This document shows positions 1 through 64,000 of a stretch of DNA of 64,000 nt, piece by piece (position 1 is the first letter of the stretch; each line of letters begins with the position of its first letter). The notes below the pieces were generated by a model. The model ran no database searches. It saw nothing but the letters and a program-made list of their open reading frames with translations, and was not told where the DNA came from. The position numbers and the translations under genes were made by a program. This DNA is from Balanoglossus misakiensis (Eukaryota > Animalia > Hemichordata), in NCBI GenBank assembly GCA_040954595.2, contig CM082579.2:14918550-14982549 (forward strand), read 5' to 3'.

Positions 1-29
1 GGAGTCGGACTATCGCTTTCAGAAGTGAA

Positions 30-905
30 GATTTTTTTTTACCAATAATGTGGAAAAAGACAAAAAAAATTAATAAACATTAGAAAATTCATAATATTAG
101 CTCACAACATACAGGACTGTATGGGGTTCATTGACATACCAATCTGACCAGTGGTTGTCAAGTTTCTGACTTTTGACCAATTTCACATTTACACAGGTAA
201 TATTTTGGCAATGACAATTTCATTTGAACAAAATCCCATCTACAGCCCCGCCTGCATCTACACACTAAATATGGAAGTGATATGCCCAGCGGTTTTCATC
301 CATTCACTCATACATACAAATGCAACTGATTCCATAAGGTCCCAATCGTATATATGTACATAAACCAAATGGGACCTAAAAATTGCTCCAAAATTATAAA
401 TACGCAATTTTTGGCAACAATTTAAACAAAACTATGGTTGGTAACTCAGATCACCTATGAAGCTTCATAATAAATTTCAAACAAGTCAGCTGATCAATTC
501 CAGAAAAGTAGGTTTTTACCGACAATGTGGAAAGAGACAAAAAAAATGCTTAAAAATAGAAAATTCACATTATTAGCTCACAACATGTAGAATTGTGAGA
601 GGATACCATAAGGTACATGCATACCAATTATCAATTTTGAAAGCAATTTGCCCAGTAGTTGTTGAGTTCCCAAGTTTTGACGAATTTGACACTTTCCCAG
701 CTAATTTGCATATTTTGGCAATGACAACTTCACTTAGACAAACTCCCATCTACTGCCCTGTCTGCACATTAAATATCAAGGTGAAATGCCAGTAGTTTCC
801 AAATGTTTGATGTTGATGGACATACAAACATCCATACATACAGGTGCAACTGATCCCGTAAGGTACCATGGTATAAATACATATACCAAATGGGACCTAA
901 TAATT
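30..905. repeat. Degenerate two-copy tandem repeat, period ~480-520 bp
   Basis: caataatgtggaaaaagacaaaaaaaat..agaaaattcataatattagctcacaacat (~43-110) recurs at ~522-587; tattttggcaatgacaa (~202/~712) and accaaatgggaccta (~364/~885) also recur. Confidence 0.7.
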
Positions 906-1639
906 CTGATAAAATGCGTACATACGTACATACATACAAGTCAGCAATAAGGAGATAGTGGGCTGGCACTGAGTGTCTATTTATATTGCAAATTATAAAC
1001 ATGCAGCAAGTGTAAAAACCACATGTACCTTCAACGTCCTTGGACAACACATTTTTGTAACTTTCCCAGATCAATGGCTAATATTACTTGCCAAAGGCGA
1101 CTAGAATTTTGGGGGCCTGATGCAAGTCTGATACATGTACTTCATGATTTAGAGATATGATGAAAATCCTGTCAACCGAATTACAGGGAAATCAGATTTT
1201 CCATGTAAAATCATATCACCCAAAAGTGTCAAAAATAATTTTGAAACAAAAAGTCTACTCAAAATCATACCAAAATTTAAATGTTAATGCAGTACGTTAG
1301 GCAAGCAATTTGAGAATGAAGAAACTTACAAAATAATTTATAAATTGTAAATAATTTACAAATGCCGCACACAAACTTACAATTACTACCATATTACTGA
1401 ACATGTTAAAAGGACATTGTACCAGCAGAGACATTGTGATCGAGCAATCCCCAAGATATACATGACATGGTCTAATTACAAATATTGAATATGTAAAATA
1501 TGTACACAACACTTCCAGTCTTACAGTACAGTCAGCTGCTTGTGAACAATAGTCATGTAGCTATTTCATCAAATTTACAGCCCAAGTCTTGCCTATACAA
1601 TTCTCCCTACTTTAAACACGTTTTAAGCTACCCTAAATG

Positions 1640-1950
1640 AGTGATGAAAATCTCATACGGTCGATAATTTCAAGATGGCCGATTTTTGCCATGTTAAAGA
1701 AATGGGAGTTCATAAGCTAAAATGATGATGGGTCATTCTTGAACTTTTTAACAGAAAAAATAGCAAAAGTGAAAAAAAGTTTAATATGCTAACTACCGAG
1801 ACAGAAATGTTTGACCGAAGGAAGTCATGAAATACAGTAAACATATCATTTCTTCTATCTCTTACTACAGTTGGTTATGGACTTTCCGCCCAGAATGCAA
1901 TGAGATTTGACACCTAGCGCAAAGTGAAAAACCTATTTAAGGCAGCCAGA
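1640..1950 (+). repeat. Dispersed interspersed repeat, unclassified
   Basis: ataagctaa..gggtcatt..gaactttttaacagaaaaaat..gtttgacc.aaggaagtcat..aggcagccag recurs at ~61851-62080 and partly at ~23330-23560 and ~48390-48620. Confidence 0.6.
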
Positions 1951-2368
1951 ATTTTCTGCATAGTATGACGGAAACATTTGTAAAGTCATGGCTAGCATGG
2001 GTTGGCAGGTTTATGGGACCCGCTCAGGTTCCCTCGAATAACACATAATGCATGATTGGTGACTGATTATTGTTTATTTGTTGATTTTGTCACATTTTCA
2101 GAAAAATCCCTATCAATCAGTCATATTTGTTTGGCCTTGCTATACAGCGCAATATGAATCTTGTTGACTGAAATTGTTGAGGATAGTGGTACATAAAGGT
2201 TACCAATTGGAAAATATTAAAATGATTATTAGTGGTGTCCAACTCTTCATGATAACCAGTTGTGGCTTGCCACCACCATAATTTTAAAAGGGTGACTTCA
2301 CTATTTGATGGGAAAAGGTAGCATTTACAAACAAGCTATGGAGCATGTATACAGCAAGGTGTGCTTAC

Positions 2369-2441
2369 CGGAAAGCGGTCTTGGATCAGGCCTAGGTATT
2401 CTCTTCCTCCTCCGGCATACGTTGAAATGCTGTGTTTAAGA
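2369..2441 (-). other. Candidate 73-nt spliced exon
   Basis: Minus-strand acceptor tatttgattcacAG and donor G|GTAAGCAC; one open frame reads LKHSISTYAGGGREYLGLIQDRFP. Confidence 0.4.
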
Positions 2442-2779
2442 CTGTGAATCAAATATATGCAAATATTAATTAGTAACCAATCAACCTTGCTTTAGAATTA
2501 TGTGGGCCATACAAATTAGTGAAAATATGCAAAACATGGTATAATATAGGGTCAGAAAAAATTTCCAGCCTGTTTGTGTCATGATTTACATTTTTCTTTC
2601 TGGCCTAAAGTATTGTTTTATTTCACTCTAAACAACATTACTTTCCTTCATGCGTCTAATATAATAACAGATCTCTTAGCCAGTTTGATTAAGCATAGTG
2701 TTGGACTAGCACACGTTCAGCCAAAGTTAAAGTATCTCACTGTGTATTGATATGGGAGTAATTTTAGCTATATGGTTAA

Positions 2780-3125
2780 AGGGACAAAGTCTCTCTGTCG
2801 CTGTCCTTTTTCCATTAATTATGTTTGATACAAGACACTGTTTATGTCAATGTACATTTGGATATATAGTGAATAAATGATCAACCACACAAAACTTCCA
2901 TCCCGCTTGTATGATATGAGAGTAAAAACTCGCCCAAAATGAATAAATGGTAAAGAACGATTATTCATTTTGGCGAGTATTTTTACTCTCGTGTCTACAA
3001 GTGGGACGGAAGTTGTGTGTGGCTGAACGTTCATTCACTATATATCTACATGTAGAATAACAAACGGTGTCTTGTATCAAATATAATTAATGGAAAAAGG
3101 GCAGCGAGAGAGAGACTTTGTCCCT
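2780..3125. mobile_element. TTAA-flanked palindromic MITE (Kolobok/T2-type)
   Basis: TTAA|agggacaaagtctctct...agagagactttgtccct|TTAA with long imperfect inverted arms; family members at 23699, 24657, 48766 and 49859, and a fragment near 5945-5978. Confidence 0.85.
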
Positions 3126-3367
3126 TTAAGGAAATGCATCCACATTTATTTTATGCTCCACGTGAAGATTTGAACTTGTGAGTTGTCCATCTAATTCATG
3201 ACATCACGATCATATCACAAGCAATCGAGGCCAGAATTCGAAGGGGAAAAAACAGGTACATTGTATTGAAAGCTGGAATATGTAAATTAGTTCGTAGACA
3301 TACATTTCTTCCTATTGTTTCGGTTGCAACACCCGATAAAAGCAAATATAAAGCAAGTCATGCTTAC

Positions 3368-3442
3368 CATTGAGCGGTCTTAAACTCGCCCCGGACAAGG
3401 AAGAGAATCCCGAGTTGAAACGCAGACAGTTTCAGGCAGCAT
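3368..3442 (-). other. Candidate 75-nt spliced exon, flanks similar to 2369-2441
   Basis: Acceptor tatttgattcacAG and donor G|GTAAGCAT; one open frame reads CCLKLSAFQLGILFLVRGEFKTAQ and is phase-compatible with the 2441-2369 exon. Confidence 0.4.
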
Positions 3443-3644
3443 CTGTGAATCAAATAGACATAGAAGTTAGTAACCAGTCATAGAAGCTCTGCGTGGCAGG
3501 GCTGCGTGTTAACGGCTATACCATAGCTCCCACTGGTAGCTTATAACAGTCTCAATGGTGCCAAAAATCTCCCCAACAACAAAACCAACCCTGGTCAGTT
3601 TATTCGCTATCGCTTTGCCTTAAAAGTTATACTGTAGTGTGTTA

Positions 3645-4060
3645 CCACAGGGGGCTCCTTCCTCCGCGATTTTATTGTTTGTTTGTTGTTGTTGATTGGC
3701 ATAATAAACAAATACATATTTCTTTATTAATAAATATGGTTTGTTGACATGTAAGTGTTAGGGTATATTCAACAGTTAGGGTTACTGTTGGCATTTTTTT
3801 CGATCCACGGCCCCGGGCATCACTAAGCCACAGGGGTTGGGGGGGGGGGGTTTGGGGGGGTGATGCCGGCCTTGGATCGAAAAAATGCCAACACTAATTC
3901 TAACCGTTGAATATACCATAACCTGTCAAATATACCCTAATAACCTAACCCTTACATGTCAACAAACCATATTTATTAATAAAGAAATATGTATTTGTTT
4001 ATTATGCCAATCAACAACAACAAACAAACAATAAAATCGCCTAGGGAGAGCCCCCTGTGG
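3645..4060. mobile_element. Palindromic MITE with 5-bp TSD
   Basis: TGTTA|ccacagggggctc...gagccccctgtgg|TGTTA; inverted arms ~180 bp around a G-rich centre. Confidence 0.8.
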
Positions 4061-6626
4061 TGTTACGGTACCACCTGCTCCACAATAACAAAGCTGACTC
4101 GAGCCAACGAACGACGTACAATTTACTCGCACGGTGTAATATAACGCACAAATTCCATGCGACTGTGAGTTTACTGTTTGGTGCTGTAACGCTTCCCAAA
4201 GTCAGAATTTCGATGTTGGGGGGACCCTCTCGCCCTACCACGACCAGTTTTTGCGAGAAGGAGTGTACATGTACTTGTAAAATAACATTAAATGCCATGC
4301 TTACCAGAGAAACGACATCATCAAGCATGGAGGCGACCGGGACCTCCATGCTTGATGAACGTCAAAGCTGCAATGATTTTTCAAATGCAATGGTCAGCGG
4401 TACGAGAACGAGGCACCAGCTGTGCGTCAATTATGCAACTTACTTACTACTCAATCAGAATCCTGCTTCAACATGACGTAACACTAATTAGTCAAAGAAT
4501 GCAATGCAACGTATGTGTGCGGGTGGAGAATGCGCCTCACGTCAATGCAGACACACCAGACACACACACTGAAATGCAAATTGAGGAATTATGTCACGGT
4601 GTTCTTTGGAAGTGCGAATGAATAAAATATTTCGTTTTCTTCAGTGTTTTTGTACTACAAAAAAAAATGCTAAAAAACGACTAGCAAGCGCTTATGCAAT
4701 GAAATACAAATAAATATAATTATCGCCAATTGGAAATGGAACGTCAATCCGCATTTGTCAAAAAATAACAGAAAAGACAAAGGAGCTGAGACGTCCTAAA
4801 ATAAAAGGAATGACCTCTCTGTTCTGACCTGTATGAGGAAGCCCTATTGTAATACGCAATATGTAGGATCATGCTACCATCCGCCATTCTGATTGGACGA
4901 GAGGTCAATCCATCGATACGAAAGTACTCAATAGAGCACTGCTAAAACTGGCCCCTGAACTAATAGCATGCAACAGGGAAAACGTGACTAAATAAAAAAA
5001 AATATAGCTGATAAATTTACGGACGGCCGGTTTATTTTTTAACTGCTCTATTGGAACTGTTGTCACTGTCATGCACGATGCATGTCTTGTTATTGCGCAC
5101 TCGTGTTAACATTCATCAGAGCGCCTTTCGATCAATTCGTAACGTTTACATTAGACTCGAGTTCATTTTCGTTATGAAAATGACATTGATATACACAAAG
5201 TCGATTACTGATATAAAATAATAGCAATAACCCTAACCATAGATTAGGCTATAGCATTCCGGTATTTTTTTCAATATCACTCAGGAAGGATTCTATAACA
5301 TTCTGTTTTGTATCGGGATGTATAATTTAATATCCATACTACAAAACAAATATCAGCGGTAACTCAGAAAATATTGTTGAAAATTTGTTCTCTGTAGGCC
5401 TAACCATGGTAAGATAATGCAATGCCGGTAAGTATTTTGGAAGTCAAGGTTGCATTGTATTGTCTGGTGTTCAAATAATCACAAACATCCCGGAAGACTA
5501 AATTCTTTCTGTCAAAACCACTTCTGCAACGACAAGAACTTTCAGGGCAGGCAAAACCATGGCATGAAGACGATATGAAGTCGATGAGTTAATGTTATGT
5601 TGAACCCGGCCACTTTACGTATCTTAACTATTCACACATTGACCATTCTATAATTCTCTCCCTTTTAATGTCTTCTTTGTGGTTTGTTTGTAAAAATGTT
5701 GCCTGTGTTGAAACTTGACTACTTGTCACTTTTGCCTACCAAGAATAATATGACCAAAAGGGGTGGCATGAAATTCTAGACTGTAACAAAACTCGATTTC
5801 ATGACCCAAAGTTTGATTTTATGTGTTTTTGGTTTGGACGTGGCAAAGACATGTAAATTCCGACCACCTATACACCATCCATACATGTATGAATCGACAT
5901 CATTTATTGCACGAGAGACTTCAAGCAAGCATTCCATCATCGCAAAAGGACAAAGAGAGAGCGACTTTGTCTCTTTAAATTAATTTAGCAAGTTCAAAGT
6001 GAATGCCCACATGAAAACCTTTACTCAGCAATTTTTTTTGTAATTAATAAAACTAGGTTTGGTATGTTTTTGCGCTTGTTTTATTTTCCTTTTGTCTATA
6101 AATAGTCGTATATTTTAAAACAGCTAAAATGAGTCAAATGGGGCATTTTTCCATCCCACCTCATCCTAGCTAAGAGCTTCAGTGCCGGTCACCTCCACAA
6201 AATTAATTTACCACGAACAAATTGAAATACAGCCAATCGGAAAAAGTGCGCCAACACATGGTCATTTGAAGACTTTTATGCTCTCTTCTGGCCGTAAACG
6301 CATGTGATCTGGAATAAATCGAACATCGATCGTGTTTTATTTATTTTCACCACCAGCGAAAATCTACGACGGCCCAACCGCAGATTATTGCTGCTCCATA
6401 CAACAACCGGCTTAAACTGTTCTGTGCATGTGTTTTGTGTTCTGGTGGCGTTTGCGGGTCTGAGACGTCATTTGTAGAAGGCCCTATTCGTTTTCTACCA
6501 ATAACTTTTACCAACCATGCTAGAACTATTTCGTTTTCTTTGACGACGCTTGACACTTTTCTTGCTTTGTTGTTAGTACATGTAGTTTGTTTGTTCGTTA
6601 CGTCTGTTACTGGGGTTCTTCACTTG

Positions 6627-9600
6627 TAGTCTGGTTACACTATGAGATAGGTGCCGTTAATCAGAATTTTTGGTAAGGAAGGTTTGAGAAGTCCATTCTA
6701 TGTAAAAAATGGTGCTCATTCCAAAAAAGTCAGTCTTATTAACCCCACTCAAGACAAAATTGCCATTTTGGCCATTTTTAACCCCAAAATGGTCTTTTTT
6801 TAGAAAACACTAAAAACACATTGTTTTCGTCACATTCTGAGATCTGATAACATATGATATGCTTATTCTATGTAAAATTTGGTGAATATTACGAAAAAAG
6901 TAGTTCGATTGACCCAAAACAACAGAAAATTGCCTTTTTGACCAATTTTTGCCCCAAAAACGTCATTTTTAGAAAAAAAATAAAACACACGGTTTTCTTC
7001 ATAATGATTGATCTGGTGATATATGGAAAGTCAATTCTATGTTAAAAGTGGTGACTTTAAAAAATAAAGCAGTCTTTTTGACCTCAATCAATACAAAAAT
7101 GCCATTTTTGTCCACTTTTTGTGGTCAAAAAAGGTCATTTTTACAAAAAAACTAAAAATAGATTGTGTTTATCATATTCAGAGATCTTTGGATATATGAA
7201 ATGTCCATTCTATGTAAAAAATGGTGCTGATTCCAGAAATAGCAGTCTTATTGACCCTACTCAAGAAAAAATGCCATTTTTGCCACTTTTTGCCCCAAAA
7301 CGTCATTTTCAGAAAACACACAAAATTTATATATTTTCTTCACTTTCGGAGATCTGATAATGTATTATATGCCCACCCTATGTAAAATCTGGTGATTATT
7401 CGAAAAAAGCAGATTTATTGACCCAACCTAATGCAAAAATGCCCTTTTGGAAAGTTTTTGCCCCAAAAGGCCATTTTTAGAAAAAAATTTAAAAACAAAC
7501 TTTTCTTCATAAAGCTCAGAGATCATGTGATATATGAAATGTTCATCCTATGTAAAAAATGGTGCTGATTCCAGAAATAGCAGTCTTATTGATCCTACTC
7601 AAGAAAAAATGCCATTTTGCCACTTTTTGCCCCCAAAACGTCATTTTCAGAAAACACTCAAAATTTATATATTTTCTTCACTTTCGGAGATCTGATAATG
7701 AATTATATGCCCACTGTATGTGAAAAAATTCCAAAAAAGCAGTTTTATTGATGCCACTCAAGATAAAAGTGCCTTTTTGGCAAGTTTTTGCTCAAAAAGT
7801 GTCATTTCTAGAAAATACGAAAATTATGCCATTTTCTTCCCATTGGTGATCAAATGATAATAAAAGTACTAAAAAACCCACTCTTACTGACCCCACTGAG
7901 GGAAAAAAATATCATTTTGGCCTCTTTGCTCAAAAAGGTAACTGTTAGAAAAAATAAATACAAACTTATTCCTTTATATTCAGAGCCCTTGTGATGTATG
8001 TAAATTCGTTTTTTTTTTTGTGTGTGTGTGCAAAAAATATGCTGATACCAGCACAACGGTCTTATTGAGACACCCCGCTCAGTACAAAATTGCCATTTAG
8101 CCATCTTTTGGTCAACAATAGGCATTTTCAGAAAACAAATATAATTGATGTTTTTGCCTTTTGTGTTCTGATGTTGTATATGCATATTTAAAACGCCATA
8201 ACCATATAATGTCAATTAAATTGATGATATTGAAAGACAGGGTTGCCACAATTTGGCAAATTTAGCCCAAAACTGAACTTAACAATAAGATGATCCATGT
8301 ATACGCACTGTCTACTATAAGTCGATTATGCGTGGTGTGGAATATTTAGGTTCAGATATGCCAGCTCGGGAGAGAGTGTTGAAATTTATTCTCTTCAATC
8401 TGAATACAAAATCAGAAATTATATTATAATTTATATCATGATACCTCCGTCATACTGATTGGACAGGAGTGCAACGATGCTAGAATACTCAATAGAGCAC
8501 TGCTAAAACTGGCCCCTGAACTAGCACGCAGCAGGGAAAATATGGGTTTAAACTAAATAAACATAAAACCCTTGACGTTTTAATTTGGAACTGCTGTATG
8601 GGAATATTTGGGCAATGTGCAATGCCTTTCTTTTGTCATCTGTATCATGTTTAGAGCTTGGTCCCGGGCGGCGTGTTTACATTCATTGACGCGAGTTTTG
8701 TTCCATTCGTAACTTCTTTTCCTCTCGACGCTGTTTCATCATCATTATGAGTTCAACTTGGGCTAATTTTGCAAAATCTCCAAATACAAACATTTTTTCG
8801 GTACAAAATGGCTAAAATGATAATTTTTTCTTGAGTAGATCTATTTTTGGCTACAAATAGCAAAAAAGGCAATTTTGACAACCAGAGTGCCGTTTTTGGA
8901 ATAGTCACCAAATTTTACACAGAATGGACTTTTCATACATGATCAGATCTCTGAATATGAAGAAAACAATTTGTCTTTAGTTTGTTTGTTTTTAATGAAC
9001 ATTTTTGACCAAAAAAGTGGCCGAAATTACAAATTTCAATTGAATAGGGTAAGTAAGACTTCCGTTTTTGGAACAGTAACCACGTTTCAATATAGAATGG
9101 GCTTTTATTTATAATAAGATCACCGAAAGTGAAGAAAAGAGAATGCTTATTAATATATTCTTAAAAATAACAATTTTGTGCAAAACTTAGCCAAAAAGGT
9201 GATTTCATCATGGTTGAGGTAATTAAGACTGCATTTCTGGAATCAACACCTATTTTACAATTAATGTACTTTTCACACATCATAGAATCTCCAAATAAGA
9301 ATCAAACAGTTTGTTTATAATGATTTTCGAAAAGTGGCTTTTTGGGCAAAAACTTGTCAAAAAAGCACTGTTTTCTTGAGTGGCGCTAGTAATTTTTTTT
9401 TGAATTTTTTCACATAGAGTGGGTACATAATACATCATCATCTCCGAAAGTGAAGAAAATATAAAAGTTTTGGGTGTTTTCTAGAAATGACACTTTTTGG
9501 GCAAAAACTTGCCAAAGGGCACTTTTATCTTGGGTGGCATCAATAAAACTGCTTTTTTGGAAATTTTTCACATAAAGTGGGCATATAATACATTATCAGA

Positions 9601-10520
9601 TCTCCGAAAGTGAAGAAAATATATAAATTTTGAGTGTTTTCTGAAAATGACGTTTTTGGGGCAAAAAGTGGCAAAAATGGCATTTTTTCTTGAGTAGGAT
9701 CAATAAGACTGCTATTTCTGGAATTAGCACCATTTTTTACATAGTTTGAACACTTCATATATCACATGATCTCTGAGCTTTATGAAGAAAAGTTTGTTTT
9801 TAATTTTTTTTTTCTAAAAACGGCCTTTTTGGGTAATAACTTTCCAAAAGGGCATTTTTGCATTAGGTTGGGTCAATAAATCTGCTTTTTTGGAATAATC
9901 ACCAAGTTTTACATAGGATGGGCATATAAGTGAAGAAAATATATAAATTTTGAGTGTTTTCTAAAAATGACGTTTTGGGGCAAAAAGTGGCAAAAATGGC
10001 ATGTTTTTTCTTGAGTAGGGTCAATAAGACTTTTAACATAGAATTGACTTTCCATATATCACCAGATCAACTATTATGAAGAAAACCGTGTTTTTTAATT
10101 TTTTTCTAAAAATGACGTTTTTTTGGCAAAAAATGGTCAAAAAGGCAATTTTCTGTTGTTTTGGGTCAATCGAACTATTTTTTCGTAATATTCACCAAAT
10201 TTTACATAGAATAGGCATATCATATGTCATCAGATCTTAGAATGTGACGAAAGTGTGTTTTTAGTGTTTTCTAAAAAAACACCATTTTTGGGTTAAAAAT
10301 GGCCAAAATGGCAATTTTGTCTTGAGTGGGGTCAATAAGACTGACATTTTTGGAATCAGCACCATTTTTTACATAGAATGGACCTCTCAAACCTTCCTTA
10401 CCAAAAATTCTGATTAACGGCATCTAGCTCCTGGACTAGGTCCCCTGCCCCATTCCCACTGCCATCGGCGCTACGCTCAAGGGCGCAGCCAGCGGTGGGA
10501 ATGGGGCAGGGAACAGACTA
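6627..10520. mobile_element. Composite element with TAGTCTG..CAGACTA ends and 9-bp TSD (Academ-like termini)
   Basis: CTTCACTTG at 6618-6626 and 10521-10529 flanks tagtctg/cagacta; GC-rich hairpin at 10441-10512; encloses the foldback element. Confidence 0.6.
6644..10430. mobile_element. Foldback-type non-autonomous DNA element, ~1.6-kb inverted arms made of ~170-bp subrepeats
   Basis: gagataggtgccgttaatcagaatttttggtaaggaaggtttgaga (6644) is the near-exact reverse complement of 10385-10430; the ttctatgtaaaa..ggtg motif recurs at ~6692, 6865, 7031, 7205, 7373, 7543 and 7711 and is mirrored in ~8790-10380. Confidence 0.85.
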
Positions 10521-10624
10521 CTTCACTTGTGGAATAAAGTGCTCATTTCTTGTGTATCTGCATTTTGTCGATGTTATCGCTCCTCTGGCAGAGAAGCCAG
10601 GGTGCTAGCTGTTGGCTTTAATAA

Positions 10625-10880
10625 GGGACTGTTCAGAATTTACTTCCAGGGGGCGGAGAATTTTCAGAGGGGGGGGGGGGGACCACCCATTTTCTCCAAG
10701 ACAAATTAGGGGAGACTAGACATAAAAGTCACAATAGGGGGACCATGGAAAATCCCCAGGAAATTTAAGGGGGGACCACATATTTCCTCCACAATTTACT
10801 AGGGGAGACCATGGGAAAAAATCACCAGGAAAATAAAAAATCCTCCATCCCCAACTTGGAAGTAAATTCTGAACAGTCCT
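10625..10880. mobile_element. MITE, PIF/Harbinger-like
   Basis: TIR ggactgttcagaatttacttcca / tggaagtaaattctgaacagtcc; flanks TAA / TCA (imperfect 3-bp TSD); internal ggg(g)accat subrepeats. Confidence 0.7.
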
Positions 10881-12639
10881 TCATGGTTGTTTGTTTGTTT
10901 GTTTGCCTGTTTGTTTATTCGTATCTTTGTTTGTTTGTGTATTCTATCTCATTTAATATGATGCTTCTGTCACATTTGGCATTTACTGTCGCATAAACAA
11001 TGACCGAACCGACTCGACTGCGTTTGGATGCACGATGGACTTAAGAGTGAATCCATCGGTGTTTACCGGCCAAAACAAAACCGTTTGATTTCTTTAACAC
11101 TGTTGCAACAAGTGAGACCCTAGTACATATAGTATATAAATCAGAAGTCCGGTGCATGTTTGCCAGTGACACCTACCACAAAATGGTATCGCCCAAATAA
11201 TGTTGGGCGCGCCCGTGGAAGTTATAAGCCCGGCGCTTTTTCCTCATGATTAATAAAACAGTTAACACAACATTGGAAATTCAGCCAATTTGTCCCTGTT
11301 TTGTAGAAATAGTGCGAGCTATACATGGCGAAAAGTTTTTCAAAAAATAGATCAAAATGGGAATTCAAATTAGTGAATATTATTGGCACTTACAGAGTTT
11401 TAATTCAAAATAGAGGATTCATTCCAATGAATATGCAAGTCAAGAAGTCACATAGGGATCATGAAAATGACCTATTGATCATGTCATGATGATTATGTAC
11501 AAGAGAGAAGTAAAAAACTGGTTATTGCTTGAATTTCATGTTTCTTTTTAATCAGATGTAGTCAACAGTCTTTCAACAAGTCTATAACATGATTTTGAAA
11601 TGATTTTCAAAAGTACACAATTCCATATGAAAATGTTACTTTAAGATTTGTAAATTTTTCTGTATATTTGAGTTCACGTGCATAGGCTGACTCAAACATT
11701 CTTTGCATCAACATTTACCGTCCTTTCAAAAATCTTGCCTGTAGTCCAGGTTTTACATTTGCACTTAATAGCATTATAACACCATCATGTCATCCACATG
11801 TTACCCTCACAGCCAGTCACTGTGTGTATATTGTGATTCATGAAGTACATGTAGTGCTACATATTTTTGTGGAGATGAGACACACACACACATAGCAACC
11901 GATAGACAGACTACTTGATAATATGCTCTGACTGATCCCTAAAGCTGAAACTTGTATGTGTTTGTACATACAACACAAAGGAACTAAAAATAGGGCATTC
12001 ACATAGGGACCATTGAAAGTTTTCTGAAACATCTCAACTCAAACATTGACATAAAAAATACTTTGTGAACAATTAAAGTCTTCCTGGAACGTTTCAGATT
12101 TGAGACGGTTTTGCCAGCCAGACCTGATCCGGTGTAATGATTAACACCTCTTCGCAACCCATTGTCTATGGGGCCGAGCCTCGCAGTGCCTATACATAAA
12201 CTTTGTGTGTGTGGACACAAACGACTCAAAGGATTAATGCTCTGTGTTTACCATAGGCAAATAGTGTCTCAAATTTTTCCCTGCCTGAACCTGGTATCTG
12301 AAATGTTTCTCATTTTACCCAGTGTAAACATGGTGAAAGACAAAATGTCCTATACCTGTATAACATAGATCATAAATTTATAATACCAGGGTTTACTTGG
12401 TCTGATTGAAGCTCTGTAATTGGTTGAAGCAAGGGTTTTTATTACATATGTACCGTCGATTACTTGCACCGAGCGCGCGCGTAACATCGGTATTTGCACT
12501 CAGTGCAATACCAAAAACATTATGCTATACCTGTATGCAAATGAGTGGCCTGTTCACGAAACAAGCAATATCATTCCGCGGTCTCATTTCTTTCATTTTC
12601 GGTCTTTTTTTCAAAATGGGATGAACATATGTAATAAAA

Positions 12640-12832
12640 ACAGAACCCCATGGCTCAATCGTGCAAGCACGGCGTACCGGTAGTATTTGCACTCGTGCTG
12701 GCGGTGTATTCTTGCTGCCCCCCGCACGAGCGACAGCGAGTGCATGGGACGGGCGCAAGAATACACCGCCAGACACTCGATGCAAATACTACCGTTACGC
12801 CGTGCTTGCACGATCGAGCCATGGGGTTCTGT
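12640..12832. repeat. Long palindrome (~90-bp arms), Crypton-like non-autonomous hairpin element
   Basis: acagaaccccatggctc.atcgtgcaagcacggcgta..ggtagtatttgca..tggcggtgtattcttgc is mirrored around gagcgacagcgag; family assignment is inference. Confidence 0.7.
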
Positions 12833-13542
12833 CATAACATTCTCTACTAGAAGACCTGAACAGTAAATAACTGAAATAAAATACACAAAAGAGAATGCAT
12901 CTGAATAGAACACAATTTATTAACTTGGATTGGTCATGGGCATCAGGGCGCTCTACTTAAGAAATTCTAGAACATGTTTGTACAAGTGGCATTTTCATGA
13001 GCAGTGAGCAACGAGGCCTTTCTGGCATGTAATACTTAAAATCCAAACATCAGATTTTTTATCACACAAAATCATATTATATATAATGACATTATAAATG
13101 GTGTGCGCTTATATTTGGTTACGGATTTAAAACCTCTTTGAGGAAAATTTTGCAGAGAGGTCTTGTATCTACAACCAAATAACCACTATGTTCATATCAT
13201 TCAGATTGCTCAGTACTATCAGCGAGTTCACCAGTGGTTTCCAGAAATCTATAGGCTAAACATATGCCATTTTCATTGTGCCTCCCCCCATCTATTTCAA
13301 TACAATAAATAATGGCTGGCTTGATTTTTCACCAGGACTTTTCAACAATAGTTTTTGTTAAGATATAGACAACATTCCAGATGTGTATGAAAACTTGAGG
13401 AAAATAATAACATTTGACCTGTCATCAGTTGTGAATTAATTAAATATTTTCATAAACTACACATTATAATCAAATTTAAACTCGTATGTAATGAATAATC
13501 GTCTCAACATAAGAGCTGCTAAGGCTAGACTCAACAGCACTA

Positions 13543-14031
13543 TCAACACGAAAGAATTACTATTTTCTTGCTGACGTATCTGGCGATTATTCTGATTTGA
13601 TAGTGTGTCGTTTCTTCTTCTGGGTTGCTCATACCCTTGCTGGCTGACATTTCTTTGTCGTATGTTTGTCTCTGTGGTAGCATTGTCATTGGCATTTCTC
13701 TGGGGGTGTTTTCTGTGTTGGCAGTTGCAGGTTCTGGTGCTAGGGGAGTGTTGACATCTGCCTGGGGTGTTGCATCGGCTGGCGGTTGAACGGTGTTGTC
13801 GTTGTTCGATGCCGCATCTCTGTGTCGTGGCGGCTGTCCGGCTCCTGCAAACGCAGCGTACTGAGACACGAATGGGTTCGGGTATGACATCTGCTGGAAG
13901 TGTTGCTGGTATGCTGCGGCTGGATAGGGTGGGGGTTGTTGGTTCGCAGAAGCTACAGGCTGGGGTGTGTTTGTGCTTGTGCTTGTTGTGGCAGTATCAG
14001 CAGAGGTTGCTATGCTTTTCTTTGTCTCTTC
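13543..14031 (-). CDS. Putative 3'-terminal coding exon, P/T/Q/A-rich low-complexity, unknown protein
   Basis: Acceptor ttctttttatcctccacAG at 14033-14032; 489 nt open in phase 0 (EETKKSIATSADTATTSTSTNTPQPVASANQQPPPYPAAAYQQHFQQMSYPNPF...ILSC*); minus-strand AATAAA at 12916-12921. Confidence 0.55.
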   Translation of the reverse strand, partial: EETKKSIATSADTATTSTSTNTPQPVASANQQPPPYPAAAYQQHFQQMSYPNPFVSQYAAFAGAGQPPRHRDAASNNDNTVQPPADATPQADVNTPLAPEPATANTENTPREMPMTMLPQRQTYDKEMSASKGMSNPEEETTHYQIRIIARYVSKKIVILSC

Positions 14032-16366
14032 CTGTGGAGGATAAAAAGAACACAGTGTTTTTGCAAAGGTCGGGGAACACTGGTAATGGATTTGGGAACC
14101 CCGTTAATATTCCTATAACCTCCTAATATAACCACATTGATACACCCAGGGGAACCCCGGTAAAATGACTGGGGAACTCTGGTAGACTGCCTGACCACTG
14201 TGACATTGGCCTTGTTCTGTTGTTTGAATTCGGAGTGACTGGGGTACTCCGGTAGATTTTATCTAGGTACCGCCCTTAACAAAAACACTAGAACAGAATC
14301 ACAATTTGGAAGGCATGAGAGGCAAATACCATTTAAGGATGTACACGCACAACATAAACTGATAAACAGTGCATGTGTGTCTGTTCCTGAAAGGATTACA
14401 TCGATAATTGCCAGAAAACAAACTTCTACTATTGTCTTTTTCACGAAATTTTACACATAGCTCAGACAAGTAAACGTAAATTCATTGGTCAAAAAAAATT
14501 ATGTGGTCACCAAGCTCTATTATGAGATAAATTGCGTTAAAATCTTCGCCAATAGACAAACCATTGGTGAAAAATGCTGAGACAGCAAATTTCTTCTATT
14601 ATCAACTAAATTCATGGCTCTGTATTTTTTTTAAAAAGGGCAATGACCCCTACAATTTTTAACGGATTCTCATTATACATACACAGCATAATCCAAAAAT
14701 CCACAATTAAAAGAATGACAATACTTTCAACGTGTATAATACCAGCATACACCTGTTTCAAGTCCAGTGTCCTAATACACCATCATCATGAATTGGAACT
14801 CAAAGCAAGGCCAATGAGCAAACCCAGATTGACAACTCATTACACCAGCAAAGTGGTTTCTTTATGGAAGTGGTGGTACCAATAAATACTTTATTCAAGG
14901 TAAGAATTTCTTATTGTAGCAGTATTTTCATTTCCATTCATGTTTTAAAGGCCTTTTTTGTAGATTCTGAGTTTCTATGCCAGACAAAGTATGATTATTT
15001 TTCCACTAATGCAGCCTGAATTAAAGTCAACATTTTTCACCATAGGTCTTTCTATGTTATTTTTCTATAGGCATGGACACATTTAAGTTTATCTCAAAAC
15101 TGAGCACAGTGGTGAGCCTACAACTTATATGAATCACTCAATTTAATTTCATTTGGATGAGTTATGAGTGAAACTTCTTAAAATTACAATAGTAGAAAAG
15201 GGTTTTCTATCAATTCTTAATGTTATCCTATGGGAAGAAACACATTCCATGAGCTCATACATGTAGTGTGTGCCATTCTTAACCCTTTCAGTATTATATG
15301 AATCAGATATAGAAGCTTGTTCAACGTCCCGTTGCGGCCAAGCCAATCAGATTGCACGTTATGTCAATCAAAACTGAAGGATACCTAAAGTTCTCTATAA
15401 GGCACCGTCTGATTGGTTTACTAGAGTTTTCAACGGGAGCTTCTATGGGAGTTGGTCAGATGTAGTGTGAGGCGACAGTATAAGAATACCGTACTGCGAA
15501 GTAAAAGACGTCGCCGTACCCTACATCTGATTTTAATCAGATTGTATGCACACATAAGCTGGTTTAGAATACTGATAAACCCTGATGAAACAATCTCAGT
15601 AAAATATATACAGATGAGAATGAGAATGCAGTTAAAGTTAAATATACATTCGTTGTATCTTTTGGCTTTATTTCCAGTATTTTTGTTCTATGTAGCAAAT
15701 GCGATTTCATGTTCTACTCCACACAGATTGTTACTTGTCAGCACAGAATGTATGTGTATAATGGCCATTGTCATTGTTGACAATAATTCATGGATTCTAG
15801 TCTGGACTTAAATTCCAATTTGGCACAATAACAATGCTGACCATACACATATATGTTTCATCATGTTTCGGGAATTTGCACAAGAAACTGCTAAACAAAG
15901 ATACTGAAAACATAGGAAAAAGGTAAAGGTAATGGAGCTTTAATTACAATTCACACTGTATACAAAATCCATGTAAAAATTCAAAATACTGGATTTGTCA
16001 GCTTCAACTGATATGGGGGTCACACAAGAAATTGCTAAAACGTCTCAGATCAAATACTGGCATAAATTATTATTGGTGAATGGTTTAAGTGGTCCTGAAT
16101 CTTCTCAGATTTGAGACACGTCTCTTACCAGGTTCACACAGGGTAAAATTTGAGACACTATTAGTATATGGTAAACACAGAGCGTTAATACTTTGGGGGG
16201 GGGGGGGTTAGCTGGGCAGACCCGCCCTCCTTTATTTTTTGCCACCCTGCTATCTTACGCGCCGCCCTGCTTTCTTTTCATTCCCGCCTTGGTAAATATT
16301 TATTGTTTCTGGTGCACGCTCCCGCATGCGGCTGGCATTTGAGAGAATGATATTTATTCAGTTTAG

Positions 16367-17458
16367 GGATGTTTTGTCGCCTTTGTACAAAACACAAGCA
16401 GAAGGCCAAGTGCGGAGGGACTTGGGTTACAACATCTCCATGTACATGTACCACCCTTCGCGAAGACAAACTCAAGCAGCATGAAGAGACGATTATCGAC
16501 CGGGCGGCAATGCAGCTTGACGCCGAGGCAGCAGTTATCGAGAACAGCAGCGGTCTTGTGGCTGCATTTGACAAGGTCATCACCTTTGAGACGCAAGCCT
16601 TCATGCATCGGCGTCCTACGATGCATGTATTTTCTCATGCACAGAGAATTGCCGCACACCACCAACTTCATCCATGTTTTGGAATTGGCAAAGTCCCTCG
16701 GGTGTTCATTCCTTGGTACTCTCAGCAGTGATGACCACAACTATAATGGTTTATTGCATTGGTAAGTAGGTCTACTGATTTTTGTGCAGATCTAAATTGT
16801 AGGCAATGTAGTGACATTTATTTAAACCTGGTTGTTTTCAAGAAAGGATCACTGTTTAAGCAATAGTGTTACACTCAATAAATAATAATTACTGTACAAA
16901 TTACTGTGAATTTTGATAAGTTTAATCTGAAGAGTAATTTTCATTTATTTCATTTTTCAGGCAAAGTCATCCGTGATGAGATTTTAGAGAAGATGAAAGG
17001 AAGTAACTTCTATTCACTGTTAATAGATGAAAACAACTGATGTGGCTGTATTGAAGCAATTAATCATCTATTCCAAGTACACCTTGAAGTCTGGGAAGTC
17101 AGTTGTGTCTTTCCTTGGAGTTAAAGAAGTAAGTGGAAAGTTTTTCAATTTTTAAGTCTACACTGAATTAAAAACATACGATTAAACATGTTTTTGAGTG
17201 ACCTCATTTAATTGATTTTGCTGACTAGTTATTTCAGGTGAGACAAACATTGAGTTGTACATTGCATGTGTTAACATCAAGGTTTTATTTTCACTGTTTT
17301 AGGTTGGTGATGGCAGAGCAGACACCATTGCACAGTCAGTGAAAGAGTTTTCTTCAGAGAATGGTATTGTCTTAAGAGATCGTCTGTCTGCTTTGGGCAG
17401 TGATGGTGCTCCTGTTATGCTAGGACAGAAAGGAGGGGTGGCTACCAAACTAAAAGAA
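16367..17458 (+). pseudogene. Intron-containing hAT-family transposase (ZNF862-like), frameshifted and 3'-truncated
   Basis: Exons 16367-16761 (MFCRLCTKH..C..LREDKLKQHE; LRCMYFLMHRELPHTTNF..LELAKSLG), 16961-17128 (FYSLLIDE/TTDVAVLKQLIIY, one extra A) and 17303-17458 (DGRADTI..ALGSDGAPVMLGQKGGVATKLK); canonical AG/GT sites; IDETTD and SDGA carry the first two catalytic Asp residues of hAT DDE transposases. Confidence 0.85.
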
Positions 17459-18269
17459 GTGAGTGAAATTTTGAGTTGTGAAGACATTGTGATTTTGTAA
17501 GTTTTTAGTTGGTGTCTTTATATCGTGACAATAATAATAGTAATAATTAAAGCTACAAGCAGCATTGAAGGGGCCCAAGCATAGAGATAATAACCATTAG
17601 ACTCCATTCAGGGTTGTACCATTCAATTGCGTAGGCTGTATTTGCTCTGGATGTGGAGATATGGGGAAGTAGGCAACCACCCGAAATGGATGTCCTACAA
17701 GTACAAACACAACAACCACAAGTGAACTTCTACGTTATGTAAGGACTTCAGTTAAGTACTTCAAAGGTCAGCTGAGGGTACCCAAAAATTGGGCCAAAAA
17801 TTTGGATTCCTATTTGGTTCATATTCAAGACAACGGAAAATTCTCGCCCTTTGGGTTTTTAAAATTAGGTATGGCCATAATAATGAGTTACGCAAGTAAG
17901 TTACAGGTGGCCCTAGGAATTTAGCATTTCATGACGGTCCTACCCTACCCCTCGAAACACGTGGCTATATATGATGTGCATGTTAACATATGGAAAGCAG
18001 GTCAATGGACACCTGAGGTCATTCAAAAATTTGACAGAAAAATTTCATTCCTGTTTATGTCTTGTGCAACAAATCCTACATTTGCAGCCCTTTCACTTTG
18101 CCTAACATTAGGTATGCACGTAATACATGAATCAAGCAGGTGTCAAAGGTATCCCCCTGTATTTGGCATTTCATGATAGTTTCATCCCTCCAAATACCAA
18201 AGCTGCACCTGTACAACGGGATGAGATATGGCACTGTATGACAGAGGTCATCCAAATCACCTTATACAT

Positions 18270-19126
18270 CAATCAATCAATCAATCAGAGAAATTTGTAT
18301 AGCGCCAGTATCTATAACAAGTGTCATACTCAAAGGCGCTTGTGCTCATTGGCCCACACCATATGCTCTTGCAAAATAATGCGTCTTCAGTCTTTTCTTA
18401 AAGATACTCAAACTTGGAGCTTGACGAATGTTCCACAGTTTCGTTGCAGCATGAGAGAATGCTCGGCCACCGTATGAAGAACGTTTGTACATTGTAGTGC
18501 ATAAAAGGCTCTTATTAGCTGAACGAAGCCTGCGACCAGGAGAATATGTCCGAATGAGATCGCGGATATAGTTCGGAGCGAGATTATTTAAGGCTTTGTA
18601 TGTGAGCAGATTTATTTTATACTCTATCCTGTGGCGAACTGGTAACCAATGAAGAAGTTGAAGAACTGGCGTTATATGGGCAGACTTCCTGGACCGAGTT
18701 ATGATTCTTGCAGCTGTATTTTGTGTGCGTTGTAGAAGGTTCAGACTGCGTTCTGGTATACCATACAGTAATGCATTACCATAGTCGAGTTTCGCTGCCA
18801 AAATAGCATGAATCACTGTTTGACATGTTGCTTTGTTAAGAAATTTCCTGATTTGTCCGACACGGCGAAAGTGGTAATATATTGATTGACAAGTTTTCTT
18901 GATGTGATCTTTATACATGTGCGTATTGTCAAATATTACACCAATATTGCGAGCTGATTTAACGACGGGAACAGAGCTTGAACCAATGGTAATCTTGTCA
19001 ATAGCATCAGCAGAGTGATGAAATTGTGAACGAATAAGTAGAATCTCAGTTTTTGGAGTCGTTGAGTTGAAGCTTGTTTTGGGTCATCCAGTCCTTAAGA
19101 TCACGGATACAGGCCTCAATGGACAT
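18270..19126 (-). mobile_element. 5'-truncated L2/CR1-group LINE (C-terminal ORF2)
   Basis: ORF 18346-18918 has LDYGNALLYG..LQRTQNTAAR..HITPVLQLLHWLPVRHRIEYK..FKKRLKT; (TGAT)n tail at 18270-18287; ACAT on both sides; absent from the empty site in copy 2 (~43661). Confidence 0.9.
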
Positions 19127-19828
19127 TTGGGCAAAAACCAACTGACACTTACATTCGTCCCTGTGGAACAAAAACCACACCTATCGCCCTGTTGGTTAGT
19201 GTCTAATTAAATGTACAAAATCAATGACTTAGGCAGGTGCAACAGACGACCCCGCCTTTGGTATATCATTATGGTCCCATCCGTATATGCCCCCCCCCCT
19301 CCCAAGCCAAAGCTGCATGCATCTGCTGTGGATGCTCACTAAGCAAAAGTAGGTGAAAGGTCACATAAGGTCGCCCACAACTTGACGGGAAAATCGGACT
19401 TCATATTGATCCATGTGCAACAAATAGCACGCTACCACCCCTTTCATTGACCCCACAATTACGCATGCACATAATTATTGAGTTATGCAGGTGTCACAGG
19501 TGACACCCGAATCGGGTGTATTATTTTAGTCCCATACAGCTGCATGTAGCTGCGTGCCGTTACGGGCGACCTGATAACCCACACGGCCACCTGCGGGCCG
19601 ACCCCCATACTGAACGTCCAGTTGCAACATCACGACTGAAGTAGGAACTTTTGAACGGCAACGAAGCCTGATCTCTGATTATTGCTGGTACCATACTCCT
19701 GTCGTGCAAGAAAATCACTGGTCTGCTGACGTATTTCAGCCAATTTCCCAAACTACTATCCACTACATGTGACTACAATGCTAATGAAACCTCCCACAAC
19801 ATTAGCGACTTAGGGTCAAAGTCCACTG

Positions 19829-22363
19829 TTTTAAATTTTTTCATCGGTTTTACTTTAAAGGATGCCCACAAATTGCAACAGTAAATATTACTACAATATG
19901 CCAAAAATAAAACTTTCTTCACATCTTGACTAAAATGTTGAAAATGTCTCAATAGCATGTTTGCTCTAACACAAAATGCTCTTCTCTGTCGTTCAATATC
20001 TTCATTATCACAACCCTCACAAGATATAACATGGCCCAGATAGGTGTGTACAGGTACAAACTTTAAAGTGATGTCATTAAGTTTAACCGAAGGAATTCTT
20101 TGAACGCTCATATTCTTCCCATTAAAAAGCATGCACACAGTTTTACTAGAATTATAAATTATATCATAATCATTGCCATAAATTTCACAAATTCTAAGAA
20201 GACGGTGTAGACCCTTAATACTTGGACTGAGTAGAGTCATGTCGTCAGCGTAACCTAAAGTGTTAGCGCTGACACCACACATGGTACAGCCAACTTTGGC
20301 TTTACAGAGTGCATTGATAAGATCATCAATGTAGACATTAAAAAGATAGGGAGAGAGTACTCCCCCTTGTCTTACACCGTTAGAAACAGAAAACAACTCT
20401 GAGGTTTCATTACCCCACAACACAGTAAACAATTGATTTCTGTACCATTAAAGGTCACATGTCATGCTTTGGAAAGTTTTCATTTTTCCACGTCAAAAGC
20501 TCACCTAGGGTACCTGTCTATGCATTGCCTATTGTGACGGTTCCGAAAAATGTGCACGAATGCCGGAATTTGCCACCTTTTTTCATGCCTGTGATCGGGG
20601 AGCCACTTCGCACTCGAGCCAGGCGAAGGTATTTGCATATGGACAAACAAGTACACTATGTCGTAGTGTACCATTCTGTTTACAGTAAAGTGTAATTATC
20701 GGTCCATGAGTAATTAAGTCCACAGACAAAGATAAGCTATATAAACAGTGTTCAAAGCAAAGGAAGCCCTTGCCTCACATTGCAGGCAGAGGATTTACAA
20801 AGGTGTGAAAGACTATTTGTCCACATCAAGATAAGTCTTCGGCTTAACTTCGAAAAGCCAAAAAAAATCGACTGAGTTGGGTTAGGGGTACACGCCCACC
20901 CGCCACTTTTACTTGCTTGTTATCTAAGCACAAGGGGCAAAACGCATTGCAAGATAGTAACATACGTTAACTTCAAGACCCAAATAGTGATTTTACGCGT
21001 GGTTGTATAGGGCATGGCATGGGACCTTTAATATAAAATTCGTACAGCATACAAGGGAACATTCCTGTCGATGAGCTTGTTAACCAGTTTAAAGTGATTA
21101 ACTCTGTCAAAAGCTTTTGAAGCATCCAGAAAACAAGTAAACACTGGTCTTCCATTGCTGGTGTAGTAGCTAATGATTTCTTTAAATGCAAATAAACACA
21201 GGTCAGTTGAATGTTCTCGCTTGAAACCAAATTGTAAATAATGAGAGGTAAGAAACTCCTCACAACGAGAAAGTAAAATAGGCTCAAAAACTTTAGAGAA
21301 AACAGTTGCTAGTGCTATCGGCCGGTAGTTACTGGCATCACTACAAAGCTTAGTTTTATCCTTAATTGGAACTAAAATAACGTTGATAGCCTCAGTTTGC
21401 AGGTAACCATGAACAATCAAGTCAAAATGGGTAAAATAGAGGAGTCTGAGAATTTGAGGTGCTCAGCTGAAATATTGTCAATGCCAGCTGTCTTATCGTC
21501 AGGTAACTTATGTATAGCAGAAATTACTTCTTCTTCAGAAACATACATATCAGAAGAAAATTTAACATACTTCATTTTCTCCTCGATGTCATTTTTACCA
21601 GTCTGAGCCTGGACAGAATTCAAAATATCACTGAAATGCTTGTGCCACATAATTGCAATTTCACTCTCACCAGTCGCTCCACCTACAGTGTCAGAAAGCG
21701 GCATTTTTCTGCTAGTTTGCTTTCTGACTTCCTTCCAGAAGTCGTTCTGTTTGTGGCAGCGTAAATTGTCAGCCATCTTGTCAGCCCTATTTTGATTCTC
21801 AATCTTTTTACAAGCACGTAAAGCATACTTAAAACGAGCTCTGGAAGATTTCATGGTTTCAAAAAGCGGGCCTTGTTAAGGTTTACCCCCATTAACCCAT
21901 AATAAAAACATGGAACGGGCATAGTCGTGACTTTCTTTTACAAAATCGTTCCAGCCAGGCACAACATGAACTTTCTGGTGAAACTTACGCCTAATGGTAT
22001 CTTTTGCAGCACAATTCAATGCGTCCACAACACTACTATAACAAGTATCAATTGCCTGTAAATGCGAAGGGTATGTACAGTTCACATTAGTGCAGAATAA
22101 CTCTTCGGATAAATTAATCTTATCAACCTTGGCTTTGGTACAACGGGTGTAGGCGGATATATTCTGCTGTGACAATTTTTTCCAATCAACTCGAAAATTA
22201 CATTGCTTGAAGGAACTACTGCTGAAGCATTCATCAGCAGAAGTGTTGAAATGAACCTCTATTGAAACAGGAATATGGTCGGAGTCAACAACATTGCAAA
22301 GACTCGAAATTGAAAGAACATTGCTATAAAAAATTTTTGTGGTAACACAGTGGTCAATCCAAA
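19829..22363 (-). mobile_element. Degenerate non-LTR retrotransposon (APE C-terminus + RT), copy 1, 3' end deleted
   Basis: WIDHCV..DSDHIP (APE end), NYRPIAL, QFGFK, FLDASKAFD, GVRQGGVLSP, YADD; frameshifts; interrupted by the 20452-21027 insertion; clade not assigned. Confidence 0.92.
20452..21027. mobile_element. 576-bp TTAA-specific non-autonomous DNA transposon (Kolobok-like) inside the LINE RT
   Basis: TTAA|aggtcacatgtcatgc...gcatggcatgggacct|TTAA; single TTAA empty site at 46067-46070. Confidence 0.9.
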
Positions 22364-23698
22364 CTCAGCGTAATTCAATAAAACGCCCTAACACAGCCTG
22401 AACTCCGATAATGTGTTGTCCCAAAATTCATTCCGTGGAAAATAATCACTGGTCTGTTTACGTATTTCAGCCGATTTTCCAAGGACTACTGCAACTCGCC
22501 AGAAGTGAGTAGCCTGCTAATGAGATCTCCACAACATTACGTAATGACGGTCAAAGTCCGATGCCCCAGTGTCCGTCCTCAGCCCACCAAAAAATGCGAA
22601 AAAATATTTCAAAAATCTTCTTCTCAAAATCGACGTGGCCTAGGACCTTGAAATTTGGCACAGGGGATTTTGGCCACATGGTCTACAAAAATCGCGAAAA
22701 GAATGTACATGCCCCCATTAACGTGCAAATTAGGTCAATTTGAAAATTTCGCTCGATTATAGCCACAAAGTCACGTGACTAATTACAAATTCAAAGGGCA
22801 GGTGCACCAGTACTCATGGGCCCCAACCACCGTGCCAAATTTGGAGGCGCACCTGCCGGAATTTCAGAGAAAAACGGGCGCAAAAAAACGACTCAAGAAG
22901 AAAGAAGACAAACTCCAGCAATAACAGAAGGGGACCAAGCGCCTGAGGGCTCTTGGTCCCCTAAATATGGGACTAAACTTGACAGATACCCGGAATATTT
23001 TCCTATTTAGGATACCTGGTTGCATTTCCACCTAAAGGCGTCCTATTGGCGTGGAAATTTTATAACTTGAAATCGTTTGACTGGGTGATAGGTATTAATA
23101 TCTTATGATGTTATAAAACACTTGGCTCGCCGAAGGTAAGGACCGATTATAGCGTCAGTCGTGTCATAAAATATATATGAACGTCATGGGTCAATAAACT
23201 TGATGGTCCAATAAAATTTAATGGTTCGTAAAACTATTGTGTCCAATGTCTGCAGAGTATACTGGCTGCAACATGTGTATGAGTCAGGATTAACGGCTGT
23301 AGCCATCAACCCAAAAGGTGAACGTCCTATTCTCACTAACTTAAATAGGTTTTGCGACCTAGTTGAGTGATAAAAACCTTATGATAAAGTCGACACAATT
23401 TCAAGATGACGATGTGCAAATGAGAGTTCATAAGCTAAAGTAAAGTTCAATGAATTCTATACAAAGTTCAAAAAAGATTTTTTACTAAAGGAAGACATGA
23501 ACAAACTGATATCGTCTCTTCATATTCGTACATGTCCAACTGTTGTGATTTGACCCCCCCCCCCCCCCCCATGGTACATGAACCTATTACTTAGTACACA
23601 CTTAAACAATTGCCATTTGATGTGCCTTGCTTGACAGTGTTTAATGCGGTGGTCAGCCGCGTTTATCTCTCGCCACTTCATGCATCATGTCGCCTTAA

Positions 23699-24018
23699 AG
23701 GGACAAACTCTCTCTCTCGTCGCCCTTTTCTATTAATTATGTTTGATACAAGACACCGTTTATATTAATGGGCATGTGTATATGTAGTGAATGAACGTTC
23801 AACCACACACAACTTCCATCCTGCTTGTATGATATGAGAGTAAAAACTCGCCCAAAATGAATTAATGGTAGAGACCGATTTTTCAGTTTTGCGAGTTTTC
23901 GCTCTCGTGTCTACATGCGGGATAGAAGGTGTGTGCGGTTGAACGTTGCATCACTATATATCCACATTTACATTAATATAAACGGTGTTTTGTATCAAAC
24001 ATGGAAAAGGGCAGCGAG
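23699..24018. mobile_element. Kolobok/T2-type MITE (family of 2780-3125), right end truncated
   Basis: TTAA|agggacaaactctctct..; shares internal sequence with 2780-3125. Confidence 0.75.
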
Positions 24019-24656
24019 TTAAGGATGTACGATCAGTAAAATTGAAAGCATTGTCATTTCTTTTAATCGTGAATTTTCGTTTCTGATTTGTATGTATAAT
24101 GAAAATCCATTTTGGGTCACTGCACTTGTTTTCGACTTTAAACAAGGCCGTGAATTTAGTCGACAATTGAAGAAAACTGCTAACGGTCAGCATTTTCTAC
24201 CAATGGTTTGTCTATGGATACAATATTGAACAAAGTTTATCTCAAAATAGAGCGTGATGAATTTATTTTGATTTGTCGGAGCTATGTGTAAAATTTCATG
24301 AAAATGACAATAGTAGAAGTGAGTTTTCTAACTATTCTCCATGTACTCCTATGGGAAGAGACACAGGCGCACAGTTTACCAGTTGACGACCTCTAAAGAG
24401 GAAACGGGGGGGGGGGGGATGATGAAAGGTTTAAGACTTACAGATCACAACTTAAAGAGCCATTCAGAAAGAGGCTTAGAGTGGAGTATCAAATCGGACG
24501 ATACCACTGACTGGTGGAGGAAGACAAAATAAGCAAACTGAGTAGATGAGTGCTCAGATTTCTTCAGAGGACCAAACGTTTCAAAGAATTATACGTGACA
24601 ATCCATGCCTGGTCCGTCAGTAGATATAAACAGAACATTGTGGCTGTATTCATTAA

Positions 24657-24947
24657 AGGGACCAAGTCTCTCTCTCGCTGCCCTTTTTCCATTAATTATG
24701 TTTGATACAAGACTGCGTTTATATTATTCTACATGTGGATATAGTGAATCAACGTTCAACCATACACACCTTCCACCCCGCTTGTATAGACACGAGAGTT
24801 TTAAAAAGTAGCCAAAATGAATAAACGGTCTCTACCATTTATTCATTTCGGGCGAGTTTTTACTCTCGTATCATACAAGCCGGATGGAAGTTGTGTGTGG
24901 TTGAACGTTCATTCACTAACATAAACGGTGTCTTGTATCATGTCCCT
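24657..24947. mobile_element. Kolobok/T2-type MITE (family of 2780-3125), opposite orientation
   Basis: TTAA|agggaccaagtc...tgtccct|TTAA. Confidence 0.8.
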
Positions 24948-25729
24948 TTAACACTTTTGAAGCATTTTACTAATGCTAACATGACTAGACCAATTGAATG
25001 ATGTTACATTGCAGGTTATCAACTCAGAGGGGCGTCTTGTTATAAAGCGGTACCTGACAAACAATCAGCTGGCAACGCTGAAAATACCTGTCAGTCGTAA
25101 GTATGAAAGTATACATCATTTGAGTAGAATTTTACGGGAGTTCCTAACAAGGCTTGGACATGTCACGCACAAATACAAAGGGCGCGTATAAAGACAGACA
25201 AAACCTCGCTCAGTGTGAGGTGTTCAGCGATTGCATCTGATAAGTCGAAAATGCTTGATCACGTGTCATGTTCAGTTGGGAAATTGGATATGTCTCAGGC
25301 CAAAAAAACTAATATGTGCTATTCCGATTACATGGTTTTCAAAAATATTGTAGGTAGAAAGGGACATTTTTTTATTTTTCAATTTTTTTTATATCTTTGG
25401 CCGTCGTAGTGTAGAAGAATGACATCATAGATCTTGCGTGATTCTCGCAATTTTCATGAATTGTTTTATATTTGACATCGTTATTTTTACTTCCGGTTTG
25501 CGAAGATCTAAACTGTTTTGGGTCGGCGGGCTAAAATTAGGGTAGTTCGGGTAATCGTTATGACATTGGGAGCTACGGCTGCAAAACCATGTGTCTCGTG
25601 CGAAAAGGGCCCTTAACCTTTTGCAATATTTAACAGCAAACAACAGACAGTTTTGAGAATAAAAGGTTTCCGTCGTGTCTGACTTTCATATCGCATTAAT
25701 AGCATATCCCTAATTTTAAAGAAATTAGG

Positions 25730-25960
25730 AGAGACAGAGTGAAACAGGCAGAGTGGCAGACAGACACAAGCAGACAGACAGAGCAACATTCATCAGTAGA
25801 GACACTCACCGGTCGCTCGCTCGCTCGCTCACTCTCTCTCTCAGAGAGAGGGGGCAGACAGTCAGACAGACAGACGTTGACAGACAGTCAGTAAGTCAGT
25901 CAGCCAGTTAATCAGTCAGTCAGACGTCAAAGACACAGTGACACAAACACAGCGAGGGAG
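25730..25960. repeat. Compound microsatellite (GACA/CTCG/CAGT/GA)
   Basis: cagacagaca, tcgctcgctcgc and cagtcagt runs; duplicated at ~50930-51165 with one extra TCGC unit. Confidence 0.8.
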
Positions 25961-27455
25961 ACAAAAGGACCTTTCATGCTTAAACCCCTGTTCTTCTGTT
26001 ATAAACTTTGAAAACCGTTCGTTTTCAGACTGCAGATTGCTCGAATAACGCGGCACACTGCCGAAACAATAAAACAAATACTAGTGGGAGCTCATAAAAT
26101 AAAATCGCTCAACCATTCCGTCGTCCTGAGTGACCTCAGCCACATTAATTCCGACGTCTTTTTAGGGTCATGAAAAAAGTCACAAATAAGGTATTTCCCC
26201 TAGGTCCACCTGAAGCAAAAAGTTTTCGTTTCGACTCCATCATTCCGAATAGTAAGAAAGCAACAAAATTGAAAAGACAGATGTAAAATGCAATCTCTCT
26301 CACGTGGTAACGTTTGTAACTATGGCAATCACGGTACGTGTTCAGTACACAGACAGGGAGAAAAGTTTCCCCATGCAATACATGTGTTCAGTAAGGTTTG
26401 ACCTTGGTTTTACTTTGTACCATGATCGCCGCTTTCTAAGCATGGATGAACGACGGCGGTCAGACCCAATCGAACCCTTTCATGTCAGATGACCACGGTA
26501 TCTCCAGTGTGAGATGACATTTGACAAACCATTTGATTTCAACAAAATCTTCGCGTCGTCAACGCGTCGCATACCAGTCGCATATCGGTATTTACCCAAT
26601 CATAAAAGTTGGAAATTCGGGAGACTCGATCTGCAACCAAGTTGAGAGTAAATTTTGACGTTTGACTATTGGCAAGTAAACAGGTTACACAATGACTTGT
26701 CGGTTTTTCCTCCGTCATGGTCGTTCTTGACCCAAGTGTCCTTCCTTGACATTTAGACACACCTTGCGGTATGACCTTGGTGGTCATGTGCAATTAGTTT
26801 TCTTGTATAAGACGCTTTTCATGCCGGGGTAGACGACTTGTGCGTGGATCATCAACATTTCAGTGATATTTCAACGCAAAGTTTTAGCAATATTGAGAAA
26901 ACAGGTAGTGAGGTGTCAAATGCATATCAATGTACGAAAATTAGGTCAAGCCACCCGACAGCAACCGCTTTCACACAGTGTCGGACGTTGCACGGAATGT
27001 GAAACGTTACACTGCTTCGGCCGTTCACATGCACCTGGGCGTGGTTTTGATTGATGGTCAAACGCCCCCACTTACTTTGGGCGTTTTCAATGGTAAATGT
27101 GTCGTATTGATCGAAACCTTGCCGTAAACACATTTTTTTTGCTGAATCAACATTCAGAGTTCAGCCGTCTAGTTAACGAAGTATTGAAATAAGCCACTTG
27201 TTCATCATTTTTTGTCTGTCAAACGTGTTTATTCGGACAGGGACCGGCCGCCAATGAGTGGTTTAGGGAGCCCACACGTACACTCTGGTACCTGGACAAT
27301 TAACAAAGACATGACGTGTGTACCGTCCGGTTCGAAAAGATTGGTTTAAGGTAGTCCTGGTAACAGTCATCCTAACGAGGCCAGGGGAGGTCTCCAAGGG
27401 CGAAATAAACAAAGCTACCGATGACGAGTTGAATTCGAATCGGACGATGCTTGTT

Positions 27456-30400
27456 TTCGACTTTGCAAAATCTCAAAATTTCGTCGATTTTTGAAAAAAA
27501 ATCATGGGTGAAAATGCATCAAAAAATGAGAAATTTTCGACTTTGCAAAATCTCAAAATTTCGTCAATTTTGAAAAAAATCATGGGTGAAAATCATCAAA
27601 AAATGACAAATTTTCGACTTTGCAAAATCTCAAAATTTCGTCGATTTTTGAAAAAAATCATGGGTGAAAATCATCAAAAAAATGACAAATTTTCGACTTT
27701 GCAAAATCTCAAAATTTTGTTGATTTTTGAAAAAAATCATAGGTGAAAATCATCAAAAAATGACAAATTTTCGACTTTGCAAAATCTCAAAATTTCGTCG
27801 ATTTTTGAAGAAAATCATGGGTGAAAATCATCAAAAAATGACAAATTTTCGACTTTGCAAAATCTCAAAATTTTTTCGATTTTTGAAAAAAGACGGGTGA
27901 AAATCATCAAAAAATGACAAATTTTCGACTTTGCAAAATCTCAAAATTTCGTAGATTTTTGAAAAAATACATGGGTAAAAATCATCAAAAAATGACAAAT
28001 TTTCGACTTTGCAAAATCTCAAAATTTCGTCCATTTTTAAAAAAAAAACATGGGGGAAAATCATCAAAAAATGACAAATTTTCGACTTTGCAAAATCTCA
28101 AAATTTCGTCAATTTTGAATAAAAATCATGGGTGAAAATCATCAAAAAATGACAAATTTTCGACTTTGCAAAATCTCACAATTTCGTCGATTTTTGAAAA
28201 AAAATCATGGGTGAAAATGCATCAAAAATGAGAAATTTTCGACTTTGCAAAATCTCAAAATTTCGTCAATTTTGAAAAAAATCATGGGTGAAAATAATCA
28301 AAAAATGACAAATTTTCGACTTTGCAAAATCTCAAAATTTCGTCGATTTTTGAAAAAAATCATGGGTGAAAAATAATCAAAAAAATGACAAATTTTCGAC
28401 TTTGCAAAATCTCAAAATTTTGTTGATTTTTGAAAAAAATCATAGGTGAAAATCATCAAAAAATGACAAATTTTCGACTTTGCAAAATCTCAAAATTTCG
28501 TCGATTTTTGAAGAAAATCATGGGTGAAAATCATCAAAAAATGACAAATTTTCGACTTTGCAAAATCTCAAAATTTTTTCGATTGTTGAAAAAAATCATC
28601 GGTGAAAATCATCAAAAAATGACAAATTTTCGACTTTGCAAAATTTCAAAATTTCGTCGATTTTTGAAAAAAATCATGGGTGAAAATCATCAAAAAAATG
28701 ACAAATTTTCGACGTTGCAAAATCTCAAAATTTTGTTGATTTTTGAAAAAAATCATAGGTGAAAATCATCAAAAAATGACAAATATTGGACTTTGCAAAA
28801 TCTCAAAATTTCGTCGATTTTTGAAGAAAATCATGGGTGAAAATCATCAAAAAATGACAAATTTTCGACTTTGCAAAATCTCAAAATTTTTTCGATTTTT
28901 GAAAAATATCATTGGTGAAAATCATCAAAAAATGACAAATTTTGAAAAAAAAACGGGTGAAAATCATCAAAAAATGACACATTTTCGACTTCGCAAAATC
29001 TCAAAATTTTTTCGATTGTATAAAAAAATCATCGGTGAAAATCATCAAAAAATGACAAATTTTCGACTTTGCAAAATCTCAAAATTTCGTCGATTTTTGA
29101 AAAAAATCATGGGTGAAAATCATCAAAAAAATGACAAATTTTCGACGTTGCAAAATCTCAAAATTTTGTTGATTTTTGACAAAAATCATAGGTGAAAATC
29201 ATCAAAAAATGACAAATTTTCGACTTTGCAAAATCTCAAAATTTCGTCGATTTTTGAAGAAAATCATGGGTGAAAATCATCAAAAAATGACAAATTTTCG
29301 ACTTTGCAAAATCTCAAAATTTTTTCGATTTTTGAAAAATATCATTGGTGAAAATCATCAAAAAATGACAAATTTTGAAAAAAAAACGGGTGAAAATGAT
29401 CAAAAAATGACACATTTACGACTTTGCAAAATCTCAAATTTTCGTCGATTTTTGAAAAAAAATCATGGGTGAAAATCATCAAAAAATGAAAATTTTTCGT
29501 CTTTGCAAAATCTCAAAATTTCGTCCATTTTTGAAAAAAAAATCATGGGTAAAAATCATCAAAAATGACAAATTTTCGTCTTTGCAAAATCTCAAAATTT
29601 CGTCGATTTTTGAAGAAAATCATGGGTGAAAATCATCAAAAAATGACAAATTTTCGACTTTGCAAAATCTCAAAATTTTTTCGATTTTTGAAAAAAGACA
29701 TGGGTGAAAATCATCAAAAAATGACAAATTTTCGACTTTGCAAAATCTCAAAATTTCGTAGATTTTTGAAAAAAAACATGGGTAAAAATCATCAAAAAAT
29801 GACAAATTTTCGACTTTGCAAAATCTCAAAATTTCGTCCATTTTTAAAAAAAAAACATGGGGGAAAATCATCAAAAAATGACAAATTTTCGACTTTGCAA
29901 AATCTCAAAATTTCGTCAATTTTGAATAAAAATCATGGGTGAAAATCATCAAAAAATGACAAATTTTCGACTTTGCAAAATCTCACAATTTCGTCGATTT
30001 TTGAAAAAAAATCATGGGTGAAAATGCATCAAAAAATGAGAAATTTTCGACTTTGCAAAATCTCAAAATTTTTTCGATTTTTGAAAAATATCATTGGTGA
30101 AAATCATCAAAAAATGACAAATTTTGAAAAAAAAACGGGTGAAAATCATCAAAAAATGACACATTTTCGACTTCGGAAAATCTCAAAATTTTTTCGATTG
30201 TTGAAAAAAATCATCGGTGAAAATCATCAAAAAATGACAAATTTTCGACTTTGCAAAATCTCAAAATTTCGTCGATTTTTGAAAAAAATCATGGGTGAAA
30301 ATCATCAAAAAAATGACAAATTTTCGACGTTGCAAAATCTCAAAATTTTGTTGATTTTTGACAAAAATCATAGGTGAAAATCATCAAAAAATGACAAATT

Positions 30401-33400
30401 TTCGACTTTGCAAAATCTCAAAATTTCGTCGATTTTTGAAGAAAATCATGGGTGAAAATCATCAAAAAATGACAAATTTTCGACTTTGCAAAATCTCAAA
30501 ATTTTTTCGATTTTTGAAAAATATCATCGGTGAAAATCATCAAAAAATGACAAATTTTCGACTTTGCAAAATCTCAAAATTTCGTCGATTTTTGAAAAAA
30601 ATCATGGGTGAAAATCATCAAAAAAATGACAAATTTTCGACGTTGCAAAATCTCAAAATTTTGTTGATTTTTGAAAAAAATCATAGGTGAAAATCATCAA
30701 AAAATGACAAATTTTCGACTTTGCAAAATCTCAAAATTTCGTCGATTTTTGAAGAAAATCATGGGTGAAAATCATCAAAAAACGACAAATTTTCGACTTT
30801 GCAAAATCTCAAAATTTTTTCGATTTTTGAAAAATATCATTGGTGAAAATCATCAAAAAATGACAAATTTTGAAAAAAAAACGGGTGAAAATCATCAAAA
30901 AATGACACATTTTCGACTTTGCAAAATCTCAAAATTTTTTCGATTGTTGAAAAAAATCATCGGTGAAAATCATCAAAAAATGACAAATTTTCGACTTTGC
31001 AAAATCTCAAAATTTCGTCGATTTTTGAAGAAAATCATGGGTGAAAATCATCAAAAAATGACAAATTTTCGACTTTGCAAAATCTCAAAATTTTTTCGAT
31101 TTTTGAAAAATATCATGGGTGAAAATGATCAAAAAATGACAAATTTTGAAAAAAAAACGGGTGAAAATGATCAAAAAATGACACATTTACGACTTTGCAA
31201 AATCTCAAAATTTCGTCGATTTTTGAAAAAAAATCATGGGTGAAAATCATCAAAAAATGAAAATTTTTCGTCTTTGCAAAATCTCAAAATTTCGTCCATT
31301 TTTGAAAAAAAAATCATGGGTAAAAATCATCAAAAATGACAAATTTTCGACGTTGCAAAATCTCAAAATTTCGTCCATTTTTAAAAAAAAATCATGGGGG
31401 AAAATCATCAAAAAATGACAAATTTTCGATTTTGAAAAAATCTCAAAATTTCGTCGATTTTTGAAAAAAAACGGGTGAAAATCATCAAAAAATGACACAT
31501 TTTCAACTTTGCAAAATCTCAAAATTTCGTCGATTTTTGAAAAAATCATGGGGGAAAATCATGAAAAAATGACAAATTTTCCTCTTTGCAAAATCTCAAA
31601 ATTTCGTCGATTTTTAAAAAAAGACATGGGTGAAAATCATAAAAAAATAACAAATTTTCGACTTTGCAAAATCTCAAAATTTCGTCCATTTTTGAAAAAA
31701 AATCATGGGTAAAAATCATCAAGAAATGACAAATTTTGAAAAGAAAACGGGTGAAAATCATCAAAAAATGACACATTTTCGACTTTGCAAAATCTCAAAA
31801 TTTCGTCGATTTTTGAAAAAAAATCATGGGGAAAATGATCAAAAAATGACAAATTTTCGACTGCAAAATTTCAAAATTTCGTCAATTTTGAAAAAATCAT
31901 GGGTGAAAATCATCAAAAAATGACAAATTTTCGACTGCAAAATCTCAAAATTTCGTCGATTTTTGAAAAAAAAACGGGTGAAAATCATCAAAAAATGACA
32001 AATTTTCCTCTTTGCAAAATCTATAAATTTCGTCGATTTTTGAAAAATTTTCAACTTTGCAAAATCTCAAAATTTCGTCGATTTTAGAAAAAAATCATGG
32101 GGGAAAATCATCAAAAAATGTCAAATTTTCGACTTTGCAAAATCTCAAAATTTCGTCGATTTTTGAAGAAAATCATGGGTGAAAATCATCAAAAAATGAC
32201 AAATTTTCGACTTTGCAAAATCTCAAAATTTTTTCGATTTTTGAAAAATATCATCGGTGAAAATCATCAAAAAATGACAAATTTTCGACTTTGCAAAATC
32301 TCAAAATTTCGTCGATTTTTGAAAAAAATCATGGGTGAAAATCATCAAAAAAATGACAAATTTTCGACGTTGCAAAATCTCAAAATTTTGTTGATTTTTG
32401 AAAAAAATCATAGGTGAAAATCATCAAAAAATGACAAATTTTCGACTTTGCAAAATCTCAAAATTTCGTCGATTTTTGAAGAAAATCATGGGTGAAAATC
32501 ATCAAAAAACGACAAATTTTCGACTTTGCAAAATCTCAAAATTTTTTCGATTTTTGAAAAATATCATTGGTGAAAATCATCAAAAAATGACAAATTTTGA
32601 AAAAAAAACGGGTGAAAATCATCAAAAAATGACACATTTTCGACTTTGCAAAATCTCAAAATTTTTTCGATTGTTGAAAAAAATCATCGGTGAAAATCAT
32701 CAAAAAATGACAAATTTTCGACTTTGCAAAATCTCAAAATTTCGTCGATTTTTGAAGAAAATCATGGGTGAAAATCATCAAAAAATGACAAATTTTCGAC
32801 TTTGCAAAATCTCAAAATTTTTTCGATTTTTGAAAAATATCATGGGTGAAAATGATCAAAAAATGACAAATTTTGAAAAAAAAACGGGTGAAAATGATCA
32901 AAAAATGACACATTTACGACTTTGCAAAATCTCAAAATTTCGTCGATTTTTGAAAAAAAATCATGGGTGAAAATCATCAAAAAATGAAAATTTTTCGTCT
33001 TTGCAAAATCTCAAAATTTCGTCCATTTTTGAAAAAAAAATCATGGGTAAAAATCATCAAAAATGACAAATTTTCGACGTTGCAAAATCTCAAAATTTCG
33101 TCCATTTTTAAAAAAAAATCATGGGGGAAAATCATCAAAAAATGACAAATTTTCGATTTTGAAAAAATCTCAAAATTTCGTCGATTTTTGAAAAAAAACG
33201 GGTGAAAATCATCAAAAAATGACACATTTTCAACTTTGCAAAATCTCAAAATTTCGTCGATTTTTGAAAAAATCATGGGGGAAAATCATGAAAAAATGAC
33301 AAATTTTCCTCTTTGCAAAATCTCAAAATTTCGTCGATTTTTAAAAAAAGACATGGGTGAAAATCATAAAAAAATAACAAATTTTCGACTTTGCAAAATC

Positions 33401-36400
33401 TCAAAATTTCGTCCATTTTTGAAAAAAAATCATGGGTAAAAATCATCAAGAAATGACAAATTTTGAAAAGAAAACGGGTGAAAATCATCAAAAAATGACA
33501 CATTTTCGACTTTGCAAAATCTCAAAATTTCGTCGATTTTTGAAAAAAAATCATGGGGAAAATGATCAAAAAATGACAAATTTTCGACTGCAAAATTTCA
33601 AAATTTCGTCAATTTTGAAAAAATCATGGGTGAAAATCATCAAAAAATGACAAATTTTCGACTGCAAAATCTCAAAATTTCGTCGATTTTTGAAAAAAAA
33701 ACGGGTGAAAATCATCAAAAAATGACAAATTTTCCTCTTTGCAAAATCTATAAATTTCGTCGATTTTTGAAAAATTTTCAACTTTGCAAAATCTCAAAAT
33801 TTCGTCGATTTTAGAAAAAAATCATGGGGGAAAATCATCAAAAAATGTCAAATTTTCGACAGCAAAATCACAAAATTTCGTCGATTTTTGAAATAAATCA
33901 TTGTTGAAAATTATCAAAAAATGACAAATTTTCCTCTTTGCAAAATCTCAAAATTTCGTCGATTTTTGAAAAAAATCATGGGGGAAAATCATCAAAAAAT
34001 GACAAATTTACGACTACAAAATCTCAAAATTTCGTCGATTTGTGAAAAAAAATCATGGGTGAAAATCATCAAAAAATGACAAATTTTCGACTTTGCAAAA
34101 TCTCAAAATTTTGCCAATTTTGAAAAAATCATGGGTGAAAATCAACAACAAATGACAAATTTTTTACTGCAAAATCTCAAATTTTTGTCGATTTTTTAAA
34201 AAAATTGTTGAAAATCATCAAAAAATGAAAAATTTTTGACTGCAAAATCTCAAAATTTCGTCGATTTTTGAAAAAAAATCATTGTTGAAAATCATCAAAA
34301 AATGACAAATTTTCCTCTTTGCAAAATCTCAAAATTTCGTCGATATTTGAAAAAAGACATGGGTGAAAATCATCAAAAAATGACAAATTTTCGACTTTGC
34401 AAAATCTCAAAATTTCGTCGATTTTTGAAAAAATCATGGGTGAAAATCATGAAAAAATGACAAATTTTCGACTTTGCAAAATCTCAAAATTTCGTCGATT
34501 TTTGAAAAAAAATCATGGGTGAAAATCATCAAAAAATGACAAATTTTCGTCTTTGCAAAATCTCAAAATTTCGTCCATTTTTGAAAAAAAAATCATGGGT
34601 AAAAATCATCAAAAATGACAAATTTTCGTCTTTGCAAAATCTCAAATTTTCGTCGATTTTTGAAAAAAAATCATGGTTGAAAATCATCAAAAAATGACAA
34701 AATTTTCGACTTTGTAAAATCACAAAATTTCGTCGATTTTGAAAAAAATCATAGGTTCGTCGATTTTTTAAAAAAAAACATGGGTGAAAATCATCAAAAA
34801 ATGACAAATTTAAAAAAAAAACGGGTGAAAATCATCAAAAAATGACACATTTACGACTTTGCAAAATCTCAAAATTTCGTCGATTTTTGAAAAAAAATCA
34901 TGGGTGAAAATCATCAAAAAATGACAAATGTTCGTCTTTGCAAAATCTCAAAATTTCGTCCATTTTTAAAAAACAATCATGGGGGAAAATCATCAAAAAA
35001 TGACAAATTTTCGATTTTGCAAAATCTCAAAATTTCGTCGATTTTTGAAAAAAAATGTGTGAAAATCATCAAAAAATGACACATTTTCGTCGACTTTGCA
35101 AAATCTCAAAATTTCGTCGATTTTTGAAAAAAATCATGGGGGAAAATCATGAAAAAATGACAAATTTTCGACTTTGCAAAATCTCAAAATTTCGTCAATT
35201 TTGAATAAAAATCATGGGTGAAAATCATCAAAAAATGACAAATTTTCGACTTTGCAAAATCTCACAATTTCGTCGATTTTTGAAAAAAAATCATGGGTGA
35301 AAATGCACCAAAAAATGAGAAATTTTCGGCTTTGCAAAATCTCAAAATTTCGTCAATTTTGAAAAAAATCATGGGTGAAAATCATCAAAAAATGACAAAT
35401 TTTCGACTTTGCAAAATCTCAAAATTTCGTCGATTTTTGAAAAAAATCATGGGTGAAAATCATCAAAAAAATGACAAATTTTCGACTTTGCAAAATCTCA
35501 AAATTTCGTCGATTTTTGAAGAAAATCATGGGTGAAAATCATCAAAAAATGACAAATTTTCGACTTTGCAAAATCTCAAAATTTTTTCGATTGTTGAAAA
35601 AAATCATCGGTGAAAATCATCAAAAAATGACAAATTTTCGACTTTGCAAAATCTCAAAATTTCGTCGATTTTTGAAAAAAACGGGTGAAAATCATCAAAA
35701 AATGACACATTTTCGTCGACTTTGCAAAATCTCAAAATTTCGTCGATTTTTGAAGAAAATCATGGGTGAAAATCATCAAAAAATTACAAATTTTCGACTT
35801 TGCAAAATCTCAAAATTTCGTCAATTTTGAAAAAAATCATCGGTGAAAATCATCAAAAAATTACAAATTTTTTACTGCAAAATCTCAAATTTTCGTCGAT
35901 TTTTTAAAAAAATTGTTGAAAATCATCAAAAAATGACAAATTTTCCTCTCTTGCAAAATCTGAAAATTTCGTCGATTTTTGAGAAAAATCATGGGTGAAA
36001 ATCAACAAAAAATGACAAATTTTCGACTTTGCAAAATCTCAAATTTTCGTCGATTTTTGAAAAAAATCATGGGGGAAAATGATCAAAAAATGACAAATTT
36101 TCGACTGCAAAATCTCAAAATTTCGTCAATTTTGAATAAAAATCATGGGTGAAAATCATGAAAAAATGACAATTTTTTTACTGCAAAATCTCAAAATTTC
36201 ATCGATTTTTGAAAAAAATCATGGGTGAAAATCATCAAAAAATGACAAATTTTCGACTTTGCAAAATCTCAAAATTTCGTCGATTTTTGAAGAAAATCAA
36301 GGGTGAAAATCATCAAAAAATGACAAATTTTCGACTTTGCAAAATCTCAAAATTTCGTCGATTTTTGAAAAAAATAATGGGGAAAATGATCAAAAAATGA

Positions 36401-39400
36401 CAAATTTTCGACTGCAAAATTTCAAAATTTCGTCAATTTTGAAAAAATCATGGGTGAAAATCATCAAAAAATGACAAATTTTCGACTGCAAAATCTCAAA
36501 ATTTCGTCGATTTTTGAAAAAAAAACGGGTGAAAATCATCAAAAAATGACAAATTTTCGACTGCAAAAACTCAAAATTTCGTCAATTTTGAAAAAAATCA
36601 TGGGTGAAAATCATCAAAAAATGACAAATTTTCCTCTTTGCAAAATCTATAAATTTCGTCGATTTTTGAAAAATTTTCAACTTTGCAAAATCTCAAAATT
36701 TCGTCGATTTTAGAAAAAAATCATGGGGGAAAATCATCAAAAAATGATAAATTTTCGACTGCAAAATCTCAAAATTTCGTCGATTTTTGAAATAAATCAT
36801 TGTTGAAAATTATCAAAAAATGACAAATTTTCCTCTTTGCAAAATCTCAAAATTTCGTCGATTTTTTGAAAAAAGACGGGTGAAAATCATCTAAAAATGA
36901 CAAATTTTCGACTTTGCAAAATCTCAAAATTTCGTTGATTTTTGAAAAAAATCATGGGGGAAAATCATCAAAAAATGACAAATTTACGACTACAAAATCT
37001 CAAAATTTCGTCGATTTGTGAAAAAAAATCATGGGTGAAAATCATCAAAAAATGACAAATTTTCGACTTTGCAAAATCTCAAAATTTTGCCAATTTTGAA
37101 AAAATCATGGGTGAAAATCATCAAAAAATGACAAATTTTTTACTGCAAAATCTCAAATTTTCGTCGATTTTTTAAAAAAATTGTTGAAAATCGTCAAAAA
37201 ATGACAAATTTTTGACTGCAAAATCTCAAAATTTCGTCTATTTTTGAAAAAAAATCATTGTTGAAAATCATCAAAAAATGACAAATTTTCCTCTTTGCAA
37301 AATCTCAAAATTTCGTCAATTTTGAAAAAAATCATGGTCGAAAATCATCAAATAATGACAATTTTTTTACTGCAAAATCTCAAAATTTCATCGATTTTTG
37401 AAAAAAATCATGGGTGAAAATCATCAAAAAATGACAAATTTTCGACTTTGCAAAATCTCAAAATTTCGTCGATTTTTGAGAAAAAATCAAGGGTGAAAAT
37501 CATCAAAAAATGACAAATTTTCGACTTTGCAAAATCTGAAAATTTCGTCGATTTTTGAAAAAAATCATGGGTGAAAATCATCAAAAAATGACAAATTTTT
37601 GACTGCAAAATCTCAAAATTTCGTCAATTTTTGAAAAAAATCATGGTTGAGAATCATCATGACAATGACAAATTTTCGACTTTGCAAAATCTCAAAATTT
37701 CGTCGATTTTGAAAAAAATCATGGGTTCGTCCATTTTTGAAAAAAAAACATTGGGTGAAAATCATCAAAAAATGACAAATTTTCGACTTTGCAAAATCTC
37801 AAAATTTCGTCGATTTTTGAAGAAAATCATGGGTGAAAATCATCAAAAAATGACAAATTTTCGACTTTGCAAAATCTCAAAATTTCGTCCATTTTTGAAA
37901 AAAGACGGGTGAAAATCATCTAAAAATGACAAATTTTCGACTGCAAAATTTCAAAATTTCGTCAATTTTGAAAAAATCATGGGTGAAAATCATCAAAAAA
38001 TGACAAATTTTCCTCTTTGCAAAATCTATAAATTTCGTCGATTTTTGAAAAATTTTCAACTTTGCAAAATCTCAAAATTTCGTCGATTTTAGAAAAAAAT
38101 CATGGGGGAAAATCATCAAAAAATGTCAAATTTTCGACTGCAAAATCTCAAAATTTCGTCGATTTTTGAAATAAATCATTGTTGAAAATTATCAAAAAAT
38201 GACAAATTTTCCTCTTTGCAAAATCTCAAAATTTCGTCGATTTTTTGAAAAAAGACGGGTGAAAATCATCTAAAAATGACAAATTTTCGACTTTGCAAAA
38301 TCTCAAAATTTCGTTGATTTTTGAAAAAAATCATGGGGGAAAATCATCAAAAAATGACAAATTTACGACTACAAAATCTCAAAATTTCGTCGATTTGTGA
38401 AAAAAAATCATGGGTGAAAATCATCAAAAAATGACAAATTTTCGACTTTGCAAAATCTCAAAATTTTGCCAATTTTGAAAAAATCATGGGTGAAAATCAT
38501 CAACAAATGACAATTTTTTTACTGCAAAATCTCAAATTTTCGTCGATTTTTTAAAAAAATTGTTGAAAATCATCAAAAAATGACAAATTTTTGACTGCAA
38601 AATCTCAAAATTTCGTCGATTTTTGAAAAAAAATAATTGTTGAAAATCATCAAAAAATGACAAATTTTCCTCTTTGCAAAATCTCAAAATTTCGTCGATA
38701 TTTGAAAAAAGACATGGGTGAAAATCATCAAAAAATGACAAATTTTCGACTTTGCAAAATCTCAAAATTTCGTCGATTTTTGAAAAAATCATGGGTGAAA
38801 ATCATGAAAAAATGACAAATTTTCGACTTTGCAAAATCTGAAAATTTCGTCGATTTTTGAAAAAAATCATGGGGGAAAATGATCAAAAAATGACAAATTT
38901 TCGACTGCAAAATCTCAAAATTTCGTCAATTTTGAAAAAAATCATGGTCGAAAATCATCAAATAATGACAATTTTTTTACTGCAAAATCTCAAAATTTCA
39001 TCGATTTTTGAAAAAAATCATGGGTGAAAATCATCAAAAAATGTCAAATTTTCGACTTTGCAAAATCTCAAAATTTCGTCGATTTTTGAAGAAAATCAAG
39101 AGTGAAAATCATCAAAAAATGACAAATTTTCGACTTTGCAAAATCTCAAAATTTCGTCGATTTTTGAAAAAAATCATGGGGAAAATGATCAAAAAATGAC
39201 AAATTTTCGACTGCAAAATTTCAAAATTTCGTCAATTTTGAAAAAATCATGGGTGAAAATCATCAAAAAATGACAAATTTTCGACTGCAAAATCTCAAAA
39301 TTTCGTCGATTTTTGAAAAAAAAACGGGTGAAAATCATCAAAAAATGACAAATTTTCGACTGCAAAGACTCAAAATTTCGTCAATTTTGAAAAAAATCAT

Positions 39401-42400
39401 GGGTGAAAATCATCAAAAAATGACAAATTTTCCTCTTTGCAAAATCTATAAATTTCGTCGATTTTTGAAAAATTTTCAACTTTGCAAAATCTCAAAATTT
39501 CGTCGATTTTTGAAAAAAATCATGGGGGAAAATCATCAAAAAATGACAAATTTTCGACTGCAAAATCTCAAAATTTCGTCGATTTTTGAAATAAATCATT
39601 GTTGAAAATTATCAAAAAATGACAAATTTTCCTCTTTGCAAAATCTCAAAATTTCGTCGATTTGTGAAAAAAAATCATGGGTGAAAATCATCAAAAAATG
39701 ACAAATTTTCGACTTTGCAAAATCTCAAAATTTTGCCAATTTTGAAAAAATCATGGGTGAAAATCATCAAAAAATGACAAATTTTTTACTGCAAAATCTC
39801 AAATTTTCGACGATTTTTTAAAAAAATTGTTGAAAATCATCAAAAAATGACAAATTTTTCACTGCAAAATCTCAAAATTTCGTCGATTTTTGAAAAAAAA
39901 TCATTGTTGAAAATCATCACAAAATGACAAATTTTCCTCTTTGCAAAATCTCAAAATTTCGTCGATTTTTGAAAAAAGACATGGGTGAAAATCATCAAAT
40001 TATGACAAATTTACGACTGCAAAATCTCAAAATTTCGTCGATTTGTGAAAAAAAATCATGGGTGAAAAACATCAAAAAATGACAAATTTTTGACTGCAAA
40101 ATCTCAAAATTTCGTCAATTTTTGAAAAAAATCATGGTTGAAAATCATCATGACAATGACAAATTTTCGACTTTGCAAAATCTCAAAATTTCGTCGATTT
40201 TGAAAAAAATCATGGGTTCGTCCATTTTTGAAAAAAAAACATTCGGTGAAAATCATCAAAAAATGACAAATTTTCGACTTTGCAAAATCTGAAAATTTCG
40301 TCGATTTTTGAAAAAAATCATGGGGGAAAATGATCAAAAAATGACAAATTTTCGACTGCAAAACCTCAAAATTTCGTCAATTTTGAAAAAAATCATGGTC
40401 GAAAATCATCAAATAATGACAATTTTTTTACTGCAAAATCTCAAAATTTCATCGATTTTTGAAAAAAATCATGGGTGAAAATCATCAAAAAATGACAAAT
40501 TTTTGACTGCAAAATCTCAAAATTTCGTCAATTTTTGAAAAAAATCATGGTTGAAAATCATCATGACAATGACAAATTTTCGACTTTGCAAAATCTCAAA
40601 ATTTCGTCGATTTTGAAAAAAATCATGGGTTCGTCCATTTTTGAAAAAAAAACATTGGGTGAAAATCATCAAAAAATGACAAATTTTCGACTTTGCAAAA
40701 TCTCAAAATTTCGTCGATTTTTGAAAAAAAATCATGGGGAAAATGATCAAAAAATGACAAATTTTCGACTGCAAAATTTCAAAATTTCGTCAATTTTGAA
40801 AAAATCATGGGTGAAAATCATCAAAAAATGACAAATTTTCGTTTGCAAAATCTCAAAATTTCGTCGATTTTTGAAAAAAAAACGGGTGAAAATCATCAAA
40901 AAATGACAAATTTTCCTCTTTGCAAAATCTATAAATTTCGTCGATTTTTGAAAAATTTTCAACTTTGCAAAATATCAAAATTTCGTCGATTTTAGAAAAA
41001 AATCATGGGGGAAAATCATCAAAAAATGTCAAATTTTCGACTGCAAAATCTCAAAATTTCGTCGATTTTTGAAATAAATCATTGTTGAAAATTATCAAAA
41101 AATGACAAATTTTCCTCTTTGCAAAATCTCAAAATTTCGTCGATTTTTTGAAAAAAGACGGGTGAAAATCATCTAAAAATGACAAATTTTCGACTTTGCA
41201 AAATCTCAAAATTTCGTTGATTTTTGAAAAAAATCATGGGTGAAAATCATCAACAAATGACAATTTTTTTACTGCAAAATCTCAAATTTTCGTCGATTTT
41301 TTAAAAAAATTGTTGAAAATCATCAAAAAATGACAAATTTTTGACTGCAAAATCTCAAAATTTCGTCGATTTTTGAAAAAAAAATCATTGTTGAAAATCA
41401 TCAAAAAATGACAAATTTTCCTCTTTGCAAAATCTCAAAATTTCGTCGATATTTGAAAAAAGACATGGGTGAAAATCATCAAAAAATGACAAATTTTCGA
41501 CTTTGCAAAATCTCAAAATTTCGTCGATTTTTTGAAGAAAATCAAGGGTGAAAATCATCAAAAAATGACAAATTTTCGACATTGCAAAATCTCAAAATTT
41601 CGTCGATTTTTGAAAAAAATCATGGGGAAAATGATAAAAAAATGACAAATTTTCGACTGCAAAATTTCAAAATTTCGTCAATTTTGAAAAAATCATGGGT
41701 GAAAATCATCAAAAAATGACAAATTTTCGACTGCAAAATCTCAAAATTTCATCGATTTTTGAAAAAAATCATGGGTGAAAATCATCAAAAAATGACAAAT
41801 TTTCGGCTTTGCAAAATCTCAAAATTTCGTCGATTTTTGAAGAAAATCAAGGGTGAAAATCATCAATAAATGACAAATTTTCGACATTGCAAAATCTCAA
41901 AATTTCGTCGATTTTTGAAAAAAATCATGGGGAAAATGATCAAAAAATGACAAATTTTCGACTGCAAAATTTCAAAATTTCGTCAATTTTGAAAAAATCA
42001 TGGGTGAAAATCATCAAAAAATGACAAATTTTCGACTGCAAAATCTCAAAATTTCGTCGATTTTTGAAAAAAAAACGGGTGAAAATCATCAAAAAATGAC
42101 AAATTTTCGACTGCAAAGACTCAAAATTTCGTCAATTTTGAAAAAAATCATGGGTGAAAATCATCAAAAAATGACAAATTTTCCTCTTTGCAAAATCTAT
42201 AAATTTCGTCGATTTTTGAAAAATTTTCAACTTTGCAAAATCTCAAAATTTCGTCGATTTTTGAAAAAAATCATGGGGGAAAATCATCAAAAAATGACAA
42301 ATTTTCGACTGCAAAATCTCAAAATTTCGTCGATTTTTGAAATAAATCATTGTTGAAAATTATCAAAAAATGACAAATTTTCCTCTTTGCAAAATCTCAA

Positions 42401-43530
42401 AATTTCGTAGATTTTTTGAAAAAAGACGGGTGAAAATCATCTAAAAATGACAAATTTTCGACTTTGCAAAATCTCAAAATTTCGTTGATTTTTGAAAAAA
42501 ATCATGGGGGAAAATCATCAAAAAATGACAAATTTACGACTACAAAATCTCAAAATTTCGTCGATTTGTGAAAAAAAATCATGGGTGAAAATCATCAAAA
42601 AATGACAAATTTTCGACTTTGCAAAATCTCAAAATTTTGCCAATTTTGAAAAAATCATGGGTGAAAATCATCAAAAAATGACAAATTTTTTACTGCAAAA
42701 TCTCAAATTTTCGTCGATTTTTTAAAAAAATTGTTGAAAATCATCAAAAAATGACAAATTTTTGACTGCAAAATCTCAAAATTTCGTCGATTTTTGAAAA
42801 AAAATCATTGTTGAAAATCATCACAAAATGACAAATTTTCCTCTTTGCAAAATCTCAAAATTTCGTCGATTTTTGAAAAAAGACATGGGTGAAAATCATC
42901 AAAAAATGACAAATTTACGACTGCAAAATCTCAAAATTTCGTCGATTTGTGAAAAAAAATCATGGGTGAAAATCATCAAAAAATGACAAATTTTTGACTG
43001 CAAATTCTCAAAATTTCGTCAATTTTTGAAAAAAATCATGGTTGAAAATCATCATGACAATGACAAATTTTCGACTTTGCAAAATCTCAAAATTTCGTCG
43101 ATTTTGAAAAAAATCATGGGTTCGTCCATTTTTGAAAAAAAACATTCGGTGAAAATCATCAAAAAATGACAAATTTTCGACTTTGCAAAATCTCAAAATT
43201 TCGTCGATTTTTGAAGAAAATCATGGGTGAAAATCATCAAAAAATTACAAATTTTCAACTTTGCAAAATCTCAAAATATCGTCAATTTTAATAAAAATCA
43301 TCGGTGAAAACCATCAAAAAATTACAATTTTTTTACTGCAAAATCTCAAATTTTCGTCGATTTTTTAAAAAAATTGTTGAAAATCATCAAAAAATGACAA
43401 ATTTTCCTCTCTTGCAAAATCTCAAAATTTCGTCGATTTTTGAAAAAAGACGGGTGAAAATCATCAAAAAATGACAAATTTTCGACTTTGCAAAATCTCA
43501 AAATTTCGTCGATTTTTGAAAAAAATCATG
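27456..43530 (+). repeat. 78-bp satellite DNA array (~16.1 kb, ~200 monomers)
   Basis: Consensus atgggtgaaaatcatcaaaaaatgacaaattttcgactttgcaaaatctcaaaatttcgtcgatttttgaaaaaaatc repeated head-to-tail in one orientation, with 76-bp and 42-bp variants. Confidence 0.98.
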
Positions 43531-44298
43531 GCAGGTGTCAAAGGTATCCCCCTGTATTTGGCATTTCATGATAGTTTCCTCCCTCCAAATACCAAAGCTG
43601 CACCTGTACAACGGGATGAGATATGGCACTGTATGACAGAGGTCATCAAAATCACCTTATACATTTGGGCAAAAACCAACTGACACTTACATTCGTCCCT
43701 GTGGAACAAAAACCACACCTATCGCCCTGTTGGTTAGTGTACAATTAAATGTACAAAATCAATGACTTAGGCAGGTGCAACAGGTGACCCCGCCTTTGGT
43801 ATGTCATTATGGTCCCATCCGTATATGCCCCCCCCCCCCCCCCAAGCCAAAGCTGCATGCATCTTCTGACCCCACAATTACGCATGCACATAATTATTGA
43901 GTTACGCAGGTGTCACAGGTGACCCCCGAATCGGGTGTATTATTTTGGTCCCATACAGCTGCATGTAGCTGCGTGCCGTTACGGGCGACCTGATAACCCA
44001 CACGGCCACCTGCGGGCCGACCCCCATACTGAACGTCCAGTTGCAACATCACGACTGAAGTAGGAACTTTTGAACGGCAACGAAGCCTGATCTCTGATTA
44101 TTGCTGGTACCATACTCCCTTCGTGCAAGAAAATCACTGGTCTGCTGACGTATTTCAGGCAATTTCCCAAACTACTATCCACTACATGTGACTACAATGC
44201 TAATGAAACCTCCCAGGACATTAGCGACTTAGAGTCAAAGCCCACTGCCAGTGTAGCCGGGTTTGCGTAGACACATTTGAATGGCAACAGCTAACAAA

Positions 44299-47200
44299 TA
44301 ATAATAATTCTTTATTTCAGACTTTAAATAAAGTCCATATACCCAAAAGAGAGAAGAAAAAAAAAACAATAATAATAATCTGACACTGAGACACACACAA
44401 AAAAAACTTACATGATATACAATTGCTTTCGCCAATGTTTGAAAAATATGCTGTCAGTCGCTCTATCTGATGAACAGATCGCATCAAGTAAAACATTAGA
44501 AGAATTTTCGAGTCTACGCTTAAGATGGGTCCCTGGGATCTTTTTGCTCGTTGCTATGGGCCTTTATAGGACATTACACCCCGATTTGGACTAAGCCGTT
44601 TTCAGAGTCTAACAAGGGGCTGGTAACTAGTTGAAAATCTGCACGATTGTGAGCGCGCGCCCCCTGACGCCATATGAAAATTAGCTAGGTTAAATTTCAA
44701 AAGCCTAAGGCTTTTTATTCCGTGACCTCAAAAACGAACTTGATACGTATTCATTAGTTGCTTGAACCAGGGAAGATCGTGACGGATTTTGTTTTCGAAT
44801 ATTATCGTTGTATCCTAAGATTTCAGCATACCCGTACCACACCTGAAAAAGTCATCGATTTTGGGTGTTTTTGGACGCACTCTTCCAGCGGTATCGCTTC
44901 TTAGCACGACGAAAACCGAAAAAACGATCCGTCACACTGTGCGGAAGTGCGTTCTCAACAAGCAGGTCAAATTTGACTGGCGTACGTGGCCTATGAAAAA
45001 AGCCTTAGGGATTTTCGTGAACGGTACAAAATCTCTGTGTACAAAACATTGGATTTTTAGCGTTCGATCCAGTTACTGTGGTTACAGGACGCGCACGCTA
45101 TCGCTGACCGCTGCTTTGCCGTATTAGCGTGGCGGCCTATGGCCGGGTGGTAGCTGCCGTCAACATACTCGGACAGGGGGTGTGCACACAATCGTGCAGA
45201 TTTTCAACTAGTTACCAGCCCCTTGTTAGACTCTGAAAACGGTTTAGTCCAAATCGGGGTGTAATGTCCTATAAAGGCCCATAGCAACGAGCAAAAAGAT
45301 CCCAGGGACCCATCTTAAAACTGTACATATTGCGTCTAAAAACTTCACCAAGTGACAATACATGTACATGGTTTGTAGCAAACATACCCGATGCACAGCA
45401 AAATGGCGGAAGACCGAGAAATCTTCTCCAAACATTATTGTACATAGTTTTAAATTTTTTCATCGGTTTAACTTTAAAGGATGCCCACAAACTGCAACAG
45501 TAAATATTACTACAATATGCCAAAAATAAAACTTTCTTCACATCTTGACTACAATGTTGAAAATGTCTCAATAGCATGTTTGCTCTTACACAAAATGCTC
45601 TCCTCTGTCGTTCAATATCTTCATTATCACAACCATCACAAGATATAACATGGCCCAGATAGGTGTGTACAGGTACAAACTTTAAAGTGATGTCATTAAG
45701 TTTAACCGAAGGAATTCATTGAACGCTCATATTCTTCCCATTAAAAAGCATGCACACAGTTTTACTAGAATTATAAATGATATCATAATCCTTGCCATAA
45801 ATTTCACAAATTCTAAGAAGACGGCGTAGACCCTTAATACTTGGACTGAGTAGAGTCATGTCGTCAGCGTAACCTAAAGTGTTAGCGCTGACACCAGACA
45901 TGGTACAGCCAACTTTGGCTTTACAGAGTGCATTGATAATATCATCAATGTAGACATTAAAAAGATAGGGAGAGAGTACCCCCCCTTGTCTTACACCGTT
46001 AGAAACAGAAAACAACTCTGAGGGTTCATTACCCCACAACACAGTAAACAATTGATTTCTGTACCATTAATATAAAATTCGTACAGCATACAAGGGAACA
46101 TTCCTGTCGATGTGCTTGTTAATTATAACCAGTTTAAAGTGATTAACTCTGTCAAAAGCTTTTGAAGCATCCAGAAAACAAGTAAACACTGGTCTTCCAT
46201 TGCTGGTGTAGTAGCTAATGATTTCTTTAAATGCAAATAAACACAGGTCAGTTGAATGTTCTCGCTTGAAACCAAATTGTAAATAATGAGAGGTAAGAAA
46301 CTCCTCACAACGAAAAAGTAAAATATGCTCAAAAACTTTAGAGAAAACAGTTGCTAGTGCTATCGGCCGGTAGTTACTGGCATCACTACAAAGCTTAGTT
46401 TTATCCTTAATAATTGGAACTAAATTAACATTGATAGCCTCAGTTGGCAGGTAACCATGAACAATCATTGCATTAATACAACAAGTCAGAAAGGGTAAAA
46501 TAGAGGAGTCTGAGAATTTGAGGTGCTCAGCTAAAATATTGTCAATGCCAGCTGTCTTACCGTCAGGTAACTTATGTATAGCAGAAATTACTTCGTCTTC
46601 AGAAACATACATATCAGAAGAAAATTTAACATACTTCATTTTCTCCTCGATGTCATTTTTACCAGTCTGAGCCTGGACAGAATTCAAAATATCACTGAAA
46701 TGCTTGTGCCACATAATTGCAATTTCACTCTCACCAGTCGCTCCACCTACAGTGTCAGAAAGCGGCGTTTTTCTGCTAGTTTGCTTTCTGACTTCCTCCC
46801 AGAAGTCGTTCTGTTTGTGGCAGCGTAAATTATCAGCCATCTTGTCAGCCCTATTTTGATTCTCAATCTTTTTACAAGCACGTAAAGCATACTAAAAACG
46901 AGCTCTGGAAGATTTCACGGTTTCAAAAAGCGGGCCTTGTTTAGGTTTACCCACATTAACCCATAATAAAAACATGGAACGGGCATAGTCGTGACTTTCT
47001 TTTACAAAATCGTTCCAGCCAGGCACAACATGAACTTTCTGGTGAAACTTACGTCTAATGGTATCTTTTGCAGCACAATTCAATGCGTCCACAATACTAC
47101 TATAACAAGTATCAATTGCCTGTAAATGCGAAGGGTCTGTACAGTTCACATTAGTGCAGAATAACTCTTCGGATAAATTAATCTTATCAATCTTGGCTTT

Positions 47201-47427
47201 GGTACAACCGGTGTAGGCGGATATATTCTGCTGTGACAATTTTTTCCAATCAACTCGAAAATTACATTGCTTGAAGGAACTACTGCTGAAGCTTTCATCA
47301 GCAGAAGTGTTGAAATGAACCTCTATTGAAACAGGAATATGGTCGGAGTCAACAACATTGCAAAGACTCGAAATTGAAAGAACATTGCTATGAGAAATTT
47401 CAGTGGTAACACAGTAGTCAATCCAAA
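44299..47427 (-). mobile_element. Degenerate non-LTR retrotransposon, copy 2, 3' tail retained
   Basis: Same APE/RT motifs (ORFs 46892-47239, 46067-46840, 45716-46051, 45269-45577); minus-strand AATAAA followed by an (ATT)n tail at ~44299-44317; in-frame stops. Confidence 0.92.
44524..45314. mobile_element. 791-bp TTAA-flanked non-autonomous DNA transposon with ~128-bp TIRs (Kolobok-like)
   Basis: TTAA|gatgggtccctgggatctttttgctcg...cgagcaaaaagatcccagggacccatc|TTAA; near-perfect TIRs; inserted in the LINE ORF2 C-terminus. Confidence 0.9.
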
Positions 47428-48765
47428 CTCAGCGTAATTCAATAAAACGCCCTAACACAGCCTGAACTCCGATAATGTGTTGTCCCAAAATTCATTCCGT
47501 GGAAAATAATCACTGGTCTGTTTACGTATTTCAGCCGATTTTCCAAGGACTACTGCAACCCGCCAGAAGTGAGTAGCCTGCTAATGAGATCTCCACAACA
47601 TAACGTAATGACGGTCAAAGTCCGATGCCCCAGTGTCCGTCCTCAGCCCACCAAAAAAAGCGAAAAAATATTACAAAAATCTTCTTCTCAAAATCGACGT
47701 GGCCTAGGACCTTGAAATTTGGCACAGGGGATTTTGGCCACATGGTCTACAAAAATCGCGAAAAGAATTTACATGCCCCCATTAACGTGCAAATTAGGTC
47801 AATTTGAAAATTTCGCTCGATTATAGCAACAAAGTCACGTGACTAATTACAAATTCAAAGGGCTGGTGCACCAGTACTATGGGCCCCAACCACCGTGCCA
47901 AATTTGGAAGGCGCACCTGCCGGAATTTCAGAGAAAAACGGGCGCAAAAAAACGACTCAAGATGAAAGAAGACAAACTCCAGCAATAACAGAAGGGGACC
48001 AAGCGCCTGAGGGCTCTTGGTCCCCTAAATATGGGACTAAACTTGACAGATACCCGGAATATTTTCCTATTCAGGATACCTGGTTGCATTTCCACCTAAA
48101 GGCGTCCTATTGGCGTGGAAATTGTATAACTTGAAATCGTTTGACTGGGTGATAGGTATTAATATCTTATGATGTTATAAAACACTTGGCTCGCCGAAGG
48201 TATGGACCGATTATAGCGTCAGTCGTGTCATACAATCTATATGAACGTCATGGGTCAATAAACTTGATGGTCCAATAAAATTCAATGGTTAGTAAAACTA
48301 TTGTGTCCAATGTCTGCAGAGTATACTGGCTGCAACATGTGTATGAGTCAGGATTAATGTCTGTAGCCATCAACCCAAAAGGTGAACGTCCTATTCTCAC
48401 TAACTTAAATAGGTTTTGCGACCTAGTCTAGTTATAAAAACCTTATGATAAAGTCGACACAATTTCAAGATGACGATGTGCAAATGAGAGTTCATAAGCT
48501 AAAGTAAAGTTCAATGAATTCTATACAAAGTTCAAAAAAGATTGTTTACTAAAGGAAGACATGAAAAAACTGATATCGTCTCTTCATATTCGTACATGTC
48601 CAACTGTTGTGATTTGACCCCTCCCCCCCCCCAGGACATGGTACATGAAGCTATTACTTAGTACACACTTAAACAATTGGCATTTGAAGTGCCTTGCTTG
48701 ACAGTGTTTAATGCGGTGGTCAGTCGCGTTTATCTCTCGCCACTTCATGCATCATGTCGCCTTAA

Positions 48766-49061
48766 AGGGGCAAACTCTCTCTCCCGTCGCCCTTTTCTAT
48801 TAATAATGTTTGATACAAGACACCGTTTATATTAATGGGCATGTGTATATGTAGTGAATGAACGTTCAACCACACACAACTTCCATCCTGCTTGTATGAT
48901 ATGAGAGTAAAAACTCGCCCAAAATGAATAAATGGTAGAGACCGATTTTTCAGTTTGGCGAGTTTTCGCTCTCGTGTCTACATGCGGGATGGAAGGTGTG
49001 TGCGGTTGAACGTTGCATCACTATATATCCACATTTACATTAACATAAACGGTGTTTTGTA
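48766..49061. mobile_element. Kolobok/T2-type MITE, duplicate of 23699
   Basis: TTAA|aggggcaaactctct..; right end deleted. Confidence 0.7.
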
Positions 49062-49858
49062 TTGTCATTTCTTTTAATCGTGGATTTTCGTTTCTGATTT
49101 GTATGTATAATGAAAATCCATTTTGGGTCACTGCACTTGTTTTCGACTTTAAACAAGGCCGTGAATTTAGTCGATAATTGAAGAAAACTGCTGACGGTCA
49201 GCATTTTCTACCAATGGTTTGCCTATGGATACAATATTGAACAAAGTTTATCTCAAAATAGACCGTGGTGAATTTATTTTGATTTGTCGGAGCTATGTGT
49301 AAAATTTCCTGAAAATGACAATAATAGAAGGGAGTTTTCTAACTATTATCCATGTACTCCTATGGGAAGAGACACAGGCGCACAGTTTACCAGTTGACGT
49401 TCTGCGCGTACATCATTGAGTGTACTGGCAGCTAACTTATTGTTTATTTGTAACAGCAATTGGATCTTGGAGCACTGTTTGGAACACCCTTTGTGAAATA
49501 TGAATGTCCAGAAGGTAAGTTGAATTGACCCTAGCCCTTTCACCAACATGGTTCAGTCAAAACCAATTGTTTTCTATGGTAATGTTGGACCTCTAAAGAG
49601 GAAACGGGGGGGGGGGGGGGGTGATGAAAGGTTTAAGACTTACAGATCACAACTTAAATAGCCATTCAGAAAGAGGCTTAGAGTGGAGTATCAAATCGGA
49701 CGATACCACTGACTGGTGGAGGAAGACAAAATAAGCAAACTGAGTAGATGAGTGCTCAGATTTCTTCAGAGGACCAAACGTTTCAAAGAATTATACGTAA
49801 CAATCCATGCCTGGTCCGTCAGTAGATATAAACAGAACATTGTGGCTGTATTCATTAA

Positions 49859-50149
49859 AGGGACAAAGTCTCTCTCTCACTGCCCTTTTTCCATTAATTA
49901 TGTTTGATACAAGACTGCGTTTATATTATTCTACATGTGGATATAGTGAATCAACGTTCAACCATACACACCTTCCACTCCGCTTGTATAGACACGAGAG
50001 TTTTAAAAAGTCGCCAAAATGAATAAACGGTCTCTACCATTTATTCATTTCGGGCGGGTTTTTACTCTCGTATCATACAAGCGGGATGGAAGTTGTGTGT
50101 GGTTGAACGTTCATTCACTAACATAAACGGTGTCTTGTATCATGTCCCT
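49859..50149. mobile_element. Kolobok/T2-type MITE, duplicate of 24657
   Basis: TTAA|agggacaaagtc...tgtccct|TTAA. Confidence 0.8.
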
Positions 50150-53100
50150 TTAACACTTTTGAAGCATTTTACTAATGCTAACATGACTAGACCAATTGAA
50201 TGATGTTACATTGCAGGTTATCAACTCAGAGGGGCGTCTTGTTGTAAAGCGGTACCTGACAAACAATCAGCTGGCAACGCTGAAAATACCTGTCAGTCGT
50301 AAGTATGAAAGTATACATCATTTGAGTAGAATTTTATGGGAGATCCTGACAAGGCTTGGACATGTCACGCACAAATACAAAGGGCGCGTATAAAGACAGA
50401 CAAAACCTCGCTTAGTGTGAGGTGTTCAGCGATTGCATCTGATAAGTCGAAAATGCTTGATCACATGTCATGTTCAGTTGGGAAATTGGATATGTCTCAG
50501 GCCAAAAAAACTAATATGTGCTATTCCGATTACATGGTTTTCAAAAATAGGGTAGGTAGAAAGGGACATTTTTTTATGTTTCAATTTTTTATATCTTTGG
50601 CCGTCGTAGTGTAGAAGAATGACATCATAGTTCTTGCGTGATTCTCGCAATTTTCATGAATTGTTGTATATTTGACATCGTTATTTTTACTTCCGGTTTA
50701 CGAAGATCTAAACTGTTTTGGGTCGGCGGGCTAAAATTAGGGTAGTTCGGGTAATCGTTATGACATTGGGAGCTACGGCTGCAAAGCCATGTGTCTCGTG
50801 CGAAAAGGGCCCTTAACCTTTTGCAATATTTAACAGCAAACAACAGACAGTTTTGAGAATAAAAGGTTTCCGTCGTGTCTGACTTTCATATCGCATTAAT
50901 AGCATATCCCTAAATTTAAAGAAATTAGGAGAGACAGAGTGAAACAGGCAGAGTGGCAGACAGACACAAGCAGACAGACAGAGCAACATTCATCAGTAGA
51001 GACACTCATCGGTCGCTCGCTCGCTCGCTCGCTCACTCTCTCTCTCAGAGAGAGGGGGCAGACAGTCAGACAGACCGACGTTGACAGACAGTCAGTAAGT
51101 CAGTCAGCCAGTTAATCAGTCAGTCAGACGTCAAAGACACAGTGACACAAACACAGCGAGGGAGACAAAAGGACCTTTCATGCTTAAACCCCTGTTCTTC
51201 TGTTATAAACTTTGAAAACCGTTCGTTTTCAGACTGCAGATTGCTCGAATAACGCGACACACTGCCGAAACAATAAAACAAATACTAGTGGGAGCTCATA
51301 AAATAAAATCGCTCAACCATTCCGTCGTCCTGAGTGACCTCAGCCACATTAATTCCGACGTCTTTTTAGGGTCATGAAAAAAGTCACAAATAAGGTATTT
51401 CCCCTAGGTCCACCTGAAGCAAAAAGTTTTCGTTTCGACTCCATCATTCCGAATAGTAAGAAAGCAACAAAATTGAAAAGACAGATGTAAAATGCAATCT
51501 CTCTCACGTGGTAACGTTTGTAACTATGGCAATCACGGTACGTGTTCAGTACACAGACAGGGAGAAAAGTTTCTCCATGCAATACATGTGTTCAGTAAGG
51601 TTTGACCTTGGTTTTACTTTGTACCATGATCGCCGCTTTCTAAGCATGGATGAACGACGGCGGTCAGACCCAATCGAACCCTTTCATGTCAGATGACCAC
51701 GGTATCTCCACTGTGAGATGACATTTGACAAACCATTTGATTTCAACAAAATCTTCGCGTCGTCAACGCGTCGCATACCAGTCGCATATCGGTATTTACC
51801 CAATCATAAAAGTTGGAAATTCGGGAGACTCGATCTGCAACCAAGTTGAGAGTAAATTTTGACGTTTGACTATTGGCAAGTAAACAGGTTACACAATGAC
51901 TTGTCGGTTTTTCCTCCGTCATGGTCGTTCTCGACCCAAGTCCCCCCTCCCAATGTCCTTCCTTGACATTTAGACACACCTTGCGGTATGACCTTGGTGG
52001 TCATGTGCAATTAGTTTTCTTGTATAAAAGCTTTTCATGCCGGGGTAGACGACTTGTGCGTGGATCATCAACATTTCAGTGATATTTCAACGCAAAGTTT
52101 TAGCAATATTAAGAAAACAGGTAGTGAGGTGTCAAATGCATATCAATGTACGAAAATTAGGTCAAGCCACCCGACAGCAACCGCTTTCACACAGTGTCGG
52201 ACGTTGCACGGAATGTGAAACGTTACACTGCTTCGGCCGTTCACATGCACCTGGGCGTGGGTTTGATTGATGGTCAAACGCCCCCACTTACTTTGGGCGT
52301 TTTCAATGGTAAATGTGTCGTATTGATCGAAACCTTGCCGTAAACACATTTTTTTTGCTGAATCAACATTCAGAGTTCAGCCGTCTAGTTAACGAAGTAT
52401 TGAAGTAAGCCACTTGTTCATCATTTTTTGTCTGTCAAACGTATTTATTCGGAAAGGGACCGGCCGCCAATGAGGGGTTTAGGGAGCCCACACGTACACT
52501 CTGGTACCTGGACAATTAACATAGACATGTCGTGTGTACCGTCCGGTTCGAAAAGATTGGTTTAAGGTAGTCCTGGTAACAGTCATCCTAACGAGGCCAG
52601 GGGAGGTCTCCAAGGGCGAAATAAACATAGCTACCGATGACGAGTCGAATTCGAATCGGACGATGCTTGTTCATAAAAGGCACAAACATAAAGCTTCGAA
52701 GTTTTTTGTCTGTGTAGTAAAGATACGACTAATCAGCCTATAGTGTAACCGTAGACCCTGGAGAAATACCAGAGCACAGCACAATGCAGCAAATGGAGTG
52801 AAACAAGAACAAAGCTTAGTCTCTGCCGCAAACAAAGCTAAATCACATATTGACACTCCAAATAGAAGCAAGACAGCCGGGGGGGGGGGGGAGGCACAGT
52901 TGTAGATCGCGGTGTTGACCCGCCCCTTCCACATCCTGTAGATGTTTGTGCGTCCAAGGCATTTTTGATAAAATATAGACTTTTGTTTTTAGCTCGAGTG
53001 TGGCCTAAGTATATCACCGTTCACACGAAAAATGTCTGTCTTTTTCAAAACGTTGTATTATACTTCTGTGTAATTTGAACTCTAATACAAGTGACAGTAT

Positions 53101-54820
53101 TAGAGGACAGATTTGGCACAGACAAAATTCGTATTAACAAACCACAGAGAAAACGTCAAAATGGAGCGATTTATAAAATGATCAATTCCACGAGTTTGCA
53201 AATTAAAGTTAAAGAGATACAGTTTCATTGGGTGGATCACTATCCTAGAGCGGTCTGGAAGCATGGGTGGATTTTTACCTGGTGTTTGTTTACCTGGTAA
53301 AAATAGGCTATTGTTCTCCCCTGCTTTTCATAGCGGATTTTTTAACACGTCTCCTCGAGATCAAACATTAATGAGCGATTAAAAGCGCTTCGTATACTTT
53401 TTGTGGGTCGAGTTGTGTTTTTCGTTTTATTTGGTCATTAATTCGATCAGAATGGATTGTTTATTGTTGTATTGTTAAAAGCTTGGATTTTATGTTTCAG
53501 TTGTGCAGAGTGCTTAAGTATGCTCGACTTGCGTGGCAATTCTGCATATTTGGAGCATTCTTTGGAATTTAATTGATTTGGACATGAGTTTGTTGTTTGG
53601 TTGGTCATGGAACAACACGTGACATTGTCTGCATGACATTCTTTAGGGTGTTCCAATTCTGTAAATGACATGAGGTGGTTACATCGGACCATATATGGCT
53701 GAGATGAGAACATATGGCGGCGCTCTTTTTTCGCGTGTGCCACCCACTAAAAATCTGTGATTGGCTACATCTCAATTTGCCATGGTAACTATAGCTAATT
53801 TTCCATAGGTGACCGTATACCTTTAATTGCCTGTTGGTACTAAACAGCACTCTCCCCGAGTCTAGTGAAACATCATTTTGGGGGATCTGGATTTCGTGTT
53901 CATTATTGCGTGACTGATACGGCGGGTATCGATTGGAATAGGCCCTATCGTTAAAATAGAAGTTCATTCTTGTCGGGCGACCCAGGAAGGCATAAGCTTG
54001 ACGTGCCTAAAGTTTGTCGGACATTGTTCGACCATCACGGCTGCAAATTGGTTTAAGTTCGACCCTGGGCCCGGTGTAGCCTGCTCCAATAGAAATGGAG
54101 AAATTAAGTATAAGGCAACAACCCGAATGTGCCACTTTTTCACTCACAGCATCCCTCTAAAACCACAGTAAGTGATAAAACAAAAGGTTAGGTCGACTTT
54201 TCATGTCCTTATGCGCATGAAAAGAAAAGAATGAGACAGAGTCAATGAAGTCTAGTATCGTGTCTTCGTGCACACGAAGACGCCCGAGCCGTTCATCATC
54301 ATGGTATTCCTCGTGGAATCTCTTGGCAAGTGCATGGCGTGTACCGAGTCAGAACATGTAAATACTGACTTCTGCCATAGACGTACCAGGTGCTTCGACG
54401 AGTTGGCCTTCGGCATTGTGGTTTTTTGGCTTTTCTAGTGAAGCCGAAGGCCAAAACCAAGGACCGTGACTAAACTGAAAAGCCCCCACCCCCCCCCCCA
54501 TCTCCCCCCCCCGCCCTCACCAGTTTTTGTAGTAGATATGTTCTTCATGCCTACCCCAATTCTACCGCTGGCTGCGCTGTCACAGTGACCTCAAGCCAGG
54601 TCAAATTTGAGCTAAAAGACAAGTTCCGTCTACATACTCAGGAATATTTCTTGGTTTCTTCGCGTATAAACTCAGGAATACTATGCCCCTGAAGCCTCGG
54701 CTGGCTTTGATGCACGTTATCATGTTTTAATTAGTCAAAGACCCACAGTAGCAAAGTAGGTAATTGTCTTTTTTTCACGCGTATCCTTTGGTCATATATT
54801 CTGCCTGCAGCCCCCAGCCC

Positions 54821-55136
54821 TTGCTGCAGTTTGAAGCCCTTCCATCTCCCCTGAACGAGTTTTGGTTTTGCCGATTGAAGTTGAATAACTGGGGAAAACG
54901 TAGGCAAAATCGACAAATACCGCGACATCCTTTGCCAGGTAAGCGCTGTATGGGTTCCGGGACCGATTTGGCGAAAAAAGTGTGGAAAATTGTGGACTGG
55001 AGACGTCTGGAGTGTAGAAATTCGCTCCGGGCCCAAATCCCGGTCGCTCGTTGTGCGGTTTAGAATAGCTGGGACCTGCAGCCCCGCAAAAACAAAAATC
55101 GTCCAGGGGAGATGGAGGGGCTGCAAACTGCAGCAA
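54821..55136. mobile_element. MITE with 10-bp TSD
   Basis: CCCCCAGCCC|ttgctgcagtttg...caaactgcagcaa|CCCCCAGCCC; imperfect TIR extends ~50 bp. Confidence 0.8.
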
Positions 55137-55870
55137 CCCCCAGCCCCACATTCGCTGATATAATTGTCACGTTCCTCGATAGTTATTATAATTTTTAGTT
55201 AGAGACGGCCTTGTAGACTCGGAATTGTAGACTAGCGACGGCTCAGCTGGCATATCGTACCACTTTTTCTGTTACATTGCCGACCGGCCCGGCGCAACTA
55301 CCGAGGAAAGATACGGGTGTGCTCGTGGGAATTGTCAACTACCCGTTCATCGTTCGACTGCTCAACACAGATCATTGATAACACAATGTCACATTTCGAA
55401 CTAATTTTGAAATTCTGGATAAATTCTCCAAATATCCTGTTAATCTGGGATTTTCTTCCATCACCTTGATGCAACTGTATCAGAATTTGTCTTTTAAGTT
55501 TATTCACACCAAAAAAAAACAACAACAGCCATTTCCTGGAAATTGTCATGTTTTCTCTAAAAGAAATAAGCTGAACTTTTTTATTCAAAGGAAACGTTCA
55601 GCAAATTTTTTTCTCCCCAAAATTCAGGTGAATTTTTCACAGATTCTTTTTTCCCAGAAATTCTGCCGAAATCTACACTAATCACACACTTATTGGAAAG
55701 GTGTAACACAAAATATAGACTTTACAAACAAAAATCTAATGTTATACATTTATGAACCTCTTATTCACCAATATTAAATGTTTTCAAAGAGGAAATGTAT
55801 TATTCACGGACTGGAATTTCGAAATTAGTTTGGAACATGTTTGATGTGTTATAAATTGGTTTATTTTCAG

Positions 55871-55989
55871 ATTTTATGGTGGGCACTTGACAGTAATTGA
55901 GGGTTATTCTGAAAATCGTTATGCTGGAGCAGAGATTGTAAACCAGATTGAAGAGACTTCCAATGAAACAGCGAACCATGGTTGGATTG
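55871..55989 (+). CDS. Exon: C-type lectin domain, middle
   Basis: ttttcAG|..|GTGAGT; FYGGHLTVIEGYSENRY..HGWIG. Confidence 0.85.
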
Positions 55990-56202
55990 GTGAGTGTGTC
56001 TTTTAACAGTGTTTGTCAGTGTTCCCAAATAATTTGTGGGTGTATCAAGTGTAAAAAATAACTGGTTTTGGAATTTGACAGTTTACAAGTAAGCACTGCA
56101 TAGTAACACTTGAATGATAATTGTCTCAAGATGGTAATTGAAAAGCCTATTTTTTACATCTCAATAACCTCACAAAATCTTGCTATTAAGTGACTCTGTA
56201 TG

Positions 56203-56398
56203 CAGTTTTTCATCCAGATGGAGGGATGAGGGAATTCGCCCACTGTCAGCATGTTGGCACCCCCCTAGAAATTGGTCAAGGGGGAAATGGTGCCCCTTAC
56301 AGACTCAGCAATGTCACTCATTCCCCTCCTTGCAAGAGTGCAACTATTCAAGCAAAGGGGGACATATCCCCCCCCCCCCCATCCTGGATGAAACACTG
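56203..56398. mobile_element. Intronic MITE with CAG..CTG ends and 7-bp TSD (hAT/P-like)
   Basis: CTGTATG|cagtttttcatccagatg...catcctggatgaaacactg|CTGTATG. Confidence 0.7.
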
Positions 56399-56434
56399 CT
56401 GTATGCATCTTCTTTCTTTATTTCCATTTTATAG

Positions 56435-56650
56435 GATTTAGTGGACCCAATCGAGATGGCAGTGTGGAATATGATTATTCAGATGGCAGGAAAGGTAGTG
56501 TCTTTGATGGTCGATGGGCAGACACAGAACCTGATGCCTCCACTGGGCAATGTGTGAGGTTAAACCTCTTTGAAAATAATTACCCATTGTATCATGCAAG
56601 ATGTGATGATGTCAGTCTGTCAATGTGTGAAGTAGCAGCTTGTGCTGAGG
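56435..56650 (+). CDS. Exon: C-type lectin domain, C-terminal half
   Basis: ttttatAG|..|GTAAGT; FSGPNRDG..DGRWADTEPDASTGQCV..ARCDDVSLSMCEVAACAEG. Confidence 0.88.
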
Positions 56651-56764
56651 GTAAGTCTGATTCAAATCAGCTAGAATCTTCCCTTACTCGCATCAGGTCT
56701 TTACTTTTCTCGCACTGCTGTAGTCACCTCCCAATATATATACTAAGAGAGAGTGTGTGCAAAA

Positions 56765-57045
56765 GAGCGGGAGGGAGAGGCTGGGAGGGGAGAGTGAGAG
56801 GGGAGGGAGAGAGAGCTGGAGAGTGACAGGGAGGGAGGGAGGGAGGGTGGTAGTGAGGGAGAGGGGGAGAGAGAACTAGAGGGAGAGGGAGGGGTAGAGG
56901 GGGGTAGGGAGGGAGAGAGAGCTAGAGAGGGGTGGGAGGGAGGGAGAGGGGCGGGAGAGGGGAGGGAGAGGGGCGGGAGAGGGGAGGGAGAGAGCTAGAG
57001 AGGGAGGGAGAGGGGGTGGAAGGGAGGGAAGGAGAGAGAGTTAGA
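56765..57045 (+). repeat. Polypurine (G/A) low-complexity tract
   Basis: Dense GGGA/GAGA runs with recurring gagagagctagag. Confidence 0.85.
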
Positions 57046-57246
57046 GTCCCCTAAGCAATACAAGATATACTTGGAAGAGCTAACCACTAAAAGTTAAACA
57101 AGGGGGATCAGATCATGTGATGTCTCCTTGGGTGCAGAATGGTGTTATATTTGAAATTCAAAATTGAGGCCAGTTGTCGCTAGATAATTCCACTCATTAA
57201 TTGTATGGTTATGTTTACTTAACAATTTCTTTTACACTATTTATGT

Positions 57247-57337
57247 AATAGAGAACCACCGACCCCGAGGTGGTTCTTGGTTTCTAATTGCCGAGGGCCG
57301 CAAGCCCGAGGCGATTGGAAACCAAGAACCACTGAGG
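57247..57337. repeat. Crypton-like hairpin end of an intronic element (possibly extending to ~58670)
   Basis: gtggttcttggtttc.aattgcc..gccgcaagcccgaggcgattggaaaccaagaaccac palindrome; agagaacc is mirrored by ggttctct near 58643. Confidence 0.5.
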
Positions 57338-58776
57338 CTTAAAGCACGACCCCCCACAGACATTGTCACCATTGGAGCTTCGTGTACCACAAAGACGTCG
57401 TTTTACTCAACGATTCAATAAAATGAACGAACAAAAGCTTATCAAAAGAGGCTTATTCTTCATTGCTGACTGTGAAATTTGGTTGGCCACCCCTTTTCCT
57501 ATAAATGAATCATGTCGTGGGCAGGTAGTTCTAGACCGCCCTGCTGGGCCTTACAAGATCGCCCACGCTTGACAGGTGTTACTCTAAATGTTCATGCTTA
57601 CGTGTCAGAGTGATATGCTAATTTCAAACACTAATTTGCATCAAATTAAACTTTACAGGTGTGTTACGTAGTGTATTATGGGAAGCGTTACAGCTATTGG
57701 GGTTTTGCGTGCACATGGTAAGCTTACGCGAAAATTTTCTAGGCCAAATGCAGAAGGCCTACATGTAAGTGTCACGTTTTTTTTTTTATTTTCCTTCAAA
57801 TGTCCATGAAATCGATCTGAAGATACATGTAGTTCCGATCTATATCATCTGCGAAAACAAGCGGCTACATGTTGGTAAAGCAAAAACCGGGTAACAATGC
57901 TCTACATGGTACTACTGCCCGTCTGTGTATTGGCCTCCCTGGCTTTTGAACGAACCACTCTCTACGAGCCACAGCGGCAACACGTCTGTATGGTAGCGAT
58001 ATTGGTGAGTAACTCATCTGCGAAAAGACTTGATACCGAAGTGAATCCGTCCGACATTACAAACCCACGTCTGGTGAACAGCAACAAAAAGTAAGCAGAA
58101 TTTTGCAAGGTACGCGGGTTTTAGGCCTAAAACAGCCAACCTTGTTACATGTCGGTAGTGAAGCAAAATCGAAGTGAAGCATCTGGTTAGAGTAATACAA
58201 GCAAATCTGGGGATAATGTGATTTAGTATAATTTTCTAGAAATTTGTAGTTAATTTATTGCAACGTTAGTCTGTTTCTGGTGAATTGATTTTTGTCTATT
58301 TTATACTTTTATTATCATGTTATGAAGACTCTCGAGAGCCACCAAGACATTAGCTTTGTACGTCAGTAGACAAACTGTGAATGTGAAGCATTGAATGAAA
58401 TGATCCGGAGACTGTCGCATATCCAGTTCGCTTTCAATTAACATAACAATTACTCTATTCAAATGAAATGTACTTTGAATACAGGTATAGAAGTAAATGT
58501 AATGATGCAAATAAAGCATTGTGTATTTGTATTTTTGTTACGACAGGTGAGACTGAGTCCTGCGGTAGTTCTAGAACCCCCGGAGGTAGTTCTAGAACTA
58601 CCCGGGACTTGGTTTTAAACCTGTGGTTTTGTGTGAGACGGAGGTTCTCTCAGTGAATGACTTGTCTATTGAATAGTGTGACGTCACGATCGTGGTTTAA
58701 TTGTATGATCATCTCCTTTGCAACTAAAGACTACTTTTGAACTGTCAGCAGAAAGTCTGATCCTCAAAGAATTTTG

Positions 58777-58971
58777 TACTGTAAACAGGAAATTTTCGCG
58801 AGCGATACATTTTTGCGAACTATGCGAGAGCCAAAAAAACGCGAAAATAAACAAGTTGTGTAAAAATGTTTTTCGAAGATAGCAATGCCGTGAAATATGA
58901 GAATGCGAAAATCAATCATCGCATAACAGTTGCCACTTTTGATATCATGAAAAATTTCCTGTTTTACAGTA
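58777..58971. mobile_element. TACTGTAAA..TTTACAGTA MITE (TA-flanked, Tc1/mariner-like)
   Basis: TIR tactgtaaacaggaaatttt / aaatttcctgttttacagta; internal ttcgcga motifs. Confidence 0.75.
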
Positions 58972-59282
58972 TGTCATAAATATAAATCAGAAACAAAACT
59001 GGGCCAAGTATTTTAAGAATCTGGCATCTGTCACACTGATAGTTTGAGCTTAGAGAATCATAATATGCGGTTCTTGGAATTTTCGGGTGTGATAAATGTC
59101 GTTTCAAAATTTTTACATTTGATTTATACTAATACAAACATTGTTTTATACATGTACATTGGATACTCACTGTTGGTGAAGTAATTTTATCATCAATGAA
59201 ATTTCGTCAACTTGATGAGCTGAATCTTTATGACCATTCATCACACAAACATACTCTTTCTTTTTATTTTAATGATATTCAG

Positions 59283-59407
59283 GAACATGTGGTGGTTTGG
59301 AAACTGGTGAATCGGGGACCTTTCACAGCACTGGATACCCAGATGATAATTATTACATTCTACAAGAATGTATTTGGACAATCCAGGGACCTGCAACATC
59401 CAGAATA
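59283..59407 (+). CDS. Exon: CUB1 first half, 3' end disrupted
   Basis: attcAG|; TCGGLETGESGTFHSTGYPDDNY..ECIWTIQGPATSRI, then runs into a repeat fragment and a TAA stop. Confidence 0.8.
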
Positions 59408-60185
59408 AGTGCTCACTTGTAAACTGTCAAATTCCAAAACCAGTTATTTTTTACAGTAAAACTTGCATAAACCACTAACTCTGTCTAATCTGGAAACCTG
59501 CCTATACAAAACACCTTTTCCCGTCCATTCGACATACAAACACTTTAAAAAAAAAAAACAGACACATGTATTAGATTTAAATTCATTTCAACTAAAAAAA
59601 AAATAATTTAATTTTTTTCTTCCTTATAACAAACATGATTTTTGGTAAACTTTTGAATTAAAGGGCCATTATCTATAACTTCAGGCTAGTTTATCAGTAA
59701 TTTTGTTTTGTGTTTATTACACCTCACGTATTATACCGTTTTCGTGATTGGCTGAGACGCGCTCACGTGATATAGAAAAAAAAGTGATATAACATGGCTA
59801 GAGTTGATAAAGCCCTGTCGCGTGCGCTGATATTGCCCGCTTGGTTGTTTTGGTGTTCTGGGCACGACTTCTGCGCGTTCCAAACTGTCGTTCAATGGCT
59901 TCCTTCACGATCAGTCAACTCCCGCATCTATATGGCTTCAAAGCGACACACAGGCTTAACACCTGTTCTACTGGATGATATTTTACTGCAAACGGGCAGT
60001 AAATACACCAAAATCGCAACCAACAGCGCAGTATTTTCAAAATAATCTAAGTTCGAAGTAGGTATCGTATAATTCTTGGGAGATCGAGACATTTTACATT
60101 CTCAGCAACGTACGACATATGGACGCGAGTCTACATGCTACATGCTGCAGTGTATGTACGTTCAAATGTTCGGCGTAATAAAATT

Positions 60186-60367
60186 AATAACACATTATGC
60201 TCGGGCAACATCACGATTTGAAGCCTGCCCTCGGGCTGGTGATCTCTGACCAAAATATTGATGATACCCTCGCCTGCGGCTCGGGCATCATCAATATTAT
60301 GGTCAGAGATCACCATCCCTCATGCAGGCTTCAAATCGTGATATTGCCCTCGCTATCATGTGTTATT
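60186..60367. repeat. Long palindrome (~85-bp arms), Crypton-like hairpin element
   Basis: ataacacat..gggcaa.atcacgatttgaagcctgc..tggtgatctctgacca.aatattgatgat is mirrored around ctcgcctgcggctcggg. Confidence 0.7.
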
Positions 60368-60734
60368 ATTTAAATTAAACACTTTTTCTTGTTCCTCTCC
60401 TCATGAGTAACCCATCACACCCAGCTCTCTGCTTGTCAACGAGTCATGTGTATGTGTACTGACTGTTGTGATTATTTACGAATGTTTTCAAACAACAACA
60501 ATGCCGATTGTGCCCTCATAGGTTTCGTTGAGAAGTTAAGACTATGGATTTAACTCTGCCCTGCGTAGCTGAACAAGAAACTATAATTGATACACAGAAT
60601 AGAAATACTGAAAAATGCAAAAAGTTACAGCTAATGGGGCTTAAGTCATGAAACCGTGTTTATTTTCATGTATATTGGCTTGAGACAGCTCACTATTTAT
60701 GATGTGTGTTGTGACATTTTTTTATTCTTTTCAG

Positions 60735-60936
60735 TTTCTACATTTTGACACTGAACTTTATTATGATACTGTTGTCATTGTCGAGGTGTCTGTGTTTGAC
60801 CCATCCAAAGTTCTTGCCACATACAGTGGACCGGACCAGCCTGATGAAGTTATTAGCAGTGGTAATGCAATGTTGGTGAAATTTCTCTCAGATAGTTCGC
60901 ATACTGCTACTGGCTTTGAAGCATCTTGGCAAGCAG
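60735..60936 (+). CDS. Exon: CUB1 second half
   Basis: ttttcAG|..|GTAAT; FLHFDTELYYDTV..LATYSG..VISSGNAMLVKFLSDSSHTATGFEASW. Confidence 0.9.
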
Positions 60937-61229
60937 GTAATACCAAGTTTTATACATAATGTAAAACTGGAAATTTTCGCAAACGATAAATTTTCGCGAA
61001 CTACACATAAACTTTGCATGTGTGGACACAAGGCAACTAAAAGCATTAATGCTCTGTGTTTACCTTAGGCAAATAGTGTCTCTGAAACGTTTCGAATTTT
61101 ACCCTACGTGAACCTGGTATAACATTATAGATTGCACATGTAGGCAATATTTGCCCTACCTCGACTGTGATCTTGCTGATGTCCTGTTTGTGAAGTGTTT
61201 CTGTTAAGATGACTTCTTCTTTCTTTCAG

Positions 61230-61381
61230 TGTATTCTTTGTGTGGTGGGAATTTCATAGCACAGTCATATAAACAGAATCTCAGCAGTACAGAATATTTT
61301 GAAGGCAAGAATTATCTCAACAATGAAGATTGTAACTGACAGCTGGCATCATTCACAAAAGAATTTGTTGTCACTTTACAG
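61230..61381 (+). CDS. Exon: CUB2 first half with premature stop
   Basis: ctttcAG|..|GTAGT; YSLCGGNFIAQSYKQNLSS..YLNNEDCN*QLASFTKEFVVTLQ. Confidence 0.8.
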
Positions 61382-62127
61382 GTAGTGGATTCAGATGCAA
61401 TTAATCGTGTGAGTTGTTTTACAGCATGACAAAAATTAGTAATTATATTTTTAAAAATACATTTTATTTTTGTCATTTCTGGTCAATTCTCAGTAGTCAC
61501 TTTTCCGATTTCTTAAAATTTGGTTTACAAGGACCTACAATATTTGTTATTATGGTGTACATAAACATGTGACAAATATCAATACTGGGGAGGAGGGGGG
61601 TGGGTAGTTTTAGACATTTTTGGTCCAAAAGTCCACTTATGTCAGAAACGGATGTTTTGGATTTTGGTTTATTGGGATGTGAAAATATTCTTTATCAGAT
61701 GTATTCTTATATTACCTCATCAATGCTAAAGGTGTCCTTATATTGTCCCTTTAAATCACTTAAAATCATTCCCAAAGAATTTCAACCCAGTAAGAATTGT
61801 AAGGATCACAGATCTATCTTCTTTTGCCATTCTTTCTGGAAGTTTATAATATAAGCTAATCTGATACTGGGTCATTATGGAACTTTTTAACAGAAAAAAT
61901 AACAAAATGTGAAAAAAGTTAAATGAGTTTAATTTGATAACTACATGTATAACGACAGAAAGGTTTGACCTAAGGAAGTCATATACAGTTAACAGTCATT
62001 TCTTCTGTCGCGTACGACTTTTTATCCAGAAGGCAATTATTATGTGATTTGATCCCCTAGCACAAAATAAAAGGCAGCCAGGATTACACCAAACCTGTGG
62101 ATTGAATTCATTATTCCTTGTTTGGTA

Positions 62128-62586
62128 TTTTTAGCTTGGCTGTCACTTGTGTCAGCCAAGCTGTAGCAGTAGGTTGATAAGTGTCCGTCTGTCGTCCGGC
62201 GTCCGTTGTCCGTCGTCCGTCAACTTTCGGTATTTCAATCTTCTTCTCCCTAACTACATGTACGATGGAGCTGAAATTTGGTAGAATGTGTGTTATGGTG
62301 CTCCTACCTGATTTTGTTTTATTGGAATTTTGATCGGGTCATGAATATGCAAATTAGTACCTTGGTACTTCCTTTTGATGTTGTTCTTTAGGAATAAATT
62401 CTTTCTTTCTTTAGCACAATGAATCAGGCTGAATGTGGATATTAAATACTTGTGATGTCTATGTTTGGTTTTGTTTAATAGAATACAATTGTTATGATTA
62501 AAACCTAGGGTATTCATATCATTGCCCAGCTATAGGTTTCACTGTTAAAGTCAGCAGAGCTCTTTTGACCGATAGGTCACTTGTTT
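62128..62586 (+). mobile_element. Helentron-associated (HINE/DINE-like) non-autonomous element
   Basis: tttttagcttggctg..cagccaagct 5' hairpin, (GTCC/CGT) microsatellite, 3' agagctc..tgaccgataggtca hairpin then cttgtt. Confidence 0.65.
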
Positions 62587-62594
62587 CTTTAAAG

Positions 62595-62779
62595 GTTGCC
62601 AGGGAATTGAAATTCTGCGTAGTTTTGGCACGATTCAGTCACCAGGGTATGATGTTAGCACTTACCCTGATGATGTTATGTGTAGCTGGTTAATCAAGGA
62701 ACCAACTGGAAGACCATTAACTCTTATCTTTGATGAGAACTTTGGATTAGAGAGGAACACAGATGTTGATTACATCATT
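62595..62779 (+). CDS. Exon: CUB3 first half
   Basis: tttaaAG|..|GTGAGT; GCQGIEILRSFGTIQSPGY..YPDDVMCSWLIKEPTGRPLTLIFDENFGLE. Confidence 0.9.
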
Positions 62780-62944
62780 GTGAGTATCAGATATGATCAT
62801 GAGTCAGCCATGTTAAAAATATTTGTCATATTAAAAAATTTGTCATATTATTTTGCAGTGATTTTAGTTTGACAATTTTGGCAGACATTACTTCAAACTA
62901 TACAACTTTGGAACACAATTTGGAAATTTAATTAATCACATATA

Positions 62945-63395
62945 TACTGTAAAACGGGATACTTTTGCAACATGAAATTTTCGCGTTATCAAAAGAGGCA
63001 AGTGTTATGCAACAATAACTTTTCACGTTCTTGTATTTCACTGCATCATTATCCCCGAAAAACATTTTTACGCAACTTTTTATTTTCATGTTTTGATGGC
63101 TCTCACGTAGATCGCGAAAATTTATTGTTTGCGAACATTTCCCATTTTACAGTATGTTGAGTAGCTGTTACAGCAGGAAATGCAACAAGGATTGAATACT
63201 ATAAAATTTTCGTGAACGATAAATTTTCGTAAACTATGTGAGAGCCAAAAAATATGAAAATAAAAAGTCGCTTAAAATGCTTCAGAGATAACAATGCAGT
63301 AAAATATGCCAATGTGAAAATTAATTGTCGCGTAACAGTAGCCACCTTTGATATCGCGAAAATTTCCTGTTGTGAAGATTTCCCGTTTTACGGTA
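62945..63395. mobile_element. Two adjacent TACTGTA-type MITEs (62945-63154 and 63197-63395)
   Basis: tactgtaaaacggga..tcccattttacagta; tactataaaa..gttttacggta; the second matches 58777-58971 internally. Confidence 0.7.
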
Positions 63396-63432
63396 TTTAC
63401 AATGCATGCTTAATTTGTCTTTGTTTCTGAAG

Positions 63433-63616
63433 GTATACAATGGTACTGAGAGTGATGATGATGTCATTATTGGTCCATGGAGTGGCAATTCTGATGGAGT
63501 CATTGATGGCACAGTGCCACCACCCGATTGCCGTACAGACATTGGACACTTTTCGGTTGTGTTCAGGAGTAGTAGAACACGACCAGCTAAAGGATTCAGG
63601 GCTTCATTTTCACCAG
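63433..63616 (+). CDS. Exon: CUB3 second half
   Basis: ttctgaAG|..|GTACAC; VYNGTESDDDVIIGPWSG..FSVVFRSSRTRPAKGFRASFS. Confidence 0.88.
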
Positions 63617-63623
63617 GTACACA

Positions 63624-63834
63624 TACTGTAAAACACTTTATTTTCACGAGTTGAAATTTTTCGCGACATCGAGAGAGGCCACTGTTTCGCCAGTATTAAT
63701 TTTCGCGTTCTCTTATTTCATTCATTGCATCTTTATCTTCAAAAAAATTACGCAACTTTTTATTTTCACGCTATTTTGGCTCTCGCGTATTTCGCGAAAA
63801 TCTCTTGCTCGCGAAAATAAAGTGTTTTACAGTA
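63624..63834. mobile_element. TACTGTA-type MITE
   Basis: TIR tactgtaaaacactttattttc / gaaaataaagtgttttacagta. Confidence 0.85.
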
Positions 63835-64000
63835 ACTTACTAACATTTCAGAAAAAGTTGTTACAGAATTCTTAGAAACACACTCTCCCTTTATTCCTTG
63901 TGATTTAGAGTCATTAATTGAAAGGTGCAAATGTTTTTGAATTTTTACGAAACTTCAAAGAGCTGGAAAAACAGAGACAGTAATTTCTTACAATTGCAAT

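What the first reader, a model, noticed from the sequence alone, without database searches (positions are those of the whole stretch)
18136..52671. 16-kb satellite array bounded by a ~9-kb direct duplication (giant-TSD architecture)
Seen: unique - D1 (18136-27455) - satellite - D2 (43531-52671) - unique. Both junctions are base-sharp with no filler: gcttgtt|ttcgac shares TT, and aatcatg|gcagg compares with the original aatcaa|gcagg. No satellite occurs elsewhere in the window. The duplication start lies inside a Helentron-type (rolling-circle family) element. Inference: a single event (integration of a circular intermediate or microhomology-mediated template switching) seeded a satellite at a new locus while copying 9 kb of target. 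D1/D2 recombination could then excise or amplify the satellite+D unit as a ~25-kb circle, making it a candidate satellite-mobilising system. An assembly join of two haplotypes across the array is the main alternative.
Basis: partly seen in the sequence, partly recalled or inferred. Interest (0 to 1): 0.85.

Follow-up and report, generated by a model that had tools for sequence, protein, structure and literature searches.

The report
Satellite inserted between duplicated 9-kb copies
A 16-kb block of a 78-base repeat sits between two 98%-identical copies of a 9-kb stretch; both joins appear in public reads and depth suggests about half of the sampled chromosomes carry it, so it is likely a real, one-off DNA-repair accident that planted the repeat at a new place, not a proven repeat-moving system.

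Summary
Observation confirmed: D1 (18136-27455), a one-directional 78-bp array of about 214 units (27456-43530), D2 (43531-52671), sharp junctions. It is not a pristine target-site duplication: D1/D2 differ at 147 of 7702 aligned bases and 18 indels, including private transposon insertions and deletions. A plain haplotype join is disfavoured: read contigs of one public sample hold both satellite junctions and the D-to-flank junction, and depth in the single-copy part of D (2759-2920) fits a duplication on half of the chromosomes (predicted 2746-2889), not single copy (at most 2040-2400). No molecule spanning the array was seen. The microhomologies are chance-level, first and last units do not make a whole monomer (28 bases missing), and the breakpoint is 585 bases inside a HINE-like element, not at its end. 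Best reading: tandem duplication with a templated satellite insert from one repair event, then growth in place; segregating. Nothing supports repeated mobilisation; other arrays could not be examined (no genome held). The scan noted kb-scale flanking duplications around a mobile element in a fungus (e1-9849450), not this satellite.

The parts
18136..27455 (+). D1, left copy of the duplicated segment (mostly transposon relics plus about 1.5 kb of single-copy, non-coding sequence at its right end)
   Evidence: no Pfam match at its curated cut-off in D1 other than two RVT_1 stretches
27456..43530 (+). 78-bp satellite array, about 214 units, head-to-tail, begins at unit column 3 and ends at column 52; units 4.3% from their majority; higher-order blocks, one exact 1739-bp duplication at offset 1727
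43531..52671 (+). D2, right copy of the duplicated segment, continuous with single-copy flank at 52672
27454..27456 (.). D1-satellite junction, 2-base microhomology, no filler; present as a loose end in a read contig of run X1
   Evidence: table 7
43530..43531 (.). satellite-D2 junction, 1-base microhomology, no filler; present in read contigs of X1 (depth 999) and X2
   Evidence: table 5c
17551..19600 (+). HINE-like (non-autonomous Helentron-like) element with internal degenerate repeats; the duplication starts 585 bases inside it; D2 carries its 3' part
   Evidence: high summed read depth
18266..19122 (-). 857-bp 3' piece of a LINE (L2-type by recall of its tail), only in D1
19773..22364 (-). 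decayed LINE with reverse transcriptase domain, shared by D1 and D2 (D2 45269-47428); its 3' end (about 400 bp) is kept in D2 and lost in D1
   Evidence: (PF00078)
20448..21027 (.). 580-bp TTAA-flanked element (Kolobok-like ends by recall), only in D1
44520..45318 (.). about 800-bp element with 143-bp terminal inverted repeats, only in D2
49399..49587 (.). 189-bp piece only in D2; its start is a loose end in X2 contigs

Best explanation
This is a tandem duplication with a 78-bp satellite array at its junction, whose two junctions are in public read contigs and which by depth likely lies on about half of the sampled chromosomes; it likely arose in one replication or break-repair event that copied several satellite units from a donor array and resumed about 8 kb upstream, after which the array likely grew in place. 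Shown: architecture, both junctions in reads, 1.9% divergence plus private insertions and deletions, higher-order blocks in the array. Inferred: carrier share of about one half; single event; donor elsewhere; in-place growth from a seed of at most about 6.5 kb; an original duplicated length of about 8.2 kb. Untested: that one molecule carries D1, array and D2 in this order; that any circle forms.
For: Junctions: satellite-to-D at depth 999 in X1 and 1204 in X2; D-to-satellite as an X1 loose end behind 52671 (table 7); D-to-flank contigs start 22 and 30 bases before the junction, as expected where the graph forks there. Depth: 3 of 3 X1 contigs listed for the single-copy part of D (2920, 2798, 2759) against 2889, 2829, 2746 predicted for half of the chromosomes at the GC-matched baseline of 2040, 1869/1809/1726 for single copy and 3738/3618/3452 for a fixed duplication; at 52522 the D1 allele is 1201 of 3234. 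The majority path through 26508-27305 takes D2 letters at 4 and D1 letters at 6 of 10 differences, interleaved, as a third allele would cause. No N or gap in the window. Array: 60% lies in exact repeats of 160 bases or more against 4.6% mean (maximum 9.2%) in 20 shuffles of unit order; 6483 bases remain after dropping later exact 100-base copies; 215 120-mers are shared between its left and right thirds. Units are 4.3% from their majority against about 1% per D copy, so the variants likely predate the event. Summed satellite depth in X1 (4.65 million at 27494) is about 5 times what unitigs of this array alone predict (0.91 million) and one listed variant is absent from this array. Template-switch repair (FoSTeS, MMBIR, SDSA) is proposed for new satellite clusters in PMC7403614 (passages read).
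Against: Microhomology is chance-level, so no pathway is fingerprinted. The depth figure is one mean per contig and the tool warns it is no copy number; with the AT-rich left flank as baseline (2400) the observed values fall between single copy (max 2400) and half carriers (3231-3399). Only one sample informs (X1 = X2; X2 looks like Hi-C and its depth is unusable; X3 depth about 2; X6 laid 20 reads). No listed piece spans the array. The extreme upper bound for this array alone (4.77 million) reaches the observed satellite depth, so a donor elsewhere is not proven. D1/D2 are as far apart as alleles may be (18 listed differing sites in 2129 bp of right flank in X1), so a single template is not shown. 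Variant classes change from left to right along the array, which also fits two arrays fused.
Confidence: 0.57

Rival explanations
1. Unequal crossover between two independently seeded arrays: one chromosome had the satellite at the right end of D, a homologue had it at the left end, and recombination between the arrays put two alleles of D in tandem with a fused array between them.
For: D1/D2 differ like alleles, with private transposon insertions; left-type variants fade and right-type variants rise between about 31.5 and 35.6 kb.
Against: Needs two insertions of a minor satellite 9 kb apart. No satellite-to-right-flank loose end was listed at 52672 (12 loose ends shown, 156 not shown) and no left-flank-to-satellite joint was listed (lists cut). 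A start-type block followed directly by an end-type block lies mid-array (35245-36071), and exact 120-mers are shared across it.
Confidence: 0.13
2. A recurrent satellite-mobilising route: satellite circles or other donors integrate at widely staggered breaks and routinely duplicate kilobases of target, and D1/D2 recombination can pop the unit out as a 25-kb circle or amplify it.
For: Architecture is that of an insertion with a target duplication. Satellites are found on circles and new Rsp-like clusters carry 32-bp flanking duplications (PMC7403614, passages); a mobile satellite made de novo insertions of 0.5 to over 21 kb in Chlamydomonas (PMC9977147, passages).
Against: Last and first units do not complete a monomer (28 bases missing), the circle signature named in PMC7403614. 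Junction depth (999) equals one extra copy per carrier, so no amplification. The majority path is interleaved, not a single D1-to-D2 switch as a pop-out product would give. One case only.
Confidence: 0.12
3. The junctions are real but the assembly links them wrongly: either an extra D copy sits inside a satellite array at another place, or two haplotypes were joined across the array.
For: No molecule spanning the array was seen; D1/D2 divergence resembles heterozygosity, the main source of false duplication in PMC9516828 (passages); an exact 1739-bp repeat in the array could be an assembly loop. An extra copy elsewhere would give the same depth.
Against: Pure haplotype join predicts D depth at or below the flank; 3 of 3 contigs exceed even the higher baseline; no gap lies between the copies. 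A dispersed copy would require D1 and D2 to be chimeras switching within an identical run, but the longest identical run is 316 bases.
Confidence: 0.11
4. A satellite transcript was retrotransposed by a LINE enzyme with a distant second nick, giving a kb-scale target-site duplication, and the insert later expanded.
For: L1 inserts with duplications up to 6765 bp occur in repair-deficient cells (PMC5223499, passages and tables seen); Dualen inserts give a median of 900 bp (PMC9977147). The left junction ends in a T-rich primer-like end, and LINE relics lie in D.
Against: No poly(A) or tail at either junction; only 2 bases pair; the duplication is longer than any of those listed; transcription of the satellite was not tested.
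Confidence: 0.05

Closest known systems
New Rsp-like satellite clusters in Drosophila simulans and D. mauritiana (Sproul et al. 2020, PMC7403614; 12 passages read, supplements not read)
   Same: Satellite array at a new euchromatic place, sharp junctions with short microhomology, a flanking duplication in four clusters, repair or circle reintegration proposed.
   Different: There the duplication is 32 bp and the target is another satellite; here about 8-9 kb of mixed sequence is duplicated, microhomology is 1-2 bases, and the complementary first/last monomer is absent.
Mobile satellite MSAT-11_cRei and Dualen-4b_cRei LINE of Chlamydomonas reinhardtii (PMC9977147; 12 passages read)
   Same: De novo satellite insertions of 0.5 to over 21 kb; separately, insertions flanked by long duplications (median 900 bp).
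   Different: In the passages read the long duplications belong to a LINE, and none is described for the satellite; here both features are at one site, and recurrence is not shown.
[quoted passage not shown]
   Same: Insert between two direct copies of several kb of target.
   Different: Those are tailed retrotransposon copies made in culture; this insert has no tail and no coding sequence.
Replication-stress tandem duplications joined by polymerase theta (PMC13031928; 1 text passage and 2 reference entries seen)
   Same: Large tandem duplication whose junction shows microhomology or a templated insertion.
   Different: Those insertions are small and often match nearby sequence; here the insert is a multi-unit satellite with no copy elsewhere in the window.
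Heterotype false duplication (Ko et al. 2022, PMC9516828; 12 passages read)
   Same: Two adjacent copies that differ like haplotypes.
   Different: Half depth and a gap between copies were tested and not met.

Membership tests
Heterotype false duplication | Combined depth over the pair equal to single-copy flank (half depth per copy) | tested here: not met
   Contig depth 2759-2920 against a single-copy maximum of 2040-2400; contig means, one sample
Heterotype false duplication | Gap or unsupported junction between the copies | tested here: not met
   No N; both satellite junctions in read contigs
Heterotype false duplication | No long molecule links the two copies | not testable with these tools
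   No listed piece spans the stretch; no long reads were offered
Tandem duplication with templated insertion (FoSTeS/MMBIR/TMEJ type) | Direct copies with a foreign insert exactly at the junction | tested here: met
Tandem duplication with templated insertion (FoSTeS/MMBIR/TMEJ type) | Junction microhomology above chance | tested here: inconclusive
   2 and 1 bases; chance 0.19 and 0.47 in 100,000 random joins
Tandem duplication with templated insertion (FoSTeS/MMBIR/TMEJ type) | Donor template present elsewhere in the genome | tested here: inconclusive
   Satellite depth 5 times the unitig model but within the extreme bound; one variant absent from this array; no genome held
Satellite circle (eccDNA) reintegration | Truncated first and last units together form one whole monomer | tested here: not met
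   Starts at column 3, ends at column 52, 28 bases missing
Satellite circle (eccDNA) reintegration | Satellite present in a circle fraction | not testable with these tools
   needs circle sequencing
Retrotransposed insert with long target-site duplication | Poly(A) or simple tail at the 3' junction | tested here: not met
Recurrent mobile satellite | Several insertions with the same flank signature | not testable with these tools
   no genome; 0 matches in metagenome contigs; 0 look-alikes in scan notes
HINE (non-autonomous Helentron), element at the duplication start | 12-15 bp subterminal inverted repeats | tested here: met
   17551-17563 and 19539-19551, 12 of 13; the only such matches in the window besides the D2 copy; feature list from PMC4067079 passages. 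Taken alone the match had E 1.6
HINE (non-autonomous Helentron), element at the duplication start | Short 3' palindrome after the 3' repeat, central tandem repeats | tested here: met
   hairpin 19584-19600; degenerate repeats at about 240 and 135 bp spacing
HINE (non-autonomous Helentron), element at the duplication start | Insertion in TT shown by an empty site; autonomous partner | not testable with these tools
   no second full copy in the window, no genome
Helentron-driven duplication | Breakpoint at an element end | tested here: not met
   break at 18136 is 585 bases inside the 5' repeat and 1.4 kb from the 3' end

The most novel reading that the evidence does not exclude
This 78-bp satellite spreads by a dedicated, recurrent route in which each new array duplicates kilobases of its target, so satellite seeding is itself a source of segmental duplications, and the long direct repeats let the satellite-plus-flank unit leave as a 25-kb circle.
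Probability: 0.1. Interest if true: 0.8.

Novelty: new variant of a known kind. Interest (0 to 1): 0.42.

Why it matters
How satellites first reach new loci is open; the traces are usually erased or tiny. Here both junctions, the duplicated target and (by depth) the empty allele still seem to coexist in one sample, so the founding event can be read directly with long reads. If it is a one-off, it is a clean natural example of a satellite captured at a tandem-duplication junction with a flank duplication some 250 times longer than the 32 bp reported in Drosophila. If other arrays show the same, satellite spread would be a route to segmental duplication. I found no paper describing a satellite array with a kb-scale target duplication in 9 full-text searches, a library that lacks most subscription papers; supplements were not read.

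Tried and rejected
Whole genome not held, so other arrays could not be checked. A 38-base array stretch had 0 exact matches in metagenome contigs. X2 shows a GATC-GATC loose end and GATC-bounded joints, so its depth was dropped as Hi-C-like. Depth of the L2 piece and of the 857-bp skip was not used, because both lie in multi-copy elements. A host gene in D was sought: 130 frames of 60 residues or more (59 of 62 from D and nearby, the rest from the flanks, of 191 listed) gave Pfam matches above cut-off only for RVT_1 (2) and CUB (2, outside D). The exon-like stretch at 13460-13996 found no homologue among longer proteins, and 10 recalled short motifs gave 3 matches without matching context. Helentron-driven duplication rejected (break is internal). 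Clean circle integration rejected (units do not complement). Amplification of the satellite-plus-D unit not seen in depth. Scan notes near this place and on look-alikes gave nothing.
Full report
Observation. The window has no N. Self-BLAST shows collinear direct matches between 18136-27455 and 43531-52671. A global alignment gives 7702 aligned bases, 147 mismatches (98.1% identity; 68 transitions, 79 transversions) and 18 indels. Between them lies a 16,075-bp array of a 78-bp unit, 214 units by wrap-around tiling, all on one strand. No unit is found outside the array with three probes at up to 4 mismatches. Both junctions lack filler; exact microhomology is 2 bases at the left and 1 at the right. 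In 100,000 random joins of D to the array, 2 or more bases occur in 19% and 1 or more in 47%, so these overlaps carry no weight.

The copies have a history. D1 alone has an 857-bp LINE 3' piece and a 580-bp TTAA-bounded element; D2 alone has an about 800-bp element with 143-bp inverted ends and a 189-bp piece; D1 has lost about 400 bp of the end of a shared LINE; D2 has lost 121 bp that match an internal repeat upstream. The duplicated length at origin was thus about 8.2 kb (inference: 7702 + 121 + 401). Mismatches are spread along the whole segment; the longest identical run is 316 bases. The family names L2 and Kolobok are recalled from end motifs and come from no call; RVT_1 in the shared LINE is from Pfam. 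No host exon was found in D. Scan notes on the same genome suggest an acorn worm; I did not test this.

Is it an assembly join? A search with 24400-27900 listed 24 runs, 4 of which hold the stretch. I laid X1, X2, X3 and X6 on 11500-27515 and X1 and X2 on 51200-54800. X1 and X2 are one sample. The satellite-to-D junction stands as a joint in X1 (depth 999) and X2 (1204). The D-to-satellite junction stands as a 26-base loose end behind 52671 in one X1 contig; it is not among the six X2 loose ends shown. Contigs crossing into the right flank begin 22 (X1) and 30 (X2) bases before the junction, just short of the tool's 31-base bridging rule but where a fork at 52671 would cut them. D2-only features are also in the contigs (skips of 857, 580 and 56; loose ends of the 1200- and 189-bp pieces). 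Of 25 other letters listed in D1, 21 are the D2 letter.

Depth. In the right flank, X1 sites with two alleles sum to 1994, 2103 and 2028, with the minor allele at 21-23%; the sample therefore holds more than two haplotypes or an extra one, and its majority differs from the window at 6 listed flank sites. The single-copy part of D has the same GC as this flank (0.431 and 0.427). The three X1 contigs listed there have depth 2920, 2798 and 2759. With baseline 2040 a single-copy D predicts 1869, 1809, 1726; a duplication on half of the chromosomes 2889, 2829, 2746; a fixed one 3738, 3618, 3452. At 52522 the D1 letter has 1201 of 3234 (predicted 1020 and 2040). With the AT-rich left flank as baseline (2400) the fit to one half is looser (3231-3399), but single copy (max 2400) still falls short. 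The tool warns that contig depth is no copy number; I treat this as good but indirect support from one sample. By the criteria in PMC9516828 (passages read), half depth and a gap are not met; linkage by long molecules is untested. An extra D copy inside an array elsewhere would give the same depth and remains open, though it needs chimeric D1/D2.

The third allele. Along 26508-27305 the majority path takes D1 letters at 6 and D2 letters at 4 of 10 differences, interleaved. A pop-out product would switch once. So the single-copy chromosomes look like ordinary alleles about equally far from D1 and D2 (inference). The event is then either as old as allelic diversity or joined two alleles.

The array. 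Units differ from their majority by 4.3% substitutions (197 full units), about four times the per-copy divergence of D, so the variants likely came in with a multi-unit seed, unless the array mutates faster. 60% of the array lies in exact repeats of 160 bases or more (shuffled unit order: mean 4.6%, maximum 9.2% in 20 shuffles), and 6483 bases remain after later exact 100-base copies are dropped: growth in place by block duplication is likely. The first 400 bases match 35245-35644 (97%) and the last 400 match 35671-36071 (94%), adjacent in mid-array, which fits one origin for both ends. Against this, variant classes shift from left to right. The array starts at column 3 and ends at column 52, leaving 28 bases missing; the circle signature named in PMC7403614 is not met. 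Summed X1 depth at one satellite position is 4.65 million, against 0.91 million from unitigs of this array and 4.77 million as extreme bound; one of three listed variants is absent from this array. A donor elsewhere is likely, not shown; the upper estimate of about 2300 units marks a minor satellite.

The element at the duplication start has inverted 13-mers at 17551 and 19539, a hairpin at 19584 and central repeats, matching the HINE layout in PMC4067079 (12 passages read). The break lies 585 bases inside it, so its ends did not set the break.

Mechanism. Most likely (0.57) a stalled fork or broken end at the right end of D copied satellite units from a donor and rejoined about 8 kb upstream, or two re-replicated ends were joined through a satellite patch; then the array grew and each copy gathered its own changes. 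Rivals: unequal crossover between two arrays (0.13), a recurrent mobilising route (0.12), wrong linkage in the assembly (0.11), retrotransposition with a distant second nick (0.05). D1/D2 recombination could in principle delete or amplify the 25.2-kb unit (follows from general knowledge of direct repeats), but depth shows one extra copy per carrier and no hybrid allele was seen.

Known kinds. Satellite seeding with 32-bp flank duplications (PMC7403614), a mobile satellite and, separately, LINE insertions with long duplications (PMC9977147), L1 duplications up to 6765 bp (PMC5223499) and tandem duplications with templated junctions (PMC13031928) are in print; PMC11610590 (9 passages read) reports no duplication at Tribolium array junctions (the word does not occur in its main text). 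The combination at this size was not found in 9 searches; supplements were not read. Verdict: a real, probably segregating structural variant; new variant of a known kind; interest 0.42.

Noticed in passing
window 6691-7815 and 8884-10430: Two opposed arrays of a 160-170-bp tandem unit (78-82% alike, inverted) around about 1 kb: foldback-like element.
   Followed up: no
window 13460-14103 (-): Exon-like stretch whose C-terminal hydrophobic end resembles UBE2J1 by recall only; its two halves lie in different frames although read contigs show no indel; no homologue found, no upstream exons by motif.
   Followed up: partly
window about 16990-17150 (+): Spliced-looking piece that reads like a hAT/ZNF862-type transposase fragment by eye; not tested.
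   Followed up: no
window 60684-60956 and 62576-62869 (+): Two CUB-domain exons (Pfam PF00431), and a lectin-like exon by eye at 56392-56826, of a gene right of D2.
   Followed up: no
window 25636-27136 and its D2 copy 51200-52671: Single-copy stretch with lower D1/D2 divergence (10 mismatches in 1500 bases against about 2% elsewhere), CpG- and CCAAT-rich by eye: a possible duplicated promoter.
   Followed up: no
window 30395-33860: Exact 1739-bp duplication inside the array: very recent growth or an assembly loop.
   Followed up: partly
window 52672-54800 in run X1: A divergent haplotype at 21-23% of depth, with 8 listed differences within 54674-54732 region and nearby, so the sample is not a simple diploid at this locus.
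   Followed up: partly
window 2776-3144, 23695-24018, 24639-24926, 48760-49062, 49841-50128: A palindromic, about 300-350-bp MITE-like family with very high read depth.
   Followed up: no
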